In this document: piece after piece, positions 1-64,000 of the stretch | Position numbering within the stretch: the stretch's first letter is position 1 | How the letters are laid out: each line of letters starts with the position of its first letter | Assembly (NCBI GenBank): GCA_963800255.1 | Contig: CAWDAK010000016.1 | Span: 12,815-76,814, forward strand | Source of the DNA: an uncultured Ignavibacteria bacterium | GTDB lineage: Bacteria; Bacteroidota; Ignavibacteria; Ignavibacteriales; Ignavibacteriaceae | Direction: 5' to 3' | DNA: 64,000 bases | The notes under the pieces: generated by a model | Database searches by the model: none | The model's input: the letters and a program-made list of their open reading frames with translations, nothing else | Told to the model about the DNA's origin: nothing | Translations under genes and position numbers: made by a program

Positions 1-235
1 TATCCGAAAACACCAACCCCTCACCACCCCGTACATCCCCCACACCCTCCTTATGCATCCGGCAACTCCCACCAACCTCTTATGTATCTTCCCAATTGCT
101 CTTTGCATCCGCCACCTCGCCCGATATGTCACGAACCTGCCATATTGCGCCTTGCCTTCGGTGCATCGCACCGCAACGTTCGTAGACCCGCGTATCCAAA
201 AACACCAACCCCCACCAATCTATAAATTTCTGTCG
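1..235. repeat. Dispersed intergenic repeat family, partial copy/array at window edge
   Basis: About 81..215 matches about 3503..3638 almost base for base by eye. 1..60 matches the tails at 3612.. and 3843... Core hairpin CGGTGC-ATC-GCACCG at 159..173. ORF 53..277 lies wholly inside the repeat. Confidence 0.8.
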
Positions 236-364
236 TTTTTCCGCATCATAATCTCAGTAGTCCCTATTTCAGTATGAACCCCGGTGCACGCGAATAATTG
301 GGGTTGTTTATTTTATTTAATTCTTATATGTTGAAATCACGAAATATAGGGAAAGGGTTATTTA

Positions 365-1159
365 ATGCGGGAGCCGTTTAAACCATCGAAATCATTTTTT
401 CAGTTATTCTTCCTGTTAATTGTAATTACCGCCGCCGGCTGCAGCGATAAGGTCGTGTCTCCGCCTCCGGAGAAGGTCTTCGGTGTGCAGGGTACTGTGC
501 TGGATACTGCCGGAAACCCGGTTAGCGGGGCAAAGTTTTACTGCTTGTTCGATTACGGGTATATACCGGATTCTACGGGTGGACCCTCGTTCCCTGATAG
601 TCCGCTGAGAGATAGTGTCTTCAGTAATGAGCTTTTTCAGAATTTCCCTAACCCGCTTTCCAAAGATACTTACCTCAGGTTCTCCCTCCACCAGAAAAGC
701 GCCGTGGATTTGAGGCTTATATCAAAGCTTGACGGCAGTGTGGTGTATGAGCTTCAGGATACTTTGGAGTATGGTCTTTACCAGCGGTACCTCGCCATTG
801 GCAGCAGCCCCCGGGTGAAGAACGGCATTTACCGCTATGTGCTTGGTATTACTCCCATCGGAGGGACGCCCATTCAATTTGAGAAGGAGATGCTGATATT
901 GAATTACAGCAATGCGCCTAATTTTGTTTCCACAAGCTCCGGGTACTATTTGTTCAATTATAATGATGCTTTTGTCGGCGACACGGTGAGTGATTGCTAC
1001 TCTTTTGAACCCGGGAGTATTTATAAACATATTATTACTCCCATCGTTTATATGCGGGTTTCTAAGGAAGGGTATATAACGCAATGGCTTGGTTTTAATT
1101 TGTTCGAGGGGGTGCTTTTTAACCAGGATATTATTCTCCGGAAGGAGGAAAATTTATGA
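365..1159 (+). CDS. Secreted lipoprotein-like protein with an internal T9SS-CTD-like segment
   Basis: N-terminal hydrophobic segment ends in AAGCS (lipobox-like). Residues ~90-180 read LFQNFPNPLSKDTYLRFSL...GIYRYVL...FEKEMLILN, the pattern of a Por_Secre_tail domain, followed by ~85 further residues. The stop overlaps the next start (ATGA). Confidence 0.6.
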   Translation: MREPFKPSKSFFQLFFLLIVITAAGCSDKVVSPPPEKVFGVQGTVLDTAGNPVSGAKFYCLFDYGYIPDSTGGPSFPDSPLRDSVFSNELFQNFPNPLSKDTYLRFSLHQKSAVDLRLISKLDGSVVYELQDTLEYGLYQRYLAIGSSPRVKNGIYRYVLGITPIGGTPIQFEKEMLILNYSNAPNFVSTSSGYYLFNYNDAFVGDTVSDCYSFEPGSIYKHIITPIVYMRVSKEGYITQWLGFNLFEGVLFNQDIILRKEENL

Positions 1160-3372
1160 GGACCGCAGCTTTCCTAATCGTGCTCTTTGTTATTCTTTGC
1201 GGTGAAGCTTTCCCGCAGGGCGCCTGGCAGTGGATTACTCCTTATCCTTCTCCGTATCTGCCTTCTCATTCTGATCTTAACGGGGGGACGGTTTATTACA
1301 AATCGGGCAGATCGTTTTATAAGTCTTCTGACGGCGGACTTACTTTCAGCCATCCGGTTTCTTTCGCTGCTCCTGGCAATGGGCAGCCTCTTGCTTCGGG
1401 AAGTAAGATATCTTTTGCGGATTCTCTTATCGGCTTTATTACTGATGATTATGTTTATAGGACTCTTGACGGCGGAAAGACATGGACAAACTATATTCAG
1501 ACTTACGGATACCATATGGTTGAGTTTGCAGAGGGCGGAACGGGCTGGCTGCTGGGATCGGCTTTTAGAAAGTCTACTGATTATGGAGTGACCTGGAACT
1601 ATCTGAATTCCAACTTATTCGGTATTCCCGGCCCTGCGTATAATATTTTTGCCCTGGATGAGCATCGGTTGTGGGTGTGCAAGTCGTTTAATTATGATAA
1701 CGGCGGATCTGTCTGCTATAGTTCTGACGGCGGCTATACGTGGAGTGTTCAGAGTCCTGTATCTTCTGATTCTCTTAATCACGTCTTCTTCGTTGATGTG
1801 CGCGTGAATGAAACAGGGATCGGTTTTGCGGTGGGCTATGTTCAGAATGCGGTGGATTATTCTTCTAAACCCCTGGTTTTGCGTACTACTGACTTCGGAA
1901 GTGACTGGCAGGTGGTTCCCTCTGATAGTTCTGTCTTTCCCCGGTTTATTGTTTCAAAGAATGACCGTGAATGGGTACTTGTTGGCACTAATGAATATAA
2001 TTCAATTACTTCGCTTATGAGAACTGATGACTCCGGTTTGACCTGGGAATATAAAACGAATATTTTCGGGGCCACCGTCTGGGAAATGGTTTCTACTGCT
2101 GAGTATGTTTCTTCTGAGGACCTCCTCCTGGTGAGCGGTACTCACGGTATTTATCGTTCTTATGATTTTGGGGATTCTTTCACCAGGGTTTCGGGTAAGA
2201 ATGATATAAGTTTTAACGGCTTTGCGATTGACAGACAGGCAGCTTCGCTTGAAAATCAGCTGGCTGTGGTGATCTCAACTGGCGACAGCCTGATTTTTAG
2301 TGAAGACGGCGGCAGGAACTGGGAAAAGCAGTTTTTCCCGGATCAGGGGACGTTCACAGGCGAGGTTGCGGTTTCGGAGAGGACTATATTTGCCGTAAGC
2401 AATGCGACTAACCTTATAAAATCAACGGATCACGGTGCTTCGTGGCAAGTTATTTTCAGCGGATTTGGAGGTATAAGGAATCTGGAAGCTCTTTCTTCTT
2501 CAGATGTTGCCTTCGTTTCCTGGGACGGTCGTAACATAGTTTTATTTTATACGCTTAACGGAGGTGAAAACTGGTATACAACGCCCTATTTCAACTGGTT
2601 TGAAAACGATATGGATATGTTTTCACCCGGCAAGGTGTATGCCTGCGGGCGTTACGCAGTTTCAGCCGGGTCGCAGGGGTATATTTATTCTACGGATAAT
2701 TACGGGCGCGACTGGCGTATTTTTGATACTGAAGATGAGGTGTTAAAAATCAAATCGCTCGATCCTTCTACGGCTTTTGCTGTTTCAGCTCATAATCAAT
2801 ACCGTACAACTAATGCCGGTAAAACGTGGGTGAAGAGGCTGCATACTTCAGGCTACTATTCAAACTTTTCTTTCAGGGATTCATTGAATGGAATTTTGAA
2901 TATAGATTACGATTTACATGAAACAACTGACGGGGGACGAAACTGGCGGCGTATAGGTGATAAACTGCCCGGTATAGGTAACTGGCCTTATATGGAATAT
3001 AATAAAGCGGGCGACTTACTTATTGCCGGCGGCAGCGGAGTGGGCATACTTGAGAATGAAAATTATAATCCCGGCGAAAAGTTTGAAAATCCTCATCCCC
3101 AAAAACCCGTCGATTATACATTGTATCAGAATTATCCCAATCCCTTCAACCCCACAACTTCCATAAAGTATGAAATACAGAATGGCGGACTGGTGCAGCT
3201 GAAGGTATATGATATACTCGGCAGGGAGGTAGTCACGCTCGTTAATGCCTACCAGCCCTCAGGAAATCATACGGTGGAATTCGATGGTCATAATTTGTCA
3301 AGCGGAATTTATTTCTATCAGCTTAAATCAGGCAGCTTTTCTTCAACCAGAAAATTTATCCTGATGAAATAA
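1156..3372 (+). CDS. Secreted BNR/Asp-box beta-propeller protein with T9SS type-A C-terminal sorting domain
   Basis: Signal-like N-terminus. At least 12 Asp-box-like motifs (SSDGGLTF, TLDGGKTW, STDYGVTW, SSDGGYTW, TDDSGLTW, SEDGGRNW, STDHGASW, TTDGGRNW and others). C-terminus YQNYPNPFNPTTSIKYEI...KVYDILGREV...GIYFYQLKSG...KFILMK is a classic T9SS CTD. Confidence 0.85.
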   Translation: MRTAAFLIVLFVILCGEAFPQGAWQWITPYPSPYLPSHSDLNGGTVYYKSGRSFYKSSDGGLTFSHPVSFAAPGNGQPLASGSKISFADSLIGFITDDYVYRTLDGGKTWTNYIQTYGYHMVEFAEGGTGWLLGSAFRKSTDYGVTWNYLNSNLFGIPGPAYNIFALDEHRLWVCKSFNYDNGGSVCYSSDGGYTWSVQSPVSSDSLNHVFFVDVRVNETGIGFAVGYVQNAVDYSSKPLVLRTTDFGSDWQVVPSDSSVFPRFIVSKNDREWVLVGTNEYNSITSLMRTDDSGLTWEYKTNIFGATVWEMVSTAEYVSSEDLLLVSGTHGIYRSYDFGDSFTRVSGKNDISFNGFAIDRQAASLENQLAVVISTGDSLIFSEDGGRNWEKQFFPDQGTFTGEVAVSERTIFAVSNATNLIKSTDHGASWQVIFSGFGGIRNLEALSSSDVAFVSWDGRNIVLFYTLNGGENWYTTPYFNWFENDMDMFSPGKVYACGRYAVSAGSQGYIYSTDNYGRDWRIFDTEDEVLKIKSLDPSTAFAVSAHNQYRTTNAGKTWVKRLHTSGYYSNFSFRDSLNGILNIDYDLHETTDGGRNWRRIGDKLPGIGNWPYMEYNKAGDLLIAGGSGVGILENENYNPGEKFENPHPQKPVDYTLYQNYPNPFNPTTSIKYEIQNGGLVQLKVYDILGREVVTLVNAYQPSGNHTVEFDGHNLSSGIYFYQLKSGSFSSTRKFILMK

Positions 3373-3374
3373 AA

Positions 3375-3905
3375 AAAGAACCCGGTACCGCACCCATCGC
3401 TTTACGTATTTCCTCGTTATTGCGCCTTGCATCCGATGCCTCGCACCAACACGTTCGTAACATCTTCGTGTAATCATTCCAACTCTCCTTGCCGCATTGT
3501 ATTATGTATCTTCCTAATTGCTTTTTGCATCCGGCCACCTCGCCCGATATGTCACGAACCTGCCATATTGCCCCTTGCCTTCGGTGCATCGCACCGCAAC
3601 GTTCGTAGACCTGCGTATCCAAAAACACCAACCCCCCACCACCCCGCACATCCCCCACACCCTCCCTATTGCACCTTGCATCCGTTGCAACTCACCAACG
3701 TCTTATGCTTCTTCCTAAAACATCCCCCCACACCTTCCTTATTGCCCCTTGCATCCGGCCCCTCACACCATCGTCTTCTGTATTTCCTTGCTATTGCCCT
3801 TTGCCTTCGGTGCATCGCACCGCAACGTTCGTAGACCTGCGTATCCGAAAACACCAACCCCACCAACCTCCCTCCACACCTCTCCAACCTCCCCCCACAC
3901 CCCTC
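3375..3905. repeat. Array of the dispersed intergenic repeat family (about 2.3 units of ~225 nt)
   Basis: Repeated block ...TTGCCTTCGGTGCATCGCACCGCAACGTTCGTAGACCTGCGTATCC(A/G)AAAACACCAACCCC... with hairpin cores at 3582..3596 and 3808..3822. Near-identical to 81..215. Confidence 0.85.
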
Positions 3906-4051
3906 ACCACCCCCAGAATAATATTAAAGCTATGCCGCAATCAGCCATTATTATTGGCGCAAATGCCTCTTTCCCTGTTCATTATTTTCTGCTAGATTAC
4001 AAATGTTTAATTAAAACAATATAAATCAACAATTCAGCAGCGAGGCGCGAT

Positions 4052-4667
4052 ATGAGAAAAATAATCGTTTCATCATTTATTACATTGGATGGCGTGATGC
4101 AGGCTCCGGGAGGCCCTGAAGAGGACGAATCCGGAAATTTCAGGTACGGCGGTTGGTCTGCACCTTATGGCGACGATGTTGCCGCTGAACTTATGAATAA
4201 GCAGATGATACCTGCTGACCTCCTTTTAGGCAGAAAAACATTTGAAATTTTTGCCTCTTACTGGCCTGAGCATGCAGCGGTCTGGCCGGGAATCAATGAT
4301 GTTACTAAATATGTTCTGTCTACAACCATGAAAAAGTCAGATTGGAAGAACTCGGTTTTTCTCAGCAGCCTGGAAGATATTAAAAAGCTCAAAAATCAGT
4401 CTGCCGGCAGTAACGACTCTAGAGAGTTCCAACATTGTGGTTTGGGGAAGCAGTGAGCTTATTCAATTACTGCTTAAAAATGATCTGGTGGACGAACTCT
4501 GGCTTAAAATTTATCCCTTAACCCTTGGTGAAGGAAAAAAGTTATTTATTGATGGTGCAATCGCGGCAGCGTTTACATTAATTGAAAGTTCTGTTACGTC
4601 TGATGGAGTTATTTTTGCCAATTACAAGAGAGCCGGGGATGTAACAACAGGCACCGTTGGAGCTTAA
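4052..4667 (+). pseudogene. Dihydrofolate reductase family (RibD C-terminal domain, YyaP/YwjB-like) gene split by a +1 frameshift
   Basis: ORF 4052..4456 starts MRKIIVSSFITLDGVMQAPGGPEED..GGW, the typical N-terminus of this family. ORF 4437..4667 (GTG start) reads VWGSSELIQLLLKNDLVDELWLKIYPLTLGEGKKLF, the typical C-terminal half. 4437-4052 = 385 = 3n+1, so the frame break lies roughly at 4400..4436. Confidence 0.75.
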
Positions 4668-5029
4668 GACAATTTTCCAGTTATCGTTTTTCCGCATCCT
4701 AACTTTTGGCAAGTATCATTCCCCAAACGAGCAGGCAAATGATAACTGCATGGTAGATAATCGCAGCTTTCGAAATCAATCACTTATCTTTTTCATCGTC
4801 CGCCTTCACTATTAAATAAAGCAGTTGAGTGGAATCCTGATATAATCCGTTGTCATTAAATAATAGTTAACTATTGACTATTAATATTTTATATACGAAG
4901 TTGTCTAAAAATAGTTGAGTTTGATTCCGGATAAGGTCCTGGGCCTACGACCGTGTTCAGGAAGGTATGTTGAAACAAAAAGGATGATATTTTTAAAATA
5001 GCATTTACAATATAAATTGAGGTGCAGTA

Positions 5030-5617
5030 ATGAAAAATCACAATCCTTTCCGGAGTTTGTTTGCATTTTGCCTGGCCTGTTTTTCTCTGCTTATAATTAT
5101 CGGCTGTTCAGGCGAGGGTAAAGACAATAATTATTCGGAAGAATTAAAAGTAAAGGATGAGGCACAGCCCCAGGAAAAGCAGTCGGGCTTTGATATTTCA
5201 AAAATCAATATTTGTGAATTGGTTCCCGACGAATTAGTTGCAAAGACTCTGGGAGCAAAAACAATTAAACCGGCTGTTAGCAGTGATTACGGCGTTACTA
5301 AAGGATGCACTTATGTAATTGATCCCGCTGGTCCTGATAACATCGAAAATTGTATAGTCTGGACTAACCCCCCTTCAACGTTTACAAGCACGGAAGATGA
5401 ATTGGAAACTGCAAAAGGACTTGGACAGGAGGCATCGGCTGAAAATCTTGAAGGACTGGGTGATGAAGCTTTTGTAGTGCACAATAAAACCGAACAGCAG
5501 TCAGTAATTTTTGTTCTGCTTAAGGGTAAAATGAGTTTACAGGTTGGTGCGGATCATTTTGAAGATGCAAAAAAGCTGACGGAACTTATTTTATCTGAGC
5601 TTAAGAATATTCAATAA
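5030..5617 (+). CDS. Hypothetical lipoprotein
   Basis: Signal peptide with lipobox LLIIIGCSG, preceded by GAGG. No recognisable catalytic motif. Confidence 0.55.
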   Translation: MKNHNPFRSLFAFCLACFSLLIIIGCSGEGKDNNYSEELKVKDEAQPQEKQSGFDISKINICELVPDELVAKTLGAKTIKPAVSSDYGVTKGCTYVIDPAGPDNIENCIVWTNPPSTFTSTEDELETAKGLGQEASAENLEGLGDEAFVVHNKTEQQSVIFVLLKGKMSLQVGADHFEDAKKLTELILSELKNIQ

Positions 5618-5639
5618 TAGTGGAATGATAGGTTTTCCG

Positions 5640-5800
5640 GGGTATGGAGGGTGGATACCTGTAACTACTGATATATCGGTGCGCTGCACCTAAGAGCAAA
5701 AATCCACGAATATTGCAGAGCGCTGCACCTAAGAGCAAAAATCCTCGAATGTTGCGGTGCGCGTACCTAAAGCAAGAATCCACGAGTATTGCAGAGCGCC
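5640..5800. repeat. Dispersed intergenic repeat family, reverse orientation, degenerate tandem copies
   Basis: GGTGGATACCTGTAACTACTGATATATCGGTGCGCTGCACC is the reverse complement of the 41-nt unit seen at 17228.. and elsewhere. It is followed by ~45-nt repeats ...GCGCTGCACCTAAGAGCAAAAATCC.CGAAT.TTGC... Confidence 0.7.
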
Positions 5801-5813
5801 GCACCGGGCAGAC

Positions 5814-6800
5814 TCATTGCCGTACTGCTTCTGCCTTCTGAATTAGAAGTTCTTTATCGTAACCGGTTATTTTGTCGAACAATTTGCCGTCTTTATAAAA
5901 GCTTACAACGGGGATCATGTCTTTGGATATGCCGAACTCATCACCGATCATTTTGTCTTCTTCGATATCGACTAAAACTGTCTTTATACCGGCCGGTGAA
6001 GGCAGCAGGCTTGGATAGTATTTCCTGCATTGGGTGCAGGTATCTGCACTCCATAAAACAATCACCGGTTTTTCGGCTTCTTTAAGGAATGTATTCAGGT
6101 CGTAATCACCCAAAAGCCTGAGGGAGTAAGGCGACATTTGGTCATACGCCGCTTTTGATACACTTATGTCAAACGGTTCACCGGTTCTTTTGATTGTAAG
6201 TTTAATACTGCCTGATTCTTCTGAGTCAATTTTATTAAGAACTTCCTGCAGACTTAAGCCGGCTATATCTTCACCGTTTACCCTCAGGATTTTATCGCCT
6301 GCATAAAATTTTTGCATTCTGCTGCTTACGCGGTGACCTACTTTGTCAATGCTTTTAATATATATGCCATCGGGAAGCGCCATTAGCTTCATTCCTACCA
6401 GGGCCGATTTCCTGTTTGCTTTAAGGTTTTCTTCCACTCGTTTAATATCTGCTTCAACATTTTCTTTATCGGGTGCATCCGGGTAAAGCTCAAGGTATTT
6501 TTTAAATTCCTTTACCGAGTTTGTTAAATTCCCCTCCAGCATTAAAAGGGTTCTGCCCAGGTAATAATGCACATCGGCAAATTCCGGAGCCGCTTTATTT
6601 ACTTCTTTGAACAGTCTTAATGCATTATCAATGTCGGCTGGTACTTTTGCCGAATCTACATCGTTTATTCCTTCAAGCAGCAGGTCTTTAACATTGTCAG
6701 GGATTTCCTGCTGTGCATTGAGCGGTATAGCCGCAGCGAATTCCAATACAAAAAGCAGAACAATAACCAGACAACTATTTTTGTGGTTTCTCGAGATCAT
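5814..6800 (-). CDS. Secreted TPR - PDZ - thioredoxin-like (CxxC) fusion protein
   Basis: Signal peptide. TPR-like helical N-terminal part. PDZ-like stretch PDGIYIKSIDKVGHRVSS..FYAGDKILRVNGEDIAGLSLQEVLNKI. Trx-like VIVLWSADTCTQCRKYYP...KTVLVDIEED...VVSFYKDGK. Confidence 0.65.
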   Translation of the reverse strand: MISRNHKNSCLVIVLLFVLEFAAAIPLNAQQEIPDNVKDLLLEGINDVDSAKVPADIDNALRLFKEVNKAAPEFADVHYYLGRTLLMLEGNLTNSVKEFKKYLELYPDAPDKENVEADIKRVEENLKANRKSALVGMKLMALPDGIYIKSIDKVGHRVSSRMQKFYAGDKILRVNGEDIAGLSLQEVLNKIDSEESGSIKLTIKRTGEPFDISVSKAAYDQMSPYSLRLLGDYDLNTFLKEAEKPVIVLWSADTCTQCRKYYPSLLPSPAGIKTVLVDIEEDKMIGDEFGISKDMIPVVSFYKDGKLFDKITGYDKELLIQKAEAVRQ

Positions 6801-7902
6801 AAGTACTCCGGATATTTTCTAAATTTTCTAAACTGGTTTTACTTTTATTTAATTCCGCATCAACACTGTTGCCTTCTTCAACTGATTCATTTAGCGCTGC
6901 AAGGGCTTCTTTTAACAGCTGATCGCCGTCGTTTTCAGGCGGGTTTAATTTCAGTTCTTCCACTGCCTGTTTCTTTTCTTCTATAACTTTTTTAATGCTC
7001 GTCTCTTTTTCTTTTAACAACTCCACATTAACTTTAATACTGTCAGCCTTGTATTTTACGGCCTGGTAAATCATTTGCTGAAATCCAACGGGGTTTGCAG
7101 TGCTTACATCAGGGATTACATATTTTATTTCGGGACAATCGGATGACTTCGGGTTTGTAAAATCTGAAAGTGAACGCATATTTTCCATCGAACCATCGGG
7201 ATCTTCAAAATTACCGTTTCCCAGCAAAACAGTTTCAGCCGCTTCAATGCTTTGCTGTGAGGCGCAATTCAGCTGTTTAATATTCTTCATAGCTTCCGAC
7301 TTTACAATCCTGTTTTTGAAATCGTTTGCCGTATTTTTTTGCTGATCTGAAAAATTTTCACTCAGTATTTGTGAATACTCAGCCTGTACCTTTTCTACCT
7401 GCTGCTTCCATTTTTCCTGTTTTTCTTTGGCTAAACGAATCTCTTCTTCAGTTAGCGGACGCGGTGTCGGGGAGACGTATACATTGCTGTGACCCTGGGA
7501 AGTGGTGTTTTCATCAGTGGAAGGTGAAAATATCCAGTCAAACAGTCCCTGAATTAAAGGTGCGGCTACGGTCTCTACCAATTGTTGATTGAAATCTCCG
7601 CTGCCTGATGAACCCCCGTAACTTGTGCTGCTTGTACCATCACATTTTTCACAATGCATTTTTCCCCTGATGTACGGGTCGCCCGACTGACTAACCGCTT
7701 GATCAATCATTTGCTTACATTCTGTTTCAGTAGAAAAATTACCCTGGCGTTTTGCGTAACTGATTCCTTGCTGCCGCAGTTCGTTAATTAGTTGATCTGA
7801 ATAGACTATTTGCCATTGGGCAAAAGTTGTTTCGGAAAAAAAGAAAAACGGAATTACGCTTAGCAAAAGACCTGTTTTTAAGGTGTGCATTCTTTTGTTC
7901 AT
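6775..7902 (-). CDS. Hypothetical secreted coiled-coil protein
   Basis: Signal peptide ending TFAQ. The long K/E/Q-rich helical C-terminal half has no recognisable motif. Confidence 0.5.
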   Translation of the reverse strand: MNKRMHTLKTGLLLSVIPFFFFSETTFAQWQIVYSDQLINELRQQGISYAKRQGNFSTETECKQMIDQAVSQSGDPYIRGKMHCEKCDGTSSTSYGGSSGSGDFNQQLVETVAAPLIQGLFDWIFSPSTDENTTSQGHSNVYVSPTPRPLTEEEIRLAKEKQEKWKQQVEKVQAEYSQILSENFSDQQKNTANDFKNRIVKSEAMKNIKQLNCASQQSIEAAETVLLGNGNFEDPDGSMENMRSLSDFTNPKSSDCPEIKYVIPDVSTANPVGFQQMIYQAVKYKADSIKVNVELLKEKETSIKKVIEEKKQAVEELKLNPPENDGDQLLKEALAALNESVEEGNSVDAELNKSKTSLENLENIRSTYDLEKPQK

Positions 7903-7957
7903 ATTAATTCCTTTAGATTTAATTTATAATTGCCGTCTTCCGCTGAACAAAGTATAT

Positions 7958-9505
7958 TTATTTTTTTGTCGGCACTCCATACAATGGGGTTACAATAAAA
8001 TACCTGCTCTTGCAGAAGTCAGCAGGTGAATAGTCTATTCCCGCTAATTTCTTAATTTCGTCATCCGTTTCAGGAACAATTTTTCCTGAATTTATCAGCA
8101 CCCACCGGCTCGATTCCGAACAAACCATATCTGTTCCGATTACGCCGTATTTTGTGCCGGTAATTAAATTATTGGATTGCTGTACTTTCATTTGCAGTTG
8201 TTCATCGGCTAACTGCCTTGCTGTCTGGTATAATTTTTCTCCGTCTTTGTCTTCAAGCGGTTCAATGAGCTGCGCAACTTTAGCATCACGACTACCGTAG
8301 AGATAAAGATATTCCTGCTCCGAGATTATCATTGGTCCTTTTCCCGGCAGATTGTCAAGGAACATTTTCTTTCCGTTAATTGATTTAAGATATATGAGTG
8401 TGTGCGAAGCTGAGGATTCTTTTGTTGACGAAATTACTTCATCTCCTTTATTTATCCAGTAACTCATTGACAATTTGCTTGAGTCTTTTGAGATAAGCAG
8501 TACGTCCCCCGGCAGTAATTCATCAAACTTTTTGCCCGGAAGGGGAGGGGGTGCATTTGCTTTTAATGAGGTATATAAATTATTAACGTATTGATTGGGA
8601 TTTTTATAACGCTGCCGGATCAAGGTATCTTTATTCTTCAACCATTCTTCGTTATTATTTTGAAACTCAAATTGCTCGGCCTTCAGCTCCCCATTGCCAT
8701 TACCTTTTTTCAGATCAGCAATTAATGCGTTCAGTTTTTTCTGATATTCATTAAGTAATGCCAGGTTTTCTGAATTTTTCACTTTGGCCGCTTTTGCTTT
8801 TCTGATTGCTTCAAGCGACACCTGCTCCGCCTCAGCGTTTCCTTTCTGCTGTGCAATGTCGAGTATCCTCTCCGATTTGCTGATGGTTGCATCGCACTTT
8901 TGAATATTTGCCGTCGTTTCCCTTATTGATACCCTGGTTCCCTCCAGCCGTGTTTCTAAATTTGCAATGGTGTTTAGCGTCCAGCTGCTTTGGGACGTGC
9001 CTGACTCCTGGGCTAATAAAATTGGATAGTTCAGATAACAGCCAAGGGATATTAGGAATAAGAGGTAACTTATGGTGTATTTTGTTCCGCGGTTCTTTAC
9101 CATTTTTCCCCCATTATTTGCGTCCGTTTCTGCTGCATATTCCTGCGCATTAATTAAGCCTTCTTTTTTCATAGCCTCAAGATCGTGCAGCCTTTGCATA
9201 GGTGTACCGGGGAGATCTTTGTGCTCAGGTTCCGGTTCAGCATCTATGTTAAATAAGGATAACCCCTTTTGATCTTTGAGATTTTTGAGATGGTAGATTA
9301 TCATAAACAGGGCAGTTCCAAGCCACCCGGTCATAAATAAATAAAATACGATCGACATTATTAAAGGTGCTTCGTTATCAGCAAGTACTGATCCCACTAA
9401 AACTGTAAAAGCAATCCCGGCTAACAAGAGAAAAATTAAACCGCCAACCGCTCCGGCTGAAACCGGTTTACCAGCTGATACAGATAACCTGCTTAAAATT
9501 TTCAT
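7958..9505 (-). CDS. Membrane protein: 2 TM + SHOCT-like motif, then a signal-like segment, coiled coil and a C-terminal globular domain (possible fusion of two cistrons)
   Basis: Two hydrophobic helices at the N-terminus. PMQRLHDLEAMKKEGLINAQEYAAE resembles a SHOCT domain. An internal Met at 9103 starts MVKNRGTKYTISYLLFLISLGCYLNYPILLAQE, which is signal-peptide-like. The C-terminal part has His then Cys (SASHT ... MVCSESSRW), possibly a permuted papain-like fold. Confidence 0.45.
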   Translation of the reverse strand: MKILSRLSVSAGKPVSAGAVGGLIFLLLAGIAFTVLVGSVLADNEAPLIMSIVFYLFMTGWLGTALFMIIYHLKNLKDQKGLSLFNIDAEPEPEHKDLPGTPMQRLHDLEAMKKEGLINAQEYAAETDANNGGKMVKNRGTKYTISYLLFLISLGCYLNYPILLAQESGTSQSSWTLNTIANLETRLEGTRVSIRETTANIQKCDATISKSERILDIAQQKGNAEAEQVSLEAIRKAKAAKVKNSENLALLNEYQKKLNALIADLKKGNGNGELKAEQFEFQNNNEEWLKNKDTLIRQRYKNPNQYVNNLYTSLKANAPPPLPGKKFDELLPGDVLLISKDSSKLSMSYWINKGDEVISSTKESSASHTLIYLKSINGKKMFLDNLPGKGPMIISEQEYLYLYGSRDAKVAQLIEPLEDKDGEKLYQTARQLADEQLQMKVQQSNNLITGTKYGVIGTDMVCSESSRWVLINSGKIVPETDDEIKKLAGIDYSPADFCKSRYFIVTPLYGVPTKK

Positions 9506-9710
9506 TTATGATTCCTCCGCAGTCAGGCAATTGATATTGTACAAATGAAAGTGTGTAAAAAAACAGATAGGATAAACATAGGGCATGATCTTCACCTGGA
9601 TTCTCCCTGTTAGTAAAATGGAGGCCGCAGTAAGTCAACAACAGTTTGCAGAATAAATTATTTCTACTATGTAAAGCTAAATTATATTAACCCGGAAAGC
9701 AACCCATCAC

Positions 9711-10230
9711 TTCCTTGCCGCATCACCCCGTCGCGCCCATCGTGTTACGTATTCCTTGCTATTGCTCTTTGTATTCGGTGCAGCGCACCGATATATCCGT
9801 AGCATCCATCTCGAAAACAATCAACCCTTCACACCCGCACGTTGTGCATTCCTTGCCGCATCTCCCGTCGCGCCCATCGTGTTACGTATTCCTTGCTATT
9901 GCTCTTTGTATTCGGTGCAGCGCACCGATATATCCGTAGCATCCATCTCGAAAACAATCAACCCTTCACTACCCACACGTTATGCATTCCTTGCCGCATC
10001 TCCCGTCGCCGCCCCATCGTGTTACGTATTCCTTGCTATTGCTCTTTGTATTCGGTGCAGCGCACCGATATATCCGTAGCATCCATCTCGAAAACAATCA
10101 ACCCTTCACTACCCACACGTTGTGCATTCCTTGCCGCATCTTTCCGTCGCGCCCCATCGTGTTACGTATTCCTTGCTATTGCTCTATGTATTCGGTGCAG
10201 CGCACCGCAACATTCGTAGACGTCCGTACC
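9711..10230. repeat. Tandem array, ~3.8 units of 138-140 bp, of the dispersed repeat family
   Basis: Unit starts (TTCCTTGCCG) at 9711, 9849, 9987 and 10127. Each unit carries CGGTGCAGCGCACCG, the first at 9776..9790. The tail of the last unit switches to the GCAAC.TTCGTAGAC subfamily. Confidence 0.9.
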
Positions 10231-10499
10231 TAAAACCACCCCTCAACACCCATTCCCTCGCTGATCACCGGTGCGATGCACCTAACCCCTTGCCAACTGC
10301 CATTTTCCTGTATGTCATTTTTGTCATACTATTTATTTTTTCAACAGTGCAAAATTGCGTTTTTTCGCTGTTTTCGCATTGTCTCATTTTGAGAGCAAAA
10401 GGCGCATAAAAGGCCCATAACAGGCGCACAAATACTGCATAACAAAGCAGTATGACAAAATGGCAGACTGTTAATTATTTCAACAGGGATATCTACCAA

Positions 10500-10680
10500 C
10501 CTTGCACCTTGATGCGGCGCGTTAAGGCGGGAGGGTTGGTATAAGGAACGGGATATCTATTAACGTATTTCCTAGGTGCATCGCACCATAGAAATGCGGT
10601 AATGTGATGATAGGATTTTCGTTTTTCGGTGCAGCGCACCGACATATCAGCAGCTTAAATGTGCCCCCCCTCATCACCCC
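10500..10680. repeat. Dispersed intergenic repeat family, mixed-orientation copies
   Basis: AGGTGCATCGCACC at ~10575. ATGCGGTAATGTGATGATAGGATTTTCGTTTTTCGGTGCAGCGCACCGACATATCAGCAG matches the units at 17040..17110. Confidence 0.75.
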
Positions 10681-10687
10681 TTAATTG

Positions 10688-12157
10688 TTACTTAATTACT
10701 TCTTCCCTTGTGTATTTATCTCCTGATACTTCAACTGCCGTTTTGTATGCAAGGTCCACTATCTTCTCAAATAATTCCGGGTTCAGGGTTGACGTTTTGT
10801 CCGACGGCTGGTGAAGGTGATCGTAGCTGTTGGTTGTAACAAAGTATAAACAGGGAATCCCCTTTTCGTGGAAGGGGGTGGCATCTGCACCGCCGCCGTT
10901 CCAGGTTGCTTCTACCATCATCTTGCTATTTGCCTTATCAATCTGCCTGGCAATCTGCCATAGACCCGGTGCGCTTTTCCCGTTGCCGATCTTTATGCTG
11001 TCCCCGTATCCTATGCAGTCGAGGTTCAGCATCGCGGCTATCTTTCCGTAACCTTTGTCCCAGCTTTCAACAAAGTGCTTCGCTCCGTATAATCCCTGCT
11101 CTTCGCTCGCAAATAATACAAATATAACCGAGCGCTCAGGCTTTATTTCGTTCCTTGCAAAAGCCTTGGCTATTTCCAGAACTCCCGAGGCCCCCGAAGC
11201 GTTGTCATTTGCGCCCGGGAAAAGTAGTCCCGCCTGCGTGCCTACGTGATCAAGGTGTCCGCCTATAACTATAAATTCATTTTTAAGTTCGGGATCGCTT
11301 CCCTCAATCATCCCCGCCACGTTCATCGTACGCGCTTCCTTCTGGTACTTTGCGTTTACTTCAACCACAGCTTTTGACTGCAGGTTTACTGAGTAAGGTG
11401 CTTTTGCTGAGTCAATATTCTCTTGACACCCGCTTATCGTAATGCCTGACCCGCTTAATAGCTTATCGGCCGCCTCAAGTGAAATGTGAAGCTGGGGAAA
11501 ATCTTCCGGCTGTTCTCCGTCACCATGAAGCACGCTGCCTATCAACGGCTGCGGTTCCTTGTCATTCGGCAGTGAAACGAAGAGTATGCCCTTTGCCCCG
11601 TGACTCATTGCGGTAAGCGACTTCTCCCGCGGATAGCCTTCGCCCCATCCTTTGTCGCCAATCTTCCACCCCGGATTGTACTTGAACACTATTACTACTT
11701 TATCCTTTACGTCTATTCCTGCGTAATCGTCGTAGCCAAGGTCGGGCCGGGAAATTCCGTATCCGCAGAAAGCAGCCGGCAGTGTAAAGTTGCCTGATCC
11801 CGTAAATCCCCGCAGTACAAAGTCCTTCCCGATTTCATATCCGGTTGTGTCTGCGCCTGTTATCACCTTGAAAACAGCAGGTGATTTTATATCGTTATAC
11901 TCAACGTTGAAATTCTGAAAGTAGTTCTCGCCGCCCGCAGGCATCAACCCGAATTCCGAAAACTGACCTGCCGCAAACCCGGCCGCCTTGTTGTAGCCTT
12001 CGCTGCCCGGCAGCCTTCCCCCGAATTCAGGGGATGAAAGGGTGCTGTCGTACTTCAGAAGGTCTTCTTTGTTTATCTTGTACGTCTCAGCAGGATTCTG
12101 TGCATAGGTCATTATTGATGAAAGTAAAAGGGTAAGGGTAAGTAGTGTTGTTTTCAT
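10688..12157 (-). CDS. M28 family aminopeptidase with PA domain
   Basis: Signal peptide. GGHLDHVG, GANDNASGASGVLEIAKAF and ASEEQGLYGAKHF are the canonical M28 zinc-ligand blocks. Confidence 0.85.
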   Translation of the reverse strand: MKTTLLTLTLLLSSIMTYAQNPAETYKINKEDLLKYDSTLSSPEFGGRLPGSEGYNKAAGFAAGQFSEFGLMPAGGENYFQNFNVEYNDIKSPAVFKVITGADTTGYEIGKDFVLRGFTGSGNFTLPAAFCGYGISRPDLGYDDYAGIDVKDKVVIVFKYNPGWKIGDKGWGEGYPREKSLTAMSHGAKGILFVSLPNDKEPQPLIGSVLHGDGEQPEDFPQLHISLEAADKLLSGSGITISGCQENIDSAKAPYSVNLQSKAVVEVNAKYQKEARTMNVAGMIEGSDPELKNEFIVIGGHLDHVGTQAGLLFPGANDNASGASGVLEIAKAFARNEIKPERSVIFVLFASEEQGLYGAKHFVESWDKGYGKIAAMLNLDCIGYGDSIKIGNGKSAPGLWQIARQIDKANSKMMVEATWNGGGADATPFHEKGIPCLYFVTTNSYDHLHQPSDKTSTLNPELFEKIVDLAYKTAVEVSGDKYTREEVIK

Positions 12158-12239
12158 ATCAGGTTATATGTTTATAAAATGTGAGTACAAAAATACGAAA
12201 TGATAATGCATTGTGCATAACCGCAGCGTTTATGAAAGC

Positions 12240-12722
12240 TTACTTGCCTTGTATGGTGTAGTCGCTAACTTCATCCTTATCATTAAAGGCTATTACAAGC
12301 CACCTTGTGCCGCTGCTATACTGTGAGGGTCCCAGGTAGTACTCCATATCCCATTCCGGAAAATTCCTCGTGCTGTCAGGATTCCCAAGCATACTAAGGA
12401 TTCCTGCCCGGTTGTACCCTAGCAGTTTTTTGCGCATCATTAGCTGCGGCATCATTCTGTCACGGGTATTGTCAGCGGGATTTCTGAGACCGGCATTCTT
12501 CCATTTTTCAGATATGAAAGGCAGGTCGTTGGAACCCGGCGCCCCTACATAGTTCATCATCTTCCTGCTTACTGCATAATAAATTGAATCGGAAAAGATT
12601 ACCCCCAGCGCAATGAAAAGAATTAACCCTGCCAGAATGTATTTGTTAGCGAAAAATATTTGGGGGCGCGCAAGGATCAGTAGAAGGAATATCCCTATTA
12701 TTACTATTTTAGGTAATACCAT
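12240..12722 (-). CDS. Hypothetical membrane protein
   Basis: Two N-terminal hydrophobic helices. The C-terminal ~70 aa are faintly BamE/SmpA-like (LGNPDS....W.MEYYLG). Confidence 0.4.
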   Translation of the reverse strand: MVLPKIVIIGIFLLLILARPQIFFANKYILAGLILFIALGVIFSDSIYYAVSRKMMNYVGAPGSNDLPFISEKWKNAGLRNPADNTRDRMMPQLMMRKKLLGYNRAGILSMLGNPDSTRNFPEWDMEYYLGPSQYSSGTRWLVIAFNDKDEVSDYTIQGK

Positions 12723-12950
12723 AACCCGCTCTTGTTTTCGTTCCTGCTTGAACCTATGTTCAAATGCAACTTAATTAGTCCCGCACTTAATTACAATTCC
12801 CCTCTTCATTTTTAATTTAGTATTAACCCGTATGATTACCTGATAGCGCACCATCGGCCGTTGATGTATCCGGGACCTGAGTATTCAATTCGGTTTAATA
12901 CTCAACCACTCAACTGCCCATCCTCTCGACTGCCCATTACCGGTTATTCC

Positions 12951-13436
12951 TTAACCGTTATCCCTTCCGCAATACTCCCTGAACTTATTCAGTATGTACG
13001 GCCATCCCTGCTCTGACTTCATTGCATCATAATATTCCTCCCAGCCTTCTCCATGCTTCGAAAGTTTGCCGTGCTCAAACTCTACTCCCGTTACCTCTGG
13101 CTCTAACTCCTTGAATAATACGGTTATTTCACTGGCTTTGCCGGGATCAGGTTCGGGAACACGGGCGGGACTTATCTGCCAGGTAATTACTAATTTATCC
13201 GGAGCTTCATACGTCATCACTCTTCCCCAGTCGCACCTGAAATTGTAAGGGCCCGTTTCATAGCATTTGCCGCCGGTCTCCGGCTCTATCTTTATTTCTT
13301 CCAGTACCTGCCCCGACCATGTGTATTCCTTCGGCCACCAGCTGTTCAGCCCGGTGATGAATCTCTTAAAGGTTTCTTCCCGCGGAAGCTGTATTTCCAT
13401 TTCAATTTTTATTCTATCATCTTTATTCTGCTTCAT
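12951..13436 (-). CDS. SRPBCC / Aha1-like (activator of Hsp90 ATPase homolog 1-like) domain protein
   Basis: IEMEIQLPREETFKRFITGLNSWWPKEYTW... is typical of AHSA1/SRPBCC. I prefer the internal start MKQNKDD at 13436 over the ORF-track start at 13541, which adds an implausible Cys/Arg-rich leader. Confidence 0.65.
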   Translation of the reverse strand: MKQNKDDRIKIEMEIQLPREETFKRFITGLNSWWPKEYTWSGQVLEEIKIEPETGGKCYETGPYNFRCDWGRVMTYEAPDKLVITWQISPARVPEPDPGKASEITVLFKELEPEVTGVEFEHGKLSKHGEGWEEYYDAMKSEQGWPYILNKFREYCGRDNG

Positions 13437-13722
13437 AATTCTCCTCCTCGGATTATTAGATTTCCTCCTCATACACACAAATTGCATTATATGAGTATTT
13501 GGTCCCGCCTCGGTGATGTACGACCATCTGAGGGACGGCAACGAGGTTTTCCTGTTAACGTAAAAATTATAGGTGTAAATGACTGTGATGGCCTGCTTTA
13601 ATGCTGAACTTCCCGCTTATCTCGCTTTATCTCCACTCATAATTTTCTGCTTTTCAATTGCCCCTAAAGTTTGTTAAAATAGGTTGAATTATTATTTGTT
13701 TTTTCAAACTACTGGAATAAAA

Positions 13723-15759
13723 ATGGTTAAACCCGCTCATTTTATACTGATTGTTTTTGCTGCATCACTCCTTTCTGCCGCAATGATTTATCCCCAGGAA
13801 AAGGGAGATTTTTTAACTAACGCTATGGATACCACCGTCGACCCGGGTGCTGATTTCTTTAAGTACTCAACCGGTACCTGGATGAAGGAGAACCCCATTC
13901 CTGCTTCGGAACGCAGGTGGGGACTTGCAAACCTCGTTAACGAGGAAACTTACTCACGGCTTAAAGGAATCCTTCAGGAGGCTTCTTCTGCGCATTCGCC
14001 CGAGGGAACGGCTAAACAGAAAATAGGCGACTTCTATTTTACGGGTATGGATACGGTCTCTATTGAAAAATCGGGCCTTGATCCCCTTAAACCTGAACTC
14101 GATAAGATCGCTTCCATAAAATCTGAAAAGGATTTGTTCGAAACGGTTGCTCTGCTTCAGCGCGAGGGCGTGAATGTTATGTTCGGTCTCTTTGTTGACC
14201 AGGATATGAAGAACAGCGAACAGTATTCGATGTACTTGTGGCAGGGGGGACTTGGCCTTCCGAACCGCGAATATTACTTCCGCGACGATGCCCGTACTCA
14301 GAATATCCGCGATGAGTATAAAAACTATATCAGCAACTCGCTCGGCCAGCTTGGCGAGGATAATGGCAGCGCCGCAGCTGATGAAAACGTAATCTATACA
14401 ATGGAAAATTTCCTTGCTGATTCGTCACGTAAGCTGGAGGATCTTCGCGATCCTTATGCAAATTATAATAAGATGTCGGTTGCAGAGCTTGAGAAATCCG
14501 CTCCCAATATCGAGTGGGCCGTGCTGCTGAAAGATCTGGGTGCCGGAGGCGTGGATTCAATTATTGTGGGCCAGCCTGAGTTCGTTAACGCTCTTAATGC
14601 CGCCGTTAAAAAGTTTAGTCTTGACGACTGGAAGACATACCTCAGGTTCCACTTCCTTAGTGAGTTTGCAGGCCGTCTTGGAAGCAAATATGACAACGAA
14701 AGATTTCATTTCTACGGAACGGTGATGTCAGGCGTAACGGAGCAGAAACCCCGCTGGAAGAGAATTCAGGATGCCACTGAAGGCGCTATGGGCGAGCTGC
14801 TGGGACAGATTTACGTTGAGAAATATTATTCTCCTAAAACCAAAAAGCGCTATGAAAAAATTGTTGATGATTGTATAGATGCTTTTGCAAACAGGATTAA
14901 GAACCTGGACTGGATGAGCGATTCAACAAAACAGAAAGCGCTGGTTAAGCTGTATGCCGTTACTAAGAAAGTCGGGTACCCTGAGAAGTGGAAGGACTTT
15001 TCTTCTTTGAAGGTTGACCGCGGCTCTTTTGCACGGAATACTATTGGCGCGAATGTTTTCTGGACAGATTACTCGCTTAACAAACTGGGTAAACCGGTTG
15101 ACAGGCTTGTATGGGATTTAACCCCGCAGACCTGGAACGCATACTATAACCCTTCAAACAACGAGATCGTTCTGCCCGCAGCAGCCTTTATTGTACCAGG
15201 TGTTCCTGATTCACTTGTTGATGATGCTGTGGCTTATGCATATGCAGGAGCCTCCACAATAGGGCACGAGCTTACTCACGGTTTTGATGACGAGGGAAGA
15301 CTCTTTGATGAAAAGGGCAACCTGAAGAACTGGTGGACGAAGCAGGATGAGGAAAAGTTCAAAGAGAAAACTCAGATGATGGTTGACCAGTTTAATGAAT
15401 ATGTTGTGCTTGACAGTATGCATATAAACGGTGAGGCTACACTGGGAGAGAATATTGCCGACTTAGGCGGTGATGTTATTGGATGGGATGCTTTTGTAAA
15501 AACAAAGCAGTATAAGGAAGGGAAGAAGATCGCCGGTCTTACTCCTGCCCAGCGATTCTGGATTGGCTACGCTTATTCGTGGCTGGGACATACACGTCCT
15601 GAAGCACTTGCCCAGCAGGTTCTAAGCGACGTGCATTCACCTAACTTCCTGCGCATTAACGGTCCTTTTACAGATGTTGATGCCTGGTACAACTCTTTCG
15701 ATATTAAACCGGATGCACCGATGTACAGGGCCCCCGACAAACGTGTGAGGATCTGGTAA
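13723..15759 (+). CDS. M13 family metalloendopeptidase (neprilysin/PepO-like)
   Basis: HELTHGFDDEG (HExxH) and GENIADLGG motifs, with C-terminal RVRIW, typical of M13. The start is taken at MVKPAHF, ahead of the signal peptide. Confidence 0.9.
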   Translation: MVKPAHFILIVFAASLLSAAMIYPQEKGDFLTNAMDTTVDPGADFFKYSTGTWMKENPIPASERRWGLANLVNEETYSRLKGILQEASSAHSPEGTAKQKIGDFYFTGMDTVSIEKSGLDPLKPELDKIASIKSEKDLFETVALLQREGVNVMFGLFVDQDMKNSEQYSMYLWQGGLGLPNREYYFRDDARTQNIRDEYKNYISNSLGQLGEDNGSAAADENVIYTMENFLADSSRKLEDLRDPYANYNKMSVAELEKSAPNIEWAVLLKDLGAGGVDSIIVGQPEFVNALNAAVKKFSLDDWKTYLRFHFLSEFAGRLGSKYDNERFHFYGTVMSGVTEQKPRWKRIQDATEGAMGELLGQIYVEKYYSPKTKKRYEKIVDDCIDAFANRIKNLDWMSDSTKQKALVKLYAVTKKVGYPEKWKDFSSLKVDRGSFARNTIGANVFWTDYSLNKLGKPVDRLVWDLTPQTWNAYYNPSNNEIVLPAAAFIVPGVPDSLVDDAVAYAYAGASTIGHELTHGFDDEGRLFDEKGNLKNWWTKQDEEKFKEKTQMMVDQFNEYVVLDSMHINGEATLGENIADLGGDVIGWDAFVKTKQYKEGKKIAGLTPAQRFWIGYAYSWLGHTRPEALAQQVLSDVHSPNFLRINGPFTDVDAWYNSFDIKPDAPMYRAPDKRVRIW

Positions 15760-15793
15760 GTGAATTGATTAGTGGGGTTGTCTTAAATATGTC

Positions 15794-15814
15794 ATTCCGA
15801 ATTTATTTCGGAAT
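15794..15814. terminator. Hairpin ATTCCGAA-TTTAT-TTCGGAAT between convergent genes, nested in an outer inverted repeat (TGTCTTAAA / TTTAAGACA)
   Basis: Perfect 8-bp stem between the M13 stop (15759) and the protease-gene stop (15865). The outer arms lie at ~15778..15787 and ~15846..15855. The same 25-mer GTCATTCCGAATTTATTTCGGAATC recurs at 61071..61188. Confidence 0.55.
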
Positions 15815-15864
15815 CATCGCTTATCAGCTTGACAATATCCGATCTTTTAAGACAGCCTCATTCT

Positions 15865-16909
15865 TTATTCCCCCTCGCGGGATTTCAGGGTAATCTCGTA
15901 GCCCTCGCTTCTTAACATAACACGATTCTTATACAAAAAATCTTGTATCGCTTCAGCAGGTATTATCTTCGTTATGCCGTACTTTATGCTTTTATGAATT
16001 TTAGGGTAATTCTCCCCTTCGTACGGAATCAGCGTGTTGTATTTTCTGCCCGCTCCCAGTTTTTGAGGCGCTAAGAAAACCTCCTCTTCTTCAGGTACCC
16101 ACTGTACCATTCCAACCATCTCAAAGTGCGGTACGCCGTCTCTTATTGCAAGCACAAGCCCCCCGCTGAATCCCGGGTTAACAACTGCGTCTACAAGGAA
16201 CGAGCCCTGACTGTCGCGGTTGGGACTGCTAACGATCGCCTTTGTAACCATCTGGTAATTTATGGGGTAACCGAACAAATATACAAATGTGCCCCACTCA
16301 AGCTGCTTTGAATAACCGGCGGGGTAGGGGAATACAGGAATCCTGAAACCCGTCTGCGCACTGTATTTCTTCCCCAGCAATGCTATATCAGCCTGGTCAT
16401 CTTTTACCAGTAGTTCAACTTCGCTTCCCTCGGGAAATCCTGCCACATAAATATGCTCTTTATCTTTTATGGAGATGGTTTCAAGATAAGGAGTGGTCAT
16501 TCCGCTTTTATCTGTCCTGTATGCCGCAATCGTATCAGGGAAACTTACTATATGTGCGCAGGTAATTAAAGCAATTGCCCCGTTCTGCGAGGATACTGTA
16601 AACGCTGTACCCGACAATGAATTATTGCCGTACTCTACCGAATCAGCCTTCTTACTGAATACTCTCATCATTCAGCGCTGAATACCTTACTTTATCTTCC
16701 GGAGAAAACTTGTATATCTTATAAAATACGGTGCAGGTTATCCGCTGGACAGATTCGCTTATTCTTTCAAGTTCAGATGAGGATGATTTATAAGGGAATT
16801 CGCTGTCGTACTTCCCATCATTGAGTGTAGGGTAAACAGTTTCAAGAGTGGTAGAACATGAGTTTAGTATTAAAGAGATTAAAACAAGCGGGAATATCTT
16901 TTTCAACAT
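15865..16909 (-). pseudogene. Trypsin-like serine protease lipoprotein, apparently split by a +1 frameshift
   Basis: ORF 16652..16909 encodes only a lipoprotein signal (LISLILNSCS) plus ~60 aa. ORF 15865..16671 has no signal but carries LITCAHIV (His) and NPGFSGGLV (GxSGG Ser). The ORFs overlap by 20 nt, and 16909-16671 = 238 = 3n+1. Confidence 0.5.
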
Positions 16910-16980
16910 TTTGGCTCATATTTATTTGACTAAATCTAAACAGAAAGTAAAAACTAGTCAAATAATCTGGAAAAAGACCG

Positions 16981-17547
16981 GGGGGATGCGGATTGGATAC
17001 GGTTGATCTATTAACGTTGCGGTGCGATGCACCGGGGGGATGCGGTAATGTGATGAGAGGATTTTTGTTTTCGGTGCAGCGCACCGGTATATCAGTAGGC
17101 CCCGATATCCACCATCCCCCACACTCTCTGTCACCGAGTGGGGATGCGGTAATTGTGATGATGGTTGATATATTCATTTTTCGGTGCATGCACCAGTGAA
17201 CGGTAATGTGATGAGATGATTTTCATTCTTCGGTGCAGCGCACCGATACATCAGTAGGCCCCGGTATCCACCCCCCACGCTCTCTGCTCCCGTGAACGGT
17301 AACGTGATGATATGATTTTCATTCTTCGGTGCAGCGCACCGGTACATCAGTAGGCACCGATATCCACCACTCTCTCACGTGTCTTCGGTGCAGCGCACCG
17401 GTGATATCAGTAGGTACCGATATCCACCCTCCTACGTTTCTCGTGCCCCCGTGAACGGTAACGTGATGATATGATTTTCATTCTTCGGTGCAGCGCACCG
17501 ATACATCAGTAGGTACCGGTATCCACCCCCCCCACACTCTCCGTCAC
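16981..17547. repeat. Composite array of the dispersed intergenic repeat family
   Basis: Five near-identical 41-nt units TTCGGTGCAGCGCACCG(A/G)TA(C/T)ATCAGTAGG.ACCG.TATCCACC. Most are preceded by GTGAACGGTAA(C/T)GTGATGA.ATGATTTTCATTC. One reverse-orientation A/B-type copy sits at ~16990..17035. Confidence 0.9.
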
Positions 17548-17560
17548 CTAAAGCGAGGCG

Positions 17561-20500
17561 TTACTTCAGCAGAATCATTTTTTTTGCGTCAGTAAAGTTC
17601 TTCGCTTTTAACCTGTATATGTAAATTCCGCTTGCAGCTTTTTCACCCCATGAATTGGTTCCCTTCCAGGAAATTGTATGCACACCGGGACTCTGAACTA
17701 CGTTATTAACAAGACTTGCAACGCGCCGCCCCAATATATCAAATATCTCCAGGGTAACATCACCTTTTTCTTTCAGCTGATAAGTGATTGTTGTTGCCGG
17801 GTTAAATGGATTAGGATAGTTCTGGTATAAAGCATACGTGTTCGGCTGCAGCGATATATTCTCCGAATGTATCTTTGCAAATTCTTCTGTACCAATGATT
17901 ATTCTGAAGTGACTCTGCCCGCTGCCCGCCGCGGCCAGCTCAACAGAACCTTCATTCATATCGATAGGAATTTCCCTGTCCCTGTCAAGCACCCATATCC
18001 TGAAGGTCTCCGGCAGGGCCGACAGCCTATCTAAGGCCAGTCTGTATGCCTGCCCCGGAGATTTTGTGGAAACTCTGAAGTCCCAGAATGCACCATCCTT
18101 TGAAACGTTCACAACATTCCGGGCATAAATACTTTTTCCTGATTCAATGGACAACTCTACCGCATCGCTTATGGCAGGCGGCTTCATTACATCAAACCTG
18201 TCCATATCATCTTTCGCGCCTTCCATCATACCTACAAAGTTCTGCTGGTCTTTTTGTCCCGACCCAAGATACGCTTTCAGCTGAACCACAAACTCATCAT
18301 CTTTCAATGCGGTAAATAAATTGCTCTGGTGCTTCAGGAGGGAAACATTCGGACTTACGTTCAGGTTGATGATTGAAGACGTCGGGTTGTAAACCCAGTA
18401 GCCTTCCCACGGCTCAAGTACCAGCTGATCCAGTTCATATTCCTGGGTATCAGGATTAAAACGCAGCGGCGCCTGAAGCAGAAGGCTTGCATTCTCAATC
18501 AATCCCCAGTCAACAGGAAAAGCGAAGGGATCGCCTATCTGGTTGTACCCGGGCTGTATGGTGATGGTGTAGTTATTGAATGACGGCACGCTCTGTGAAT
18601 TATCAAGATCAAAGGTTCTGCCCTCTTTGTTTATCAGCCAGAAAGCATTACCCGGGATGACGTTTCCGGTTATTGAACTGTACTCAGCATAATCATTCTG
18701 CTCTGGCTGCCACCTGAAGATACGCCAGCTCTTCGGGTCGTATGCTCCGTAATCATCCATAAAAACTGAATCAATCTCCGGCGCCCTTACAGAAAGCGGC
18801 ACAGAGAACATCTGGTATTCTCCTATCCTTAACGGATTGGGATAAAGGACCTGCGGAATATTAACATCAATTGAAGCAGGGTTTAATTCAGGGTTTAATG
18901 ATGGATAGGTTACCGTGGTTAAACCGTCCGAGAACATAACGTAAAATTGAATACCGGATATGGTTGAAAACTCCGGTGGGATATTAAACGTATATACGTT
19001 GCCCTGGTTCGAAAGTGTATCCTGCTGGTAAAGTGATTCGCCAGTTCTCCTGTAGAAGATGTCGCTTGATGTAAATAATGATGAGGAGGGGGGAGTTATG
19101 TTTAAGATTGCTGGCTGTCCTACCCCCGGCGATGATGGAACCTGCACGGTTATTGCCGATAACCCTGTCCCGTTTAATTGAATGATATCAGGACTCCCGG
19201 ATGCGGAACTGTATATAATTAACTCCGCAGTTTTTAATCCTGAAGTGTCCGGTGAAAAACTAACATTCAGATTAATAAAATTAAGGAAGTGAATTGAATC
19301 TCCGTCTACCGAAGGTGTGAAGGAAAAGTTGGATGCATCTAACCCTGTTACCCGGGCACTGTCAATTATTATGTCACCTAATCCCGGATTAATAATTGAA
19401 AGCACTTGATTTGATACAAGACCCACATCAATTGATCCGAAGTTTAATATTGAATCTGACAAACTAAGTTCCGCTTTTACGCCGGTACCCGAAAGAAATA
19501 CTGTGTCAGGTGAGGTTGAGGCATCGCTCACTATTTCCATATATGCAGTTTTTAATCCTTCATAGATGGGTACAAAAATAAACTCTATATCAGATGTCTG
19601 CAGAGCGCTGATACTGTCGATTGGATACCCTGATAATATTCCGAATGCCCCGCTGGTATCATTAACCAGACTCATATTGAAGATATGCAGATTTGCTGTA
19701 CTTGTATTATTAATTGATAGCATGGCAGAATCGGCAGTAACAACCTGGGCATTTCCAAAATCCAGAGGATTGGGAAGCATATTAAATTTAGGGGAAGGCA
19801 GTTTTGCAATAAATGCGTCTTCGCCTAAACCATTTAATATTATGGTGCCGATAGTATCAGTATCATAAAAACCTCCGCAGCCGTAAATATCTCCCTGTAA
19901 ATCATTGGTAAGGCCTCCTAACTGGCAGCCGTTCACTAGTCCTGCAAACCGTCCCCAGAGCTTCTGCCCGGAAGATGAATACCTGGCAAAGTAAAGATCA
20001 TTTGTTTCACTTTGCTGGTCAGTAATAGAAAGTGCAGAAAGACAAATGTTTCCTGCGGGATCAATGGCAATTTCACCTGCCTCATTATAATAGCCCGGGT
20101 TATCCTGTACGGCCCACAACGGTATACCCGACTGATTAAATTTTGCGAGAAAAAGTTCGGCACTTAATAAGGTGTTCAGTACTATTCCTCCGAAATTTGC
20201 CATACCCGAAAAGGAACCTGTTATTACTATATTGTCATCTTTATCAACAGCAACGTCTGTTCCGTATGAATATGAATTGCTGGAATCACTGGTAACCTGC
20301 ACTACCCAGTCGAAATTTCCCAGCGCATCATACTTCGCCAGGTATATATCCTGGTTTGTTCCGTCGTAACTGCTCACAAGGGTAGAGTCACCAAAGGTGA
20401 TGACATCAGAAAAAGATCCGGTAATGAATACGTTGTCATTCTGATCCGTTCTTACACCGCGCGCTATATTATAGAAACTTGATCCGCTTGACAGATTGTA

Positions 20501-21184
20501 AGCGGCCTGCAGCCATTGCTCGTTTCCAAGCGCATCATACTTCACTGCAAAGATATCACCCCATTGGTTACTTGACTGTACGCTGAACTGACCGAAAGTT
20601 GCAAACTGGGTGAAGCTGCCGGTTACAATTACGTTGTTCTGGTTGTCAGTTGTTACTTCAAATCCAATATCACTGCCTTGGCCGCCGCCCTGCTTTGCCC
20701 ACTTGAAAAGACCATCTGAACTGTATTCAGCAACAAAAACATCGTTGCCTCCGAATGAGTTCAGTGTAGTGGTACCGAATATTGCTACGCCGTTGAATAG
20801 GCCGGTTACGATTATATTACCGAGCCTGTCAGTAGTAACACTGTAAGGCTGATCATAACTTGTACCGCCTGCGCTTATAGCCCATAGCACCGTTCCTGTA
20901 TTCGTGTATTTGGCAATATAGATATCGCCTCCCCCGATGGGATCAAGACTGAAACCTCCGAAGGTTGCAAGGCCGTCATAATAACCGGCCACAATTATGT
21001 TGCCGTCGGGATCTACGGTAAGGTCAGAGGCGTAGTCATAGCCATCGCTGCCGCCATTTACCGCAAATAAGAATTCAGGTGCCTGACCCGGCAGTATCTG
21101 TGCAGAAAGATTCTGGAAAACCGCGGCCGCAATAATTATTATTATTGTTGTTACCCTGGTAAAAATAAGTTTTTGTTTATCCAT
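17561..21184 (-). CDS. Large secreted protein: SBBP-type beta-propeller repeats, Ig-like (ASH/HYDIN-like) domains and a T9SS type-A C-terminal sorting domain
   Basis: Signal peptide. N-terminal repeats of the form D..GN(I/V)(I/Y)(V/I)(T/A)G.F.G...FG. Repeated LDFG../LNFGS..VG Ig-like modules. C-terminus YQNYPNPFNPATTITYQL...EIFDILGRRV...GIYIYRLKAKNF...KMILLK. Confidence 0.8.
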   Translation of the reverse strand: MDKQKLIFTRVTTIIIIIAAAVFQNLSAQILPGQAPEFLFAVNGGSDGYDYASDLTVDPDGNIIVAGYYDGLATFGGFSLDPIGGGDIYIAKYTNTGTVLWAISAGGTSYDQPYSVTTDRLGNIIVTGLFNGVAIFGTTTLNSFGGNDVFVAEYSSDGLFKWAKQGGGQGSDIGFEVTTDNQNNVIVTGSFTQFATFGQFSVQSSNQWGDIFAVKYDALGNEQWLQAAYNLSSGSSFYNIARGVRTDQNDNVFITGSFSDVITFGDSTLVSSYDGTNQDIYLAKYDALGNFDWVVQVTSDSSNSYSYGTDVAVDKDDNIVITGSFSGMANFGGIVLNTLLSAELFLAKFNQSGIPLWAVQDNPGYYNEAGEIAIDPAGNICLSALSITDQQSETNDLYFARYSSSGQKLWGRFAGLVNGCQLGGLTNDLQGDIYGCGGFYDTDTIGTIILNGLGEDAFIAKLPSPKFNMLPNPLDFGNAQVVTADSAMLSINNTSTANLHIFNMSLVNDTSGAFGILSGYPIDSISALQTSDIEFIFVPIYEGLKTAYMEIVSDASTSPDTVFLSGTGVKAELSLSDSILNFGSIDVGLVSNQVLSIINPGLGDIIIDSARVTGLDASNFSFTPSVDGDSIHFLNFINLNVSFSPDTSGLKTAELIIYSSASGSPDIIQLNGTGLSAITVQVPSSPGVGQPAILNITPPSSSLFTSSDIFYRRTGESLYQQDTLSNQGNVYTFNIPPEFSTISGIQFYVMFSDGLTTVTYPSLNPELNPASIDVNIPQVLYPNPLRIGEYQMFSVPLSVRAPEIDSVFMDDYGAYDPKSWRIFRWQPEQNDYAEYSSITGNVIPGNAFWLINKEGRTFDLDNSQSVPSFNNYTITIQPGYNQIGDPFAFPVDWGLIENASLLLQAPLRFNPDTQEYELDQLVLEPWEGYWVYNPTSSIINLNVSPNVSLLKHQSNLFTALKDDEFVVQLKAYLGSGQKDQQNFVGMMEGAKDDMDRFDVMKPPAISDAVELSIESGKSIYARNVVNVSKDGAFWDFRVSTKSPGQAYRLALDRLSALPETFRIWVLDRDREIPIDMNEGSVELAAAGSGQSHFRIIIGTEEFAKIHSENISLQPNTYALYQNYPNPFNPATTITYQLKEKGDVTLEIFDILGRRVASLVNNVVQSPGVHTISWKGTNSWGEKAASGIYIYRLKAKNFTDAKKMILLK

Positions 21185-21214
21185 CTTTTTTCCAATAAAA
21201 ATTTATAAATCCTT

Positions 21215-22321
21215 CTACAATGAAACTTTGATACCGCCGCTTACAGCATAGCTGCTTAGATCAGTTTTACCGTCAGCACTGCCGATAACATACCTTAGCA
21301 TTACAGGAACAGAGATTGAGGATGATAGCTTGAACTGCGGGGATAAACGGATACCGTATAAAGTGTATCCTGAAAAATAACCTGCCGTCTTTTCATAAAG
21401 ACTTGTGAACAACCCGTACCCCAGTGAGAATGAGGCATTGAAATACTGGTTGTATGATGCATCAATATAAAACTGGTTGGGAGTTATTTTTTCATTATCA
21501 AGCACCGCGTTATCGCCTTTAAGTTCATCCAGTGCCACGTTCCTGTATAGCAGCCCTATGCTTAGGAAATCATATCCAAAAAACTGCCTGTACATAGAAT
21601 TGAAGATGATCCTGTTGCCTGAGGAAAAAACTTCCTTACCGTTAAGCTTATCACTGCCATAAAAGATGCCGATAAGATCACCGGAGATCGTCTGCGTTTC
21701 ACTGAGCTTTATATCCAGTCCTGCTGTAAGAGAGACCTCATTTGATGGTGCATATTTATAGTCTGCTATATTCAGGGGCTGATACTCTGACTTAAACTGG
21801 TAAGAAACTCCGGCACCAACTACTGCATCATCTGACAGCGGGTGAAGCCAGGTAGCCCCGATGAAAGCATTTAATCCCTGCCCGAAATTGGATGTCTTTA
21901 ATCCAAACAGTTCCTGGCTTACTACCTGCGAAACAGCGAATTCAGTAGGATTTAATTTTGTCTTCCCGGTCGGGATATTAAAGCCGGCATCGAATGACAG
22001 GTTCTCATCGGGCAATTTCTGGTTAACAAATAACTGCAGATCCGAAAGTCCGCTCAGGTCGCTGTTTATGCTTCCCAGTTTTGTGCTGGCCGAAGCGTAC
22101 CTTGTAACAAGTCCTACCGAAGTATTCGTAAGCGGATTATATCCCGCAGAAATAATATTTGTAAACTCTGAAAAATCAGAGCTGTCATTAACTGACCAGC
22201 TCTCATAAACCGGCATAATGTTTATGGTGGCATTGGGCCGCTGGTTGTAAATGTCCTGTGGATAACTGCTTACTGTAAGGACAAAAACGAGAAATAAAAT
22301 AATCTTAAAAAAACTTTTCAT
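21215..22321 (-). CDS. Putative outer-membrane beta-barrel protein
   Basis: Signal peptide. Alternating hydrophobic/polar strands with Y/G/S/N-rich turns throughout. No family recognised. Confidence 0.5.
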   Translation of the reverse strand: MKSFFKIILFLVFVLTVSSYPQDIYNQRPNATINIMPVYESWSVNDSSDFSEFTNIISAGYNPLTNTSVGLVTRYASASTKLGSINSDLSGLSDLQLFVNQKLPDENLSFDAGFNIPTGKTKLNPTEFAVSQVVSQELFGLKTSNFGQGLNAFIGATWLHPLSDDAVVGAGVSYQFKSEYQPLNIADYKYAPSNEVSLTAGLDIKLSETQTISGDLIGIFYGSDKLNGKEVFSSGNRIIFNSMYRQFFGYDFLSIGLLYRNVALDELKGDNAVLDNEKITPNQFYIDASYNQYFNASFSLGYGLFTSLYEKTAGYFSGYTLYGIRLSPQFKLSSSISVPVMLRYVIGSADGKTDLSSYAVSGGIKVSL

Positions 22322-22351
22322 AGTATATTCCTGTTATTAAAGGCTGAATCT

Positions 22352-23659
22352 TTAATTTCCCGGCGGAGGCGGGGGAGGGGGAGGAGGCGAGGGGAGGTCC
22401 TGGGCTACCACAGCTTCCTGCGCAGGACTACGGCTGTCGATTCCCTGCACAAAATTTGAAACTATATTGCTTCCCAGGTTTTCAAGCCGGCTTGCAGCCA
22501 GGTTAATCATTTCGTTCTTAACTACCGGCGCCGTTTTCCTTAATGTTGATACCAGGTTTTCTTTTGAACCTCCGCTTTTGCCAAGACTCTTGGACGACTG
22601 CAGTTTACTTCCCGCATCTTTGAAGCCGGGATCCATCTGTGAAGCCTGGTTAAAGAATTGTCCTGCCTGCTGAAAGTTTCCGGCATCTTCCTGCAAAAGA
22701 CCTTTTGAGTACGCAAGAAATGCTTCAAGGTTCTGCGTGGGTATGTAGGCTATGTTCTCTTTTTCTTCCTGGGTAAGGTTGAATCCGTTTTCCTGAAGGA
22801 AAGCAAATACTACCTGTTTCTGCAGGACGAACAGATCTTTAAGTGAACCTGATTTGTTTACCCACGATTTTCGCTGGCTTGAAGGGACTTCCCACGAACC
22901 TAAATTAATATTAAAGTCGCCGTCGTCATTCACATCGTAATCCCCGGATACGATCATACCGGCTTTCAGTATTTTACCTACACGAGGCGCGGTGGACTGA
23001 TCTACAGCGTCAGATTGCGCAAGTTTCAGTTCATCAAGAACAGCCTGTATTCTCACTCTTTCAAGTATCTTAATTTCTTTAAGCTTAGCAAGATCGATGC
23101 TTACCATTTCACTGAACCCCCTGCTTAAAGGGGCATAGTCCTTATTAGTTCCCTGGTAAATCAGCGGGAACACTGCCATTGTACTGTCTGATATTTTCTG
23201 TATAGCAATCTCATTTTCATTCTGGATCAGCAGCTTAATATCGGAATAGTTTTCCTGGCGTTTTATCCAGAGATATCTTCCTTCCAGCATTTCCCTGAAG
23301 GGCGAATCTTCGGGAACCGATTTATATCTCGCATAGTAAGCAGCGGCTTTTCCCTGCTCATCGTAAAATTCAAGGTTCAGGCCTTTATAGAAAATGAGTT
23401 CGGGGTCATCGGGATTTATCTCCATTGCCTCCCCGAGGTAGTACCTGGCCTTGTCGTTGTCATGTGTCTGCATATAATAAATGCTCAGGTTTTTCAAGGC
23501 TTCAAAGTCTTTCGGGTTTGCCAGGGTCCTGTCAATCCATCCCCGCACCTGGTTCCTGTACATTTCAGGATTATCCATAAGTGAACCCGAAGAACACGAA
23601 TTGAGGACAAGCATAAGCAGCAATGCAGCAGCGGGAAATAAGAATTTAATCTTTTTCAA
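22352..23659 (-). CDS. Lipoprotein: TPR - CsgG/LpoB-like domain - TPR, with a polyproline tail
   Basis: Lipobox LVLNSCSS. Central MAVFPL.YQGTNKDYAPLSRGFSEMVSIDLAKLKEIKILERVRIQAVLDELKL...VGKILKAGMIVSGDY fits the CsgG-family pattern. C-terminus PSPPPPPPPPPGN. Colinear paralog of 23682..24704. Confidence 0.6.
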   Translation of the reverse strand: MKKIKFLFPAAALLLMLVLNSCSSGSLMDNPEMYRNQVRGWIDRTLANPKDFEALKNLSIYYMQTHDNDKARYYLGEAMEINPDDPELIFYKGLNLEFYDEQGKAAAYYARYKSVPEDSPFREMLEGRYLWIKRQENYSDIKLLIQNENEIAIQKISDSTMAVFPLIYQGTNKDYAPLSRGFSEMVSIDLAKLKEIKILERVRIQAVLDELKLAQSDAVDQSTAPRVGKILKAGMIVSGDYDVNDDGDFNINLGSWEVPSSQRKSWVNKSGSLKDLFVLQKQVVFAFLQENGFNLTQEEKENIAYIPTQNLEAFLAYSKGLLQEDAGNFQQAGQFFNQASQMDPGFKDAGSKLQSSKSLGKSGGSKENLVSTLRKTAPVVKNEMINLAASRLENLGSNIVSNFVQGIDSRSPAQEAVVAQDLPSPPPPPPPPPGN

Positions 23660-23681
23660 ATTTCAACCTCGTTTATATCAT

Positions 23682-24704
23682 TTAAAGCAGCGGCGCTATG
23701 CTTTGAGCTTTTAGTTTAGCCTTCTCATAACCCGGATCAATTTTCAAAGCTTCCTCAAATTTCTCGTACGCATTTTTATAATCTTCTTTTTCAAGGTAGC
23801 TTAATCCCACTGAGTAAGCCATAATAGCATCGAGTGAAGGGGCCTGTGAAACATCCTGCGGCGTCTCCTTCTTTAACGTTACGTTGATGTTATCCGCTAT
23901 TTTCTTCCCCAACTGATCGGTAAGATCAAAAAATTCATCAAGGTCACCCTTTACTTCATCCGTTAGTAGTATCTCGCTGGTTTCAACCTTAACAAGCCGT
24001 GCGCCAAGCCAGATCTGGTCGCCCATAATAATGAAACTTCCCAGCATCACTGTCTGCACACCCAGCTGTTTCCCCAGCCTAACCGCGCCTTCCATATCAT
24101 TTTCGTTCTGAAGCTTTATTTCATCCAGGATCCATTTGATCCTTTCTCTTTCGATAACTTTCAGGTTGGTGGAGTTGTTAAGCCTGTTTATCATAAGATC
24201 CGCAAAACCCTGCTCCATCGGATCATATTGTAACTTATGATCAACCGACCTGTTCTTGAAATCTATTATTGCCATTGTCTTCATTCCCGGATCGGGTCTT
24301 TCAACTGCATAAGATCCCTCGAACTCTTTGCGTGATTCATAATAGAGTTTCATAAATACAGGCGGTTCATAATCGGGATTGAAAACCATCATCGGCGGCT
24401 CAAGTTTGAGAAGCTGAGCTATTGCTTCCTTTGCCTTATCATATAAACCCTTTGCGGAATAGGCCCTGCCAAGGAATCTGAGGGCGTCCTTTCTTATTTC
24501 AATATCCGCTGAATTATCTGAAGCGAGACCGTTCAATATCTCAATAGCATTATCAAACTTTGCTGATTTGTAATACTGCTCAGCCTGGTCAAGCTTTTCT
24601 TTGGAGTCATTTTGTGCATAGACTGCAGACACCATTAAAAGAAAGAATATTGCAAAAAAGAACATGGACATACGTTTACCCGTATGTAATTGTTTATAAC
24701 ACAT
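23682..24704 (-). CDS. Secreted TPR - CsgG/LpoB-like domain - TPR protein (paralog of 22352..23659)
   Basis: Signal peptide ending VYAQ. MAIIDFKNRSVD...GFADLMINRLNNSTNLKVIERERIKWILDEIKLQ...LGKQLGVQTVMLGSF, with flanking TPR-like helices. Confidence 0.6.
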   Translation of the reverse strand: MCYKQLHTGKRMSMFFFAIFFLLMVSAVYAQNDSKEKLDQAEQYYKSAKFDNAIEILNGLASDNSADIEIRKDALRFLGRAYSAKGLYDKAKEAIAQLLKLEPPMMVFNPDYEPPVFMKLYYESRKEFEGSYAVERPDPGMKTMAIIDFKNRSVDHKLQYDPMEQGFADLMINRLNNSTNLKVIERERIKWILDEIKLQNENDMEGAVRLGKQLGVQTVMLGSFIIMGDQIWLGARLVKVETSEILLTDEVKGDLDEFFDLTDQLGKKIADNINVTLKKETPQDVSQAPSLDAIMAYSVGLSYLEKEDYKNAYEKFEEALKIDPGYEKAKLKAQSIAPLL

Positions 24705-24755
24705 ACTGTTATCCTCCTGTATACTTTTAATTAAAATCAGAAACGTCCTTCTACT

Positions 24756-26481
24756 TTATTTGAAATGGAATACCAGCGAGTGTGTTTGAGGCTCAAGAGA
24801 AGGGGAGATGATCAGCTGAATATCATTTTCAACTGTGCGGTATCCTGTTTTCTTAACTGTTATTTTATAAGTTCCGGGTCCAAGGTTAAGGTCGCCGGGG
24901 GTAGTTTTATCTGTGCTCTGTCCGTTTAAGTATATTACACCCCATATAGGATCGCCGGAACTGCTTAATGACTGTATGTTCACCTGCTGCTGGAAATAAC
25001 AGGTAAGCTCTTTGCTCTGGCTGCCGCCGACGTTTACGGAAAATGTTTTTGTACCAAATTCGGGATGAGTAAATTTTATTGTATGCTTCCCTGACTCAAC
25101 TGTGTTTCTTATCTTTTCATCGGAGTCAGTCAGCACCTTGCTTCCGTCAATATAAATGCTTGCCGCCGGTACAGAACTAAGTGTTAAAGTAGCTTTTGCC
25201 GTGGGAGTCTTTGCCGCCTGCAATTTAATGTTTAGTTCATTCCTGCCGTTATTAACCAGGTACCCGGCATCCTGCCAGTCATCGTAGCCGTTTAGTTTAA
25301 GCATAATTGAATAGCGTGCAACGGATAGTGAATCAAGTGAATAAGGAGTTATGCCTGCCATCTTTCCATTTATGAAATACAGAGGCTCCGGATGGATCCG
25401 AATTTACCAAGAGGCGGGCAGGAATTATTTTTTTCTGATTATCAATTAATATCGTTCCTTTGTTATCCTTAATCTCCTCAGGTTTGTTACCGGTAATAAA
25501 ATAAACCGAAATCAGAAGAACTATTAATATCAGTGCGGCCCCTGCGATATAAATTTTCTTCCTCCCGGATGGTGACGGGGGTTTATTCTCCTCGTGCGTC
25601 TGTTCGTACCTCGACATAATCCTGGTTTTTTCTTCTTCATCTGCAGCTTCCAGCCTGATACCGGTGAGTACTGTGAACATTTCCCCGGTACTCTGGAATC
25701 TTTTTTCAGGCTCCTTATCTATTGCTTTCATTATTACTTTAACAAGTTCCTTCGGGATAAGGGGATTATATTTGGTGGGCGGCGGTATCTTTCCCTCCAC
25801 AATCTGTTTCTGAATAACGAATTCAGATTCTCCCTTTTCGAACGGCGTTCGGCCTGCAAGCATTTCGTACAGGGTCATTCCGAGTGAATAGATGTCGCTC
25901 CTCTTGTCGACATTTTTTAACCCTTTTACCTGTTCAGGCGACATATAATATAAAGTACCTGCAGCGGCATGCGTAACAGTATTCTGTGTCCCGCCCTCCT
26001 GGATGACCTTGGCCAGACCAAAATCCATCACCTTTACTGTACCGTCTTCGTTAAGCAGAACATTGTTGGGTTTAATGTCGCGGTGTATTACTCCCACCTT
26101 ATGTGCGTGCCTGATTGCATTGATTATCTGTGAGCCTATGGCTATTGTCTCTGCGGCGCTGAACCTTCCTTTCTCCCTTAACCATTCTGAAATAGTTTTT
26201 GCGCTGACATACTCCATAACCATAAACAGACCGTATTCAGTTTCCCTGAGTGCATGCACACCAACTATATTCTGATTCTCAAGCCGTGCAAGAGCACGAG
26301 CTTCGGTTTTAAATCTCTGCAGAAAGTTTTCATCTCTTGAAAGAAAAGGATCAATCATCTTTAAGGCAACTAACTTTTCAAGGTTCATATCCATTGCCTT
26401 GAAAACTACCCCCATTCCTCCGCGCCCTATTACCTCGAGGATTTTATAATTATCAACTTCCTTACCTATTAACTGATCCAT
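24756..26481 (-). pseudogene. ppkA: Hanks-type Ser/Thr kinase (PpkA-like) with TM helix and a three-PEGA-domain ectodomain, split by a +1 frameshift
   Basis: GRGGMGVVFKA, HRDIKPNNVLL, DFGLAK and YMSPE. TM helix IYIAGAALILIVLLISVYFI. ORF 25333..26481 ends ...VNSDPSGASVFHKWKDG*. Dropping one base gives ...SGASVFINGKMAGITPYSLD, which joins ORF 24756..25361 (PEGA-like repeats, e.g. GTYKITVKKTGYRTVE). 26481-25361 = 1120 = 3n+1. Confidence 0.85.
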
Positions 26482-26487
26482 TTTAGA

Positions 26488-28353
26488 TTAATCCAGTTTT
26501 GTTTTTCCGCTGAGTAAAATATTCTGAAACTTTGCTGATGAACTTTTATCGACATAAATACCTGCCTTGCCGAAAATACCCCACACACTCTTGTAGGAAC
26601 TTATAAGTCCGTTCTGATCATAAATGCTGATTAGATTGTCTGAGTAAATTATTTTCATCTTCCTTTTGGAAGATTCGATATCCGTCGGCCGGATTACAAG
26701 AAGTTTTTCAATTTCATTTCCCTTGATTCTCTGCAGGGTGTAATTGCCGCCATCCCTGTATTTGAAAATATAATAATCGTTGGGAGAGATATAGCCTATA
26801 ATCAAACCGAGTATTGCATTACGGTTATCGATTTCGGTATTCACAGTTAACGTTACATCAAAAAAATCTTTGTTATAGATTATATATTTTTCACTTAAAG
26901 TATTTGTAAAGCTGAGCTCATCATTGTTAATGGTGAACTCGTTCTTATTTATTCCGGGGAAAGCCCATGCCGATGATCTAAAATCTGAAGCTGTTATTTC
27001 CGGACCTGCTTCAGCTCCTGAGGGAGCCGTTGTTTCTGCTGACGTAGAATCGGTTCCCCGGGCCTTACCCGGGAGCTGACTCGTACAGAGCCTGATGAGT
27101 CCACGGATCTTTTCATTTCCCGGTCTTACTTCTTCTGCCTTTTTATAATATTTCAGGGCACCTTCAAAATCTTTTTCATTCATCAATCTATCGCCGATGC
27201 CGGAATATGCAGAAGCAATCTCATTTACTCCGTCTAATGCTGCCTGATGCATCGGCTGGCCGTCCAGTATTGCCCTGTATATTGAATAAGCATGCTCATA
27301 ATCTTTTTTCTTAAGCAGCTTATCGGCTTCATCAAGTAATTTTGTTTCCGACTCATCAATATTAACGGTCGGCTTCAGTACGTTCACTTTTTCATCCGCG
27401 GGATTCTTAACAGTAAGGTGTGCGGTTTCCACTTGTGAGGCTGTAAATAATGAATCCCTGAACGCAATAAAAAGCAGAACGAGGATAATCAAAAGGACGA
27501 TAAAAATGCCGGGCCAGACGTTCCTTTTTTTCTTTGGAGGCTTTTCCTTATTCTCTTTAACTTGTTTTACTGGAGTAGTTTTTGGAGCTTCTCCTCTAGC
27601 GATTTTTACTATGATAACTGTAACGTTATCTTTTCCGCCGCGCTCATTGGCAAGGTCTACAAGTATATCGCAGGCATCATCTGCATTATTATCAGATACA
27701 ATTTTCAGTATTTCTGCCTGACTTACCTTTGCAAGTCCGTCCGAGCAAAGGATATAGCTTTGTCCTGACCTTAATATTATATCCTCTATTATATCGATCT
27801 TAACCTTCTCATCTACTCCCAGGGCCCTGGCAAGTACAGATTTGGAGGGATAATTTTCCGCTTCCTCCGGTGTGAGAATGCCCCCCCTTAACATTTCCTG
27901 TACCTGTGTGTGGTCATCTGTGAGCTGTTCTATAGCTCCGTTTTCAATTCTGTATATTCTTGAATCTCCAACGTGTCCTATTATGCCTTTTTCCTCTTTA
28001 AGGACCAGGGCAGAACATGTAGTTCCCATTCTTCCAATTTCTGATTTATCACCTGATTCATTATAAATGGCACTATTCGCTCTGTCGATTGAATTTCTTA
28101 GTGCAGCCGGTTCTTCATCAGAAGAAGAAAAATATTCCTCGTTCACAACTCTCACGGCAATTGTACTTGCTTCTTTACCGCCTTTATGGCCTCCCATTCC
28201 ATCCGCCACTATGAACAATTGTCCCTTTGGCGAATAAAGATCTGTACTGTCTTCGGGAAATTTCCCGTGACTATCCTGGTTTTCAGTTCTTACGAGTCCG
28301 ATATCAGACTTTTTCGAGAAGACTATATATAATTTATTATCAGAAGAAGGCAT
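26488..28353 (-). CDS. pppA: Receptor-like PP2C Ser/Thr phosphatase (PppA-like): PP2C - TM - TPR - C-terminal beta-rich domain
   Basis: FIVADGMGGHKGGKEAS, GHVGDSRIYR, LCSDGL and ERGGKDNVTVIIV are PP2C blocks. TM helix WPGIFIVLLIILVLLFIAF. TPR-like YEHAYSIYRAIL..., then ~170 aa of beta-rich sequence. A paralog lies at 62470..63999. Confidence 0.85.
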   Translation of the reverse strand: MPSSDNKLYIVFSKKSDIGLVRTENQDSHGKFPEDSTDLYSPKGQLFIVADGMGGHKGGKEASTIAVRVVNEEYFSSSDEEPAALRNSIDRANSAIYNESGDKSEIGRMGTTCSALVLKEEKGIIGHVGDSRIYRIENGAIEQLTDDHTQVQEMLRGGILTPEEAENYPSKSVLARALGVDEKVKIDIIEDIILRSGQSYILCSDGLAKVSQAEILKIVSDNNADDACDILVDLANERGGKDNVTVIIVKIARGEAPKTTPVKQVKENKEKPPKKKRNVWPGIFIVLLIILVLLFIAFRDSLFTASQVETAHLTVKNPADEKVNVLKPTVNIDESETKLLDEADKLLKKKDYEHAYSIYRAILDGQPMHQAALDGVNEIASAYSGIGDRLMNEKDFEGALKYYKKAEEVRPGNEKIRGLIRLCTSQLPGKARGTDSTSAETTAPSGAEAGPEITASDFRSSAWAFPGINKNEFTINNDELSFTNTLSEKYIIYNKDFFDVTLTVNTEIDNRNAILGLIIGYISPNDYYIFKYRDGGNYTLQRIKGNEIEKLLVIRPTDIESSKRKMKIIYSDNLISIYDQNGLISSYKSVWGIFGKAGIYVDKSSSAKFQNILLSGKTKLD

Positions 28354-28374
28354 ATCGCTTAATATATATTGTAT

Positions 28375-29862
28375 TTAATTTTTCAAAGTCTGCAGAGCAT
28401 CCTTTAATGGGTCAGTGAAATCAAATCCGAACAACGCGGGATTTTGGCCAATTACCGCAGCAGAGAAAATATAAAAAACATAATTGTATGTTTCATCGGG
28501 AATTTTATCCCTGTACTTAGCAAGGAGGTTCCAGAAGTTCCTGTCTTTCGGGTTGGCGGGAATTTTTCGGATCAGGTCGATAATATTATACTCTCCCCAA
28601 TTATAAGACGCCATCACGAGCAGTCCCGAAGCCTGGGCATCGGTGTTATAAATATCTTTAAGATAGCGCGAAGCAGCACTTGTGGCTTTGGGAAAGTTAT
28701 ATCTATCGTCACCGGGGTCATAAACACTCTCGTTTGAAAGCGGCCCGATAGTAAGACCGTACTTCTGAGCTGTAGCAGGTATAAACTGCCAGATTCCTTT
28801 GGCATATCCGTACCTCGTCTGCGGTCCCACTATCTGGTCACGGAAGTCGCTTTCCTGGAGCGCCAGGTAAAAAAACTGAGGCGGAAGGTCCTGCCTTACC
28901 AGGTAATTTACCACCACCTGTGCGTAGCCATTCTGATTTGCACGGTCAAGAGCTTTCTGCAGTCTCTGGCTCGACTTCCACTTGCTTATATAACTTTTTA
29001 CCTCGTCAATGAAATCTTTCGGCATAGTTAGTTCACACTCACCGAAAGCCCGTGCTGTTTTAATTATCAATTTTTCATCAGGAGCCAGATCATACGTGCC
29101 CAGCTGATCAACAAGCTTGTCATAGTTTTTCTGCAGTTCGTGTCTGCGTTCATCAAATTTCTGCAGAGCCTTAATTATTTTCGGATCCCCCGAAGATGCA
29201 AGATCATGTTTCAGTGATTCTATTTCAAGCTCAAGTGATTTCATATCATAGAAAATATTTTCAGCAAGGGCTTTCTGCTTGTTCTCTTTTATATTCTGGT
29301 AAATAGAGTATGCCGCAGCAATAACCGCAAGCAGTCCTACTACCGCTATTACCTTAATATATTTTGAAGTGTGTTTTTTCTTAACAACTTTGAAAGCTTC
29401 ACGCATAAGGCGGGTGTGTTCACCTACCTGGTCGTCGCTCTTCGATTCGTCGAAATAATGCTGAATATAACTGGTAACGGAAGGATCTTTTAAGGAATCA
29501 GATTTTACTGCGGGAACAGCTTCTTTTTCCTCGAATGAAAATATAAGTACCGGACCATTATTCCCCAGCTCAAGCGTGGTTGTTGCTTTTAATTCGATGT
29601 TCTCGATTTTTTTCCCGTTGAGGAATGTACCGTTGCTGCTGTGCTTATCAGATACCCACCATTTTTCCCCGTCGAAGATAACTTCAACATGAACCCTGCT
29701 TACAACCCCCTCATCAATTGTGATGGAACAATCTTCAGATCTTCCGATAGTGAAAGTTTTATCAAAATAAAATTCCTTCTGCGGGCAGTTCCCCTTTTCT
29801 ATCTTAACTTTGATAATCGTATTTGATAGGGAAGGAGATTCGCTTAATTGTGTGCTGTTCAT
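28375..29862 (-). CDS. FHA domain - TM - coiled coil - SLT-family lytic transglycosylase fusion
   Basis: FHA: FTIGRSEDCSITIDEGVVSRVHVEVIF..KWWVSDKHSSNGTFLNGKKI. TM: YIKVIAVVGLLAVIAAAYSIY. SLT: LALQESDF, YAKGIWQFIPATAQKYGL and MASYNWGEYN. Confidence 0.8.
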   Translation of the reverse strand: MNSTQLSESPSLSNTIIKVKIEKGNCPQKEFYFDKTFTIGRSEDCSITIDEGVVSRVHVEVIFDGEKWWVSDKHSSNGTFLNGKKIENIELKATTTLELGNNGPVLIFSFEEKEAVPAVKSDSLKDPSVTSYIQHYFDESKSDDQVGEHTRLMREAFKVVKKKHTSKYIKVIAVVGLLAVIAAAYSIYQNIKENKQKALAENIFYDMKSLELEIESLKHDLASSGDPKIIKALQKFDERRHELQKNYDKLVDQLGTYDLAPDEKLIIKTARAFGECELTMPKDFIDEVKSYISKWKSSQRLQKALDRANQNGYAQVVVNYLVRQDLPPQFFYLALQESDFRDQIVGPQTRYGYAKGIWQFIPATAQKYGLTIGPLSNESVYDPGDDRYNFPKATSAASRYLKDIYNTDAQASGLLVMASYNWGEYNIIDLIRKIPANPKDRNFWNLLAKYRDKIPDETYNYVFYIFSAAVIGQNPALFGFDFTDPLKDALQTLKN

Positions 29863-29877
29863 TCTGTAAAATTAATA

Positions 29878-30465
29878 CTATTTATCAGGATTAAAACTCA
29901 GCATCATCCTTACGATTGCCGGTCCGATTGTCTGCCTAGTCTTTTTTGTAAATGAGGCTGTCAGTTTATAAGCCTTTTTATCGTGAAAAGTGTAAACCTG
30001 GTGCTGGTAAATTCTATAATCATCCAGCGGGTACCAGCTGAAAATAGCCTCGTAGGCTTCAGCCCCATTCGTCAGTTCGGTTTCGCCCTTTTTAAGAAGC
30101 GTGCAGCCCTTCAGCTCTTCTTCGAGGGTTTTTATATGCCATTCGGCATAATCCTGAAGGCTGTCGATAGTGTTTTCGTTATCAACTGTAATTATAACGT
30201 TATGCTGAATACCATCTGTTACAGGTCCGTTTATAGTGTAAATGGTTTTATCTTCCCACTCTTCAAGCTGGTTTACTATGAACCCGTTTCCCTGGAATAC
30301 AACTGTTTTATCCTGCGGGGCAGCTGGTTTTGATTCCTGCTTTGCAGGATGCTTCTGCGGTGGTGCTTTGGGCTGCTCTGTTTGCGGAGCTTCCGGAGTT
30401 TTTTCCTCCTTCTTCTCCTCAGCCGGCTGATTTTGAAACTGCCGGTAATAATCTGGTATTTTCAT
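29878..30465 (-). CDS. DUF1795/DcrB-like protein (possible Eag-type T6SS effector chaperone) with a Pro/Lys/Glu-rich N-terminal region
   Basis: GFIVNQLEEWEDKTIYTINGP...HNVIITVDNE...SLQDYAEWHIKTLEEELKG..LLKKGE..L.NG.EAYEAIFSW......IYQHQVY.F.DKKAYKLTASF follows the DUF1795 layout as I recall it. Confidence 0.4.
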   Translation of the reverse strand: MKIPDYYRQFQNQPAEEKKEEKTPEAPQTEQPKAPPQKHPAKQESKPAAPQDKTVVFQGNGFIVNQLEEWEDKTIYTINGPVTDGIQHNVIITVDNENTIDSLQDYAEWHIKTLEEELKGCTLLKKGETELTNGAEAYEAIFSWYPLDDYRIYQHQVYTFHDKKAYKLTASFTKKTRQTIGPAIVRMMLSFNPDK

Positions 30466-30483
30466 GATTAAATCTACTTAATT

Positions 30484-31335
30484 TTATGGACGGGGGGTAA
30501 GCTGCACAACAGCTCCTTCCGTGAAACATTGATCATTAATGTTCTCATCAAGCTTGTAAAAGTTAATGGGACAAAGCATATGTTCGCCCATCAACTCAAA
30601 ATCCGCCGTTGAAGGTTCTCTTCCGGCACCATTACTGGCAAGAGTTTGTACACCTGAAACATCATGCATGCTGCCTGTTAGCGCATTTCTCCAACGGGGA
30701 TTGTTTGGACGGTTATCTGTCTCTGTTTTACAGTGAGCTATTTCATGGAATGCTGTGGTTGCAAGGCTGTTTGCCAAAAGAACATCCCAGTTTGTGGCTT
30801 CAAAGTTTTGCCTCGCATCGCTGAATACACAAGCAGTTACCGGGTATGAGATTCCGGATATACCGGGGAGTGAAAGTCCGTTATGCTCCCCCAAACTACT
30901 CAGAGTCGACCGCTGTTCGCTTACCCAGCTCTGCGGAAATTCCTGGCTTCGGGCGTTTTGTAAAGCATTCAGCATTATATATTCGGGGCGGCGGTCAATC
31001 TCGTCGGCAGGTGTTGAGTCAAGCACCCGGGTTGTAAAGTATACTATGGGCTCGCCTATATTCACAGTAATACCGCTGAAATCCGGGCTCACAGGGTTGC
31101 CGGGCAGGGAGGGTATTCTTATAACGTTAATCGTCTGATCCCTTGAATCACGATGCGGGATGTGTGCTTTAGATTGATCCATCAGGTCGATCAGCTTTGT
31201 TCGGAACCCGTCAAATATTCCCTGGACTACAGCTGAATCAACTCCGGGAGATTCCAGGATTACTCCTGTTGCTCCGGAGGAAGCCCTAATCCTTAATGGC
31301 TTAATGACAAAATAATAAATGTTATAAACAGGCAA
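30484..31335 (-). CDS. Hypothetical protein with HExxH motif (candidate metallopeptidase-type toxin)
   Basis: TTAFHEIAHCKTE is the only motif. No signal peptide. Amino-acid and GC composition differ from the neighbours. Confidence 0.35.
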   Translation of the reverse strand: MPVYNIYYFVIKPLRIRASSGATGVILESPGVDSAVVQGIFDGFRTKLIDLMDQSKAHIPHRDSRDQTINVIRIPSLPGNPVSPDFSGITVNIGEPIVYFTTRVLDSTPADEIDRRPEYIMLNALQNARSQEFPQSWVSEQRSTLSSLGEHNGLSLPGISGISYPVTACVFSDARQNFEATNWDVLLANSLATTAFHEIAHCKTETDNRPNNPRWRNALTGSMHDVSGVQTLASNGAGREPSTADFELMGEHMLCPINFYKLDENINDQCFTEGAVVQLTPRP

Positions 31336-31365
31336 TTGGCTGCTTTCGTTCCGGAGGTTAATATG

Positions 31366-32232
31366 TTACTGTATTTCAAAAGATTCCAGGTATTCGTGAA
31401 TTTCAGGAATTGTCATTTGTGAATATTTCCAAAGAAGTGTGCTGTGCTGCTCGAACGGGTGATGGAGCAAGGTAGTCCATTTGCGCCATAAATGGTGGTC
31501 TGACTGATCTACAATCGTTTGTCCTGCTGAACCTTCAGGTCCTTCAAATCTGTTGACCCGGGGATTCTGTGTCGAGTGACCTACTGTTTTATGTGCGTCA
31601 ACCCGGCAGTTGGGACAATGACGTACCAGACTGTCCCTTAAGTGAGCAGCGAAGCTATCGTCTGTGTCTCCCGCTGAACAAGCATAAAGCACAATTTTTA
31701 CATCAGGTTTTGAAATCCTTGCGATTGCCTGTGCAAGTGCATCTGTATCATTCATTTCCGTTGATTGATATGTAATTTGCGTGTTGGTTCTGAAACCTAT
31801 CTGTATACCGGCATGCCAGCCGTGACAGAAGAAAGCAATAACACTTACATTCTCTCCTGAAGGAAAGCTGTCCAGTACATCAAGGACTTTCCTCTTCATC
31901 TGTGCTGCAGAGACCGGATTTTTTATCTCGCCATGTACTTCTTCGCATTCACCATTGTCTACAATGTAAGTTGATTCATAAGGAGCGAAGTTGTAGTATG
32001 AGAAGTACCATGTTTCCGGCATAAACGCACCGCCGACATCGTTTGTCCTGTCGGGTTTGCAGCATCTCAGTCTGAAACTCAATATATCGCTCCTTGTAAT
32101 CAGGCTGCTGGAATCCGACGACCTGTCGATTCTGCTTGCTCTTCTGGTAAGCCCTCTGTATATCCGTTCTTCAGGATCAGTCCATCCTTCGTCTCCCCAT
32201 GCACATCTATGATGAGCTTCAGTTGCACACAT
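31366..32232 (-). CDS. Hypothetical protein; a His...Cys pair in beta-strand contexts hints at a caspase-like fold
   Basis: VSVIAFFCHGWHAG and VKIVLYACSAGD resemble the His and Cys strands of clan CD peptidases. The true start is uncertain (alternative Met at MPETWYF). Confidence 0.3.
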   Translation of the reverse strand: MCATEAHHRCAWGDEGWTDPEERIYRGLTRRASRIDRSSDSSSLITRSDILSFRLRCCKPDRTNDVGGAFMPETWYFSYYNFAPYESTYIVDNGECEEVHGEIKNPVSAAQMKRKVLDVLDSFPSGENVSVIAFFCHGWHAGIQIGFRTNTQITYQSTEMNDTDALAQAIARISKPDVKIVLYACSAGDTDDSFAAHLRDSLVRHCPNCRVDAHKTVGHSTQNPRVNRFEGPEGSAGQTIVDQSDHHLWRKWTTLLHHPFEQHSTLLWKYSQMTIPEIHEYLESFEIQ

Positions 32233-32249
32233 TATAATTCCGGATTAAT

Positions 32250-33539
32250 TCAAAATTTCTCATTTATTTTTTGTCTGAGTTCCCCGTCAATATCTCCCGA
32301 TACAGTCATATTATTGTCTTTCCTGAAATTCCTAACTGCTTCTGCCGTCATTGCTCCTGCCTCACCGTCTATCCTTCCTGCATAGTAGCCGAGGTTCTGC
32401 AGTCTTTCCTGAATTCCTGCTGTACTATCGTCCGGTTCAAGATCTGTCAGCTGCAGTATTGTACTAAATGAAGGGCGATCCTCACCGTCCCTCAGCCAGA
32501 ACAAAAGTTTAGCCTGAAGAATATTTGGGGGAATTTGCTCCTGCAATAGTCCGTCACCGTCGGTGGTCCCTGCTTTTACTTTTTGTCCATATCTTAGTTC
32601 ATATTTTTTATTTGAGTACTTGTTGCCGTCGGGGTCCTTCATATATATCTTTATTGTCTTATCGGCGGGAGGTTCAGCCTCAGATGTCTCTTCTTCATTA
32701 TCATCTTCAAGAACTATTTTATAGGGACCAGGGGGTGCATCTTCAAACAAGTACCTTCCGTCTCCGTCAAAAGTTTCTTGCTTTTCCTCTCCGTCTGCAG
32801 TCACAATCTTGAATTTCTGGTTTGCTGCAGGCTGGCCGTTCTCATATCGCCATACTATTTCCACGGTATCTTTGAACTTCAGCAAGCCTGAATCTTCAGA
32901 AACTCCGGCGATAGTCACTCTGAAAAAATATTCGGGATTATTGTAGCCGTTCTCAGCTTCATTGTCATCGGGAATATCGTCGGTATCCTCTACATACTGA
33001 AATTCCCATTCTGTTTTGATTTTCTGACTCTTAACGAGAGCGGGGAATGATACAACAAGATCGTGTGCACCGTCATTGTCGTGTTCAAAAATTTCAATCG
33101 TCGTCTCAGCTCCATCATATGCTCCTTTAACATCCGCTGTTAGTTTCAGGATGTCGCCTCGCCGGGCTTCATTCTTATCCCACTTCAGGTTTGATATTTT
33201 TATGGGCGGGAGCAGAATAATTGAATTCGACTTTTTCTCGAGTCCAAGTTTTGAAAGTTTTGCAGTTGCTGTTAACTCATCCTTCAGGTTTTCGGGGATG
33301 TCGATGGATTTCCAGAAACGATTGCCTGTAATTTTTCCCTTAACGGTTCCGCCTGATTTACCGGATTTATCCTTGATCTCAATTTTGATCTCAGAATTAT
33401 TTCCTACAAACTTCGTAAATACATCTATCCCGATTTTACCGCCGGCTGAAGCCATATTCTTAGTAAATACAACCTGCTCAATCAAAGATTCGAGCTTTAC
33501 TTCTTTAACTTTTCCGGTCTGGCCTGATTGTTTTTCCAT
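32250..33539 (-). CDS. Multi-Ig-like protein with C-terminal peptidoglycan-binding domain (PG_binding_1)
   Basis: C-terminus GIQERLQNLGYYAGRIDGEAGAMTAEAVRNFRKDNNMTVSGDIDGELRQKI. The middle ~170 aa are colinear with the C-terminal extension of the PAAR protein. No signal peptide. Confidence 0.6.
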   Translation of the reverse strand: MEKQSGQTGKVKEVKLESLIEQVVFTKNMASAGGKIGIDVFTKFVGNNSEIKIEIKDKSGKSGGTVKGKITGNRFWKSIDIPENLKDELTATAKLSKLGLEKKSNSIILLPPIKISNLKWDKNEARRGDILKLTADVKGAYDGAETTIEIFEHDNDGAHDLVVSFPALVKSQKIKTEWEFQYVEDTDDIPDDNEAENGYNNPEYFFRVTIAGVSEDSGLLKFKDTVEIVWRYENGQPAANQKFKIVTADGEEKQETFDGDGRYLFEDAPPGPYKIVLEDDNEEETSEAEPPADKTIKIYMKDPDGNKYSNKKYELRYGQKVKAGTTDGDGLLQEQIPPNILQAKLLFWLRDGEDRPSFSTILQLTDLEPDDSTAGIQERLQNLGYYAGRIDGEAGAMTAEAVRNFRKDNNMTVSGDIDGELRQKINEKF

Positions 33540-33541
33540 AA

Positions 33542-34717
33542 TTACTTTTGAGGACTCAGTAAATATATACTGCTTTCAGTAGCAGCAATGATTTCATTAT
33601 TCACATTCACTATAGGGGGAGTGGTAAGCCTCTCTCCCGGAAACTGGAAGATAAATTGTCTCTCTCCTGATTCGTCTATCTGCATTATATACTCCCCTTC
33701 AGAGAGTAATAGTTTATTGTCAGAAGTAACAACAGCTCCTCCGGTTTCTCCTGTTGTAAATGTCTGCCACCTTAGTTTTCCGTCTTCAGTATAACTGAAA
33801 ACACGATCGTTGAACACCAAAAATATACTGTGATCGTATGCCACTATAGGTGGAACCAAATTCTGCTTGTCTTCAACAGGTATCTTTGTATCCACAAGCA
33901 GTTCGCCTTCAGGGGAAACTACCCATAATGCAAGTTTATTTTCTGAATTTATAACTGTCATATAAATTCTGCCGGATTCATCAAGACTTAAGGTAACAGG
34001 GGTGAACTCTCCGTCAATTTCAGATTTTAATGCGAGGTCCATTCCTGAAATTATAATTTTGTTATTAATTGCACAGACAAAAGTATTTTTATTTGCGGCA
34101 GAAGCTGAATTACCCGCAGAAAAGAAAGTCTGGTTCAATTCTTTATATGAAGTAAGATTTCCGTTTTCTATAATAGGAGGGTCATCAATTGCATAAGATT
34201 CCAGTAGAATAAACCTGTTTGGAGAAGGATTGTGAGGATTTTTATTTACAATATTATCTGCAATCAGAAAACTACCATCGTTCCTGTATATGAATTTCCT
34301 TTCTACATCCTCCAGCCCGTTTACCTGCATACTGTACAATTTTTCATGTGAGGATAATTCAACCGCAGTGATCTGTCCGAGCCTGTCAGCGTAATAGAAT
34401 AGTCCGTGCTCTGCATCGAATATAATATCACTATTACCCAGGAAATCCGCCGCTTCTGATTTTCCTCCGGCGTCAAGCAGCTGCCATCTACCGGAGCCGA
34501 ATGCAACGAAATTGTCATTTGCTGTAAGTATAAAATCGGCAGGGAAGAATGGATCGATGGGAATCTTCCATTTAATTTCCAGCGGTTTATAAGTAACCTT
34601 AACCGGGATTCTGGAGTTCAGCATTTCATTGGCGAAGGGACGCGGATAATTATTTCCGGCCTTTTCCTCTTTATAACCTGGCAGCGATACAAAATTTCCG
34701 GAGTTTATTATTGTCAT
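33542..34717 (-). CDS. Hypothetical beta-rich (propeller-like) protein, candidate periplasmic immunity protein; the true start is probably upstream
   Basis: Immediately downstream of the 1291-aa candidate effector. The in-frame upstream sequence 34718..34813 encodes IKLVIIYKALLLILLPVFITWAQD, a textbook signal peptide, with no ATG/GTG/TTG. Confidence 0.45.
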   Translation of the reverse strand: MTIINSGNFVSLPGYKEEKAGNNYPRPFANEMLNSRIPVKVTYKPLEIKWKIPIDPFFPADFILTANDNFVAFGSGRWQLLDAGGKSEAADFLGNSDIIFDAEHGLFYYADRLGQITAVELSSHEKLYSMQVNGLEDVERKFIYRNDGSFLIADNIVNKNPHNPSPNRFILLESYAIDDPPIIENGNLTSYKELNQTFFSAGNSASAANKNTFVCAINNKIIISGMDLALKSEIDGEFTPVTLSLDESGRIYMTVINSENKLALWVVSPEGELLVDTKIPVEDKQNLVPPIVAYDHSIFLVFNDRVFSYTEDGKLRWQTFTTGETGGAVVTSDNKLLLSEGEYIMQIDESGERQFIFQFPGERLTTPPIVNVNNEIIAATESSIYLLSPQK

Positions 34718-34809
34718 TTTTTTAATATGGTTTTGATTTAAATCCTGCGCCCACGTAATGAAAACAGGAAGAAGAATTAAAAGTAATGCCTTATATATTA
34801 TTACCAGCT

Positions 34810-37800
34810 TTATTTAACTCCCGGTACTGCTCTTTTAACAATAATATTTTTTATATCATCGCTAGATGGAGTTTTTGATCCTGATAGGGTTAGTCCGGTC
34901 ATCTCACCGAAAAACGGCAGCATAAGGTTACCGAGGTTATTTGCGGAAGTAGTAACGTCCAGATTTATATGAAGCTCATGCTTGCCTGACCATCCTGTGG
35001 TTAAGCCTTTGCCTATTTTAGTTAAAAAATGTCTTGGGTGAAAGTTTTCAATATTGTTAACATGACTGATATAATCTGACTGGGTCGCGTCGGTTGCTGT
35101 CGGTTTTGCCGGGGGGGCGGGCGTAAATTTATAGTCCATCTGGGCCAGGTAATCTATGTTGAAAGGATCTGTCAGTTCTACTATAAGATTTTCAACCAGG
35201 AACCTTGGTGAAAAATGAACAAGCAGATTTTCAAAATGCACACCGGAAATGTCGCCCTTATAGTTAAAAATATTATTCATATTCTTAGTGACAGCATTCC
35301 TGAATGAAGCCAGTGCACTCACTATTTGCCTGTGTTTAACAGCCTCGGGGATAGAATACCTGATTTTAACAAGGACGAGCAGCAGCCCGTCACATCCTTT
35401 TCCTCCAAGAAATTCAAACCTGTAATTGTCATTACCTATTTGATAAAGGTATAAATCAAATAAACTGTGCGATCCAACAGATGCATTGGATTCAACAAAA
35501 AGAGGAAAGTGACTGAAATTTCTTTGAGGAGCGGATGGATGAGATTTAAGATTATATTTCCTGGTTGCGGTACCCCTGGTAATCTCAACATTAAAAGGAA
35601 GTCCCGTAATTTTACTTACAAACTCTGCCGAATGCCAGTAATACCTGCTGTGAATATTTGTTGTGCCTTCATACATAAGAGGCGCGTGCGACGAAGATTG
35701 TGGAATCTGTGAATAGGGGTCTCCGGGAGTATTGGTTCCGAAACCTAAAAATTGATATGAACAGGAATCTCTTGACCACCTTTCATTATATTCATCGGGC
35801 AGACTTGCACCGTGTCCGCATTCGTGTGCGGCAATGAAACTATTACTTGAATCCGGTTCTTCATTTCCTATAGAAAAATTTCCAATACCGTTATCACCGT
35901 TCATATTGGCACGCGGTATTGAAATTACGTTAATCTGGAAATGAGCCCTGTTAAATATTGATTTTTGTATGAAAAAATAAGGCTGCACTTTAATTTTTAA
36001 TTTGCTTTCGTCCTGAGGTTTTATCTCAAACGTTCCCGGATTTCCCCCGTCGGGACCATTCCATCGTTTAGGCAGATTCTCAACCATTTTTTTCTCGTAA
36101 ACAGCGGCATTGAAAGGAGTTCCATCCTTGTTTTTGGAAGGGGCTCCGGTCAGGTTGTAAAAGAACCTGAAGTATGACATCACTTTTGCAATTTCGGTTC
36201 CGTCCTTTACATCACAGCATCTTATAAGCGCTTTATCGAATCTTCCTATAAGAAAACCAAAATTATTTGGAACAGGTTTCTCAAATTCTTTGTACTGTCC
36301 TGTTGCAAGGTCCACTGACCTTGTGGGATAAATATCCTGTGAAAAGAAAGGCTGTATTGCAAAGAAACTTTTCTTTGGATCTGCATCTGACGAAAATCTT
36401 GCCGGTCTTTTGTTCATTTTGGTATTTGGTTTTACCCCCAGGCTGACAGCGTCAACCCACATAACCGCAGCCCTGGCACCTGTTGCATCGTTTCCTCCGC
36501 CCGCAGGAGTTCGTTTATCGAAAATCTCAAAAATATTTCCTTCGGCGATTACAAGTCTTGTCCAATCGGGATAATCGTTAAGATAACAACCATTCAGCAG
36601 TTTGATATCGCTAAAAGGGAATACATCTTTAGAAGAATCGGTGCCCGGGTTATATACTCCCTGGTCGGAAATAGGCTTACCTACTCCAGTCTTGGGATTT
36701 AGAAATTGATGAAAAAATACCGCGACAGCCTCTGTATTATTAATTTTATGCTGTTTCAAATCTTTTCCTGTAAGAATGATATCATCCAGCGAAAAGATTA
36801 AAGGCGTGGCCGAACTAAGACTTTTATCAAGATCGCCCTGACTGAGGGCTTCGAACAGCTTTCCATCCTGATCTTTGAACCGTGTAAAATATTTTTTAGC
36901 TGTCCATAACTCCGGGAGGTCATAAAATTTCAGCCTGTCGGGTCCGGGTACTAGTTTTGACTTATCAGAAATTTTATCCGTTTTCCTTGTTTTTGCATCC
37001 TCTGAAATTACATAAGTATCGGGTTCTAACTTAATTCTTAGGAATATTTTAGTATCCGGTTTAGGCTGATCTTTTCCGTCACTGCCTTTCTGAATGATCC
37101 AGGGGAGGCATAGAACGGTATCTTTATTTGAATCTTCTTTGATAATCCAGCTCGAGCGCGTATCTGGTTTCTCGCTGCCCGTTGAGGGTTCTTTACTGAA
37201 GCCCTCAATGAAGACCGGAGGTATGCATATTCTTAAATGCTCATGACTGCTGTGCCCGAATACCCTGTCGAAAAATTCCATCCTGATAAACTGCCACTTA
37301 GGCTCAAGCACCATTTCAACAAATCCCCCCTCTGACCCGATATTTTTTTTCTTCTCTTCAATGTTGACGAAATCAGGTTCTTTGAAATCGTCTGTTTTAC
37401 CTACTTCCCATTTTGAATTTTTCAGCGACCATTTGAGTGGAAGTTTAAATATTTTATTTCCGTTTTTCTGAAGATCGGGAACTTCAGGTTCAAATACAGA
37501 TTTAGTTTCGCCTGAATCTTTTGGTTTTGAAAAAAATATATCGTTAGCCGTTTCAAACTTGAGGGTGAAAGATTTTTTCTTTCGTTCAACAAGGAATTTT
37601 AGTTTACCGTCCTTTGAGGTTGATTCATCCTGTGTAGTACCGTCAGGAAATTCAACTGTAACAGGAAAATCACCTGGAAATGTTTTTTTATTCGCTTCGG
37701 GATCTTTATAAAATAATTGAAGGAAAACACGTGCAGCTTCCCCGCTTGGAACGGGAAGAGGTTCAGCAGGTACCGGCTTTCTTTCGAAAAGCTCTGTGCC

Positions 37801-38685
37801 GTATAAGTCGCATTTGGAGCTTATACATGTTGTCTTATTCGGATGACATTTAAGAAGCGGCTCTTCTCCTTCATCAAAGAAAAGAATTTCAACCCTCCGG
37901 TCAGCTGGATTTTCCGACTCGGTTTTAGATTTGCTTGCCGGGAAATTTTCACCGCATCCTACTTTTGGTGCCGGTGAGGGTGACGGTTTTTCAATAAACA
38001 GCAATTTCGCCTGAATTTCCCCGAGACCTTCACGGGTGATTCCCATTATAATGGCAAGCTCTTCCATATAAACATCAAAGAAAGCTCCCCATGTTTTTAT
38101 TTCAATTTTTCCTGTCTCGGGTATCTGCTCTTCGAATTCTTTGTTATAACGCACCTGGAATTTTTTCAGTGCTTCTGATGCAGCACTATCCTTTTCATTA
38201 TTTACCTCACCTGGATCGCAATCCCAGCCCCAGTTAAAAGAGATCCATTTCAGAATTTGTTTATAATCTTCAACCTGGTGCTTTTTATCAGATATGATTG
38301 CCCACTCGGTTTTCTTTCCTGCTAAAGCGGCAAAAACATTTTCAGCACGCTGCCTTGAAAGCTTTAAATTATATTCCGCACTTCCTTTTTTATCGGTATG
38401 ACCCACAACCAGTATTCGCTGGGCAAAGGATCTATCCTGACAAAGTTTGTAGCAGCTGAATAATACTCCCAATCCTGTTATACGGTTCTGTTCTGCTGTG
38501 CCCGGCTGTGGGGCCTCTTTGCCAAAATCAGGAAGCAGGACGGCGCTGTCGAAATGGAAATTAACATCTTCCATTTCGATTACAGAAAAAGACAGCTTCG
38601 TCTTAACTGTTATTGTTTGCCTGATCCCGGAAGTCAGGTCGCCTATTTTGTCTGTAGTTCTTGCATCGATTGTAATTTCTGACAT
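34810..38685 (-). CDS. Large candidate T6SS effector/accessory protein: split OmpA-like PG-binding domain plus C-terminal HExxH...DEY metallopeptidase-like region
   Basis: ILVVGHTDKKGSAEYNLKLSRQRAENVFAAL ... ADRRVEILFF is an OmpA_C-like domain with a ~130-aa insert. FIAAHECGHGASLPDEYNE is a zincin motif. No signal peptide. Lies directly after PAAR. Confidence 0.55.
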   Translation of the reverse strand: MSEITIDARTTDKIGDLTSGIRQTITVKTKLSFSVIEMEDVNFHFDSAVLLPDFGKEAPQPGTAEQNRITGLGVLFSCYKLCQDRSFAQRILVVGHTDKKGSAEYNLKLSRQRAENVFAALAGKKTEWAIISDKKHQVEDYKQILKWISFNWGWDCDPGEVNNEKDSAASEALKKFQVRYNKEFEEQIPETGKIEIKTWGAFFDVYMEELAIIMGITREGLGEIQAKLLFIEKPSPSPAPKVGCGENFPASKSKTESENPADRRVEILFFDEGEEPLLKCHPNKTTCISSKCDLYGTELFERKPVPAEPLPVPSGEAARVFLQLFYKDPEANKKTFPGDFPVTVEFPDGTTQDESTSKDGKLKFLVERKKKSFTLKFETANDIFFSKPKDSGETKSVFEPEVPDLQKNGNKIFKLPLKWSLKNSKWEVGKTDDFKEPDFVNIEEKKKNIGSEGGFVEMVLEPKWQFIRMEFFDRVFGHSSHEHLRICIPPVFIEGFSKEPSTGSEKPDTRSSWIIKEDSNKDTVLCLPWIIQKGSDGKDQPKPDTKIFLRIKLEPDTYVISEDAKTRKTDKISDKSKLVPGPDRLKFYDLPELWTAKKYFTRFKDQDGKLFEALSQGDLDKSLSSATPLIFSLDDIILTGKDLKQHKINNTEAVAVFFHQFLNPKTGVGKPISDQGVYNPGTDSSKDVFPFSDIKLLNGCYLNDYPDWTRLVIAEGNIFEIFDKRTPAGGGNDATGARAAVMWVDAVSLGVKPNTKMNKRPARFSSDADPKKSFFAIQPFFSQDIYPTRSVDLATGQYKEFEKPVPNNFGFLIGRFDKALIRCCDVKDGTEIAKVMSYFRFFYNLTGAPSKNKDGTPFNAAVYEKKMVENLPKRWNGPDGGNPGTFEIKPQDESKLKIKVQPYFFIQKSIFNRAHFQINVISIPRANMNGDNGIGNFSIGNEEPDSSNSFIAAHECGHGASLPDEYNERWSRDSCSYQFLGFGTNTPGDPYSQIPQSSSHAPLMYEGTTNIHSRYYWHSAEFVSKITGLPFNVEITRGTATRKYNLKSHPSAPQRNFSHFPLFVESNASVGSHSLFDLYLYQIGNDNYRFEFLGGKGCDGLLLVLVKIRYSIPEAVKHRQIVSALASFRNAVTKNMNNIFNYKGDISGVHFENLLVHFSPRFLVENLIVELTDPFNIDYLAQMDYKFTPAPPAKPTATDATQSDYISHVNNIENFHPRHFLTKIGKGLTTGWSGKHELHINLDVTTSANNLGNLMLPFFGEMTGLTLSGSKTPSSDDIKNIIVKRAVPGVK

Positions 38686-38693
38686 ACTTAAGA

Positions 38694-39767
38694 CTAATCC
38701 TGCTTAAATCTTGAAAGTTTGGGGAATGTAATGCTGTATTTGCCTTTAGGAACTTTCTCCTCCTTTTTATAACCGTTTCCGTCCAGCTTACCCTTTCTTA
38801 TTTCACCGCTTGCCAGGTAAAAAATGTATTCCTCATTCGCAACCGGCTTCCCATCCTGATCTTTTAATTCAATTTCAATATAATCTTCTATGAACAGAGT
38901 GCCGGAGCGTGCAGTAATTGCCGGTTTAGAAAGTGCTGTGAAATAGTAATCTGAGCTCGAGTAACCGTTTCCATCGGATGTCCCTGAAGGAACTTCCCAT
39001 TCGGCTTTTGCCTTACTGCCGCTTACTTTTGCTTCAAAGCTTGCAACCTGTGAATCTGCTTTCTTAATGTCACGTTCCCATACAAAGAAGTTAATTTTTT
39101 CACCATCATCTATTCCTTCAGTTTCAACACTAAGTTCTACTTTATCACCTGGTTTTACCAGCTCCTTAGACCACCCGGCTTTGTATATCTTTTTCAGAAT
39201 TAAACTTGCCTCTCCATCCTTTAGTGCGTCTCTTGTAATTCTTCCGTCGGTCTTTACTTTGCTGTATGAATCCTTCTTATCTGTATCTGTTAATTTATAA
39301 TCTACCCCGCTTACGGTATTTCCGGCTTTATCTACAAGTTTAAATTCTATCCAGTTCTTTTCTTTGGTAGAGGCCTCAGGACTCCCGGCTACGGCACTCT
39401 TCGCACTAGCCTTCGCTGCCGCTGATCCTGATGAACCCGCCCCGCCGCCGCTTCCGCTTCCTGCCCCTGCCATTCCTATCATCACGGTCGTACCCCCTTT
39501 TATTATTGAATCCGGTGGTCCAACGCACGTAGCCATATCACCCATCCTTGCTGCCGGCATTCCTCCGATCAGAACGGTTGGACTTCCGGGAGGCATGATG
39601 GGTCCACCCACATGAGGAATTGGCGGAACGCCCGGGGTTACCATGGGACAAACGTGCATGTCCCCAACTCTCGCTGCCGGCATATTTTCTATAAGTACGG
39701 TAGGACATCCCACTACAATGGCGCCGCCATGCGCGCAGGTATCTCCTAATCTTGCTGCAAAGCTCAT
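38694..39767 (-). CDS. PAAR-domain spike-tip protein with a ~230-aa C-terminal extension
   Basis: GDTCAHGG..VVGCPTVLIENMPAARVGDMHVCP....GPIMPPGSPTVLIGGMPAARMGDMATC..P..IIKGGTTVMIG, followed by a Gly/Ser/Ala linker and Ig-like modules. Confidence 0.85.
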   Translation of the reverse strand: MSFAARLGDTCAHGGAIVVGCPTVLIENMPAARVGDMHVCPMVTPGVPPIPHVGGPIMPPGSPTVLIGGMPAARMGDMATCVGPPDSIIKGGTTVMIGMAGAGSGSGGGAGSSGSAAAKASAKSAVAGSPEASTKEKNWIEFKLVDKAGNTVSGVDYKLTDTDKKDSYSKVKTDGRITRDALKDGEASLILKKIYKAGWSKELVKPGDKVELSVETEGIDDGEKINFFVWERDIKKADSQVASFEAKVSGSKAKAEWEVPSGTSDGNGYSSSDYYFTALSKPAITARSGTLFIEDYIEIELKDQDGKPVANEEYIFYLASGEIRKGKLDGNGYKKEEKVPKGKYSITFPKLSRFKQD

Positions 39768-39786
39768 TATTAAATTTCCTTATTCG

Positions 39787-41922
39787 TCAATTTATCTTTA
39801 CCATCGCTCCTTTAATTGTATTTATTCCGGAAGCTTCAACATTTGCCATAGTCCCTTTCACCTTAACAGCTACTCCGGCTTCCACTGTTGTATTCAATCC
39901 TTTTAGCTTATATTCTGCAGATGCTTCTGATGTAACATTCATCCCTTTTTGCTTCAGGTCGCTTTTTGCTTCTGAATTTATATTCGTTGCATTAATTTTA
40001 TAGTCTGTTTTCGCTTCGGATTTTATATTCGCCGCCTTAACTTCTGTGTCTCCCTCGGTTTCCAATTTGAAGGTTTTCGATTTGATGTTAATCTCGCCTT
40101 CAGGAGCCTGTATATCAATGCTTCCTTCTTTTGACTCTATAAGGAGCTTGTTGTTTTTTATGTCTATAATAAAATTATTGTTCTTTGGTTTATCTGACAT
40201 CTGAATTTTTTCAGCCCCGTCTGTATCATCTATCAGAAGAAAATGTCCGTTTTTGCTTGTTACAACAATTTTTGTGTTTTTGTCATCCAGCAGGATGGTG
40301 TGTCCGTCTTTCGTTGTAATGGTGATATTCTGGTTCTTATCATCCATCGTGATTTTATGTTTATCCTTTGACGTCACCTCGATTTTATCATCTTTATCAT
40401 CCATCAGAATTTTATGCGAATCAGAAGTAGTAAAAGAGATTTGTGTTTCTTTAGATTTGTCGTCAATAAGTATTTCATTACCTGCGGCTGTCCTGATAAT
40501 GTTGTGAGTTTTATTGTTTGATACAACCGGTGAAGCCTGTGAGGGATTCGGCACTGTTCCAATACCTACCGGTCTGTCTACATTCCCGTCAACGCACGCC
40601 CATAAAAGTTCCGCATCCTTGTGGTTCGGGAAGTGCATTCCGTAGCCTGATCCTGAATAACTTTGTGTTAACCTTATCGGCAGGGATGCTTCTCCGTTTG
40701 ATTTGTCGCTCAGATCAAACAGCATCTTGGCTTTATATCTGCCATGTTCGTCCAGGTATGCATATTCGTCACCGGCACCTGATTCCAGTTTGCCGCTCAT
40801 GATTCCTGAGATTTTTGGAACGGGAGTTTTCCTTGCAGGCCTGAAATCAATATCAAATGGTATTGCTTCAAAACGGCATTCATATATCGCATCGGGAGCC
40901 CCGAATTGGTCGGGAATTATGTACAGTCCCTTTTGAGAACCATAGCGGATAACCTTGGTGATGATATATTCTTCGTTCCAGCTCTCACGGAAATGATTGC
41001 TCATTTTAAAACGATAGCCGGGAGTAAATAATCTGCTGTCTGTCTTGCCGGTAAATATCTGGCTTTGTGCGATGAATTCCTGGTTCCTTACTTTTGCTAG
41101 AAATGAACCTGCTTTTTCATCCTCAAAATTGTCTCCGTAATCATAGTAGGTTCCCGGTGAATCAGAATTAATTTTACTTTCTGCCATTAATTGTTTTTCA
41201 GGAAATAGATAGTTGTAGTCTTTAAGCTGAACTTTTCCTGTAACTACCTTTTCACTTGAGGTGAGTTCGAGGATAGTTTCAATATTGGCCGAAGGTTCCT
41301 GTTCCTGGTTATAAATTATATCTTCGGCCATGTCTGCTTTAGGCAAATTGCTGTTATCATCAGTGAAACACACTACCTCTTTATCACCGCTCTGATCGAA
41401 ATAATAATAAATGCCGAAATGTTCCAGCCGCCTGTTCAGAAAGTTAAAGTCGGTTTCTCTGTATTGAACAGCAAACTCGCTTACGGGATAATTGTTTTTC
41501 AAATCAATTTTGTAGTCGCTGCTGGATAGCCCGTTATTCTCAAGAGCGGCTTTTATCAGATCACTAATCCCGACGTTCTGGTAAACTTCATTCCTGAAAG
41601 TAAGTCCGGAATTCCACAGCCGGGGTACAAGCACAACCTTGTAGAAGTAATGGTACTTTGAGTGTCCGAATTGCTGGAATTGTGAAATAATTCCGTGGAC
41701 GGTTGTCGTGCTTTTATCAGATCTGATTAGAGTAAAGGTAGCTGCCTTATTAAGGATTTTCGATGAATCAATATTAGGATCATCAATCGCTAAATATATC
41801 CGGTATTCGTATAACCCCGAAATCTCCTCCTGGCCTTCATATGACATAACCCCGAAATTGGCATCTTCCAGTAAGGTGAATTTAATATTGTAATACGGTT
41901 GATTGGACATTTGATCCGACAT
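39787..41922 (-). CDS. vgrG: T6SS spike protein VgrG (TssI)
   Basis: gp27-like N-terminal part, SGSGYGMHFPNHKDAELLWACVDGNVDRPVGIG (gp5 OB-fold block), then a long beta-helix of repeated ..I.M.DK...I.. units. Confidence 0.9.
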   Translation of the reverse strand: MSDQMSNQPYYNIKFTLLEDANFGVMSYEGQEEISGLYEYRIYLAIDDPNIDSSKILNKAATFTLIRSDKSTTTVHGIISQFQQFGHSKYHYFYKVVLVPRLWNSGLTFRNEVYQNVGISDLIKAALENNGLSSSDYKIDLKNNYPVSEFAVQYRETDFNFLNRRLEHFGIYYYFDQSGDKEVVCFTDDNSNLPKADMAEDIIYNQEQEPSANIETILELTSSEKVVTGKVQLKDYNYLFPEKQLMAESKINSDSPGTYYDYGDNFEDEKAGSFLAKVRNQEFIAQSQIFTGKTDSRLFTPGYRFKMSNHFRESWNEEYIITKVIRYGSQKGLYIIPDQFGAPDAIYECRFEAIPFDIDFRPARKTPVPKISGIMSGKLESGAGDEYAYLDEHGRYKAKMLFDLSDKSNGEASLPIRLTQSYSGSGYGMHFPNHKDAELLWACVDGNVDRPVGIGTVPNPSQASPVVSNNKTHNIIRTAAGNEILIDDKSKETQISFTTSDSHKILMDDKDDKIEVTSKDKHKITMDDKNQNITITTKDGHTILLDDKNTKIVVTSKNGHFLLIDDTDGAEKIQMSDKPKNNNFIIDIKNNKLLIESKEGSIDIQAPEGEINIKSKTFKLETEGDTEVKAANIKSEAKTDYKINATNINSEAKSDLKQKGMNVTSEASAEYKLKGLNTTVEAGVAVKVKGTMANVEASGINTIKGAMVKIN

Positions 41923-42099
41923 TGGGGTACCTTTTTCAGTTTACAATTAAAAATTAGCAATTATCAATTAACGAAATGAATGGCTTCGCAGTCGTTTAGC
42001 GGCTGATTAAACGGAGAGAATCACGAAATAATAACTGGCTGTATATTCCGGATAATCAGCTTTAAGGATCAGGCCGGTATCTGACCAGGACTGATGTTC

Positions 42100-44724
42100 C
42101 TATACAAACTTGTACTTATATGAACCGTCTTTGGCCTTTGTTACTGTAACTTTCTCAGGACTTTTACCTTCAGCCATAAAACCCAGTAACTGTGAGGATA
42201 TTTCCGGAGCCAGTTTTTTATCTACAATTGCATCTATGTTCCTCGCTCCTGTTTCAGCTCTTGTACAGGAATCAACAATGTCGTCAATTACAGCTTTGTG
42301 GAATTCCACCGTCAGGTTCTGGTTCTGCTGCAGTTTCTTCTTAATCTTCCCGAGTTTCATTTCTACAATGGGTTTAAGCACTTCCTTACTTAGAGGCAGA
42401 AAGACTATCGGCTTTAACCTCCCTAAAAATTCCGGCCTGAAATACTGGTTCATATAAGGTCGAAGTTCTTCAAGCAGGTCTTCAGGGTTTGTCATCCCCT
42501 CATTGTATTTTTCAAAAAGCACTTCCGATGCAAGGTTCGAAGTCATAAATATAGTAGTGTTTGAGAAATCGATATTTCTCCTGTCAGCGTCCTGCAGCAT
42601 ACCTCTGTCAAACACCTGCATAAATAAATCAGTAACTGAACTATTTGCTTTTTCAATTTCATCCAGAAGTACAACACAATAAGGCCGGCGTCTGACGGGT
42701 TCACTCAATGATCCTCCTTCTCCGTAGCCTACCAGTCCGGGGTCTGCGCCTATCAGCCTCGATGTATTATACTCATTCTGGTATTCAGTCATATTAAGTG
42801 TAACCATAAATCTCTCGTCACCGAATAATACCTCTGCCGTTGCCCGTGCCAGCTCAGTTTTACCTACACCGCTGGGACCAACTAAAAGAAAAACACCGTT
42901 TGGTCCTTCTTCTTTTTTAATGCCTACTTTTGCCCCCCTTATTACATCAGCAATCTGCTTTACAGCATGGTCCTGTCCAACAACTCTTTTTTTCAATTCC
43001 GTCTCAAGCTGAAGCAAGGTAGTCATATCATCGCGTGTCATATTACCAACTTTTATACCTGTCCATGCTTCAATAACTTCGGCAACCGTGTTCGCTGTAA
43101 CTTCGGCAAAAACCTGCGGTGCGGGATCCTGTAATGCGATTAGTTCTTTTCTGATCTTTGAAATCTCTTCTGCTATAACAGGGTCTTCTTTGCTTGTCCC
43201 GTTCCCGTTACCCGCAAATTTTTTCATTCTCAGTTCCATCAGCTTCCTTATCAGCTCGCTCTCCTTTGTCCATTTGTCTTCATTAGTTTTTATGTCCAGC
43301 TCCAATTTTATCTTTTGATCCTTCAAGCCTTTCAGTATTCCCTGGTCAATTACAACATCCATGTCCGAATCTTTCTGTTGGGTGTTGATTGCCATGTCAA
43401 CCGACTTTAGCCTGCTGATCATTATTTCAAGCTTTGCCGGCTTGCTTGTAAGCGACATCTTAACTCTAGTTGCAGCCGTGTCAAGCAGATCTACAGCTTT
43501 GTCGGGCAGCTGACGTCCGGCTATATACCTCCTCGACAGTTTTACAGCTGCTTCAAGGGCTCCATCGGTAATATGTATTCCATGGTACGCTTCATATTTT
43601 GTCTTAATTCCGCGCAGCATTAAAATAGCCTTTTCATCATCAGGCTCGCCAACATGTATTGGCTGGAACCTTCTCTCAAGAGCCGCATCTTTCGCAAAGT
43701 ATTTATTGTATTCAAGATACGTGGTCGCTGCTATAGCCCTGAATGAACCTCTTGCAAGCGCAGGTTTAAGAAGGTTGGCTGCATCTCCGCCTCCCGCAGA
43801 TGCACCGGCCCCTATAAGAGTATGTGCCTCGTCAATAAACAGAATTGCCGGTACAGGTGAATTCGTCACCTCATTTATAACAGCTTTTAGTCGTTTTTCA
43901 AATTCACCCCGCATTTTGGTTCCTGCCTGCAATGAACCCATATCCAGGGAATAGATCTGGTTGTTTTTTAAAATATCAGGTACCTCATCCGCAGCAATTT
44001 TTATAGCAAGTCCTTCAACCAGGGCGGTCTTTCCTACTCCAGGTTCGCCGAGCAGTATAGGGTTTGATTTTTTCCTTCTGCACAATACTTCAATCACCTG
44101 GATAATTTCTTCGTCCCTTCCGAGGATCGGGTCTATCTTTCCGTCCTTTGCCTGGGTTACCAGGTTGGTGGTATATATGTCAAGCACCGTTCCGTCAGCA
44201 GGGATTGATTTGGCTTCCTCCTGCGACAACATTTCAGAAGAAACTGATTCATCTTCTACCGACCCTTTAACAATATTATAGAACTCTGTCCGGAGGTCCT
44301 CCTGTTTAACGGGGGCCAGTATATCCATCAACCTTGTGCTTATTATCTGCTCGGAGGCTATAAAGACTTCAAAAAAAGCACCTGACCTGATCCTTGTTTC
44401 GTGATGATGTACTGAACTTGTAATCCAGGCCTGTTCAAGTAATTCAGTCAGCAAAGGCGAGAGCTTAGGTTTTCCGCTGTTTCCTTTTTCCATTTCATCC
44501 AGGTTTTTCAGGCATCTAGCCTGAACATCACCGGCGTCAACAGCATAGTGTTTCAGTATAAGTGGAATATCTCCCTGGCCGTCTTCAATAAATGAATTCA
44601 GCAGATGATCAAATGTAATTTCATAATGCCCACGGTTTATGCCCAGTCCTGTTGCTGTGTCCAGGTTCCTTACCAGGTAGTTATTCAGTTTTAAAAGAAG
44701 TGATTTGAGATCCTTACTTTGCAT
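42100..44724 (-). CDS. clpV: T6SS AAA+ ATPase ClpV (TssH)
   Basis: Two Walker A sites, GEPGVGKTALVEGLA and GPSGVGKTELARATA. Clp N-domain. 874 aa. Confidence 0.9.
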   Translation of the reverse strand: MQSKDLKSLLLKLNNYLVRNLDTATGLGINRGHYEITFDHLLNSFIEDGQGDIPLILKHYAVDAGDVQARCLKNLDEMEKGNSGKPKLSPLLTELLEQAWITSSVHHHETRIRSGAFFEVFIASEQIISTRLMDILAPVKQEDLRTEFYNIVKGSVEDESVSSEMLSQEEAKSIPADGTVLDIYTTNLVTQAKDGKIDPILGRDEEIIQVIEVLCRRKKSNPILLGEPGVGKTALVEGLAIKIAADEVPDILKNNQIYSLDMGSLQAGTKMRGEFEKRLKAVINEVTNSPVPAILFIDEAHTLIGAGASAGGGDAANLLKPALARGSFRAIAATTYLEYNKYFAKDAALERRFQPIHVGEPDDEKAILMLRGIKTKYEAYHGIHITDGALEAAVKLSRRYIAGRQLPDKAVDLLDTAATRVKMSLTSKPAKLEIMISRLKSVDMAINTQQKDSDMDVVIDQGILKGLKDQKIKLELDIKTNEDKWTKESELIRKLMELRMKKFAGNGNGTSKEDPVIAEEISKIRKELIALQDPAPQVFAEVTANTVAEVIEAWTGIKVGNMTRDDMTTLLQLETELKKRVVGQDHAVKQIADVIRGAKVGIKKEEGPNGVFLLVGPSGVGKTELARATAEVLFGDERFMVTLNMTEYQNEYNTSRLIGADPGLVGYGEGGSLSEPVRRRPYCVVLLDEIEKANSSVTDLFMQVFDRGMLQDADRRNIDFSNTTIFMTSNLASEVLFEKYNEGMTNPEDLLEELRPYMNQYFRPEFLGRLKPIVFLPLSKEVLKPIVEMKLGKIKKKLQQNQNLTVEFHKAVIDDIVDSCTRAETGARNIDAIVDKKLAPEISSQLLGFMAEGKSPEKVTVTKAKDGSYKYKFV

Positions 44725-44767
44725 GTAATTCTCCAGTTATATTATTAAAAATTCGGGTATATAAAAC

Positions 44768-45790
44768 TTAGTCGGGAACAGAAAGGTATTCTTCGTTCGG
44801 TATGTAGACATTAAACTCCTCAAGAGAAGGTTTGCCCAGCCAGAAGGTGGTACCCAGCTTCAGCCTATCGTCATCCCATGAAATCGATTCGATAGTATCA
44901 GCTTTAATTATGAATTTAATATCGTATTCAAGTCCGTCGTTGAGATATAATTTAAGGAGTTCATTCAATCTTTTAGAATTTTCGGTATGCGGAAGAAAAT
45001 TAAGGTAATCCCCGAAAGAAACAGGTCCTATTTCAAGACAGATCCTGCTCATATAATCGACGGTGGTTCTTCCTATAAAACTGTTTTTTCCGAGACTGAA
45101 ATCATCGCTGCCAAGGGCGGGGACGTCTTCAAGTTCAACCCAGCGGGGAATAAATTCTTTAATTTTGATGGGAAATTGCGGGAAGATATGTGAGAGTAAG
45201 ATCCTTAAACCCTCTTTGCTCCTTACACGCCGGCTGAATACACCGGCAAATTTTATAAGCGTAAAATCTGAAAGTGATGAGGTCCTGTTTCCTGTAAAAG
45301 AGCCTTTGCCTATAAATGAATTTATCCTCTGAGAAATTTTATTTTCAGGATTATTATTTAAATGGAGGTAAAAGCGGTATTTCTTCCACGACTGGTAATA
45401 AAGCCAGTAAAACCTGTTATTAAATATATCCAGGAAATTTTGAAGCGGAATATTCCCCTCACCGAGGATTTTTTCCTGGAAAACTATCTGTTCATGATAG
45501 CATCTTGGAAGGGGAGCATTTATTCCATATAAACCAAGGAAGTTAAGAACAAACTGTATATCATTCTCTTCGAGAGATACCGACCTGATGTCTGTAGGAG
45601 GATAGGCGTAATACTGGCCGGGCCGGAATTTTAATCCCTCCTGGTCAAAAAGATAATCCTTCCTTCCCGGATTATTCTTCTTCGAACTAATTTCACTTAA
45701 CCAGACAGCCTGCCAGACATGGTATTCAGGTCCCTTCTGCAGAATGTCTTCAATTATACGGGAAGTATTTCTCCCAGTGACGGGTTCCAT
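44768..45790 (-). CDS. tssG: T6SS baseplate subunit TssG
   Basis: Size, position after tssF with an overlapping start, and the N-terminal ...YHVWQAVWLSE and LNFLGLYGINAPLP blocks are typical of TssG. Confidence 0.8.
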   Translation of the reverse strand: MEPVTGRNTSRIIEDILQKGPEYHVWQAVWLSEISSKKNNPGRKDYLFDQEGLKFRPGQYYAYPPTDIRSVSLEENDIQFVLNFLGLYGINAPLPRCYHEQIVFQEKILGEGNIPLQNFLDIFNNRFYWLYYQSWKKYRFYLHLNNNPENKISQRINSFIGKGSFTGNRTSSLSDFTLIKFAGVFSRRVRSKEGLRILLSHIFPQFPIKIKEFIPRWVELEDVPALGSDDFSLGKNSFIGRTTVDYMSRICLEIGPVSFGDYLNFLPHTENSKRLNELLKLYLNDGLEYDIKFIIKADTIESISWDDDRLKLGTTFWLGKPSLEEFNVYIPNEEYLSVPD

Positions 45791-47610
45791 TTGTAGCTGT
45801 TATTTGTTCCTGATTCAGTAATTTTTAGGAAGACGTATGAATTGATAGTTACATATTGCGACAGAAAGGAATTTAAAACCATTCCCATCAGGTTAATTTC
45901 ACCTTCTCCGTTTTCGAACTCTTTGGCATCAACCTCAATATGAAACTCTATACCCCTTATTAAACTCTGGTTCATCATTTTATTAACCAGCCGCGGCTTA
46001 TGGATGACCTTTATGCTTTCAATTCTTTTTTTATTCGGGTGATTCTGTGTGTTAGTCCAGTTATACAGATTTAAGATGCTCTTAAAAGTATTCAGATCTG
46101 CCAGCGTCGAAAAGTTGACGGACAGATGTGCAATCAGCGACCATAAATAATTATTCTTGTCGGGACAATCCTGAACCTCTGTCGGTGTTGTAATATTATA
46201 TGCCTCAAGTCCCGGAGGGAAATCAAGAGGTTCTTTAATTGAGCCGGTTTCCAGGTAGGCAGAAGGAAGGAAACCATTTGATAATACGGCTTCTATACTT
46301 AAAGTTTCCTTTGGGAAAACATCTTCCTCCATGCTTGGTCCAAACAGCCTGATAAAAGTTTCGGACATATCGTTCAGTACCTTTTTACGCCGGATTGAAT
46401 AAAATCTTTTGAAATTATATTCCGGGCTGGAGGTATCAAGTATGTCGTGCGCCGTAATGGGTATATATTTATACTGCTCAGCACGATTTTCACTGATGCC
46501 GCTTACAACGTCGATTGAATAAATTTCCCTGCTTTTTCTTCTGTAAAGATCAGGAATTATATAATATTCCGGCAGCCTTTGGGTAACGGAAACTTCTTCA
46601 GCCGGCCGGGAGAAGAGGTTAACTATCGGAACACAATTCAACGCAATATTGCTTTTACCGGGGAATTTTTCCCTCATCATTTTCCGGTTGAAATCGATTT
46701 TGATTTCCACGTTTGAAGATTCACCATCAGCGGTGAACTTATCAAGGCCGGATATATCCAAAAAAAAGAATTTTTCAGGGAAAGCAAAATACTCCTGCAG
46801 CAGCCTGAATCCTGTGAATGATTGCTTAGCATAGGGCAGAATTGAGTATTCATCCTCAATATATTCTTCACCGGAGGAAAGCTCCGGAACACTGATCTTA
46901 AAATTATCGATTTTCCTGAATACTGATCTTTCATTTACAGCTTCCCTTACAGACACACCGGAAACAAATTTGGTCAGGAACAAATGCAGGTTATATTTTA
47001 CTGAAGATGAACCCTGCAGATAGATTCTGAACCGGCCCATTTTCAGTGAATTATAATCAACATTTCTGTCAAGCTGCAGTTTCAGGATAATTGAAGTTTT
47101 TCCCTGGGGAGTTTCTTCAACTGTAACATCAGCCAGCTTCACAGGACGTACTGTAAATTCCTGTGTGGTTCTGAAGATAAATTCAGCCGGCTCATCTTTT
47201 TCAGTAAGTCTTGTTCCGGTACCTGAACCCGATTGAACTTTATACTTTACTTTATACTTACCCGTCTGTGTCTGTATTTCACTCCCTTTTTTTATGGAGA
47301 CAGGTTCCGTTAATGCTCCTGATTTAATGTTTGCCTGCAGTATAGCACATGAAGGAAAAGATTTAAGGAGATTCGGGAAAAGTATTTCCAGTATTCCTCC
47401 TGCTATTTCAGGAAATTCATCATCGAGCCTTTCATGTATCCGCCCTGCAAGGAAGGCAAATCCTTCGAATAACCTTTCTACAAAAGGATCTTTCCTTTCC
47501 CGTTCGCTTAGATGAAGCCTGGATCCGAGAGTGGGATGTTTTTTGCTGAACTCCTCCCCGGATGTCTGCAGAAAGTTATACTCCCTTTCAAAATATTTAT
47601 CGGTACTCAT
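45754..47610 (-). CDS. tssF: T6SS baseplate subunit TssF
   Basis: N-terminus YFEREYNFLQTSGEEFSKKHP.....L......DPFVERLFEGFAFLAGRI is the canonical TssF start. 618 aa. ATGA overlap with tssE. Confidence 0.85.
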   Translation of the reverse strand: MSTDKYFEREYNFLQTSGEEFSKKHPTLGSRLHLSERERKDPFVERLFEGFAFLAGRIHERLDDEFPEIAGGILEILFPNLLKSFPSCAILQANIKSGALTEPVSIKKGSEIQTQTGKYKVKYKVQSGSGTGTRLTEKDEPAEFIFRTTQEFTVRPVKLADVTVEETPQGKTSIILKLQLDRNVDYNSLKMGRFRIYLQGSSSVKYNLHLFLTKFVSGVSVREAVNERSVFRKIDNFKISVPELSSGEEYIEDEYSILPYAKQSFTGFRLLQEYFAFPEKFFFLDISGLDKFTADGESSNVEIKIDFNRKMMREKFPGKSNIALNCVPIVNLFSRPAEEVSVTQRLPEYYIIPDLYRRKSREIYSIDVVSGISENRAEQYKYIPITAHDILDTSSPEYNFKRFYSIRRKKVLNDMSETFIRLFGPSMEEDVFPKETLSIEAVLSNGFLPSAYLETGSIKEPLDFPPGLEAYNITTPTEVQDCPDKNNYLWSLIAHLSVNFSTLADLNTFKSILNLYNWTNTQNHPNKKRIESIKVIHKPRLVNKMMNQSLIRGIEFHIEVDAKEFENGEGEINLMGMVLNSFLSQYVTINSYVFLKITESGTNNSYKWNPSLGEILPV

Positions 47611-48059
47611 TCTGAATCCTTATCTAAAGTAACTTTAGTCCAGCCTGTAGTAGAAAATTCTGTGAGCAGGATTTCTTTATTTGAACTGTCCTTAAGTTTA
47701 ATGATTATTTTCAGGGCAGCTCTCAGGGTTTTCTGATCGAATTCAGAATTCTGTATCTGAACTTCACTTACTCTTGGTTCGTATTTCAATATTACTTCCC
47801 TGATCTCCTTTTTTAAGGATTCTACGGGATTATCTGAAGCAAGGTAGATCTGAAGAATATCTGAGATACCAAAATCGGGAAGATGTAATATTGATCCGCG
47901 GCGGGTGGTCAGGATCATCCGGAGGTTCTCTATAATACTCAGGCTCAGCTTCTGGTCTTCGGTCAGATGCTCGAACTGCTGGGGCCCGATTTCATCGGGA
48001 TTAACAACTTCCGATACGAACTGACCCAGTAGAATATTGTACAGGCTTAAATTCTTCAA
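47607..48059 (-). CDS. tssE: T6SS baseplate subunit TssE (gp25-like)
   Basis: IENLRMILTTRRGSILHLPDFGISD is a GPW/gp25 motif. 150 aa. Confidence 0.85.
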   Translation of the reverse strand: MKNLSLYNILLGQFVSEVVNPDEIGPQQFEHLTEDQKLSLSIIENLRMILTTRRGSILHLPDFGISDILQIYLASDNPVESLKKEIREVILKYEPRVSEVQIQNSEFDQKTLRAALKIIIKLKDSSNKEILLTEFSTTGWTKVTLDKDSE

Positions 48060-48089
48060 TGTTGATTGTACTTTTAGTCAATAAAGAAC

Positions 48090-48137
48090 AGGGTGGATTA
48101 TAACACTATAGAATAGTCGTAAATAATTCCACCCTGG
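48090..48137 (-). terminator. Stem-loop immediately downstream of hcp (candidate attenuator/terminator or processing site)
   Basis: CAGGGTGGA at 48090..48098 pairs perfectly with TCCACCCTG at 48129..48137, with a 30-nt loop. It lies in the 92-nt hcp-tssE gap and is followed on the sense strand by TTCTTTATT. Confidence 0.35.
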
Positions 48138-48151
48138 TAAAATAGGTTTAC

Positions 48152-48640
48152 TTAAACAGGAAGTTGAAATGAGAAGAAGCCCTGATCAGTAAACATAGTG
48201 CTTCCTTTTACATGTTCCCATTCTACGCTTTCCGCAACCATTGATATTCGTTCAAGGTGAGAAATTGTTTGTTTGGTTGAATCCACGGTGGAAGGCATCA
48301 GGTCCTCTACTTCCACTACACGGGCATTGGTTAGCGTGTATTTGAAGTAAACCGTTTCCTTACCGGTAGCTTCAGCTATTTCATAAAGAGAAATCTCCAC
48401 AGATTTGAACACCTTGCCTTCCGCGCAATACTGAAACATGAAAGGCGTCAGTTTATCGATTTCCTTAAGAATCATAAACGGGTCATATATTCTGCTGCCT
48501 GTAACCTGACCTGTTCCTTCAGTGACGGGTAATCTCACCCTTTGCGCGAATTCCAATATCGTACAGGAACTATTGGGACGGGGACCTTCAAGATCATTTC
48601 CTTCAGCGTCTTTGAACTTTACTTCGCCTTTTACAGCCAT
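48152..48640 (-). CDS. hcp: T6SS tube protein Hcp (TssD)
   Basis: 162 aa with the Hcp1-like pattern (...TGSRIYDPFMILKEIDKLTPFMFQYCAEGKVFKSVEISLY...YTLTNARVVEV). GGAGG sits 6 nt upstream of the ATG. Confidence 0.85.
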   Translation of the reverse strand: MAVKGEVKFKDAEGNDLEGPRPNSSCTILEFAQRVRLPVTEGTGQVTGSRIYDPFMILKEIDKLTPFMFQYCAEGKVFKSVEISLYEIAEATGKETVYFKYTLTNARVVEVEDLMPSTVDSTKQTISHLERISMVAESVEWEHVKGSTMFTDQGFFSFQLPV

Positions 48641-48699
48641 GACTAACCTCCGATTAAGTTTAAGTTATAGTTGATTTATATGAATGAATTAATGAACAA

Positions 48700-50166
48700 T
48701 TATGATTCTTCGCCTGAATGGTATGCTATAAGTTTAAGGTTTACATCCATCCCAGTTATCGCAACGTGAGGTCTGAATTCTGCGCTGATCTGGAAAAACC
48801 CGGGTCTTTCCTTAAGCTCTGTAACATCCAGCTTATATGAACGCAGCGGTTTTTCAGCTACAATTTTTTCAGCAGGATTAGGCATATCAACAACAAGGGT
48901 ATCAAGCCAGCTTGACATATCTTTTTTGATCTCTCCGGCGCCGGCGTTCTTACCAACAAATACCAGCTGGCGGTATTTAAGATAATGTGCTATCCTTGTT
49001 ACCAGCATAGTGTACTGAAGTCTTGAACCAACCGAGAAATTAGCAGTAGCGGCAGCATCATTTTTAATTTGTTTCGGTCTGTTTGCAGAAGGAGTTTCAA
49101 AAAAGGCGGCGTAATCTGTTCTGTCCCAATGAGCCAGCGGTATAAAACCAAGATCACACAGTTCTGCATCTTTTGCCTGGCCGACAGAAGCTTCCAACGG
49201 CACCTTCAACTTTTTCTGGCCATGTTCTTCATAAGTTGGAACAGGCAGGTTTTCAACTTTACCGCCGGATTCAACACCTACTATCTTAACGCTCCAGCCC
49301 CACTTCTCAAAGCTTTTTACCATATTTGAAGCAAGCGCATAAGATGTGCTGCACCATAAGCTGTTGTCTTTTCCGCCTTTCATTACGTTTTCAGAGTAAT
49401 TGAAATTTTTAGTCGGTTCTGATTCTGCATTATAGGGCAGACGGCCGAGGAACCTTGGCAGGGTAAGTCCTATATATTTAGAACGGTCATCATCCCTGAA
49501 AGCTCTCCACGATGCATAAGCAGCTCCCTCTTTAAGCTGTTCAGCAAGGAACCTGTTATTCATAACATCGGTCATATTTTTTTCACCGAAGAATTTGGGT
49601 CCGGCATTCCCTATAACAGGAAGCTGTGCTGATTCACCAAGAACGGAAAGGTGCTGCAGCAGTGAAATGTCCTGCGGATTATTTTCGAACTGGAAATCAG
49701 TTACGATTGCTGTATAGGAATGTCCGCCCACTTTATCGTATGCTCCCCAGTATATATGATGCCATAGGCCGGAGTCTTTTTCATAACCTTCGCCCTGGGC
49801 TGCATCATTAAGATCTTCATAAAGTTCTTCTTTGGAAACATCTAGAAGCTCATACTTAACCGGCTTGCTGAACTCTGTATTCTGAACAAGGAATAAGAGT
49901 CCCCGCCAGCTTGATTCCAGCTCCTGGAATTCCTGGTTTTGCAGGATCTCATCCATCTGGGCACTGAGAACTGTATCAAGGTCTGCAATGTAAGAATCAA
50001 CGAGAGCGCCTGTAATTTTGAATACTTCGGATTCCTTGCCTACTTTGCTTACAAATTCAGCGACTGCTGATTTCTTTGAATCATCCAGCATGGAGATTAA
50101 CTTATCAACAGAACTTTGCTCAGTTACCTGGCCTTGTTCCATTGCTTCTTCTTTTTCTTTAGCCAT
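48700..50166 (-). CDS. tssC: T6SS contractile sheath large subunit TssC (VipB)
   Basis: 488 aa, directly after tssB. Conserved blocks WRGLLFLV, LPRFLGRLPY and FRPHVAITGMDVNLKL. Confidence 0.9.
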   Translation of the reverse strand: MAKEKEEAMEQGQVTEQSSVDKLISMLDDSKKSAVAEFVSKVGKESEVFKITGALVDSYIADLDTVLSAQMDEILQNQEFQELESSWRGLLFLVQNTEFSKPVKYELLDVSKEELYEDLNDAAQGEGYEKDSGLWHHIYWGAYDKVGGHSYTAIVTDFQFENNPQDISLLQHLSVLGESAQLPVIGNAGPKFFGEKNMTDVMNNRFLAEQLKEGAAYASWRAFRDDDRSKYIGLTLPRFLGRLPYNAESEPTKNFNYSENVMKGGKDNSLWCSTSYALASNMVKSFEKWGWSVKIVGVESGGKVENLPVPTYEEHGQKKLKVPLEASVGQAKDAELCDLGFIPLAHWDRTDYAAFFETPSANRPKQIKNDAAATANFSVGSRLQYTMLVTRIAHYLKYRQLVFVGKNAGAGEIKKDMSSWLDTLVVDMPNPAEKIVAEKPLRSYKLDVTELKERPGFFQISAEFRPHVAITGMDVNLKLIAYHSGEES

Positions 50167-50210
50167 TTTAATTAAACCTCCGTTAACAAAAATTAAATTT
50201 CAATAATATT

Positions 50211-50711
50211 TTACTTTTTATCCTGTGTGCCGAGTTTCGACATCAGGTCGTCTATACTTGCTCCTCCGTCTTTCAGAACGCCTTCAAGAGCCTTTTTCAG
50301 GTTGGCATCCCTCAACACGGCAAGTTTCAATTCTTTCAGACGCTCTCTTGCATCAAGCAGCTTCTGCAGAGGTTCAACTTTTTTTACTATTTCATCAGGA
50401 TGAAAATCCTTGATGTCCTGGAAGTCAAGGTTAACTTCCATTTTTGCTTCGGGATCGTCTGATAATTTGTTAGAAACCGTCAGCTTGAGCTTCGGGTTCA
50501 GATCCTTCAGCACCCTTTTGTAATCTCCTTTGTTACCTATCGTTCTCAGCCTCCTGTCTTTAACAGGCCCCTGGCTTCCCGGCGCGCTTTTACTGAAGTT
50601 TCCGGTAATCAGCATCCGGTAATCAAGTTCTACACTTTCCTTTGCATCACTGCTCGGGAGAATGGCGACTTTGACACGCTGTGCTATCTTAGGTGCAACT
50701 GGTCTTGCCAT
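50211..50711 (-). CDS. tssB: T6SS contractile sheath small subunit TssB (VipA)
   Basis: 166 aa. ...ELDYRMLITGNFS....DRRLRTI.NKGDYKRVLKDLNPKL.L.V.N.L.......EVNLDFQDIKDFHPDEIVKKV. Confidence 0.9.
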   Translation of the reverse strand: MARPVAPKIAQRVKVAILPSSDAKESVELDYRMLITGNFSKSAPGSQGPVKDRRLRTIGNKGDYKRVLKDLNPKLKLTVSNKLSDDPEAKMEVNLDFQDIKDFHPDEIVKKVEPLQKLLDARERLKELKLAVLRDANLKKALEGVLKDGGASIDDLMSKLGTQDKK

Positions 50712-50713
50712 AA

Positions 50714-52381
50714 CTACTTCCTCCGTTTATGTTTTTGTTGTTCCAAATTGATTGCTAAAATACTATTGTGTTTTGCTATCTTATAAAATAATTCCTGCTG
50801 TTGTTTCTCTATTTGATTTCTCTGGCTCTCATTTTCTGAAGTGAATAATACCTGCACGTTGGTTAAATAAAGTGATTGCCAGGCCGCGGTGCATAATGCA
50901 GGTTCCCATTCCGATAAGTTTAACCTGTCAATTGTTTTGTCCAGCTCTTCCAGACTCACCTTTGCAACGTTATACTGTTTTGCCTCATAACAATAATTTG
51001 CAATATTTAACCGTCTGAGGAATTTACCCTTCACCCTGTCCTCAGCGTTTAGCTTCTGCTGCATTGTTTCAAGACTTACCTGGAAATTATTAGGTAGACC
51101 CTGAAGCGCTTCCTCGTAGTCTTTATTAATATCATCGTATGTTTGGTCGACAATTGGAGTAAGCGAAAGTGTACCCGCTGCTGCGGCAGTGCCGCCCTGG
51201 TTTGTATTTGCCGGCAGCTGCTCCAGCCACTTTATTGTTTCCTTGTCAGCAAAAGCAACTTCTCCGCCGTCAAATTTTAGTTTAGGCAGGTCAGGCAGCC
51301 GTTTAAGCAGCCGGACAAGATGGTACTTTATATCATTCGCTGCAGAAGTATAACTCCCGCCTTTTTTTTCGAGTGCATCTGCCAGGTATCTCTGCGCGTC
51401 CAGCCAGTAACGGAATTCACTGCCGTCTTTAATAAATTCAAGTTCAATCCTCGGGATTATAACATCAATCTTATTTTCGCTGTGCCATGTGTTTAGTAAT
51501 TTTCTTATTATGTCGTTTGGGGGAGCAATACCTGTTATTTTTTCTTCAGACTCAGGCAGTACAAGTGTACTCCACTGAATTTGACGGGCAATTCCGAATG
51601 CGAAGAAAGTTTCAGGAATTTTTTCAACTGTTTCATTATTAACAGTCGATTCATAAAAGTGGGTTAATGTCCTTCTCAGCTGTGTGTTGATTTCATCTTC
51701 TGAAGTCGGGGTTGACTGTTTTGCAGGAAATGATACCTCTTTTCCTGCCGCAGGCGCCTGGCTTACTTCCGGTTTCCGGGGAGGGGGAGAAGCCGGTTTC
51801 TTTTCCGGCACAGATGGAGGATTTAAAGAATTTTCAGCATCTTTAGCCAAACTCCCTATTACATCCTGAAGAGCCTGCAGAACAGGTACGTTTTCAGGCA
51901 TAAGTTTTTCACATTCTGTGAGAATAAACCCGGTCAGTTCATTTATCCTGATTATCTCAGCGGCATTTGATTTATTGATTTCATCTCTTTCAATCAGTTT
52001 CGTTACCCGTGAGGTGCTGAGGAACTGGATAGCTTTGCTCTTCTGAACATTGTTTTGCGGAAAAAGATCGCTTCCGAATTTCTTCAAAAGATGATAAACA
52101 ACTTCAAGACCGGTTCTGAAACCTTTCAGCTGTTCGGTTCTGTACAGAGCAAAACAAAGCCAGGAAGCCACTTTGATATCTTTACTTTTCTCTTTCAGAA
52201 TCGTATTAGAAAGATCTATCCAGTTCCTATAATCAGGAACGGATTTTGGAAATTCCATGCTTAGCTTGAAGTATTCTTCATCATTGGCCGCATCAATACC
52301 CGCAGGTGAATCACCCGGGATTGGCTCAAGGAATTCCTGAACAAATTCTGAAACTTCAGGTTCTGCTAATGTCTCAGCCAT
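50714..52381 (-). CDS. tssA: T6SS protein TssA (ImpA N-terminal domain)
   Basis: FLEPIPGDSPAGIDAANDEEYFKL is the ImpA_N signature. 555 aa with a Pro-rich linker. Confidence 0.8.
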   Translation of the reverse strand: MAETLAEPEVSEFVQEFLEPIPGDSPAGIDAANDEEYFKLSMEFPKSVPDYRNWIDLSNTILKEKSKDIKVASWLCFALYRTEQLKGFRTGLEVVYHLLKKFGSDLFPQNNVQKSKAIQFLSTSRVTKLIERDEINKSNAAEIIRINELTGFILTECEKLMPENVPVLQALQDVIGSLAKDAENSLNPPSVPEKKPASPPPRKPEVSQAPAAGKEVSFPAKQSTPTSEDEINTQLRRTLTHFYESTVNNETVEKIPETFFAFGIARQIQWSTLVLPESEEKITGIAPPNDIIRKLLNTWHSENKIDVIIPRIELEFIKDGSEFRYWLDAQRYLADALEKKGGSYTSAANDIKYHLVRLLKRLPDLPKLKFDGGEVAFADKETIKWLEQLPANTNQGGTAAAAGTLSLTPIVDQTYDDINKDYEEALQGLPNNFQVSLETMQQKLNAEDRVKGKFLRRLNIANYCYEAKQYNVAKVSLEELDKTIDRLNLSEWEPALCTAAWQSLYLTNVQVLFTSENESQRNQIEKQQQELFYKIAKHNSILAINLEQQKHKRRK

Positions 52382-52404
52382 AAATGTAACCCTGTTTTAA
52401 TCAG

Positions 52405-53253
52405 TTAAATTAGTTGCAAAAATCTATCAAGGCTTACATCGGAATATTCAGCAGGAGTACCCGCTGAGGGACCGAACTGTATAACCCTTTTATCTTCAGT
52501 ATCATCCGACATCAGATCAACAAAGCTGGTGCTGTTAAGTTTAAAAGGGAATATGATCACTCTGAATTGCTCATCATCCGTTTGGTTCCAGAATATTGAA
52601 GCTTGCCGGAAGGAAATGTTCATTTTTTTATTGAATGCCTCTATAAAAAAACCTGCATCGAAAGTGAAGCTTGAATCTTCGGAACAGAACAGGATTCTTA
52701 TAAAAGTTGAATCGGAATAGGAAAGTTCTTTAAAGTCCTTAACTGTAAAATTAACATTGGTTCTTTTGATCAGCTGCTCTAAAGTGGTGATAGAGAGGAA
52801 ATTCTGAAAATCTTTTCCAGGTAATTCTTCATCTGCAATCGTTGCGTCAAAGTTCTTCAGAGATGCATTCAATGATAACAGATCTTCCTCTTTCCTGAGG
52901 TTACTATCAAGACCGGAAAGTACCGGCGTCAATTTAGCGGGAATAAGAGATGTAATTTCGAAATTTCTTAAAGGTAATACTGAAAAGATTACCATTGGAA
53001 ATTCTCTTCCGCTTTTATCATTGCTCGGATAAATTATTCCAGTTACAGCGCGCTCTGAAGAAGGGAAGGGAATGTAGAAGTTTGTCGGTGGAAGTATTTC
53101 ATATTTCCGTCTCCATTCAGGTTTTAATTTTAACCTGGCGTTTGCTAAGCCGTCCTGTATCCATCTGTCAATGAAGAGGATTTCTGGGAGACCGGAATTA
53201 AATTTTACAAAATCATTAAACTCAGGCAGCTTTCCGAAATAGCCAGAAGACAT
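52405..53253 (-). CDS. tagF: T6SS-associated regulator TagF (DUF2094)
   Basis: MSSGYFGKLPEFNDFVKFN....F.DRWIQDGL matches the TagF N-terminal signature. I chose the start at 53253, so the ORF-track start at 53343 no longer overlaps the tssM end. Confidence 0.75.
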   Translation of the reverse strand: MSSGYFGKLPEFNDFVKFNSGLPEILFIDRWIQDGLANARLKLKPEWRRKYEILPPTNFYIPFPSSERAVTGIIYPSNDKSGREFPMVIFSVLPLRNFEITSLIPAKLTPVLSGLDSNLRKEEDLLSLNASLKNFDATIADEELPGKDFQNFLSITTLEQLIKRTNVNFTVKDFKELSYSDSTFIRILFCSEDSSFTFDAGFFIEAFNKKMNISFRQASIFWNQTDDEQFRVIIFPFKLNSTSFVDLMSDDTEDKRVIQFGPSAGTPAEYSDVSLDRFLQLI

Positions 53254-53293
53254 TACATTTGTGTTTTTTTGAAGCAAACCGTATGAAGTATTA

Positions 53294-56200
53294 TTAATTG
53301 ATTTTATCCGGAAGCTGAAAAGTACTGAAGTAATCCCTGGCAAAAGGATTCCGTGAACTACCGGAGCTTAGCTGGTACGAAACAGTTACATCGTAGCTTC
53401 CGTCTTTCTGAAAGAACCAGTTGAAGTTATATTGTGAAGAACTTCCGCGTGATACAGTTGCTTCCTGAAGCAGCCTGAACATTGCCCATTCACCTTCGTA
53501 TGACTTTGAATCAGAACTTCCCATATTCCTTATCGAAATGTTCATCCTTGCCCCGGGAGTTCCTTTTGCTCCCGGCCAAGTAAAATCTGTCCAGAAGGGA
53601 GCTCCCATTTTGTAATAATCCTCTTCGCCGTCAAGGTAAAGGTAAACCTGTTCTACTATGGGTTTGCCCGATCCTACAGCTTTAGATTCAGGAAGCTCAG
53701 GCTTCAGACGGAAACCAATACTGAGATCACCGTTTTTAAATAAGGTTCCGGTGATATCATCCGCCTTTTTCAACGCTGCTATGAATCTGTCGGAGATACT
53801 TAAACCATCATTTTCCCACTGACTGACTTTCCAGCGGTCCTTGTTTATGAAAGCGCTTAATTCATCGTTGTAAAATGACCATAAAATTCCCGACCCCGGT
53901 TTGAAGAAATCTTTGAAATCCTGTATGGGGGCATCGTTTTGTGAATCCTTAAACGGGAACGAAGACGACAGCGACTTATTAAAGGTATCGGCAACTTTAA
54001 TCTTCCATTGCTGGTTAAGATATTGCCCGGCGTCAGCAAGAATTGCTTCCCAGGAGAGCTTAACTGGGTCAGAGAATAAACTCTGCAGCGCTGGTGCGTT
54101 GAACGCCGATCCGCGTATCACCTGAAGAGAAGTCGGGAATTCCGCCGTCCGCTGGGAGAGGACTTTTACCGCATAATCTTTTGCAAGGTCCTGGCCGCCT
54201 TTTACCTGGTCAAGCACCCCGCCTATAATTCCGTATTGAGCAAGAATTGCATTCATATCGGCACCGCCTGAACCATCTGCATTGCCCAGAACAAATTTTA
54301 TATATTTTTTGGTTTCATTCAGACTACCCTGGTTCACATCCAGTCCGGCAAACTGGTAGTTCTTCTTAGCTGAATCCGACGGGGCCTGGATATCCACAAT
54401 AATGCTTAACTGAGTCGCGAATAATTTGAGAACAGAAATCAGGGGTGAATTTACAGGATCGCTTAATATTTTCATATTGTTGGCTGCAAGCGGGACATTA
54501 TCAAAACCGCTATACCTTATGCTTTGCAGAAACTGGAGCCAGTTTTGTTTATAATCATTAAGATAGAGTGTAACCAGTCCTTTCTTAATTTCCTCGCTGT
54601 CGTAACTGCCGGATACAGGTTTAAGATTAGTTTTCCCTAGCACCCAGTCTTCTTTGCCCGGATTTGTGCTCTCGTCTATAATAGCCTGCTTAATATAATT
54701 CATCCATCCGTCTGCGGTGAATATGTAGGGAACTCTCTGATTTGTGGTCATCACGCTCAGGTACCTTCCACCAATAGCCTGTTCGAGGGATAATTCATTG
54801 GGGAACTGGTTTATTCCATTTTGTTTAAGCCGCGCATATATACTCTCAGCATTTGGTTTATACTGTATACGGTCTCTTACCATGCTTATTAATAAATTAT
54901 CACTCCTTACCGGAAGTACTTCTTTGTCGGGCAGTAAGCTGACATAAAAAGAGAGATAGTTCCTGAAAAGGCTTTTCAACGAGTCTTTTTCGCTCGTTGA
55001 TGCTGCAGGATTAGAGGAAATATATCTTGACTCTAATATCCCGTCAAAAACATGTGTAAGAAACTTCTGCTCGGTTGTATCAAGCCTGGTTCTTTCAGTA
55101 CCAAGCAGCAGGTATGATTTAAGATAATTATAAGTAATCTCACCCGGGTAATCTTTTCCGTTTGCATATTCGTTCAGACTTTTCACAATCTCATTATAGA
55201 TATTCTGCTGAAAGAAGTCGGAAGTTTTTTTAGTAAAAATACCTTCAAGGTAGGGAAGAGTGCTTTTACTCCTGTCCATACCAAAGCTGATGAAAGCATC
55301 ATTACCCCTGCCGTCGCGTATACTTTTTATCAGGCCAATGAGGCTGTCGGTTTTAGAAAAATTGCTTAACAGATTCCCGGCCCAGTTTATTTGAAGGAAT
55401 GAGGATGAAATTTCATTTTCCTTTTGAAGAAAACTCCTGCTTCCATTGTAGCCAACTAATGTGAAAAAAGAAAACAGTAAAAGCAGCACAACAGACACCC
55501 CGATAGTTGCCAGCCTTGCTGAACTTTGCTTTTTCACAGTTCCCTTTGTCTGTCCCGTAGAAAAATCCTGGTCTCCTATTACAACATCATTAAGCAGGTC
55601 TTTTATAAAATAATTCTTTTTCTCAACTGCTTCACCGGTATCAGTATCTGCGGGTTCAGGCAGATTAAACTGTTTTGCAATTTCCCTTATCGCTATATCC
55701 AGCGGTAGTCCCTCCTGCGTTCCGCTGGTAAAATAAAATCCGCGGAATACAGGATTATCCTGGTAAGGATTATGCTGAAAAACTTCTCCGATAAGGTAGG
55801 TTAATTTCTGCTGCAGTGAATTGAACTGGAAAGGGAAGAGAAAAACTTTTCTTCTTTGTTCTCTCTTTTAAAGGACTGCTCAACCTGGTTGTACGGATCT
55901 CAAATAATTTTTTGGATAACAGTTTGAATTCGCCCTCAAAAATTGCCTTTGGATCCCTTGAAAACATCTGCTGAGTGTTAAAAGTAGCACCCCAGATCTG
56001 TGACCTTTCGGTTTCGCTGAAGTCGCCGTAATATTCAACAAAACCCTGTACAAGATCGCACTTGGTAAAAATGAAGTAAACCGGAAAATTTACTCCGAGT
56101 GTTTCAATAAGCTCATCAATTCTCTTCCTCATATTTTTGGCATGTTCCGCAAGCTGATCTTTATCGGCATTTATCACTTCATCGATGTTTATTGCAAGAA

Positions 56201-56831
56201 TAACCCCGTTAACTGGTTTTCTTTTCCTGTTTTTCTTTAATACTTCAAGGAAAGCAATCCATTCGGGCCGGTCTTCAGTTTCAGAAACATATCGTCCGGC
56301 TGTATCAAGAAAAATTGCCTTTGTAGAAAAAAACCAGTCGCAATTCCTTGTGCCTCCTACACCCCTGAATCCCTCCTTACCGAATGGGAATTCAAGTCCT
56401 GAGTTCTGTATGGCAGTGGTCTTGCCGGCTGCAGAGGGGCCTATTATCATATACCAGGGAAGAGCGTACAGGGCGGCTTTACCCGATTTACCGTTCGCTA
56501 TTTTCGAATTTTTAAGAGAAGCGATGGCCGCGTCAAGCTGTTTTTTGAACTGTTCTATTTCAGCCTTTTTCTCGGGACTAAGATTTTTCATCTGATCATC
56601 AGCCTGGCTGCCGATTGATTCCTCAATCTGATTAGCCTTCTGAGCATCCTTCATTTTTTTGTAAAGGATTAGTATGGTAACAACCATAAAGATGAAAACC
56701 GCAATTGCGATCTGAACCAGGAATGACATTCCGAAGATAGGTCCGAGGACTAGTACCAGTACGATAAGCAGAATCCCGGCAATTGCCATTATAGAAGACG
56801 GATTTTTTATAAAATTTACAATAGAATTCAT
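53294..56831 (-). pseudogene. tssM: T6SS membrane-complex subunit TssM (IcmF), split by a +1 frameshift near 55845..55860
   Basis: ORF 55770..56831: 2 TM plus Walker A GPSAAGKTTAI. The frame of ORF 53294..55537 stays open upstream to ~55868 and reads KVFLFPFQFNSLQQKL...NPVFRGFYFTSGTQEGLPLD, the canonical TssM block, then a third TM and the IcmF C-terminal region. 56831-55537 = 1294 = 3n+1. Confidence 0.9.
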
Positions 56832-56860
56832 ATTAAATATTTAAAATTTGAAGAAATGAA

Positions 56861-57556
56861 TTATGCGATAAGGCTCTTAAGAGATTCAATAATTTCATCA
56901 GCGGCTGATGTAGCGGAAGAAGACATTATTACGTAGAAGACGACAAAAATTATTACGGCTGAAACCGGGTAGATCCAAACAGGCAGCCTTCTTCCGGAAC
57001 TTACAACAACACCCTCTGCAGGTTTTGCATTGGGTGAGATTGAGTCGATCGACTGATACATCCCGGGATGAAGCTCCATATTCAAATCATCTATCACCCT
57101 TCTTAATAGTTCAGGTGATTGTAGCTGGTATTTTCCCTTAAAACCGAGTGCAAGACATAAATAATATATTTCAAGCACATCTTTATTTACACTGCTTCTC
57201 TGCCGTAATTCTTCCAGGTATGTAAAGAATTCCTCACCGGCATTAAACGTATCGAACATCCTGATCTGCAGGGGATCTGACAGCCAGACTTCCTTCTGGT
57301 TCCAGGCCGAGCTTATGATGGTTTCATCCAGGAACGCTACCAGGGCAAACGTAGCCTTTTTTACTTTCTCGTTATCAATTCCCGCGCTTCTGGATTCCCG
57401 CTCGAAACGTTGAAACATTTCCGTCACCCTTGCTTTAAGTGACTCAGGATTTCCATAGTTGTTTGTTGATCTCAGCTGCAGAATCAGCATAAAGCATTCT
57501 GAAGCTATATCTGAGATTGGTATTTTCAGATCAGATTTCTTTGAAGGGATATCCAT
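56861..57556 (-). CDS. tssL: T6SS membrane-complex subunit TssL (DotU family), no PG-binding extension
   Basis: FMLILQLRS......ESLKARVTEMFQRFERESRSAGID.EKVKKATFALVAFLDETI and a single C-terminal TM (VWIYPVSAVIIFVVFYVIM). Confidence 0.85.
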   Translation of the reverse strand: MDIPSKKSDLKIPISDIASECFMLILQLRSTNNYGNPESLKARVTEMFQRFERESRSAGIDNEKVKKATFALVAFLDETIISSAWNQKEVWLSDPLQIRMFDTFNAGEEFFTYLEELRQRSSVNKDVLEIYYLCLALGFKGKYQLQSPELLRRVIDDLNMELHPGMYQSIDSISPNAKPAEGVVVSSGRRLPVWIYPVSAVIIFVVFYVIMSSSATSAADEIIESLKSLIA

Positions 57557-57586
57557 TCTAATTCTTATTAATTATTAGTAAAATTA

Positions 57587-58933
57587 TTAATCACCGGGAA
57601 GAAGCAGAACAAGCTCCATCTGGAGCGTTTTGAATTCTGAGGCAATAAAAAATGCAATATTATTCTTTGCGGTTATTTTGTCCCAGAACCTGCCTTCTTT
57701 ATTTATTTTGAAGTAGTGAGCGTTTTCATTCACTGAAACACCTACAGGGGGACGCGCAGTGTATTCAAGGGTTACTCCCTGTATCCCTGCCTGGTGAACT
57801 GCAAAGATTTCTTCGTAGGCTGAGATTTTAATATTCTTTGGCAGTTCGGTGATAATCTTTTTTTCAGGAATGTCACCCGTTACCGAAACAAAAAACTGGG
57901 AAGACATCTGGTTGGGCGATAACTGGCCCACGTACAAAGTATCCGCCTGTTTTCTTAATTGAATAACAACATCTCTCCGCTCCAGTGTCTTTTGTACATT
58001 CAGCATCTGGTTTATATCAGAAATAACCTGGTTAAAAACTTCATTCAGATGCCTGTGATCGTAGGATGGGAATTCGGAGGTTTTAATACCCATATTTGAA
58101 TATGTTGATAATTGTCCCGCAAGATTCAGAAGCAGCACGTACAGGTTCTCAGGATGAGTATTCTGTGACTGATAATAATAATTAAGAAGAGGAATGAAAG
58201 AATTTATAGTCTGCAGCATCATCAGAATTTCAACATGCATTAAAGATATTTCCGGCTTCTGAACGGAAGTCTGTTTACGAAGCTCTTTGCTTTTCGAGAC
58301 AAGCGTACTAAGAAGTTTTCTCACAGATTCCTGGAGTGAGGGCGAATTCGATACCGAAAGGGAAGGAGGGATGTAGTTCGTATCCATCGTATATTTTCCA
58401 TCTGAACTCCTTGCTATCTCCCCGATTTTTATAGATGTAAAATCTTCCAGAGATTCATCCCCGAATTTAAATTGGAAATTCGGTTTTGCTATTCCCACAG
58501 ATCTCATATTTGAGCCGGTATTGTAATCAGTCATTTCTATATTATGAAGATTAAAACGTGAGTTGGGGTAGCCGGCCCCGTCAAGCTGGCAGTTGTTTCC
58601 TGAAATATTTTCTAATGGCAGGGCCAGGAATACATCAAGTTTTTCCGCTGTGGCCTCAAAAAGATCCTCAAAATTCCTGCTTTTAGGAAGGGGATCATTA
58701 TCAGGTATATTAAAACCGAATCCATCCGGCATTATTCCAGAACACTGCACAAACCCGAAAGAACCTCCGGAAAGCGCAGCCAGGTCAGTCTGCAATGATT
58801 TAATTCCCCAGAGACCAGGATTTAACAATGCTAATTTTGAGTTCAGGTTATACTGATTATATCTGTCTGCCTGCTGGAAGTGATGAGGGTCCAGCTTCAT
58901 TCCCTCATACCAGACAACTTTTTGAAATTTCAT
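57587..58933 (-). CDS. tssK: T6SS baseplate subunit TssK
   Basis: N-terminus KVVWYEGMKLDPHHFQQADRY is the canonical TssK signature. 448 aa. Confidence 0.85.
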   Translation of the reverse strand: MKFQKVVWYEGMKLDPHHFQQADRYNQYNLNSKLALLNPGLWGIKSLQTDLAALSGGSFGFVQCSGIMPDGFGFNIPDNDPLPKSRNFEDLFEATAEKLDVFLALPLENISGNNCQLDGAGYPNSRFNLHNIEMTDYNTGSNMRSVGIAKPNFQFKFGDESLEDFTSIKIGEIARSSDGKYTMDTNYIPPSLSVSNSPSLQESVRKLLSTLVSKSKELRKQTSVQKPEISLMHVEILMMLQTINSFIPLLNYYYQSQNTHPENLYVLLLNLAGQLSTYSNMGIKTSEFPSYDHRHLNEVFNQVISDINQMLNVQKTLERRDVVIQLRKQADTLYVGQLSPNQMSSQFFVSVTGDIPEKKIITELPKNIKISAYEEIFAVHQAGIQGVTLEYTARPPVGVSVNENAHYFKINKEGRFWDKITAKNNIAFFIASEFKTLQMELVLLLPGD

Positions 58934-58969
58934 TTATTTCCTATTCTCTCCCTAATGAAAAAATAATAC

Positions 58970-59416
58970 TTATTCTCCTTCCTGTACAGACAGTGAATTC
59001 GAATGAATTTTTATTGAAACATCCCCTATACCTTTTACAGGGATAATTTCAAGCCAGCCGTCGGTTGCGGGCGAGTGAAAATCACCTACTACTCCTATAT
59101 ATGCGGCGTCTTTTTTAATTTCATAATCGTTGATTTTAAACGACTCCTCAGGGGCCATCAGTTTTTCATACTTAGCTCCCGGTATTAAGTCATCACCCAG
59201 CGTTTCATCAGGACTGCGCTGCAATGACTCAAAGCTTGCGTGGCTGAACTTATCAGAATTTCGCAGCTGGTAAATTTTTACCACAACCGCGTTGCTCTCG
59301 TTGCAGTCGGCATCGCAATGAAGCGAAACATTTATTGTTTCCGGTCCTCCTCCGCAGCCGTACATATAAAAAAGCAGAACCGGAATAAAATAAAGTATAG
59401 AACTTTTAATTTTCAT
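58970..59416 (-). CDS. tssJ: T6SS outer-membrane lipoprotein TssJ
   Basis: Lipobox FYMYGCGG. VVVKIYQLRNSDKFSHASFESL is the typical TssJ block. 148 aa. Confidence 0.75.
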   Translation of the reverse strand: MKIKSSILYFIPVLLFYMYGCGGGPETINVSLHCDADCNESNAVVVKIYQLRNSDKFSHASFESLQRSPDETLGDDLIPGAKYEKLMAPEESFKINDYEIKKDAAYIGVVGDFHSPATDGWLEIIPVKGIGDVSIKIHSNSLSVQEGE

Positions 59417-59430
59417 AATAACTCCCCGGA

Positions 59431-60633
59431 TTAATATTCGTTTTGAGATTTGCCTGAAAGGATCCTTTTCTGGTATCCTTTCATAAATGATGGTCTGAAA
59501 AATTTCTTTTCAATATGATAAGGGTCCGATGCATATTTCTGATAATTCTTTTTTAATGCATCCAGAATCTTTGATTTTTTTGCAAACGGAATTATCTTTC
59601 CGATATCGGGGCCTGACTGTTTGCTTTTGCTATCCAGCTCCTTTTCAATGATTTCAGGATCCAGCGTTTCCAGCAGTGATTTTGTGCCGTCGGTAATAGA
59701 TAACTGATACCCGTCAAGAAGTCCGATCTGATGCGACAGCAATTTGGAAGTCTCTTCTTTCAGCAGCCCAAGGCGTTTCTTTTCATCTTCAGCAGAAATA
59801 TCCGGACTAAAAAGGAATTCCTTGAATTCTTTCAATGAGCCTGTCGGTATCGTGTGGTAGATCGTCACCCCGAAAAATTCCTGTCTGAACTGAAGGAAAC
59901 CCTGGATAAGTTTTGAGAAAGTATCAAGCATGACGTCAATGGTTTCTGTAAAATGGGAACTAAGTGAATAATCCTGAATAGATGAAGGTGCTTCATAGGC
60001 AGCTTTTTCCTGTTTAACGGGCTTTGGAGCTGAACTTTCAAAAACATTCTGCATGCCTGAAGGTTGAGCGGCAGGTACTTTCTTTCCCAGGAAATGCTCT
60101 GCAAAATATCCTGCCAGGTATTCGTTCGGCTCGTTTTTCTCCAGGAAATTAAAACTCTGCATCACCGAGAACTTAAGCATTTCCATTTTCATGGGGGAAT
60201 CATCCCCGGCAAACTTATCAGATATTTTATTGAGGTTTTCTACAATATTATTAACCTCTTCCGCAAAAGGACTTGAAAAAACCATTGTTTTCTGGTCATC
60301 TTCGTTGGAAATTACCTGTTCTTTAACCAGTTCTGCTTCAAGTTCATATTCACCTACCCTTATTATATCACCTGACTTTAAGGCATTTTCTTCATTCGGA
60401 AGGAGCGCCGCTTCATTCAAATAGGTGAAATTCGCAGATTCAAGGTCAACCAGCTGCAGGATCCCTTCAGTATCCACAATTTGTGCGTGCCTGCGTGAGA
60501 CCACTTTAAATGGATCCGGCAGAATTACGTCATTTTTTTCGTCACGGCCTACGCTTACAGGAAACCGGTTAAAATCCAGCACTGACGAGAAAGACGGATC
60601 AGACTTCTTACTGATTTTTAATTTTATTTTCAT
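59431..60633 (-). CDS. tagH: T6SS FHA-domain protein (Fha/TagH-like)
   Basis: N-terminal FHA: FPVSVGRDEKNDVILPDPFKVVSRRHAQIV...LQLVDLESANFTYLNEAAL. First gene of the minus-strand block. Confidence 0.75.
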   Translation of the reverse strand: MKIKLKISKKSDPSFSSVLDFNRFPVSVGRDEKNDVILPDPFKVVSRRHAQIVDTEGILQLVDLESANFTYLNEAALLPNEENALKSGDIIRVGEYELEAELVKEQVISNEDDQKTMVFSSPFAEEVNNIVENLNKISDKFAGDDSPMKMEMLKFSVMQSFNFLEKNEPNEYLAGYFAEHFLGKKVPAAQPSGMQNVFESSAPKPVKQEKAAYEAPSSIQDYSLSSHFTETIDVMLDTFSKLIQGFLQFRQEFFGVTIYHTIPTGSLKEFKEFLFSPDISAEDEKKRLGLLKEETSKLLSHQIGLLDGYQLSITDGTKSLLETLDPEIIEKELDSKSKQSGPDIGKIIPFAKKSKILDALKKNYQKYASDPYHIEKKFFRPSFMKGYQKRILSGKSQNEY

Positions 60634-61070
60634 AATGAACTTTATTGGTTTTTAAGAGATATGTCCGGGCATAGCTTCGCCGGGTGACTCACAAAGACGG
60701 AATGGACTATAACTATCGAACTTTTTCAAGTAGAAAGTGAGCAGATAGCAGTTTTATCGATAATGAAAAAGTTTCAAACAACTGTTTTGTTATTTAATAT
60801 TTTGTTAATCCTGATAAATTCAATTTTTGGTTAAATAAGGGAAGATGTTCACCTGGTCTGGCTTCCACCCGCAGTTCTGCTCTGAAAGCAGGTAATGATC
60901 TATTACTTTCGGTAAGCTTTTTTAATTTTATATAAGATTTTGTAAAAATAAAACCCACTCGCCGTCTCATTTGAAAGTGAAAGGAGCTGTGTAATTCGGA
61001 GTAATTAGAATGATTATATTGCTAATGAAAATAAAGTAATATCTAATTATTGTCAATAGAATGCAACTTT

Positions 61071-61188
61071 GTCATTCCGAATTTATTTCGGAATCTAATC
61101 GAAATGTCATTCCGAATTTATCTGAAATGTCATTCCGAATTTATTTCGGAATCTAACTGAAATGTCATTCCGAATTTATTTCGGAATC
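61071..61188. repeat. Tandem array (35-nt period) of the 25-nt hairpin unit GTCATTCCGAATTTATTTCGGAATC
   Basis: Full copies at 61071..61095, 61129..61153 and 61164..61188, and a truncated copy at 61106..~61122. The linkers TAATCGAAAT/TAACTGAAAT are near-identical. Each unit folds as ATTCCGAA-TTTAT-TTCGGAAT. Confidence 0.9.
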
Positions 61189-61323
61189 TCTTTTCCCTTT
61201 TGCAATAGCCGATGAAATTTGTCCGCAATGATGAGAGATGTGAAAAAGCGTATGTGCGAAAAGCCGGATTTTTGTGATAGTTCCGAAAAAGGGAGTCTCA
61301 ATCTGTTCCAGAGGGACTGCCTG

Positions 61324-61647
61324 TTATCTTACTAATCTTTCTTGCAGTAATTTCTGAATATCTCTTCGTCCATCTATGATACAATGAATGAAGACTTCAC
61401 GTTTTATTATTCTGTATATTATTCTATAAGGCTTATAATCAATTTCTAAAAAATCAGTAACATCTAATAAATATAATTCTGGTGGAGTGTGTCCCCTTTC
61501 CGGGAATTCCTGAAGCAAGGAACATTTTTCTCTCAGTTTTGAATATAACTTTTCTGCATTGTCTTCTGAATCATTTAGGTAAACAAATTTATAAATTTCG
61601 AATAAGTCCTCTTCAGCATCTGAAACAAAACTAACCTTGTATTTCAT
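61324..61647 (-). CDS. Type II toxin, RelE/ParE family
   Basis: 107 aa. Overlaps the upstream Phd-like gene by 17 nt. MKYKVSF...A..DL.EIY.F........A.......... is a ParE/RelE-like layout. Confidence 0.7.
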   Translation of the reverse strand: MKYKVSFVSDAEEDLFEIYKFVYLNDSEDNAEKLYSKLREKCSLLQEFPERGHTPPELYLLDVTDFLEIDYKPYRIIYRIIKREVFIHCIIDGRRDIQKLLQERLVR

Positions 61648-61933
61648 TTTGTCCCCGTTTGAATTTATCTATCCTTTTTCTAACATCATTGAAGGTTTTA
61701 TCCAGAGTTTTATATTTCCCTACCTGGAGGTTCTTTCCACTCAACGCAAGCAATTTTAATAATGCGATCGCTTCTTGTGTCTGCTCATAAACCTTTACAT
61801 CCTGAAGTACAACTTTTGCTTCTCCGTTGTGAGTTATTACCATTGTCTTATGATTTTCTGAAACATCCCGGACAACTTCAGAAGCGTGAGTTTTTAAATA
61901 ACTTATTGGTTTTATAGCTTCGCTGAATTTCAT
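61631..61933 (-). CDS. Type II antitoxin, Phd/YefM family
   Basis: ISYLKTHASEVVRDVSENHKTMVITHNGEAKVVLQDVKVYEQ is the typical Phd/YefM N-terminal fold sequence. Confidence 0.7.
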   Translation of the reverse strand: MKFSEAIKPISYLKTHASEVVRDVSENHKTMVITHNGEAKVVLQDVKVYEQTQEAIALLKLLALSGKNLQVGKYKTLDKTFNDVRKRIDKFKRGQNEIQG

Positions 61934-62109
61934 TTTTCTTCCTAATTATTATTCGACCATAATATAGTCTTTTACTTGGTCTTATTCAATAATTCACTTT
62001 TCCTAAAATTCGGTCAAAATATCTTCTTCCCCGGGGAAGATAATAGATCTTACAACATCAGCTGCTGGCTCTAAAATACGAATGAAAGCGGTCAATAATC
62101 CAAAGTACC

Positions 62110-62478
62110 TTGGCACTTTTGGATTTATTTCTGTCCAGATGCACCATCACAACAGTATTATTACTCACCTTAGTTAGTTCCTGCAAAAAAAATCCAGTTG
62201 CACCCGAAAATACCGTACAGCCGGGCAGAAGAGATTATTTTTGGACTGTAGACACAATTTGTGTAAACACGGTTATGAGAGATATGTATGCAATTTCCCC
62301 AACGGATATTTGGATATGCGGTGATGCAGATAACCGTAAAGAATCAGTGATACATTATGATGGGACAAATTTTGAGCCTTCCGGAGTATATATACTCGAA
62401 CCCACATGTATCTGGGGAACAAGCCCGCATGATAGCTGCGGATGCGGCCGGGATGCACCGAAAGGGAATTTATTGTAG
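62110..62478 (+). CDS. Possible lipoprotein fragment (TTG start); doubtful
   Basis: Hydrophobic N-terminus with LVSSCKK. Only 122 aa. The 3' end runs into the convergent PP2C gene. May be a remnant. Confidence 0.2.
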   Translation: MALLDLFLSRCTITTVLLLTLVSSCKKNPVAPENTVQPGRRDYFWTVDTICVNTVMRDMYAISPTDIWICGDADNRKESVIHYDGTNFEPSGVYILEPTCIWGTSPHDSCGCGRDAPKGNLL

Positions 62479-63999
62479 ACTGGTGTTGCCTGAAATGGCC
62501 ACGTCTTTGAATGTTACGGAGGAATTTTTATCGATGTAAAGGCCGGCTTTTCCGAATATTCCCCATACGCTCCGGTATGATTTCAGGAGGCCGTGCTCAT
62601 TATATATGTTTACAACACTGTTGCTATATATTATTCTTAGCTTCCTGAATCCGCCTGAACCGGCGTCAGCGGGTGTTATTTCGAAGAGTTTCTGAATTTC
62701 ATTTCCGCTAATCCGCTGGAGGGTAAAATTCCCTCCGTCCCTATACTTGAATACGTAATAGTCAAGGGGGGAGGCGTAGCCGATTACCAGGCCCATAACC
62801 GAATTTGATCCGTCAATTTCTGCGCTCACACTGAGGCTTACTTCAAAAAAATCTTTGTTGTAAAGAACAAATTTTTCTGATGATGTGTTGGTGAAAATAA
62901 TCTCTTTGCCTGTTACTGTGCATTCATTTTTATTGATACCGGGGTATATCCATTCGGGATGATCGAATCCTGATGCTGCGAACCGGGTGGATGCATCCTT
63001 AACAGGCGGCGGTGCCTGTTTATTTACTTCAACGGTTACTGGTTTCGTATCCGGCTCTTTTTTCTCAATCAGGTCACTGCATTCTTTTATCAGTCCTTTT
63101 ATTTTCGTATTCATCGGCTGAAGTTCGCCGGCTTTTTTGTAATACTTCAAAGCATCCTGGTAATTCTTGTTCTTCATCAGATTGCCAGCTGTGCTGATAT
63201 AGACAGAGGTAATTGTTTCTATTCCTTCAGTGGCCGCCTGGTGATCAGGCTCGTTCTCTAATATCGATTTATAAATTATGTAAGCGTCATCGTAATCTTT
63301 TTCCTTCAATAGCTGCTCAGCCTGGGCAATCAGCCTGCTGTCAGCATCTTCATTTACTGCCGCAGTTTCAGCATTGCTGCCCTGTTTCTGTATGGGTTCT
63401 GTGTTTGACGAGGTTATTATATTCTTTTCGGAAGGATTTACTCCCGATGATTGATACTGCAGGTATAAAAGGACCAGAATAACAAGGAATACAGCCGCTA
63501 CAGCCACCCAGCCTTTTGAATGCGATTTGTGAGAACGGACTTTTTTGTTTTTAGAGGGTTTTGGCGGGAGAGGTTTTGCTGACTGATCCGGATCTATCTT
63601 TACTATTATAACTGTAACGTTGTCTTTGCCGCCCCTTTCATTAGCAAGACTGATTAAATTATCACAGGCATCGGAAACGCTGTTACGGCTTACTATCTGT
63701 AATATTTCTCCCCTGGTTACCTTTGCCAGACCGTCAGAACATAGTATATAACTCTGTCCTCGTTTTATCTGAAGGTCATCTATTATATCTACCTTTACTC
63801 TTTCATCTACTCCCAGGGCTCTTGCAAGTACTGACTTGGAAGGGTAGTTTCTTGCTTCTTCGGGTGTAAGCAGGCCTTCTCTTAGCATTTCCTGCACTTT
63901 GGTGTGATCGTTTGTTAGCTGTTCTATAGTGTTGTTTTCAATTCTATATATCCTGGAATCACCAACGTGACCAATAACTGCGCGGTCGTTTTTCAGCAC
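62470..63999 (-). CDS. Second receptor-like PP2C phosphatase (paralog of 26488..28353), N-terminus beyond the window
   Basis: GHVGDSRIYRIEN..IEQLT.DHT.VQEMLR.G.LTPEEA.NYPSKSVLARALGVDE.VK.DII.D....GQSYILCSDGLAKV is shared nearly verbatim with pppA. Same TM - TPR - beta-rich C-terminal layout. Confidence 0.85.
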   Translation of the reverse strand: MLKNDRAVIGHVGDSRIYRIENNTIEQLTNDHTKVQEMLREGLLTPEEARNYPSKSVLARALGVDERVKVDIIDDLQIKRGQSYILCSDGLAKVTRGEILQIVSRNSVSDACDNLISLANERGGKDNVTVIIVKIDPDQSAKPLPPKPSKNKKVRSHKSHSKGWVAVAAVFLVILVLLYLQYQSSGVNPSEKNIITSSNTEPIQKQGSNAETAAVNEDADSRLIAQAEQLLKEKDYDDAYIIYKSILENEPDHQAATEGIETITSVYISTAGNLMKNKNYQDALKYYKKAGELQPMNTKIKGLIKECSDLIEKKEPDTKPVTVEVNKQAPPPVKDASTRFAASGFDHPEWIYPGINKNECTVTGKEIIFTNTSSEKFVLYNKDFFEVSLSVSAEIDGSNSVMGLVIGYASPLDYYVFKYRDGGNFTLQRISGNEIQKLFEITPADAGSGGFRKLRIIYSNSVVNIYNEHGLLKSYRSVWGIFGKAGLYIDKNSSVTFKDVAISGNTSLQ

Positions 64000-64000
64000 C

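Follow-up and report, generated by a model that had tools for sequence, protein, structure and literature searches.

Short GC-rich extragenic hairpins that carry a conserved one-sided motif are best known from the REP, BIME and REPIN elements, which together with a RAYT gene make up REPtrons (Nunvar 2010; PMC3116915; PMC3479197; PMC3733652). Such repeats occur in hundreds of copies, their number differs sharply between close relatives, their sub-families differ by complementary changes in the stem, and the copies cluster, with some inverted doublets and with arrays that include flanking DNA; repeats of the family also stand on both sides of a single Y1 HUH gene. The family described here shares each of these features, the bracketed Y1 gene being found in relatives. 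A GT[AG]G (or CGTC) tetranucleotide near the hairpin foot defines the REP (PMC3733652, PMC6006769), head-to-tail dimers are reported to be rare for GTAG REPs (PMC3733652), and RAYTs have the signature Y---NP. The signature Y---Q--HH is that of TnpA-Y1 subclass 1.2 (PMC6006769), which is described as generally without IS200-type terminal structures, with no mention of partner repeats (Quentin, Siguier, Chandler, Fichant 2018, PMC6006769). An IS200-type Y1 HUH enzyme is also found in IS200/IS605 elements, from which non-autonomous derivatives (PATEs) descend. Ends of the IS608 type consist of subterminal hairpins with a short motif some nucleotides off the hairpin. The MIRU minisatellites of Mycobacterium form tandem arrays, with units of 40-140 nt, that are dispersed between genes and vary in copy number from locus to locus; they are not known to have a conserved hairpin-plus-box core or a linked HUH gene.

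We analyzed a 64-kb stretch of DNA (the window) from an Ignavibacteria MAG, in which a first-pass annotation had pointed to an intergenic hairpin repeat. The core CGGTGCNNNGCACCG, that is, CGGTGC-N3-GCACCG, was matched exactly at 14 sites (159, 3582, 3808, 9776, 9913, 10053, 10193, 10627, 17020, 17072, 17231, 17327, 17386 and 17486), with 0 expected from 100 shuffles. Two more cores with one mismatch lie at 5677 and 10269, and degenerate copies were found at the previously listed positions 5745, 5783, 10575 and 17182. The repeat observation was thus confirmed, its coordinates being good to about 10 nt. A superfamily covariance model, run over all 64 kb with filters off, yielded 15 strong matches and about 5 weak ones, every one of them at or before position 17,523; as no match was obtained in 17.6-64 kb, the reported confinement to the first 17.6 kb holds within the window. 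Two further properties that had been claimed, an intergenic location throughout and the presence of both orientations, were also recovered: the strong matches are all intergenic, every copy lies outside ORFs, and the loops read ATC/AGC in one orientation and GAT/GCT in the other. The two subfamilies that had been distinguished are real and correspond to array-specific flanks (e.g. 111-213 and 3534-3636, 98% identity; 17189-17540, 85-91%).

Array A (1..290, minus strand) extends upstream beyond the window to C16:12781; of its copies, the one at 151-196 (core 159) is a full module and those at 93-123 are degenerate, and its tail is C-rich on the plus strand. In Array B (3400..3905, minus strand) the full modules occupy 3574-3619 and 3800-3845; the copies at 3418-3459, 3667-3708 and 3740-3781 are degenerate, and a C-rich micro-repeat with a 21-nt unit lies at 3857-3905. 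Array C (5645..5810, plus strand) lies in a convergent gap, where 3.3 degenerate copies, repeating every 39 nt, come after a full module at 5654-5699. Array D1 (9700..10310, minus strand) is built of a 140-nt unit present in 3.6 copies (96% identity), with modules at 9768-9813, 9905-9950, 10045-10090 and 10185-10230 and one reversed hairpin at 10269-10285. Array D2 (10540..10687, no strand assigned) adjoins the stop codon of an M28 peptidase gene and is an inverted doublet, 10546-10596 (plus) and 10619-10664 (minus), with the boxes outside and the hairpins inside. Array E (16985..17547, minus strand) begins with the only other inverted doublet of the window, 16997-17042 (plus) and 17064-17109 (minus), and continues with modules at 17223-17268, 17319-17364, 17378-17424 and 17478-17523, the unit measuring 96-159 nt. 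Such arrays create spurious ORFs, for instance at 3427-3834 and 9842-10219.

The module underlying these arrays is about 32 nt long and directional: a box, CTAYTRAYRT, is followed after 2-3 nt by a GC hairpin (5-6 bp, 3-nt loop) and a purine tail. There are two stem types, GGTGC/GCACC and GCCGC/GCGGC, distinguished by two compensatory pair changes and alike in their box, which stands at the same register in 49 of the 59 distinct GCCGC copies. When the genome was scanned from the box, a perfect 5-bp hairpin was present at fixed register in 190 of 285 intergenic boxes versus 15 of 283 genic ones, and among the copies so anchored these two stem types alone were common, no stem being chimeric. Counts of the exact core fall short of the true family size, because ...GCACCT, not ...GCACCG, is the commonest ending. 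Periods are specific to each locus (39, 51, 96, 105, 140 and 205 nt), copies being homogenised locally. A CRISPR array was discarded as an identity on account of this irregular spacing (39-205 nt) and of "spacers" that are themselves repeated within the array. As a separate observation, G-quadruplex motifs are enriched in the arrays (8 of 28 genome-wide), but in numbers too small to carry a conclusion.

Compared with REPs, the module lacks GT[AG]G (or CGTC) at 0-2 nt from the hairpin foot. Its motif is instead the 10-nt box at 2-3 nt from the stem, and the RTAG part of the box reverse complement, AYRTYARTAG, lies about 8-10 nt from the stem. Also unlike in REPtrons, the stem is of just 5-6 bp, and head-to-tail arrays dominate over the inverted doublets of REPINs and BIMEs. 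The dispersed intergenic tandem arrays of locus-specific copy number recall MIRUs, from which the module differs by its hairpin-plus-box core and its link to an HUH gene in relatives.

The first-pass annotation had named a MITE-like family as the alternative. Derivation as MITEs from a DDE-type insertion sequence would suit small, non-coding, multi-copy, intergenic and lineage-specific units, but no terminal inverted repeats bound any of them, target-site duplications are missing at the two sites that could be compared with empty sites, and the copies are mostly arranged in tandem, head to tail and in a single orientation. Moreover, the transposase-type genes of the genome are limited to one each of the IS110, rve and DDE_Tnp_1 types, and no array lies near them. 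The anatomy largely refutes this origin, to which we give next to no credence. A search for multi-copy IS-like genes brought up duplicated contig segments only.

A hairpin maintained by compensatory changes might also be expected if the arrays acted as structured or protein-sponging RNAs, or in cis as stabilisers, terminators or leader elements of neighbouring mRNAs; a DNA hairpin recognised by a protein, however, would show covariation equally. Such a role would agree with the composition of the array strands, one being strongly C-rich and G-poor (rut-like) and the opposite one carrying GGAGG-like runs, and with the enrichment of arrays in convergent gaps (7.5% occupied versus 2.6-3.2%). In addition, Array E stands where the sister species G015 and G011 keep the intrinsic terminator of a 1207-aa gene, and it has displaced that canonical terminator. 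The module itself was ruled out as an intrinsic terminator, being a GC hairpin without a T-run: on both strands the run is absent, the sequence after the hairpin being A/G-rich on one and AYRT... on the other. Folding of whole units gave z values between -0.9 and +0.6 relative to shuffles, so that, one subfamily excepted (-2.9), no structure in excess of the core hairpin was detected. The first-pass annotation had named a match to a known annotated ncRNA family as grounds for abandoning its reading; none was obtained with Rfam covariance models, either at the gathering threshold or at E<=1. Orientation is random relative to flanking genes (15/12/12/10). That the arrays are missing from the sister species argues against a needed function. 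Taking both sides into account, we consider a role of this kind improbable.

Genome-wide, 59 exact cores were counted, and nhmmer found 194 modules, which group into 53 arrays, all of them intergenic, on 15 contigs. A count of hairpins gave 207 with the GGTGC stem and 66 with GCCGC, each other NNNGC stem occurring at most 14 times. In total, the MAG carries about 200 GGTGC and about 60 GCCGC copies in about 50 gaps, most of them in head-to-tail arrays, within which almost all copies share one orientation; array orientation shows no bias with respect to GC skew. Because arrays occupy only 52 of the 1468 gaps of at least 100 nt genome-wide, about 0.14 occupied gaps are expected in the region 17.56-64 kb, which has only four such gaps (2.0 kb of intergenic DNA); that the repeats stop sharply at the T6SS block, a fact singled out earlier as notable, is therefore not remarkable in itself. 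It is the enrichment in the first 17.6 kb that is unusual, although the statement that the repeats fill essentially every sizeable gap was too strong, since 5 of the 9 gaps of at least 100 nt in 1-17.56 kb are occupied. This clustering is real: the occupied gaps of 1-17.56 kb are included in a hot zone of 20 kb on contig C16 (10.4-30.3 kb), and across the genome occupied gaps form 10 adjacent pairs versus 1.5 expected, a value that none of 5000 shuffles attained. Beside arrays, T9SS-cargo genes show a modest enrichment (11/93 versus 4.8%, p=0.004), a figure confounded by gap size and clustering.

The grouping of arrays in zones would be in line with binding-site arrays of a host DNA-binding protein, kept for chromosome organisation, and dimeric proteins read palindromes such as the 6-N3-6 core. 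BIMEs bind gyrase, IHF or Pol I. Nevertheless, the modules are near-absent from congeners with the same gene order, the box is one-sided and directional, and a Y1 gene is linked to the module in relatives; we hold this possibility to be very improbable.

When relatives were inspected, the syntenic orthologous gaps of the sister species G015 and G011 were found to be without arrays, Arrays D1 and D2 being absent from the orthologous gap of G015. Congeners have 0-6 module copies each, and the GGTGC model had no match in 40 further genera of the same family. Among 300 sampled genomes of the phylum, the present one had 198 hairpins, the next highest counts being 32 and 21. A 26-nt box-plus-hairpin pattern occurs at 20 loci in GTDB species genomes, all of them Bacteroidota. 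Full-text literature searches retrieved no relevant paper for the hairpin sequence and no paper pairing Ignavibacteria with intergenic repeats.

No recurrent neighbour gene family was found at the 20 Bacteroidota loci among genes of at least 80 aa; this survey missed a Y1 link that was found by direct family search. In seven genomes (G067, G068, G069, G070, G138 and the congeners G008 and G004) a Y1 HUH gene is bracketed by the module. It is a single-copy gene in each, and other Y1 genes of these genomes carry different hairpins. The proteins encoded by the module-flanked genes score as IS200-type enzymes rather than RAYTs (64-70 bits for NF033573 versus 25-27 bits for NF047646, whose cut-off is 80), and their alignment shows DHIH as the HUH motif and KY(I/V)xNQxxHH, i.e. 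Y---Q--HH, where RAYTs have Y---NP. In these motifs, in the one module-flanked copy per genome and in their occurrence in Bacteroidota they resemble TnpA-Y1 subclass 1.2, from which they differ in that the genes are embedded in arrays of a dispersed hairpin family. IS200/IS605 elements differ in turn, as the module-flanked gene is not a multi-copy IS, there is no tnpB, and the repeats far outnumber the gene and form tandem arrays. A metagenome scan yielded 80 loci that encode relatives of the module-linked Y1, many on contigs of 1-3 kb; most of these loci have repeated GC-rich 5-bp hairpins with other stems, none comes from this organism, and none has GGTGC hairpins. The adjacency of Y1 gene and module is to be taken as an association and not as a mechanism. 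We read these selfish-looking modules as a REP/REPtron-like system.

The first-pass annotation had called for a search for a RAYT/IS200-like transposase elsewhere in the genome. None was found: a PF01797 search detected no Y1 gene of any kind in this assembly, six cognate Y1 proteins used as tblastn queries matched nothing in the genome better than E = 0.14, the loci at which G008 and G004 carry the Y1 gene are empty, and a TnpB search was negative. Unlike in REPtrons, the mobilising enzyme is thus absent, and exactly where the repeats are most abundant. The repeats could then be orphan minisatellites, relics of a lost Y1 system that multiply and spread by host slippage, unequal crossing-over and gene conversion with no transposase. 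The MAG is rated 99.85% complete, and the local homogenisation with array-specific periods and the clustering of occupied gaps would agree with such spread. In G306, whose genome is complete, 21 dispersed hairpins likewise occur without a close Y1 homologue, and the loss of a REPtron with its REPs kept is on record (PMC3733652). Slippage accounts for growth within a gap, but it does not explain how modules came to be seeded in about 50 separate gaps, spread over 15 contigs, whose counterparts in sister species are empty. Furthermore, arrays break short-read assemblies, several of those found here are located at contig ends (C1, C2, C4, C11 and C18 end in arrays), and a Y1 gene, normally embedded in arrays, is the kind of gene that a short-read bin loses. 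An orphan status is in our opinion unlikely.

We favor, with a probability of about 0.7, the reading that the repeats are REP-like directional modules, the partner of a Y1 gene in a REPtron-like system, which were seeded and then amplified in this genome. The REP/BIME-like character suggested at first sight is borne out by the short GC hairpin, the one-sided box, the intergenic and lineage-specific occurrence, the empty gaps of sister species and the Y1-flanking copies in relatives. The family, the hairpin covariation, the intergenic restriction, the empty orthologous sites, the lineage-specific abundance and the Y1 linkage in seven other genomes are established here. According to the favored reading, the module would be, across Bacteroidota, the partner repeat of a single-copy IS200-like Y1 HUH endonuclease gene. 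By analogy with IS200/IS605 TnpA and E. coli TnpA-REP, the enzyme would bind the hairpin on single-stranded DNA and cut or join at the box. In the Ignavibacteria lineage, modules would have been seeded into about 50 intergenic gaps, and local tandem duplication, probably by slippage or unequal recombination, would have led to homogenised head-to-tail arrays and to about 260 copies versus 0-6 in congeners. The cognate Y1 gene of this genome would be either lost or, as contigs break at arrays, unassembled.

Proteobacteria have been well explored for REP-RAYT systems, Bacteroidota and allies scarcely so. At somewhat less than even odds, we tentatively suggest that Bacteroidota Y1 enzymes of subclass 1.2 are REP-processing enzymes acting on the present box-plus-hairpin module, that the Ignavibacteria burst, with about 260 copies or six times the next highest count among 300 genomes, is the largest yet seen, and that tandem amplification may outlast the enzyme gene. 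With a box of 10 nt and a hairpin of 13-15 nt, the family supplies a short, defined DNA substrate with which an as yet uncharacterised branch of the HUH single-strand DNA enzymes can be tested. A natural contrast for the spread and cost of repeats is provided, too, by a genome with about 260 copies in which no enzyme gene is detected and congeners with the gene and a handful of copies.

The inverted repeat CGGTGC-N3-GCACCG is present in 14 exact copies in the window, against none expected from shuffled sequences, and two further copies differ by one mismatch. As the first-pass annotation had described, the exact copies all lie between positions 159 and 17,500, every copy in the window is located between ORFs, and repeat finding recovers both the longer conserved flanks and the two subfamilies. 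With a covariance model for the wider family, applied unfiltered to all 64 kb, 15 strong and about five weak copies are retrieved, every one of them at or before position 17,523. The window corresponds to positions 12815–76814 of contig C16 in a MAG of 4.46 Mb (40% G+C, 29 contigs), for which completeness is rated at 99.85% and contamination at 8.5%. A genome-wide pattern search gave 59 exact cores, all of which were set to one orientation to define the module. It comprises, in order, G-rich upstream DNA, the box (A)TCTAYTRAYRT, 2–3 nt, the hairpin and a purine-rich tail (e.g., AAGG or GGGA). Iterated nhmmer found 194 modules, which group into 53 arrays and are spread over 15 contigs. As the most frequent hairpin in the genome is CGGTGC-KMT-GCACCT, the exact core initially proposed captures less than one third of the family. 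The arrays consist of head-to-tail repeats, homogenized locally and with a period particular to each array (for example 51 nt × 14, about 105 nt × 7, 140 nt × 3.6, and about 205 nt), the module being the sole sequence common to different arrays. ORFs of 80–135 aa inside the C-rich arrays (window 3427–3834, 3669–3995 and 9756–10409, +) are artifacts of stop-poor repeat sequence, which gene callers may annotate as spurious genes. Eight of the 28 G-quadruplex motifs of the genome lie in or beside arrays, which make up 0.8% of it, and all eight are on the G-rich strand of the module.

In a survey of every perfect NNNGC-N3-GCNNN hairpin in the genome, two stems alone stood out: GGTGC, with 207 copies (205 intergenic), and GCCGC, with 66 copies (59 intergenic). 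Any other NNNGC stem has at most 14. The same box, in the same register, is found in 49 of the 59 distinct GCCGC copies. For the covariation test, anchoring was on the box only and hence non-circular. A perfect 5-bp hairpin follows 190 of 285 intergenic boxes, compared with 15 of 283 genic ones. The box-anchored stems include 128 GGTGC/GCACC and 50 GCCGC/GCGGC, and no chimeric combination occurs among them. The presence of two matched stem types without chimeras at the same box shows that the hairpin has been maintained through double compensatory change; separate base-pair counts, taken from pre-selected hairpins, carry no independent weight for covariation.

Distribution was analyzed on a crude ORF map (coding density 88%), on which the arrays of the genome are intergenic without exception. 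Counting gaps of at least 100 nt, arrays occupy 52 of 1468 in the whole genome and five of nine in window 1–17.56 kb. The sharp boundary at the edge of the T6SS block had been considered notable. However, the DNA from 17.56 to 64 kb contains four such gaps (2.0 kb in total), none occupied where about 0.14 would be expected, so that the empty block requires no explanation. The real distribution signal is the clustering of occupied gaps: there are 10 adjacent occupied pairs versus 1.5 expected, a number reached in none of 5000 shuffles. The first 17.6 kb of the window fall within a 20-kb hot zone (contig C16, 10.4–30.3 kb), and comparable zones are located at C3:9.5–15.3 kb and C9:235–252 kb. 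Occupancy differs by gap type (p = 0.006), being 7.5% for convergent, 2.6% for co-directional and 3.2% for divergent gaps. Array orientation shows no bias relative to neighboring genes (15/12/12/10) or local GC skew.

Window 1–18000 has a G+C content of 0.40–0.49, compared with 0.40 for the genome; the repeats are not its only source, and G+C reaches 0.49 in the region of the M28 peptidase gene. To the left of 5.8 kb, gene content varies among congeners, which marks a zone of flux. T9SS sorting domains occur at the ends of proteins of this genome, and genes with the C-terminal sorting motif are over-represented beside arrays (11/93 vs. 174/3638, odds ratio 2.8, p = 0.004), an association that gap size and clustering may confound. 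On contigs C17/C6/C7 and C18/C23/C2, entire segments are present in two or three copies with at least 85% protein identity, a pattern consistent with the 8.5% "contamination" and with a mixture of strains; several arrays lie at the termini of contigs in this set.

The congener G015 keeps the gene order of window 5.8–21 kb, with protein identities of 78–90%. Its intergenic DNA aligns on both sides of the arrays, and the array is missing from both gaps compared. Below the gene for a 1207-aa T9SS cargo protein, G015 and a second sister species, G011, have a textbook intrinsic terminator on the gene's strand (a GC hairpin, then T9), the place of which is held here by a 560-nt array (array E, window 16985–17547). 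Side effects of the arrays are likely, for instance on this gene with its displaced terminator. A role of the arrays as RNA is unlikely, since they are randomly oriented with respect to genes, lack a terminator-like T-run, show, outside one subfamily, no excess of folding past the core hairpin, match no Rfam family, and are absent from sister species.

Beside a trypsin-like peptidase gene, conservation with G015 and G011 covers 290 nt; an ORF of 85 aa in this stretch (window 16652–16909, −), whose start resembles a signal peptide, is probably a genuine small gene. A 115-aa ORF at 16842–17189, overlapping it and entering array E, is probably spurious. The interval of about 190 nt that separates array D1 from array D2 (window 10311–10500) is also conserved with G015. 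It includes the inverted repeat TGTCATACT...AGTATGACA (10319–10343/10436–10460) and two copies of TTTCAACAG, and looks like a conserved regulatory region, which array D1 displaces to about 600 nt from the start of a 515-aa gene.

In 15 congeners, the exact core has 0–2 copies and the superfamily model 0–6 copies apiece, and the GGTGC model has no match in 40 other genera of the family. Among 300 genomes of the phylum, the 13-nt hairpin has 198 copies in the genome studied here; the next have 32, 21 and 5, and most 0–3. When every GTDB species genome was scanned with the 26-nt box plus hairpin, 20 loci matched, a similar number being possible by chance in 596 Gb. All 20 belong to Bacteroidota MAGs (Lentimicrobiaceae, Saprospiraceae, Bacteroidales, Ferruginibacter, Draconibacterium), and many have adjacent module copies, including arrays of 25-nt period. 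In a Bacteroidales MAG (L048/L061) and a Lentimicrobium MAG (L055), module arrays with the exact 25-nt period TRATATTG-CGGTGCGCTGCACC-TAR lie on both sides of a Y1 gene, that is, a small IS200-like HUH endonuclease gene (Y1_Tnp); this period may be the minimal duplicating unit.

All five hairpin-bearing genomes searched contain Y1_Tnp genes. Four of the five have one such gene embedded in GGTGC hairpin arrays; the remaining Y1 genes of these genomes are accompanied by hairpins of a different type. A fifth case of linkage is genome G138 of the phylum sample, in which a 66%-identical Y1 gene is located exactly between two hairpin groups. Two genomes of the same genus, G008 and G004, have one Y1 gene each with the module on both flanks. 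In G008 the flanks are direct duplicates of each other, made of inverted pairs with the GCCGC stem. Inverted pairs beside the Y1 gene have boxes outside and hairpins inside, as in the window doublets 10546/10619 and 16997/17064. The module-flanked proteins (about 155–160 aa, 45–61% identical to that of G008) pass the NCBIfam IS200/IS605 model (64–70 bits, cut-off 55) and fall below the cut-off of the REP-associated tyrosine transposase model (25–27 bits vs. 80); their closest solved structures, weakly matched, are ISDra2 and Sulfolobus IS200-type TnpA. They contain DHIH and Y---Q--HH, the latter being the mark of TnpA-Y1 subclass 1.2 (Quentin et al., 2018; PMC6006769). This subclass is described there as low-copy, mainly from Cyanobacteria and Bacteroidetes, without IS200 terminal structures and not sharing IS properties, and no partner repeats are reported for it in that work. 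Most of 80 metagenomic loci that code for related Y1 proteins have recurrent GC-rich hairpins of 5 bp whose stems differ from those of the module (e.g., GGGGT/ACCCC, GGAGC/GCTCC), and many are contigs of only 1–3 kb.

A search for a RAYT/IS200-like transposase found no Y1 gene anywhere in the assembly, and the sites of the G008 and G004 genes are intact and empty here. Two explanations remain. The gene may be present in an unassembled stretch flanked by arrays, as several contigs terminate in arrays and related genes typically sit on tiny contigs. Alternatively, it may have been lost, the repeats now being orphans. In favor of the latter, REPtron loss is a known event (PMC3733652), and the complete Bacteroidota genome G306 from the phylum sample carries GGTGCTCTGCACC as 21 dispersed single copies on one chromosome but lacks a close homologue of the Y1 gene linked to the module, possibly a second case of orphan hairpins.

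The best reading of the repeats is a REP/REPtron-like system. The Y1 enzyme would recognize the hairpin on single-stranded DNA and, by acting at the box, seed gaps with modules; slippage or unequal recombination by the host would afterwards build and homogenize the arrays. The earlier description as REP/BIME-like holds, and the way of working resembles that of REP/RAYT, but several features of membership are lacking: the hairpin foot has no GT[AG]G, the stems are of 5–6 bp, the arrays are head-to-tail, the linked enzyme is IS200-like and not a RAYT, and this genome lacks the enzyme gene. What is new is an extreme copy number in a genome where no enzyme gene was detected, the occurrence of the family in Ignavibacteria, where congeners carry REPtrons, and the box-plus-hairpin family itself with its compensatory stem variants.

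Follow-up and report, generated by a model that had tools for sequence, protein, structure and literature searches.

Gene content and order of the locus

The window analysed here, a 64,000-nt stretch of DNA from an uncultured Ignavibacteria bacterium, encodes a membrane kinase and phosphatase, two TPR-containing secreted proteins, a barrel and a giant surface protein, together with a T6SS-i cluster. The features are as follows.

38694..60633, minus strand: T6SS-i core cluster (NCBIfam and Pfam matches)
59431-60633: FHA + T6SS_FHA_C, family matches in the T6SS cluster
52405-53343: TagF, family match in the T6SS cluster
28375..29862, minus strand: FHA-TM-SLT lytic transglycosylase fusion (FHA E 4e-17, SLT E 1.6e-12)
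26488..28353, minus strand: PP2C phosphatase, PppA by position (Stp1_PP2C_phos, PP2C_2 and TPR_2 matches)
24756..26481, minus strand: Hanks-type Ser/Thr kinase-TM-PEGAx3, PpkA by position (Pkinase E 9.5e-56, PEGA E 6.2e-14)
23682..24704, minus strand: P340 (340 aa), periplasmic protein of TPR, TolB-N/LpoB-like domain and TPR, with a signal peptidase I signal
22352..23659, minus strand: P435 (435 aa), outer-membrane lipoprotein paralog of P340
21215..22321, minus strand: B368 (368 aa), outer-membrane beta-barrel
17561..21184, minus strand: 1207-aa surface protein (Pfam: SBBP propeller repeats, ASH/Ig-like, T9SS C-terminal sorting domain)

The initial annotation had described the genes after the kinase as co-directional and closely spaced, and this is what we find: all lie on the minus strand, and the intergenic gaps from the kinase through P340, P435 and the barrel to the surface protein are 51, 22, 30 and 30 nt, suggesting co-transcription with the kinase. 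A promoter and terminator scan of positions 16800-30600 returned counts equal to those of shuffled sequences and is therefore uninformative on co-transcription, the promoters of the host phylum being outside its coverage.

The kinase is one gene, broken into 25333..26481 and 24756..25361 by an apparent extra A near 25369-25371; removal of this A yields a 574-aa kinase-TM-PEGAx3 protein (relatives are intact, at 572-576 aa) with three periplasmic PEGA domains after the TM helix, in an ectodomain at residues about 345-574. The PP2C protein, which scores 231.3 bits for Stp1_PP2C_phos against a cutoff of 230, has a TM helix and, on the periplasmic side, an extension with TPR, and the kinase, PP2C and FHA-SLT proteins each combine a TM helix with a periplasmic part. 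The T6SS-i cluster comprises Fha, TssJ, K, L, M (split), TagF, TssA, B, C, Hcp, TssE, F, G, ClpV, VgrG and PAAR. A second apparent frameshift, besides that of the kinase, lies at about 55770-55870. A membrane Hanks kinase, a PP2C, a T6SS-type FHA protein and TagF are all encoded with every core Tss gene, and, judged by domain content, the gene set of the T6SS threonine phosphorylation pathway (PpkA-PppA-Fha, TagF) is present in the cluster. The window ORFs scanned contained neither FGE-sulfatase (TagR-type) nor ABC (TagS/T-type) domains, in line with the earlier statement that no TagQRST homologs are seen here.

Sequence, localisation and predicted fold of P340 and P435

P340 and P435 were correctly identified as paralogs: BLASTP aligns them at 28% identity over 200 aa (E 9e-17), spanning the central domain and the C-terminal TPR. 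The annotation of both as lipoproteins, by contrast, holds for P435 and not for P340. P435 has a lipobox (LVLNSC) that is kept in every lineage examined, while P340 has a signal peptidase I site (VYA/Q), likewise kept in every lineage examined, which makes it a periplasmic protein; its true start is likely the ATG at 24671. The run of nine prolines reported along with the lipobox can be read directly from the DNA as the P435 C-terminus, S-P9-GN, and closes a disordered tail of ~90 aa that terminates in a conserved LPxPPPPP motif.

The central domain had been described as CsgG-like and bracketed by TPR helices. Pfam confirms TPR matches on both sides of it in each protein, and both P435 and P340 exceed the CsgG gathering score of 20.8 (27.9 and 40 bits, respectively; E 3.4e-10 for P340), but the matches are confined to the first half of the 210-position profile (8-99 and 11-99). 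The AlphaFold2 (AF2) model of P435 (pLDDT 83.8) shows a compact beta-alpha-beta-alpha-alpha-beta-beta-beta-alpha domain at residues 157-290, built on five short strands and lacking long membrane hairpins. Foldseek matched P435 to the TolB N-domain (E about 1e-4, rmsd 2.7-3.4 Å over about 136 residues), the LpoB C-domain (TMt 0.65-0.68), the CadC sensor domain (extending across about 260 columns) and PelC (E 5.5e-3, TMt 0.55), with GNA1162 and FlgT also present and no CsgG chain among the top 50 matches. The predicted structure thus contains the compact periplasmic alpha/beta fold of the TolB_N / LpoB / FlgO / CsgG-N superfamily, and distant sequence relatives match CsgG, FlgO, TolB_N and LpoB along the same stretch. 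We rejected the identity of a CsgG curli channel, as neither profile, AF2 nor Foldseek found a full-length domain with two membrane-spanning hairpins; no window ORF scanned matched a curli family (csgA/B/E/F). On the predicted structures, the central domain of P340 and P435 is a small TolB-N/LpoB-type domain, so that of the two folds put forward earlier the LpoB-like one is borne out and the CsgG-like ring is not.

P340 aligns with the TIGR04510 cyclase family at mid-profile positions 273-431, and fusions of a P340/P435-type domain plus TPR exist, one with a kinase (P0415) and one with a TagR-type FGE-sulfatase domain (P0418). Searching PDB with a profile built from the full P435 alignment gave generic TPR proteins only, and a single-sequence PDB search with the P340 central domain returned no match. 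TssQ (NF038027), of the T6SS-iii membrane complex family, was considered for P340 and discarded: the score, 23.1 bits against a cutoff of 65, falls in the TPR region and amounts to sub-threshold TPR noise, and the cluster is a T6SS-i with TssJLM, where a T6SS-iii context would be TssN/O/P/R. TssQ itself is helical and resides in the inner membrane (PMC10781749).

The barrel and the giant surface protein

AlphaFold2 folds B368 into a barrel of about 16-18 strands (pLDDT 85.5, pTM 0.80), and we are confident, on this model, that it is the outer-membrane barrel first predicted from the sequence. Its most conserved motif, G-x-N-I-P-T-G-K-T-K, lies in a helix-containing loop at 113-150. B368 has 66 homologs and no family match in Pfam or NCBIfam. 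The top Foldseek match is the PelB barrel of PelBC (TMq 0.48, close to the values for OprD, CymA and FadL), followed by OprD, CymA, FadL, BcsC and PgaA; these fold matches are generic, with TM about 0.45-0.49 to many barrel classes. BCSC_C matches were weak and sub-threshold, and were seen in 8/54 barrel members (best E 0.014). A weak, partial barrel match in L054 (Phascolarctobacterium), where no partner gene is present, was taken as unrelated.

The 1207-aa surface protein directly follows the barrel in the window, and most related loci have an equivalent giant protein, placed either after the module or within it. Its domains vary (ASH, PKD, beta-helix, Big_1 or LRR), usually with a T9SS sorting domain. 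One locus, L046, does without the giant protein that its near relative L048 has. The adjacency of the giant protein would suit an anchoring or export role equally well.

Conservation across lineages

P435 adjoins the barrel in 53/53 related loci with readable upstream sequence, and the order kinase-PEGA, P340, P435, barrel is constant in about 35 Ignavibacteria species. The same block was found in Zixibacteria (L047, L049, L051, L053), in rearranged form in Gemmatimonadaceae (L052), and in unclassified lineages (L005, L038, L042, L044, L055, L057, L058), recurring at protein identities as low as 24-35%; the distant kinases tested have PEGA domains too. In L005, L055 and the loci of Ignavibacteria, FHA-SLT keeps its place upstream of PP2C and kinase; the module-bearing loci of Zixibacteria, Gemmatimonadaceae and Chitinophagaceae lack it.

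Wherever an informative locus encodes a signalling protein of the inner membrane, usually the PEGA Ser/Thr kinase, P340 is present as well. In two Chitinophagaceae-type loci (L046 and L048) the partner is instead a CHASE2 adenylate/guanylate cyclase. Conversely, P340 is missing from three loci (L004, L006 and L056) that lack an inner-membrane signalling protein and have the P435-barrel pair only, with neither kinase nor T6SS; in L004 and L056 the pair lies beside large Ig-like surface proteins. Since the pair occurs both without kinase or T6SS and with a cyclase, the distribution of these genes indicates that the lipoprotein-barrel core has a role of its own, and its occurrence without kinase or T6SS means that its primary job may be something other than kinase or T6SS input.

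T6SS genes lie within 10 kb of the module in at least six divergent lineages, in varying order and orientation: in the window and its close relatives, where five short metagenome contigs (found with a PG-binding protein query) tile the adjacency of T6SS and module; in L005 (sheath genes); in L052 (PAAR, VgrG, ClpV and TssG, on the opposite strand); in L058 (DUF2169 and PAAR-like genes); and in L047 and L044, which share a block with divergent TssK and TssG (Pfam). A phmmer search with the window proteins had shown Zixibacteria loci as lacking T6SS genes, which Pfam overturned by detecting TssK and TssG in L047; in the Zixibacteria loci L051 and L053 the kinase module has no T6SS gene within 10 kb. 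The neighbourhood is therefore conserved in the sense that mattered for the initial annotation, the block being kept with the kinase across several phyla.

A proposed outer-membrane and periplasmic input for the kinase

Taken together, P340, P435 and the barrel probably make up an envelope module, so far undescribed, that feeds signals to the kinase. That the module serves, more specifically, as the outer-membrane and periplasmic input of a kinase/phosphatase/FHA switch gating the T6SS is a reading that we hold to be evenly balanced between true and false, and a sensor role is suggested by gene context. The data show which domains and localisation signals the proteins have, how they are predicted to fold and that their genes stay linked; which proteins touch, which way the signal runs and what it consists of are inferred. 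The outer-membrane lipoprotein P435 and B368 would form an outer-membrane complex, which soluble, periplasmic P340 would connect with the three periplasmic PEGA domains of the kinase. Envelope or cell-surface input could in this way be passed to the kinase/PP2C/FHA phosphorylation switch, which would gate assembly of the adjacent T6SS via Fha, TagF and possibly the FHA-SLT protein.

Gene order, the tracking of signalling proteins by P340, T6SS proximity, localisation, fold, and the presence of PpkA/PppA/Fha/TagF-like genes without TagQRST are all consistent with such an input. Against it stand the pair without kinase or T6SS, the two loci (L051 and L053) without T6SS, the nearly constant adjacency of the giant protein and the polysaccharide exporters among the best fold matches of the barrel. 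Of the TagQRST-like sensor role proposed at the outset, the kinase linkage and the presence of an outer-membrane lipoprotein and a periplasmic protein beside PpkA, PppA, Fha and TagF are retained, while the CsgG ring and the second lipoprotein are not.

The main rival, to which we attach a minor share of the probability, develops an alternative already raised in the initial annotation: that the P435-barrel pair, assisted by P340, serves as an outer-membrane device for anchoring, displaying or exporting the giant surface protein or a polymer, in an architecture that may be likened to AlgK/AlgE or PelB/PelC, and that the kinase is merely co-located or monitors it. This would account for the pair being the invariant core, able to stand alone beside large Ig-like surface proteins, for the giant protein at most loci, and for the likeness of the barrel to PelB, BcsC and PgaA (including the few BCSC_C matches) and of the P435 domain to PelC. 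On the other hand, no polysaccharide synthase or glycosyltransferase is conserved near the module in the window cluster or the related loci; the giant proteins carry T9SS sorting domains, and an export route is therefore already in place; their domain content is not conserved and one locus dispenses with the giant altogether; the barrel matches are spread over many classes; and the tracking of signalling proteins by P340 is left unexplained.

A structural rather than signalling role in the T6SS envelope complex, for example as an outer-membrane anchor or port, is unlikely. In at least six lineages the trio does neighbour T6SS genes, and accessory outer-membrane lipoproteins of T6SS such as TagV, TslA and TagM1 are known (PMC13584744), but a full TssJ/L/M complex is already encoded in the window, the trio adjoins the kinase and not TssJLM, and elsewhere it is found with a cyclase or without any T6SS gene within 10 kb. 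We consider it very improbable that P340 and P435 regulate peptidoglycan remodelling in the manner of LpoB, controlling the SLT domain of FHA-SLT and so opening the wall for the T6SS: their fold is LpoB/TolB-N-like and FHA-TM-SLT lies two genes upstream, with its place kept in several lineages, but the module persists in three groups where FHA-SLT is missing, and the barrel would have no explanation.

The kinase-input reading can be widened to include the giant protein, in a form that we regard as rather doubtful. The block would then be a trans-envelope sensor of contact or surface state, common to the FCB group and neighbouring phyla, in which the T9SS-delivered giant protein is held by the barrel/P435 complex and its state is relayed by P340 across the periplasm to the PEGA ectodomain, or in some Bacteroidota to the CHASE2 cyclase. 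Contact with a neighbour, or surface damage, might in this manner lead to T6SS assembly at that site.

Relation to known systems

TagQ is an outer-membrane lipoprotein and TagR a periplasmic protein, and both act on PpkA. The module described here appears to resemble them, as well as LpoB acting on PBP1B, in logic, from parts unrelated to TagQRST. As in the H1-T6SS of Pseudomonas aeruginosa, genes for an outer-membrane lipoprotein and a periplasmic protein share a T6SS cluster with those for a membrane Ser/Thr kinase, PP2C, Fha and TagF, and in both cases the two proteins presumably act upstream of the periplasmic domain of the kinase. The two sets of proteins are related in neither sequence nor fold: TagR is of the FGE-sulfatase type, ABC-like TagS/T are lacking, and the kinase ectodomain is PEGAx3, as against vWA in PpkA. 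Unlike TagQRST, the module comes with a barrel of its own and a giant surface protein, and it also occurs away from T6SS genes.

TolB-N and LpoB are protein-binding periplasmic adaptors, and LpoB is an outer-membrane lipoprotein that activates PBP1B across the periplasm. The predicted domain superposes on both (for TolB-N at about 3 Å), and P435, as an outer-membrane lipoprotein, could similarly act on an inner-membrane enzyme across the periplasm. It differs in that the P340/P435 domain sits between TPR arrays, with no TolB beta-propeller, and that P435, where LpoB has a long disordered N-terminal linker and binds the UB2H domain of PBP1B, has only a short linker after the lipid cysteine, followed by TPR helices, and a long C-terminal tail with a polyproline end instead. 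The presumed partner is the kinase, where that of LpoB is a PBP; no PBP gene was found near the module.

The exporters PelB/PelC, AlgK/AlgE, BcsC and PgaA are built from similar parts (TPR, a lipoprotein with a PelC-like domain, a 16-18-strand barrel), but here the TPR is on the lipoprotein and not fused to the barrel, and the fold matches are weak and generic. With CsgG/HfaB, the NCBI name for relatives, the proteins share the above-threshold Pfam score; as to the N-terminal lipidation of CsgG, P435 has a lipobox and P340 a signal peptidase I site; the half-profile match, the lack of long membrane hairpins and the lack of curli genes set them apart. The CadC periplasmic domain and the TolB-like+TPR regions of kinases and cyclases (TIGR04510) likewise have an alpha/beta domain with helices or TPR after it, whereas here the equivalents are separate secreted proteins, one of them lipidated, paired with a barrel.

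To our knowledge, sensing of when and where to fire the T6SS is understood in a few Proteobacteria only (TagQRST, TslA/OmpA, RtkS). If the kinase-input reading is true, the four-gene block of PEGA kinase, periplasmic adaptor, outer-membrane lipoprotein and barrel, conserved from Ignavibacteria to Zixibacteria and Gemmatimonadota, would be a candidate input for T6SS phosphorylation control outside Proteobacteria and a testable case of outer-membrane signals reaching bacterial Hanks kinases; the wider surface-sensor version, if true, would be a modular signalling route from outer membrane to kinase for which no counterpart has been described. We found no published description of the kinase-P340-P435-barrel module in the literature on T6SS/PpkA, PEGA kinases, Ignavibacteria or TolB-like/FlgO proteins, and a 2026 review of T6SS accessory factors has nothing resembling it (PMC13584744). 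The locus also gives context to a very large uncharacterised protein family, with 12,288 cluster representatives at E<=1e-3.

A kinase-linked envelope module beside a complete T6SS

The T6SS of the window is complete and of the proteobacterial type (T6SS-i, about 38.7-60.6 kb), a canonical system with TssJ, TssL and TssM and not the Bacteroidota-type T6SS-iii; the same Ignavibacteria genome encodes many T9SS-sorted proteins. The names borne by close homologs assign the organism to the Ignavibacteriales. Every gene under discussion lies on the minus strand, in agreement with the co-directionality noted in the initial annotation. Downstream of the T6SS come the OmpA-like giant, two unknowns, the PAAR-like/PG-binding protein, two further unknowns and then the genes from the DcrB/DUF1795 protein to the surface protein.

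Features of the window discussed here (coordinates, strand, description)
38694-60633, minus: T6SS-i core (T6SS-type FHA, TssJ, K, L, M, TagF, TssA, B, C, Hcp, TssE, F, G, ClpV, VgrG, PAAR)
34810-38685, minus: OmpA-like giant, 1291 aa; short OmpA-like segment only
32250-33539, minus: PAAR-like/PG-binding protein, 429 aa; N-terminus like the cluster's PAAR protein (phmmer), C-terminal PG_binding_1
29878-30465, minus: DcrB/DUF1795-family protein, no signal peptide
28375..29862, minus: FHA-TM-SLT fusion; FHA domain, TM helix and periplasmic SLT lytic transglycosylase in a single protein
26488..28353, minus: PP2C phosphatase; TM helix, periplasmic TPR
24756..26481, minus: Hanks kinase; TM helix, three PEGA domains
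23682..24704, minus: P340, TPR/central domain/TPR protein
22352..23659, minus: P435, TPR/central domain/TPR lipoprotein
21215..22321, minus: B368, outer-membrane barrel
17561..21184, minus: surface protein, 1207 aa; T9SS sorting domain

The module (kinase-PEGA, P340, P435 and barrel) is part of a genuine T6SS cluster of the PpkA/PppA/Fha/TagF type. Its kinase is a single gene, broken where a short run of A (window 25369-25371) has one base too many, and deletion of one A restores a 574-aa protein (orthologs are 572-576 aa). The tssM gene is split likewise, by an apparent single-base frameshift at a homopolymer near 55770-55870. Genes are broken in a similar way in relatives assembled from long reads, so both are probably assembly errors and not pseudogenes. 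Like the kinase, the PP2C phosphatase has a TM helix; its periplasmic part, about 330 aa long, holds one TPR and a C-terminal domain without assignment, so kinase and phosphatase both face the periplasm. Immediately upstream of these two, in the Ignavibacteria loci and in L005 and L055 (L-numbers denote related loci in other genomes), lies the FHA-SLT fusion, which could tie phosphothreonine signals to a local opening of the cell wall where a T6SS is assembled. The DcrB/DUF1795 gene, whose family is that of the Eag-type chaperones for T6SS effectors, keeps its position in the Ignavibacteria loci, and the 429-aa and 1291-aa proteins, encoded between PAAR and the kinase block, probably serve as effectors or accessory factors.

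P340 and P435 carry a TolB-N/LpoB-type domain

The two proteins are paralogs, as initially proposed (28% identity over 200 aa, E 9e-17), and in both of them TPR matches flank the central domain on either side. The description of both as lipoproteins holds for P435, whose family has a lipobox in all lineages and which itself ends in the nine prolines reported, and fails for P340, whose family has a signal peptidase I site in all lineages. The CsgG-family match of both proteins exceeds the Pfam CsgG threshold and covers only profile positions 8-99 of 210. The AF2 model of P435 (pLDDT 83.8, pTM 0.75) has four regions: TPR helices (35-146), a compact beta-alpha-beta-alpha-alpha-beta-beta-beta-alpha domain (157-290), further TPR-like helices (297-376) and a disordered tail. 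In Foldseek searches this domain matched the N-terminal domain of TolB, with an rmsd of about 3 A over 136 residues, as well as LpoB (TMt 0.65-0.68). Weaker matches were to the periplasmic sensor domain of CadC and to GNA1162, PelC and FlgT, and CsgG had no place among the top 50; of the two folds suggested initially, an LpoB-like domain or a CsgG-like ring, the structure comparison therefore supports the former.

The domain belongs to the TolB_N/LpoB/FlgO/CsgG-N superfamily; its family is very large (12,288 cluster representatives at E<=1e-3) and has many architectures, frequently multi-copy with TPRs. Because of the fold matches, and because the Pfam CsgG, FlgO, TolB_N and LpoB models all match one common stretch of the family, we assign it as a predicted TolB-N/LpoB-type adaptor domain rather than a CsgG channel. 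Two distant relatives, each a single example, have fusions that would fit a signalling role: in P0415 (1822 aa) the domain is fused to a Ser/Thr kinase with TPRs, and in P0418 (1494 aa) to an FGE-sulfatase domain of the kind found in TagR.

The P435 C-terminus (window 22352-22620) consists of a disordered stretch of about 60-80 aa followed by a short conserved motif, LPxPPPPP in Ignavibacteria, L005, L055, L057 and the kinase-less L004, and strand-like ('V-I-x-G-T-F-D' or 'IIIIITRP') in Zixibacteria, L052, L006 and L056; this motif resembles a tethered peptide that would bind a TPR groove or the barrel. The extreme C-terminus of P340 (window 23682-23730), '...K-A-x-S-I-x-P-L', is kept from Ignavibacteria to Zixibacteria. 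A 7-bp hairpin (window 24668-24687) falls within the opening 12 codons of P340 as annotated; the true start of this gene is probably the ATG at 24671, right before the signal peptide.

B368 is an outer-membrane barrel, as predicted from the start (AF2 pLDDT 85.5, pTM 0.80, about 16-18 strands). It has 66 detectable homologs, and family profile searches found no curated family for it. Its best Foldseek match is the PelB barrel of PelBC, with OprD, CymA, FadL, BcsC and PgaA barrels scoring nearly equally (TM about 0.45-0.49), and sub-threshold BCSC_C matches occur in 8 of 54 barrel members. The most conserved residues cluster in a loop (113-150) bearing two short helices, which by inference is a lumen or partner-binding element.

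The module is conserved and linked to T6SS genes

When the barrel alignment was searched against GTDB species representatives and distant P340/P435 homologs were looked up, 57 related loci emerged; all carriers encountered are metagenome-assembled genomes. The initial proposal depended on conservation of the neighbourhood, and P340, P435 and the barrel indeed accompany the kinase in about 35 Ignavibacteria species, Zixibacteria, Gemmatimonadaceae and unclassified loci. The Ignavibacteria species have the full order DcrB, FHA-SLT, PP2C, kinase-PEGA, P340, P435, barrel and giant surface protein. Kinase, P340, P435 and barrel are found in Zixibacteria L047, L049, L051 and L053 and unclassified L042 and L044, and, rearranged, in Gemmatimonadaceae L052; PEGA is present also in the distant kinases where tested. 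Further variants are L005 (with four CsgG-like/TPR paralogs), L055, L057 and L058.

A P435-type lipoprotein adjoins the barrel, or lies within one gene of it, in 53 of 53 loci with upstream sequence. In the Chitinophagaceae-type loci L046 (8148-16476) and L048 (3689-16710) a CHASE2 adenylate/guanylate cyclase replaces the kinase, the order being P435-like, (giant), barrel, short P340-like, unknown 832-aa protein and cyclase, whereas L004, L006 and L056 have the lipoprotein-barrel pair only, with neither P340 nor a signalling protein. P435 and barrel are therefore the invariant core, and P340 tracks the inner-membrane transducer. In Ignavibacteria L013, L016 and L017 (positions 1-2400), FHA-SLT is preceded by an additional, shorter CsgG-like gene and by a gene that weakly resembles the barrel, in the place of the DcrB-like gene of other genomes.

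At least six divergent lineages have T6SS genes no more than 10 kb from the module: in the window and its close relatives (via tiling of L062 and L061), in L005 (sheath genes), in L052 (PAAR, VgrG, ClpV and TssG, opposite strand), in L058 (DUF2169 and PAAR-like genes), and in L047 and L044 (divergent TssK and TssG 6-9 kb off, opposite strand). No T6SS gene was found within 10 kb in Zixibacteria L051 and L053, the cyclase-linked loci or the pair-only loci. The gene linkage evidence is strong. Order and orientation vary among lineages, a pattern that points to selection for the linkage and away from inheritance of one ancestral operon.

A putative outer-membrane input to the T6SS kinase

The logic of the module recalls the input of TagQ/TagR to PpkA and the action of LpoB on PBP1B, and its parts list recalls AlgK/AlgE and PelB/PelC. 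Defining features of the CsgG channel family, TssQ, polysaccharide exporters and TagQRST were looked for and found missing, so the module is none of these, and the absence of TagQRST homologs noted initially is borne out among the window ORFs scanned. Literature searches found no published description of the module, and a review from 2026 on accessory factors of the T6SS has no entry with CsgG-like, TPR or PEGA features (PMC13584744). The module appears to be a different, uncharacterised envelope module on the known T6SS phosphorylation pathway.

From the observed localisation signals, folds and linkage we infer the contacts, the direction of the signal and the signal itself. P435 would join the barrel in a complex at the outer membrane, which P340, the soluble paralog, would bridge to the kinase's PEGA ectodomain. 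How far FHA-domain proteins (the T6SS Fha and perhaps FHA-SLT) are phosphorylated would depend on kinase and PP2C, and this state, together with TagF, would gate T6SS assembly. A signal running from the outer membrane to the kinase is favoured, because periplasmic proteins are out of reach of a kinase domain located in the cytoplasm and because the same module pairs with two transducer types, kinase and cyclase. The main uncertainty concerns the giant surface protein usually found with the module: this protein may itself do the sensing or may instead be a client that an anchoring device serves, anchoring being a role the initial annotation had also considered.

In Zixibacteria and unclassified L042 and L044, the barrel is followed by a lipoprotein (about 275 aa) and then a T9SS surface protein (about 1220 aa). 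This lineage-specific lipoprotein family (about 270-283 aa), without a Pfam match, occurs downstream of the barrel in L042, L044, L045, L049-L051 and L053, and in L047 (11126-13585) the lipoprotein is fused to an LRR/cohesin protein.

Follow-up and report, generated by a model that had tools for sequence, protein, structure and literature searches.

To our knowledge, no enzyme for crossing the producer's own cell wall has been assigned to the majority of T6SS loci, and Ser/Thr-kinase control of wall-cleaving enzymes has so far been described chiefly in Gram-positive bacteria and mycobacteria. In monoderms, wall control by Hanks-type kinases is represented by the mycobacterial fhaA-fhaB(fipA)-pstP...pknA-pknB operon with CwlM and MviN, and a further case of Hanks-kinase control of cell-wall enzymes is the pneumococcal StkP with MltG/MpgA. 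For the T6SS, the crossing of the own wall by the membrane complex is known for two systems only, MltE in enteroaggregative E. coli and TagX in Acinetobacter. MltE is a lytic transglycosylase which is recruited by TssM and opens the peptidoglycan for the T6SS membrane complex; the T6SS locus does not encode this housekeeping enzyme, which becomes active once it contacts the membrane complex (Santin and Cascales 2017, reviewed in PMC13584744). TagX, whose gene belongs to the T6SS cluster, is a VanY-type L,D-endopeptidase acting on the L-Ala-D-Glu bond; anchored in the membrane, it carries its peptidoglycan-cleaving domain at the C-terminal, periplasmic end, and its proposed task is to give the apparatus passage through the wall (PMC5061870). 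A 2026 review of T6SS accessory genes names only these two as enzymes that remodel the own wall for assembly (PMC13584744).

The window, by which we mean the whole stretch of 64,000 nucleotides that was analysed, comes from an uncultured Ignavibacteria bacterium and encodes an FHA-TM-stalk-SLT protein, here called FHA-LT, which appears to be an inner-membrane-anchored, MltD-type lytic transglycosylase of predicted activity with a cytoplasmic, phospho-Thr-binding FHA end (Table 1). The protein is identical to P0001 of a public collection (ENA ERZ25039549, contig_33824, 392 kb). The combination of an FHA domain, a TM helix and an SLT domain is exactly as the initial annotation had noted, and Pfam recognises both domains: FHA (PF00498) covers residues 38-100 with 62.8 bits (cutoff 20.7; E 4e-17), and SLT (PF01464) residues 327-434 with 47.4 bits (cutoff 21.3; E 1.6e-12). 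Every motif quoted there, LALQESDF, GIWQFIPATA and SYNWGEYN included, is present in the protein. The FHA motifs are located at residues 40-41 (GR), 55-58 (SRVH) and 77-79 (NGT), and those of the SLT domain at 336-340 (QESDF, with E337-S338), from 356 (GIWQF; G356-x-W-Q-F360) and from 419 (SYNWG; S419-Y-N-W-G423). The initial annotation had made its reading depend on the catalytic Glu of the SLT domain, and this residue aligns and is invariant, together with the following Ser (E337-S338), in an alignment of 31 homologues.

Table 1. Location of the FHA-LT gene, the parts of its product and the neighbouring genes in the window.
Feature	Position	Strand	Description
FHA-TM-stalk-SLT protein (FHA-LT)	28375..29862	(-)	whole ORF, ATG start, 495 aa; Pfam FHA + SLT
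FHA domain core	29563..29751	(-)	residues 38-100; beta-sandwich 15-112 in AlphaFold2 model
Cytoplasmic juxtamembrane motif	29374..29475	(-)	residues 130-163; SYIxHYF...GEHT150-R-x-(M/V/I)-R-x-AF-KVVKKK
Single TM helix, N-in	29296..29358	(-)	residues 169-189; Kyte-Doolittle peak 2.37, basic cluster on N-terminal side
Periplasmic helical hairpin / stalk	29104..29295	(-)	residues 190-253; AlphaFold2
Family-specific helical region ahead of SLT	28894..29082	(-)	residues 261-323; invariant R271-x-F-G-E-C-E277
MltD-type SLT catalytic domain	28417..28884	(-)	residues 327-482; catalytic E337 at 28852..28854
Hanks-type Ser/Thr kinase + PEGA	24756..26481	(-)	Pfam Pkinase 9.5e-56, PEGA 6.2e-14
PP2C phosphatase, Stp1/IreP type	26488..28353	(-)	TM helix, TPR, C-terminal extracytoplasmic domain; Pfam PP2C_2 + PP2C
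DcrB/DUF1795-like protein	29878..30465	(-)	Pfam DcrB 2e-09; 15 nt upstream of FHA-LT start
T6SS type-i core block	38694..59416	(-)	TssJ, TssK, TssL, TssM (split), TagF, TssA, TssB, TssC, Hcp, TssE, TssF, TssG, ClpV, VgrG, PAAR
Canonical TagH/Fha	59431..60633	(-)	Pfam FHA 6.7e-15, T6SS_FHA_C 2.4e-05

The stretch KVVKKKHTSKYIK lies N-terminal to the hydrophobic helix (about residues 169-189), and by the positive-inside rule this basic stretch predicts a topology with the FHA domain in the cytoplasm and the SLT domain in the periplasm. What the initial annotation called a coiled coil is indeed a helical region; the AlphaFold2 model (mean pLDDT 75; 86-91 for residues 20-110) shows it as a helical hairpin, with helices at 166-221 and 227-253 and the TM helix running on into the stalk. 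The best NCBIfam FHA match is FhaB/FipA, and Foldseek matched the FHA domain to those of Rv1747, FhaA and GarA with TM-scores of 0.85-0.89 (target-normalised), the model and the search together giving the eleven-stranded beta-sandwich of the FHA fold. The cytoplasmic domain is also above the Pfam cutoff for Yop-YscD_cpl (PF16697; 41.7 against 33.2 bits), and YscD/PrgH of the T3SS shares the FHA-TM-periplasm layout. However, the periplasmic part of YscD is made of ring-building domains and holds no enzyme, whereas that of FHA-LT is a stalk with an SLT enzyme, and an assignment as a YscD/PrgH ring protein was therefore rejected.

Both in sequence and in fold, the best match to residues 308-482 is MltD (family 1D). 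A PDB sequence search aligned this part with P. aeruginosa MltD (8rhe), E-S on E-S, and Foldseek matched the C-terminal half to the same enzyme (8rhf) over 237-245 columns. The E-S catalytic motif, GxWQ, YNxG and a helical fold of the lysozyme type are common to the two proteins. MltD itself is a lipoprotein whose C-terminus bears LysM domains, and 8rhe was named a LysM protein in the PDB search. Unlike MltD, FHA-LT has no LysM match in Pfam, carries a TM helix instead of a lipobox, and possesses the stalk, the FGECE region and the cytoplasmic FHA domain. FHA-LT was not accepted as an MltD equivalog (49.4 bits to the NCBIfam MltD model against a cutoff of 508, no LysM, no lipobox).

The FHA+SLT architecture is far beyond chance, since more than 120 homologues have it in identical form and 260 clusters (50% identity) match FHA-LT with E < 1e-30. 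Conservation was evaluated in the alignment of 31 homologues and in 73 grouped sequences divided into four context groups. The phospho-Thr-binding residues G40, R41, S55, R56, H58, N77 and G78 are invariant in the 31 homologues and kept at more than 95% per site in each of the four context groups, and the SLT motifs G356-I-W-Q359 and Y420-N-W-G423 are invariant in both the homologues and the context groups. The columns of the R271-x-F-G-E-C-E277 motif are likewise invariant in the 31 homologues, and the motif is kept across all context groups. In the juxtamembrane segment I133, Y136, F137, G147, H149 and T150 are invariant in the 31 homologues, and T150 (29413..29415) is found in every context group, in 72 of the 73 grouped sequences, and a hydrophobic residue follows it at +3. 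From this sequence pattern T150 is a candidate phospho-acceptor or FHA ligand with a putative role as a phosphosite. Such conservation, with a hydrophobic +3 residue and beside an FHA domain, suggests self- or trans-association as in Rv1747 and Bdellovibrio DgcB, both of which rank high among the FHA matches of FHA-LT in sequence and in fold. In these two proteins the FHA domain binds phospho-Thr in the protein's own linker or tail, while phosphorylation of Thr150 in FHA-LT is putative; the output domains also differ, being an ABC transporter in Rv1747 and a diguanylate cyclase in DgcB.

Together with the Stp1-type PP2C phosphatase and the PknB-type membrane kinase, FHA-LT is part of a tight three-gene cassette within the T6SS operon. 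The gaps are 15 nt between the DcrB-like gene and FHA-LT, 21 nt between FHA-LT and PP2C and 6 nt between PP2C and kinase. A scan of positions 21000-40000 found no promoter-like or terminator-like site in the gaps around the FHA-LT gene; it gave 41 promoter-like sites against 38.5 in shuffled sequence and 25 terminator-like sites against 17.0 ± 4.0, i.e. counts at or barely above shuffled which add nothing to the short intergenic distances. The phosphatase scores 231.3 bits with NCBIfam Stp1_PP2C_phos (cutoff 230), and the NCBIfam top match of the kinase is the PknB/Stk1 kinase domain. PknB/Stp1-like pairs are the type of kinase and phosphatase that regulates the cell wall, and the kinase of one FHA-LT relative has a PASTA domain. 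A frameshift near 25361 splits the kinase gene of the window into ORFs 25333..26481 and 24756..25361, the orthologues being unbroken with 568-576 aa, and tssM is split around 55537-55770; this frameshift and the split tssM may mean that the T6SS is decaying, or they may be assembly errors. CsgG-like/TPR lipoproteins are conserved downstream. Directly upstream, the DcrB-like gene is found in this position in at least 15 loci and is absent from the Melioribacteraceae locus. Its product was rejected as an Eag-type chaperone, as it matches no solved Eag structure in sequence and the PAAR protein is devoid of TM segments.

All 13 type-i T6SS core genes together with TagH and TagF were found by Pfam in the same strand block. 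The locus is in this respect similar to the pathway of TagH/Fha1, PpkA (TagE) and PppA (TagG), where an FHA protein, a Hanks kinase and a PP2C are likewise present in the T6SS locus. Since a genuine TagH is present in the cluster, FHA-LT is a second FHA reader and not the Fha protein of the system; TagH is soluble and cytoplasmic with T6SS_FHA_C, whereas FHA-LT carries a periplasmic enzyme domain. In line with this, FHA-LT was rejected as TagH/Fha1 (TIGR03354), which it matches with its FHA part only (38.2 bits against a cutoff of 120.25).

In the Ignavibacteria and Melioribacteraceae the trio of FHA-LT, PP2C and kinase is constant and the effector cargo upstream is swapped. An Ignavibacteriales locus has the gene order of the window, while Melioribacteraceae (54% identity) show ClpV, VgrG, other cargo (DUF2169/pentapeptide, DUF3540, Tox-PAAR-like), FHA-LT, PP2C and kinase in this order. 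In the Ignavibacteria-like clade PP2C and kinase are present in all 22 loci with full flanks, and in 26 of 27 loci FHA-LT is followed immediately by PP2C. The T6SS link of FHA-LT thus holds in the Ignavibacteria/Melioribacteraceae lineage. Of 25 more distant loci with full flanks (Acidobacteriota, Desulfobacterota), 12 carry T6SS core genes no farther than 10 kb from FHA-LT, a figure that is a lower bound because TssB, Hcp, TssE and TagF were undetectable with the iterated profiles (at most one match each); in about half of the distant loci no T6SS gene was detected within 10 kb. The profiles were iterated from phmmer/hmmsearch alignments, and the high-GC Acidobacteriota loci, where greedy ORF picking is sometimes antisense, were judged by profile matches and selected Pfam scans. 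As a rough estimate, a random gene would have about a 1% chance of T6SS adjacency (window of 30-50 kb, genome of 4-6 Mb). Other phyla show rearranged orders, such as TssF-TssG-ClpV-VgrG-TssK-FHA-LT, TagH-FHA-LT, and FHA-LT-PP2C adjoining TssM-TssL-TssK, and at four loci (L043, L048, L063 and L077) FHA-LT stands beside T6SS core genes with no kinase detected. The association with the T6SS that the initial annotation had put forward is borne out by this recurrence across phyla despite rearranged gene order, which speaks against a lack of enrichment near T6SS genes.

Nevertheless, the architecture is no T6SS-specific invention. At least 584 genome stretches from Ignavibacteriota, Acidobacteriota, Desulfobacterota and others encode a relative of FHA-LT. 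One clade, with all motifs kept, is located in a peptidoglycan-recycling neighbourhood (NamZ, Amidase_3, SpoIID, MFS transporter), standalone copies lie beside the housekeeping genes RuvAB or LeuA, and one genome has both a T6SS-linked FHA-LT and a second, T6SS-free PP2C-kinase-FHA-LT module. Some relatives have two FHA domains. A comparison of per-region identity between T6SS-linked and standalone distant groups gave no T6SS-specific signature, all regions diverging equally, so a T6SS-specific interaction surface is not evident. In P0218 and P0262, found on three contigs, a Pkinase domain replaces FHA on the TM-stalk-SLT module, with 39% identity over 320 aa including the TM helix, and P0262 retains region 261-323 with FGECE changed to LGETD. 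This swap of kinase for FHA gives independent Rosetta-stone support for kinase coupling. Such kinase-LT fusions are compatible with either direction of signalling. Judged from its sequences, the family is a widespread and uncharacterised one in which a TM-stalk-LT module appears to be wired to Hanks-type Ser/Thr signalling, usually via FHA. The proposal of the initial annotation that FHA-LT is an enzyme for T6SS assembly fits its position within a complete T6SS operon, but it does not extend to the family as a whole, with its recycling, standalone and T6SS-free members. The tie to PpkA signalling is supported as far as the adjoining PP2C and Hanks kinase and the kinase-LT fusions are concerned; the pair itself is PknB/Stp1-like and does not consist of clear PpkA/PppA orthologues.

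Compared with the known wall-opening enzymes, FHA-LT has the same role as MltE, though for FHA-LT this role is only proposed, and differs from it in being encoded in the operon and in having its own phospho-Thr reader. With TagX it shares a gene in the T6SS cluster, a membrane anchor and a periplasmic C-terminal peptidoglycan-cleaving domain, but TagX is no glycan-strand transglycosylase and has neither FHA domain nor kinase link. Membership of the TagX family was rejected, as Pfam shows no peptidase domain and the catalytic domain is SLT. FHA-LT is encoded and conserved in T6SS clusters, as would be expected of a dedicated peptidoglycan-remodelling factor of the TagX/MltE class, though it is not exclusive to the T6SS. 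EtgA/IpgF (T3SS), VirB1 (T4SS) and FlgJ/SltF (flagella) are comparable as machine-encoded transglycosylases acting locally (PMC5061870), but these are small soluble or secreted proteins without signalling domains. The monoderm systems also have a PknB/Stp1-type pair and FHA readers which govern peptidoglycan enzymes; there, reader and enzyme are separate proteins, whereas in FHA-LT they are fused across the diderm inner membrane and encoded in a secretion-system operon. The initial annotation had presented the link as not known to be described, and in the full-text literature we found no report of an FHA-SLT fusion or of an Ignavibacteria T6SS, and the only enzymes that the 2026 review gives for remodelling of the own wall are MltE and TagX.

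On balance we favour, with somewhat better than even confidence, the reading that FHA-LT is a kinase-coupled lytic transglycosylase which has been recruited here for T6SS-associated cell-wall opening. An unlikely but serious alternative is a general kinase-regulated housekeeping transglycosylase of wall growth, turnover or recycling which travels with the kinase and phosphatase, the T6SS using the kinase pair via TagH with no need of the transglycosylase. The occurrence of the same architecture in the NamZ/Amidase_3/SpoIID/MFS neighbourhood, beside housekeeping genes and in a T6SS-free PP2C-kinase module is in line with such a function, as are the PknB/Stp1-like character of kinase and phosphatase and the T6SS-linked copies being without a distinguishing sequence signature. 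This is countered by the retention of FHA-LT in the T6SS operon of T6SS-linked clades over about 50% sequence divergence despite cargo replacement, and by its position adjoining core genes of the T6SS in other phyla, where the clusters are rearranged, including the four loci where the kinase was undetected. Moreover, the separate non-T6SS copy in one genome suggests that the T6SS copy is specialised.

The direction of signalling could also be the reverse. By analogy with TagQRST-PpkA, the envelope-stress input to the T6SS in Pseudomonas, the SLT domain might sense or process damaged peptidoglycan, e.g. after attack by a neighbour, and the FHA domain might scaffold or activate the kinase, so that the T6SS is switched on via TagH. 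The transmembrane layout, with peptidoglycan binding at one end and cytoplasmic signalling at the other, would suit this, and so would the co-encoded membrane kinase and phosphatase with extracytoplasmic PEGA, TPR or PASTA domains, the conserved downstream CsgG-like/TPR lipoproteins and the presence of TagH and TagF. We consider it quite improbable, as the invariant catalytic Glu-Ser and SLT motifs argue for a working enzyme and not a pure sensor, and FHA domains normally act after the kinase, as readers. That FHA-LT is itself a T6SS-delivered, Tge-like peptidoglycan-degrading effector, encoded where the VgrG-PAAR cargo region ends and with the DUF1795/DcrB-like protein as chaperone, is hardly credible, even though many T6SS effectors are muramidases and the gene follows VgrG, PAAR and variable cargo, with a DcrB/DUF1795-family gene as its direct upstream neighbour. 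What speaks against delivery is that the protein is anchored N-in in the membrane and has its FHA domain in the cytoplasm; Pfam detects neither a PAAR, MIX or Rhs domain nor a VgrG fusion in FHA-LT, the next gene is no immunity gene, with PP2C beginning 21 nt downstream, and conservation and synteny of FHA-LT are high while the true cargo varies. In addition, family members are found without any T6SS, and the DcrB-like protein has no sequence match to solved Eag chaperones and is missing in Melioribacteraceae.

Returning to the kinase-coupled transglycosylase, a working scheme can be outlined. The kinase, switched on via its extracytoplasmic PEGA domain, would make phospho-Thr sites, candidates for which are the kinase itself, membrane components of the T6SS and the juxtamembrane Thr150 of FHA-LT. 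Docking of the FHA domain on phospho-Thr would then concentrate or activate the transglycosylase at that spot, and local cleavage of glycan strands would let the TssJLM membrane complex and the sheath-tube assemble through the wall, the same signal being read by TagH on the cytoplasmic side. The PP2C phosphatase would provide the reset. Within this scheme, the choice of phospho-ligand and a dependence of T6SS assembly on FHA-LT are points that we infer. FHA-LT may be an undescribed route for opening the cell wall upon a phosphorylation signal.

It is tempting to go further and, tentatively and with rather less than even confidence, to view FHA-LT and TagH as the two FHA readers that serve a T6SS threonine-phosphorylation switch, in which one kinase event recruits TagH and also clusters or activates the transglycosylase, possibly via Thr150, thus gating wall opening in time and place; the family would then be the first direct route from Hanks kinase to peptidoglycan cleavage in diderms, repeatedly recruited by T6SS clusters. 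If the proposed function is true, a T6SS-operon transglycosylase with its own phospho-Thr reader would be a third solution to wall crossing, and it would represent the first mechanistic tie of wall opening to the kinase/phosphatase switch that controls T6SS firing. More broadly, the family points to widespread and unstudied wall-cleaving enzymes under Ser/Thr-kinase control in poorly studied diderm phyla.

The initial annotation had seen an FHA domain, a transmembrane helix and an SLT domain in FHA-LT, and this was borne out by Pfam searches, in which the FHA domain (residues 38-100, E 4e-17) and the SLT lytic transglycosylase domain (residues 327-434, E 1.6e-12) both scored well over the curated cutoffs. 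All motifs quoted there were located, namely GR (40-41), SRVH (55-58) and NGT (77-79) on the FHA side and QESDF (336-340), GIWQF (356) and SYNWG (419) on the SLT side. The protein has only one hydrophobic helix (residues ~169-189), and since the basic cluster KVVKKKHTSKYIK precedes it, the FHA domain is predicted to be cytoplasmic and the SLT domain periplasmic. An AlphaFold2 model built from 31 homologues (mean pLDDT 75) has an FHA beta-sandwich (15-112) followed by a disordered linker, a helix (148-163), a long helix containing the TM segment (166-221), a return helix (227-253) and an all-helical C-terminal half. In Foldseek comparisons the N-terminal domain resembles the solved FHA domains of Rv1747, FhaA and GarA (TM-score 0.85-0.89), and the C-terminal half resembles P. 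aeruginosa MltD (8rhf, 237-245 columns). A PDB sequence search also matched residues 308-482 to P. aeruginosa MltD (8rhe), with E337-S338 placed on the E-S of MltD.

Among the 31 homologues aligned, with identities down to 50%, the phospho-Thr-binding residues of the FHA domain (G40, R41, S55, R56, H58, N77, G78) and the SLT motifs (E337, S338, G356, W358, Q359, F360, S419-G423) are invariant, as are a cytoplasmic juxtamembrane motif (I133, Y136, F137, G147, H149, T150) and a periplasmic motif, R271-x-FGECE277. In an alignment of 83 sequences these features are kept across every genomic context. Of the 73 sequences placed in a context group, 72 have Thr150, and position +3 is invariably occupied by M, V or I. 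Bacterial FHA domains commonly favour a hydrophobic residue at +3, which makes Thr150 a candidate phospho-ligand. Self- or trans-binding of Thr150 would resemble that of Rv1747 and DgcB; their FHA domains rank among the nearest matches to that of FHA-LT.

Coupling to phosphorylation is also suggested by domain exchange among the representative relatives. Two of them (P0122, P0198) carry two tandem FHA domains, and in two others (P0218, 746 aa; P0262, 661 aa) FHA gives way to a Pkinase domain. P0262 is 39% identical to residues 171-488 of FHA-LT; the TM helix, stalk, FGECE-like region and catalytic QES motif all fall within the aligned part. Such kinase-LT fusions occur on three contigs (P0218 at loci L088 and L089, P0262 at L087). 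The cytoplasmic end of one and the same TM-stalk-LT module can thus carry either a kinase or a kinase-reader domain, and by a Rosetta-stone-type argument this suggests a module that operates with Hanks-type phosphorylation.

The FHA-LT gene and the T6SS genes lie in a single long co-directional block on the minus strand, from ~60.6 kb down to 17.5 kb. Within it the FHA-LT and PP2C genes are 21 nt apart, and the PP2C and kinase genes 6 nt.

Genes of the T6SS block and its surroundings, in order of transcription
Feature	Position	Strand	Remarks
Second PP2C	62470..63999	-	upstream of T6SS cluster; PP2C-TM-TPR-C-terminal domain; seems to overrun window end
ParE toxin / Phd-YefM antitoxin pair	61324..61933	-	between second PP2C and TagH
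TagH	59431-60633	-	first gene of block
TssJ	58970-59416	-	PF12790, 1.2e-19; follows TagH
TssK, TssL, TssM (two ORFs), TagF, TssA, TssB, TssC, Hcp		-	in this order after TssJ
TssM	53294..56831	-	broken, gap 55537..55770; N-terminal ORF 353 aa, C-terminal ORF 747 aa
TssE, TssF, TssG, ClpV, VgrG, PAAR		-	in this order after Hcp
1291-aa protein, several unknowns, PG_binding_1 protein, DcrB/DUF1795-like protein, FHA-LT		-	in this order after PAAR
Cargo	30484..39767	-	PAAR protein with C-terminal extension, 1291-aa protein with weak OmpA match, PG_binding_1 protein, three unknowns
DcrB/DUF1795-like protein	29878..30465	-	Pro/Lys/Glu-rich N-terminus, without signal peptide; 15 nt 5' of FHA-LT gene
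FHA-LT	28375..29862	-	495 aa
PP2C phosphatase	26488..28353	-	TM helix, TPR repeats; after FHA-LT
Hanks kinase with PEGA domains	24756..26481	-	after PP2C; two overlapping ORFs (382, 201 aa), junction near 25333..25361
Putative envelope genes	17561..24704	-	after kinase; two CsgG-like/TPR proteins, unknown 368-aa protein, 1207-aa protein with T9SS C-terminal sorting domain

Against NCBIfam models, the PP2C barely exceeds the Stp1/IreP equivalog cutoff (231.3 vs 230 bits), and PknB/Stk1 is the nearest model for the kinase domain. FHA-LT scores below the TagH cutoff (38 vs 120 bits) and therefore counts as a second FHA protein in the cluster rather than as its Fha. The split of the kinase gene is a one-base frameshift within the first PEGA motif (SDPSGASVF / INGKMAGITPYSLD), and the fusion is intact (568-576 aa) at five orthologous loci (L005, L006, L007, L011, L012); the split reflects an assembly error, or else the gene has recently become a pseudogene. 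The break in TssM falls inside a domain, by a lysine-rich, A-rich stretch, the N-terminal ORF covering positions 2-153 of 259 of the IcmF-related_N profile, and is probably another frameshift or assembly error. The second PP2C is a paralogue of the one beside FHA-LT, and both share a C-terminal domain of unknown family.

The DcrB/DUF1795-like gene lies at the same place in at least 15 loci, one of them of Acidobacteriota (L063), and is absent in Melioribacteraceae. It may encode an Eag-like chaperone or a partner protein of FHA-LT; no sequence match to solved Eag structures was found. The putative envelope genes follow the kinase in almost every Ignavibacteria locus, which suggests that the T6SS has a larger attached envelope module; this might act as a sensory input or supply a T9SS-exported partner.

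The FHA+SLT architecture was present in 120/120 of the best database matches, the named sources being MAGs of Ignavibacteriaceae, Ignavibacteriales or Melioribacteraceae; the window corresponds to ENA ERZ25039549 contig_33824. The data are drawn from MAGs throughout. An exhaustive search of 50%-identity representatives gave 260 clusters at E < 1e-30, and scanning a single genome for each GTDB species yielded at least 584 genome stretches encoding a relative, the matches listed including Acidobacteriota (Bryobacterales, Terriglobia), Desulfobacterales, KSB1, Caldithrix, Nitrospirae and Aminicenantes. Searching 84 loci with the window proteins and iterated profiles, and counting on the 80 genome-scan loci (L005-L084), we found both PP2C and kinase in 22 of 22 full-flank loci of the Ignavibacteria-like clade, with PP2C as the immediate 3' gene in 26/27 loci of that clade. 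In distant clades (~47% identity) a kinase or phosphatase was present in 13/25 full-flank loci, and T6SS core genes lay within 10 kb in 12/25, a lower bound given the 10-kb flanks and thin profiles. The chance of a random gene lying as near a T6SS cluster is about 1%, our rough estimate from cluster and genome sizes rather than a computed value. Gene order differs among the distant loci (for instance, TssF-TssG-ClpV-VgrG-TssK-FHA-LT; FHA-LT-PP2C beside TssM-TssL-TssK; TagH-FHA-LT).

An Ignavibacteriales chromosome has the gene order of the window. Melioribacteraceae (54% identity) show the order ClpV, VgrG, DUF2169/pentapeptide, unknown, DUF3540, Tox-PAAR-like, FHA-LT, PP2C, kinase-PEGA, and another lineage has DUF3540, Tox-PAAR-like, PASTA kinase, further genes, FHA-LT, PP2C. 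From lineage to lineage the cargo that separates VgrG from FHA-LT is swapped, and the FHA-LT/PP2C/kinase cassette is fixed. The Melioribacteraceae counterpart of the window cargo (L001 4498..9981) comprises the DUF2169/pentapeptide, DUF3540 and Tox-PAAR-like genes, and such lineage-specific cargo likely represents uncharacterised effector or immunity sets. The kinase of one T6SS-cargo-linked relative bears a PASTA domain (L085 1652..3595); Gram-positive kinases use PASTA to bind peptidoglycan or lipid II, and a PASTA kinase is unusual for a diderm.

The proposal in the initial annotation that the fusion serves T6SS assembly stands in part, in that linkage to T6SS and kinase genes is real and recurrent; the family is broad and has housekeeping members, so the architecture is no invention exclusive to T6SS. 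A separate clade (L039, L046, L050, L065, L073, L083) has a conserved peptidoglycan-turnover neighbourhood of NamZ exo-muramidase, FHA-LT, DUF4922, GT2, MFS transporter, Amidase_3, SpoIID and GcpE (L050 8596..19823), and several Acidobacteriota and Deltaproteobacteria copies are standalone, adjoining RuvAB, LeuA-like, DUF885 or HpaB genes. Chromosome CP070707 has two copies, one T6SS-linked (L035) and one without T6SS (L075), the latter in a module of SpoIIE/PP2C, kinase-TPR and FHA-LT adjoining ExbB/TonB genes. By per-region identity, distant members linked to T6SS and those standing alone cannot be told apart in any segment of FHA-LT.

A purely housekeeping kinase-regulated transglycosylase, with only the kinase in common with the T6SS, would fit these relatives; set beside the recurrent T6SS linkage, we regard this as unlikely. 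The co-encoded kinase would also suit a damage sensor feeding the kinase, which we hold to be distinctly improbable. That FHA-LT is a secreted peptidoglycan-degrading effector hardly seems credible, even next to variable cargo, as its anchor is N-in, it has neither delivery domains nor an immunity gene, its own position is conserved, and T6SS-free relatives exist. FHA-LT is best described as a membrane-anchored MltD-type lytic transglycosylase whose location or activity would be set by Ser/Thr phosphorylation through its FHA domain, and which most plausibly has been recruited into the T6SS operon here to open the sacculus for TssJLM. Firing of the co-encoded kinase would produce a phosphorylation read by the FHA domain, the ligand being perhaps the kinase, TssL or TssM, or Thr150 of FHA-LT itself; the enzyme would then cut the sacculus open for the TssJLM complex, as assembly would require, and PP2C would reset the switch.

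PknB/PstP/FhaA-FhaB and StkP-MltG govern wall enzymes in monoderm bacteria and are functionally similar to FHA-LT, as are the specialised transglycosylases of T3SS, T4SS and flagella; unlike in the monoderm systems, reader and enzyme are here fused across a diderm inner membrane. Two enzymes are described as letting a T6SS apparatus cross the wall: MltE, a housekeeping enzyme encoded outside the T6SS locus and activated by the membrane complex (PMC13584744), and TagX, a membrane-anchored L,D-endopeptidase encoded within it (PMC5061870). Assignment of FHA-LT as TagH, an MltD equivalog, TagX or a YscD-type ring protein fails in each case on a defining feature. An FHA-linked transglycosylase is missing from a 2026 catalogue of T6SS accessory genes (PMC13584744), and full-text literature searches pairing FHA with SLT or lytic transglycosylase brought up no relevant paper. 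FHA-LT belongs with the machine-associated lytic transglycosylases and adds a regulatory fusion that is directly testable and of which these searches turned up no published description.
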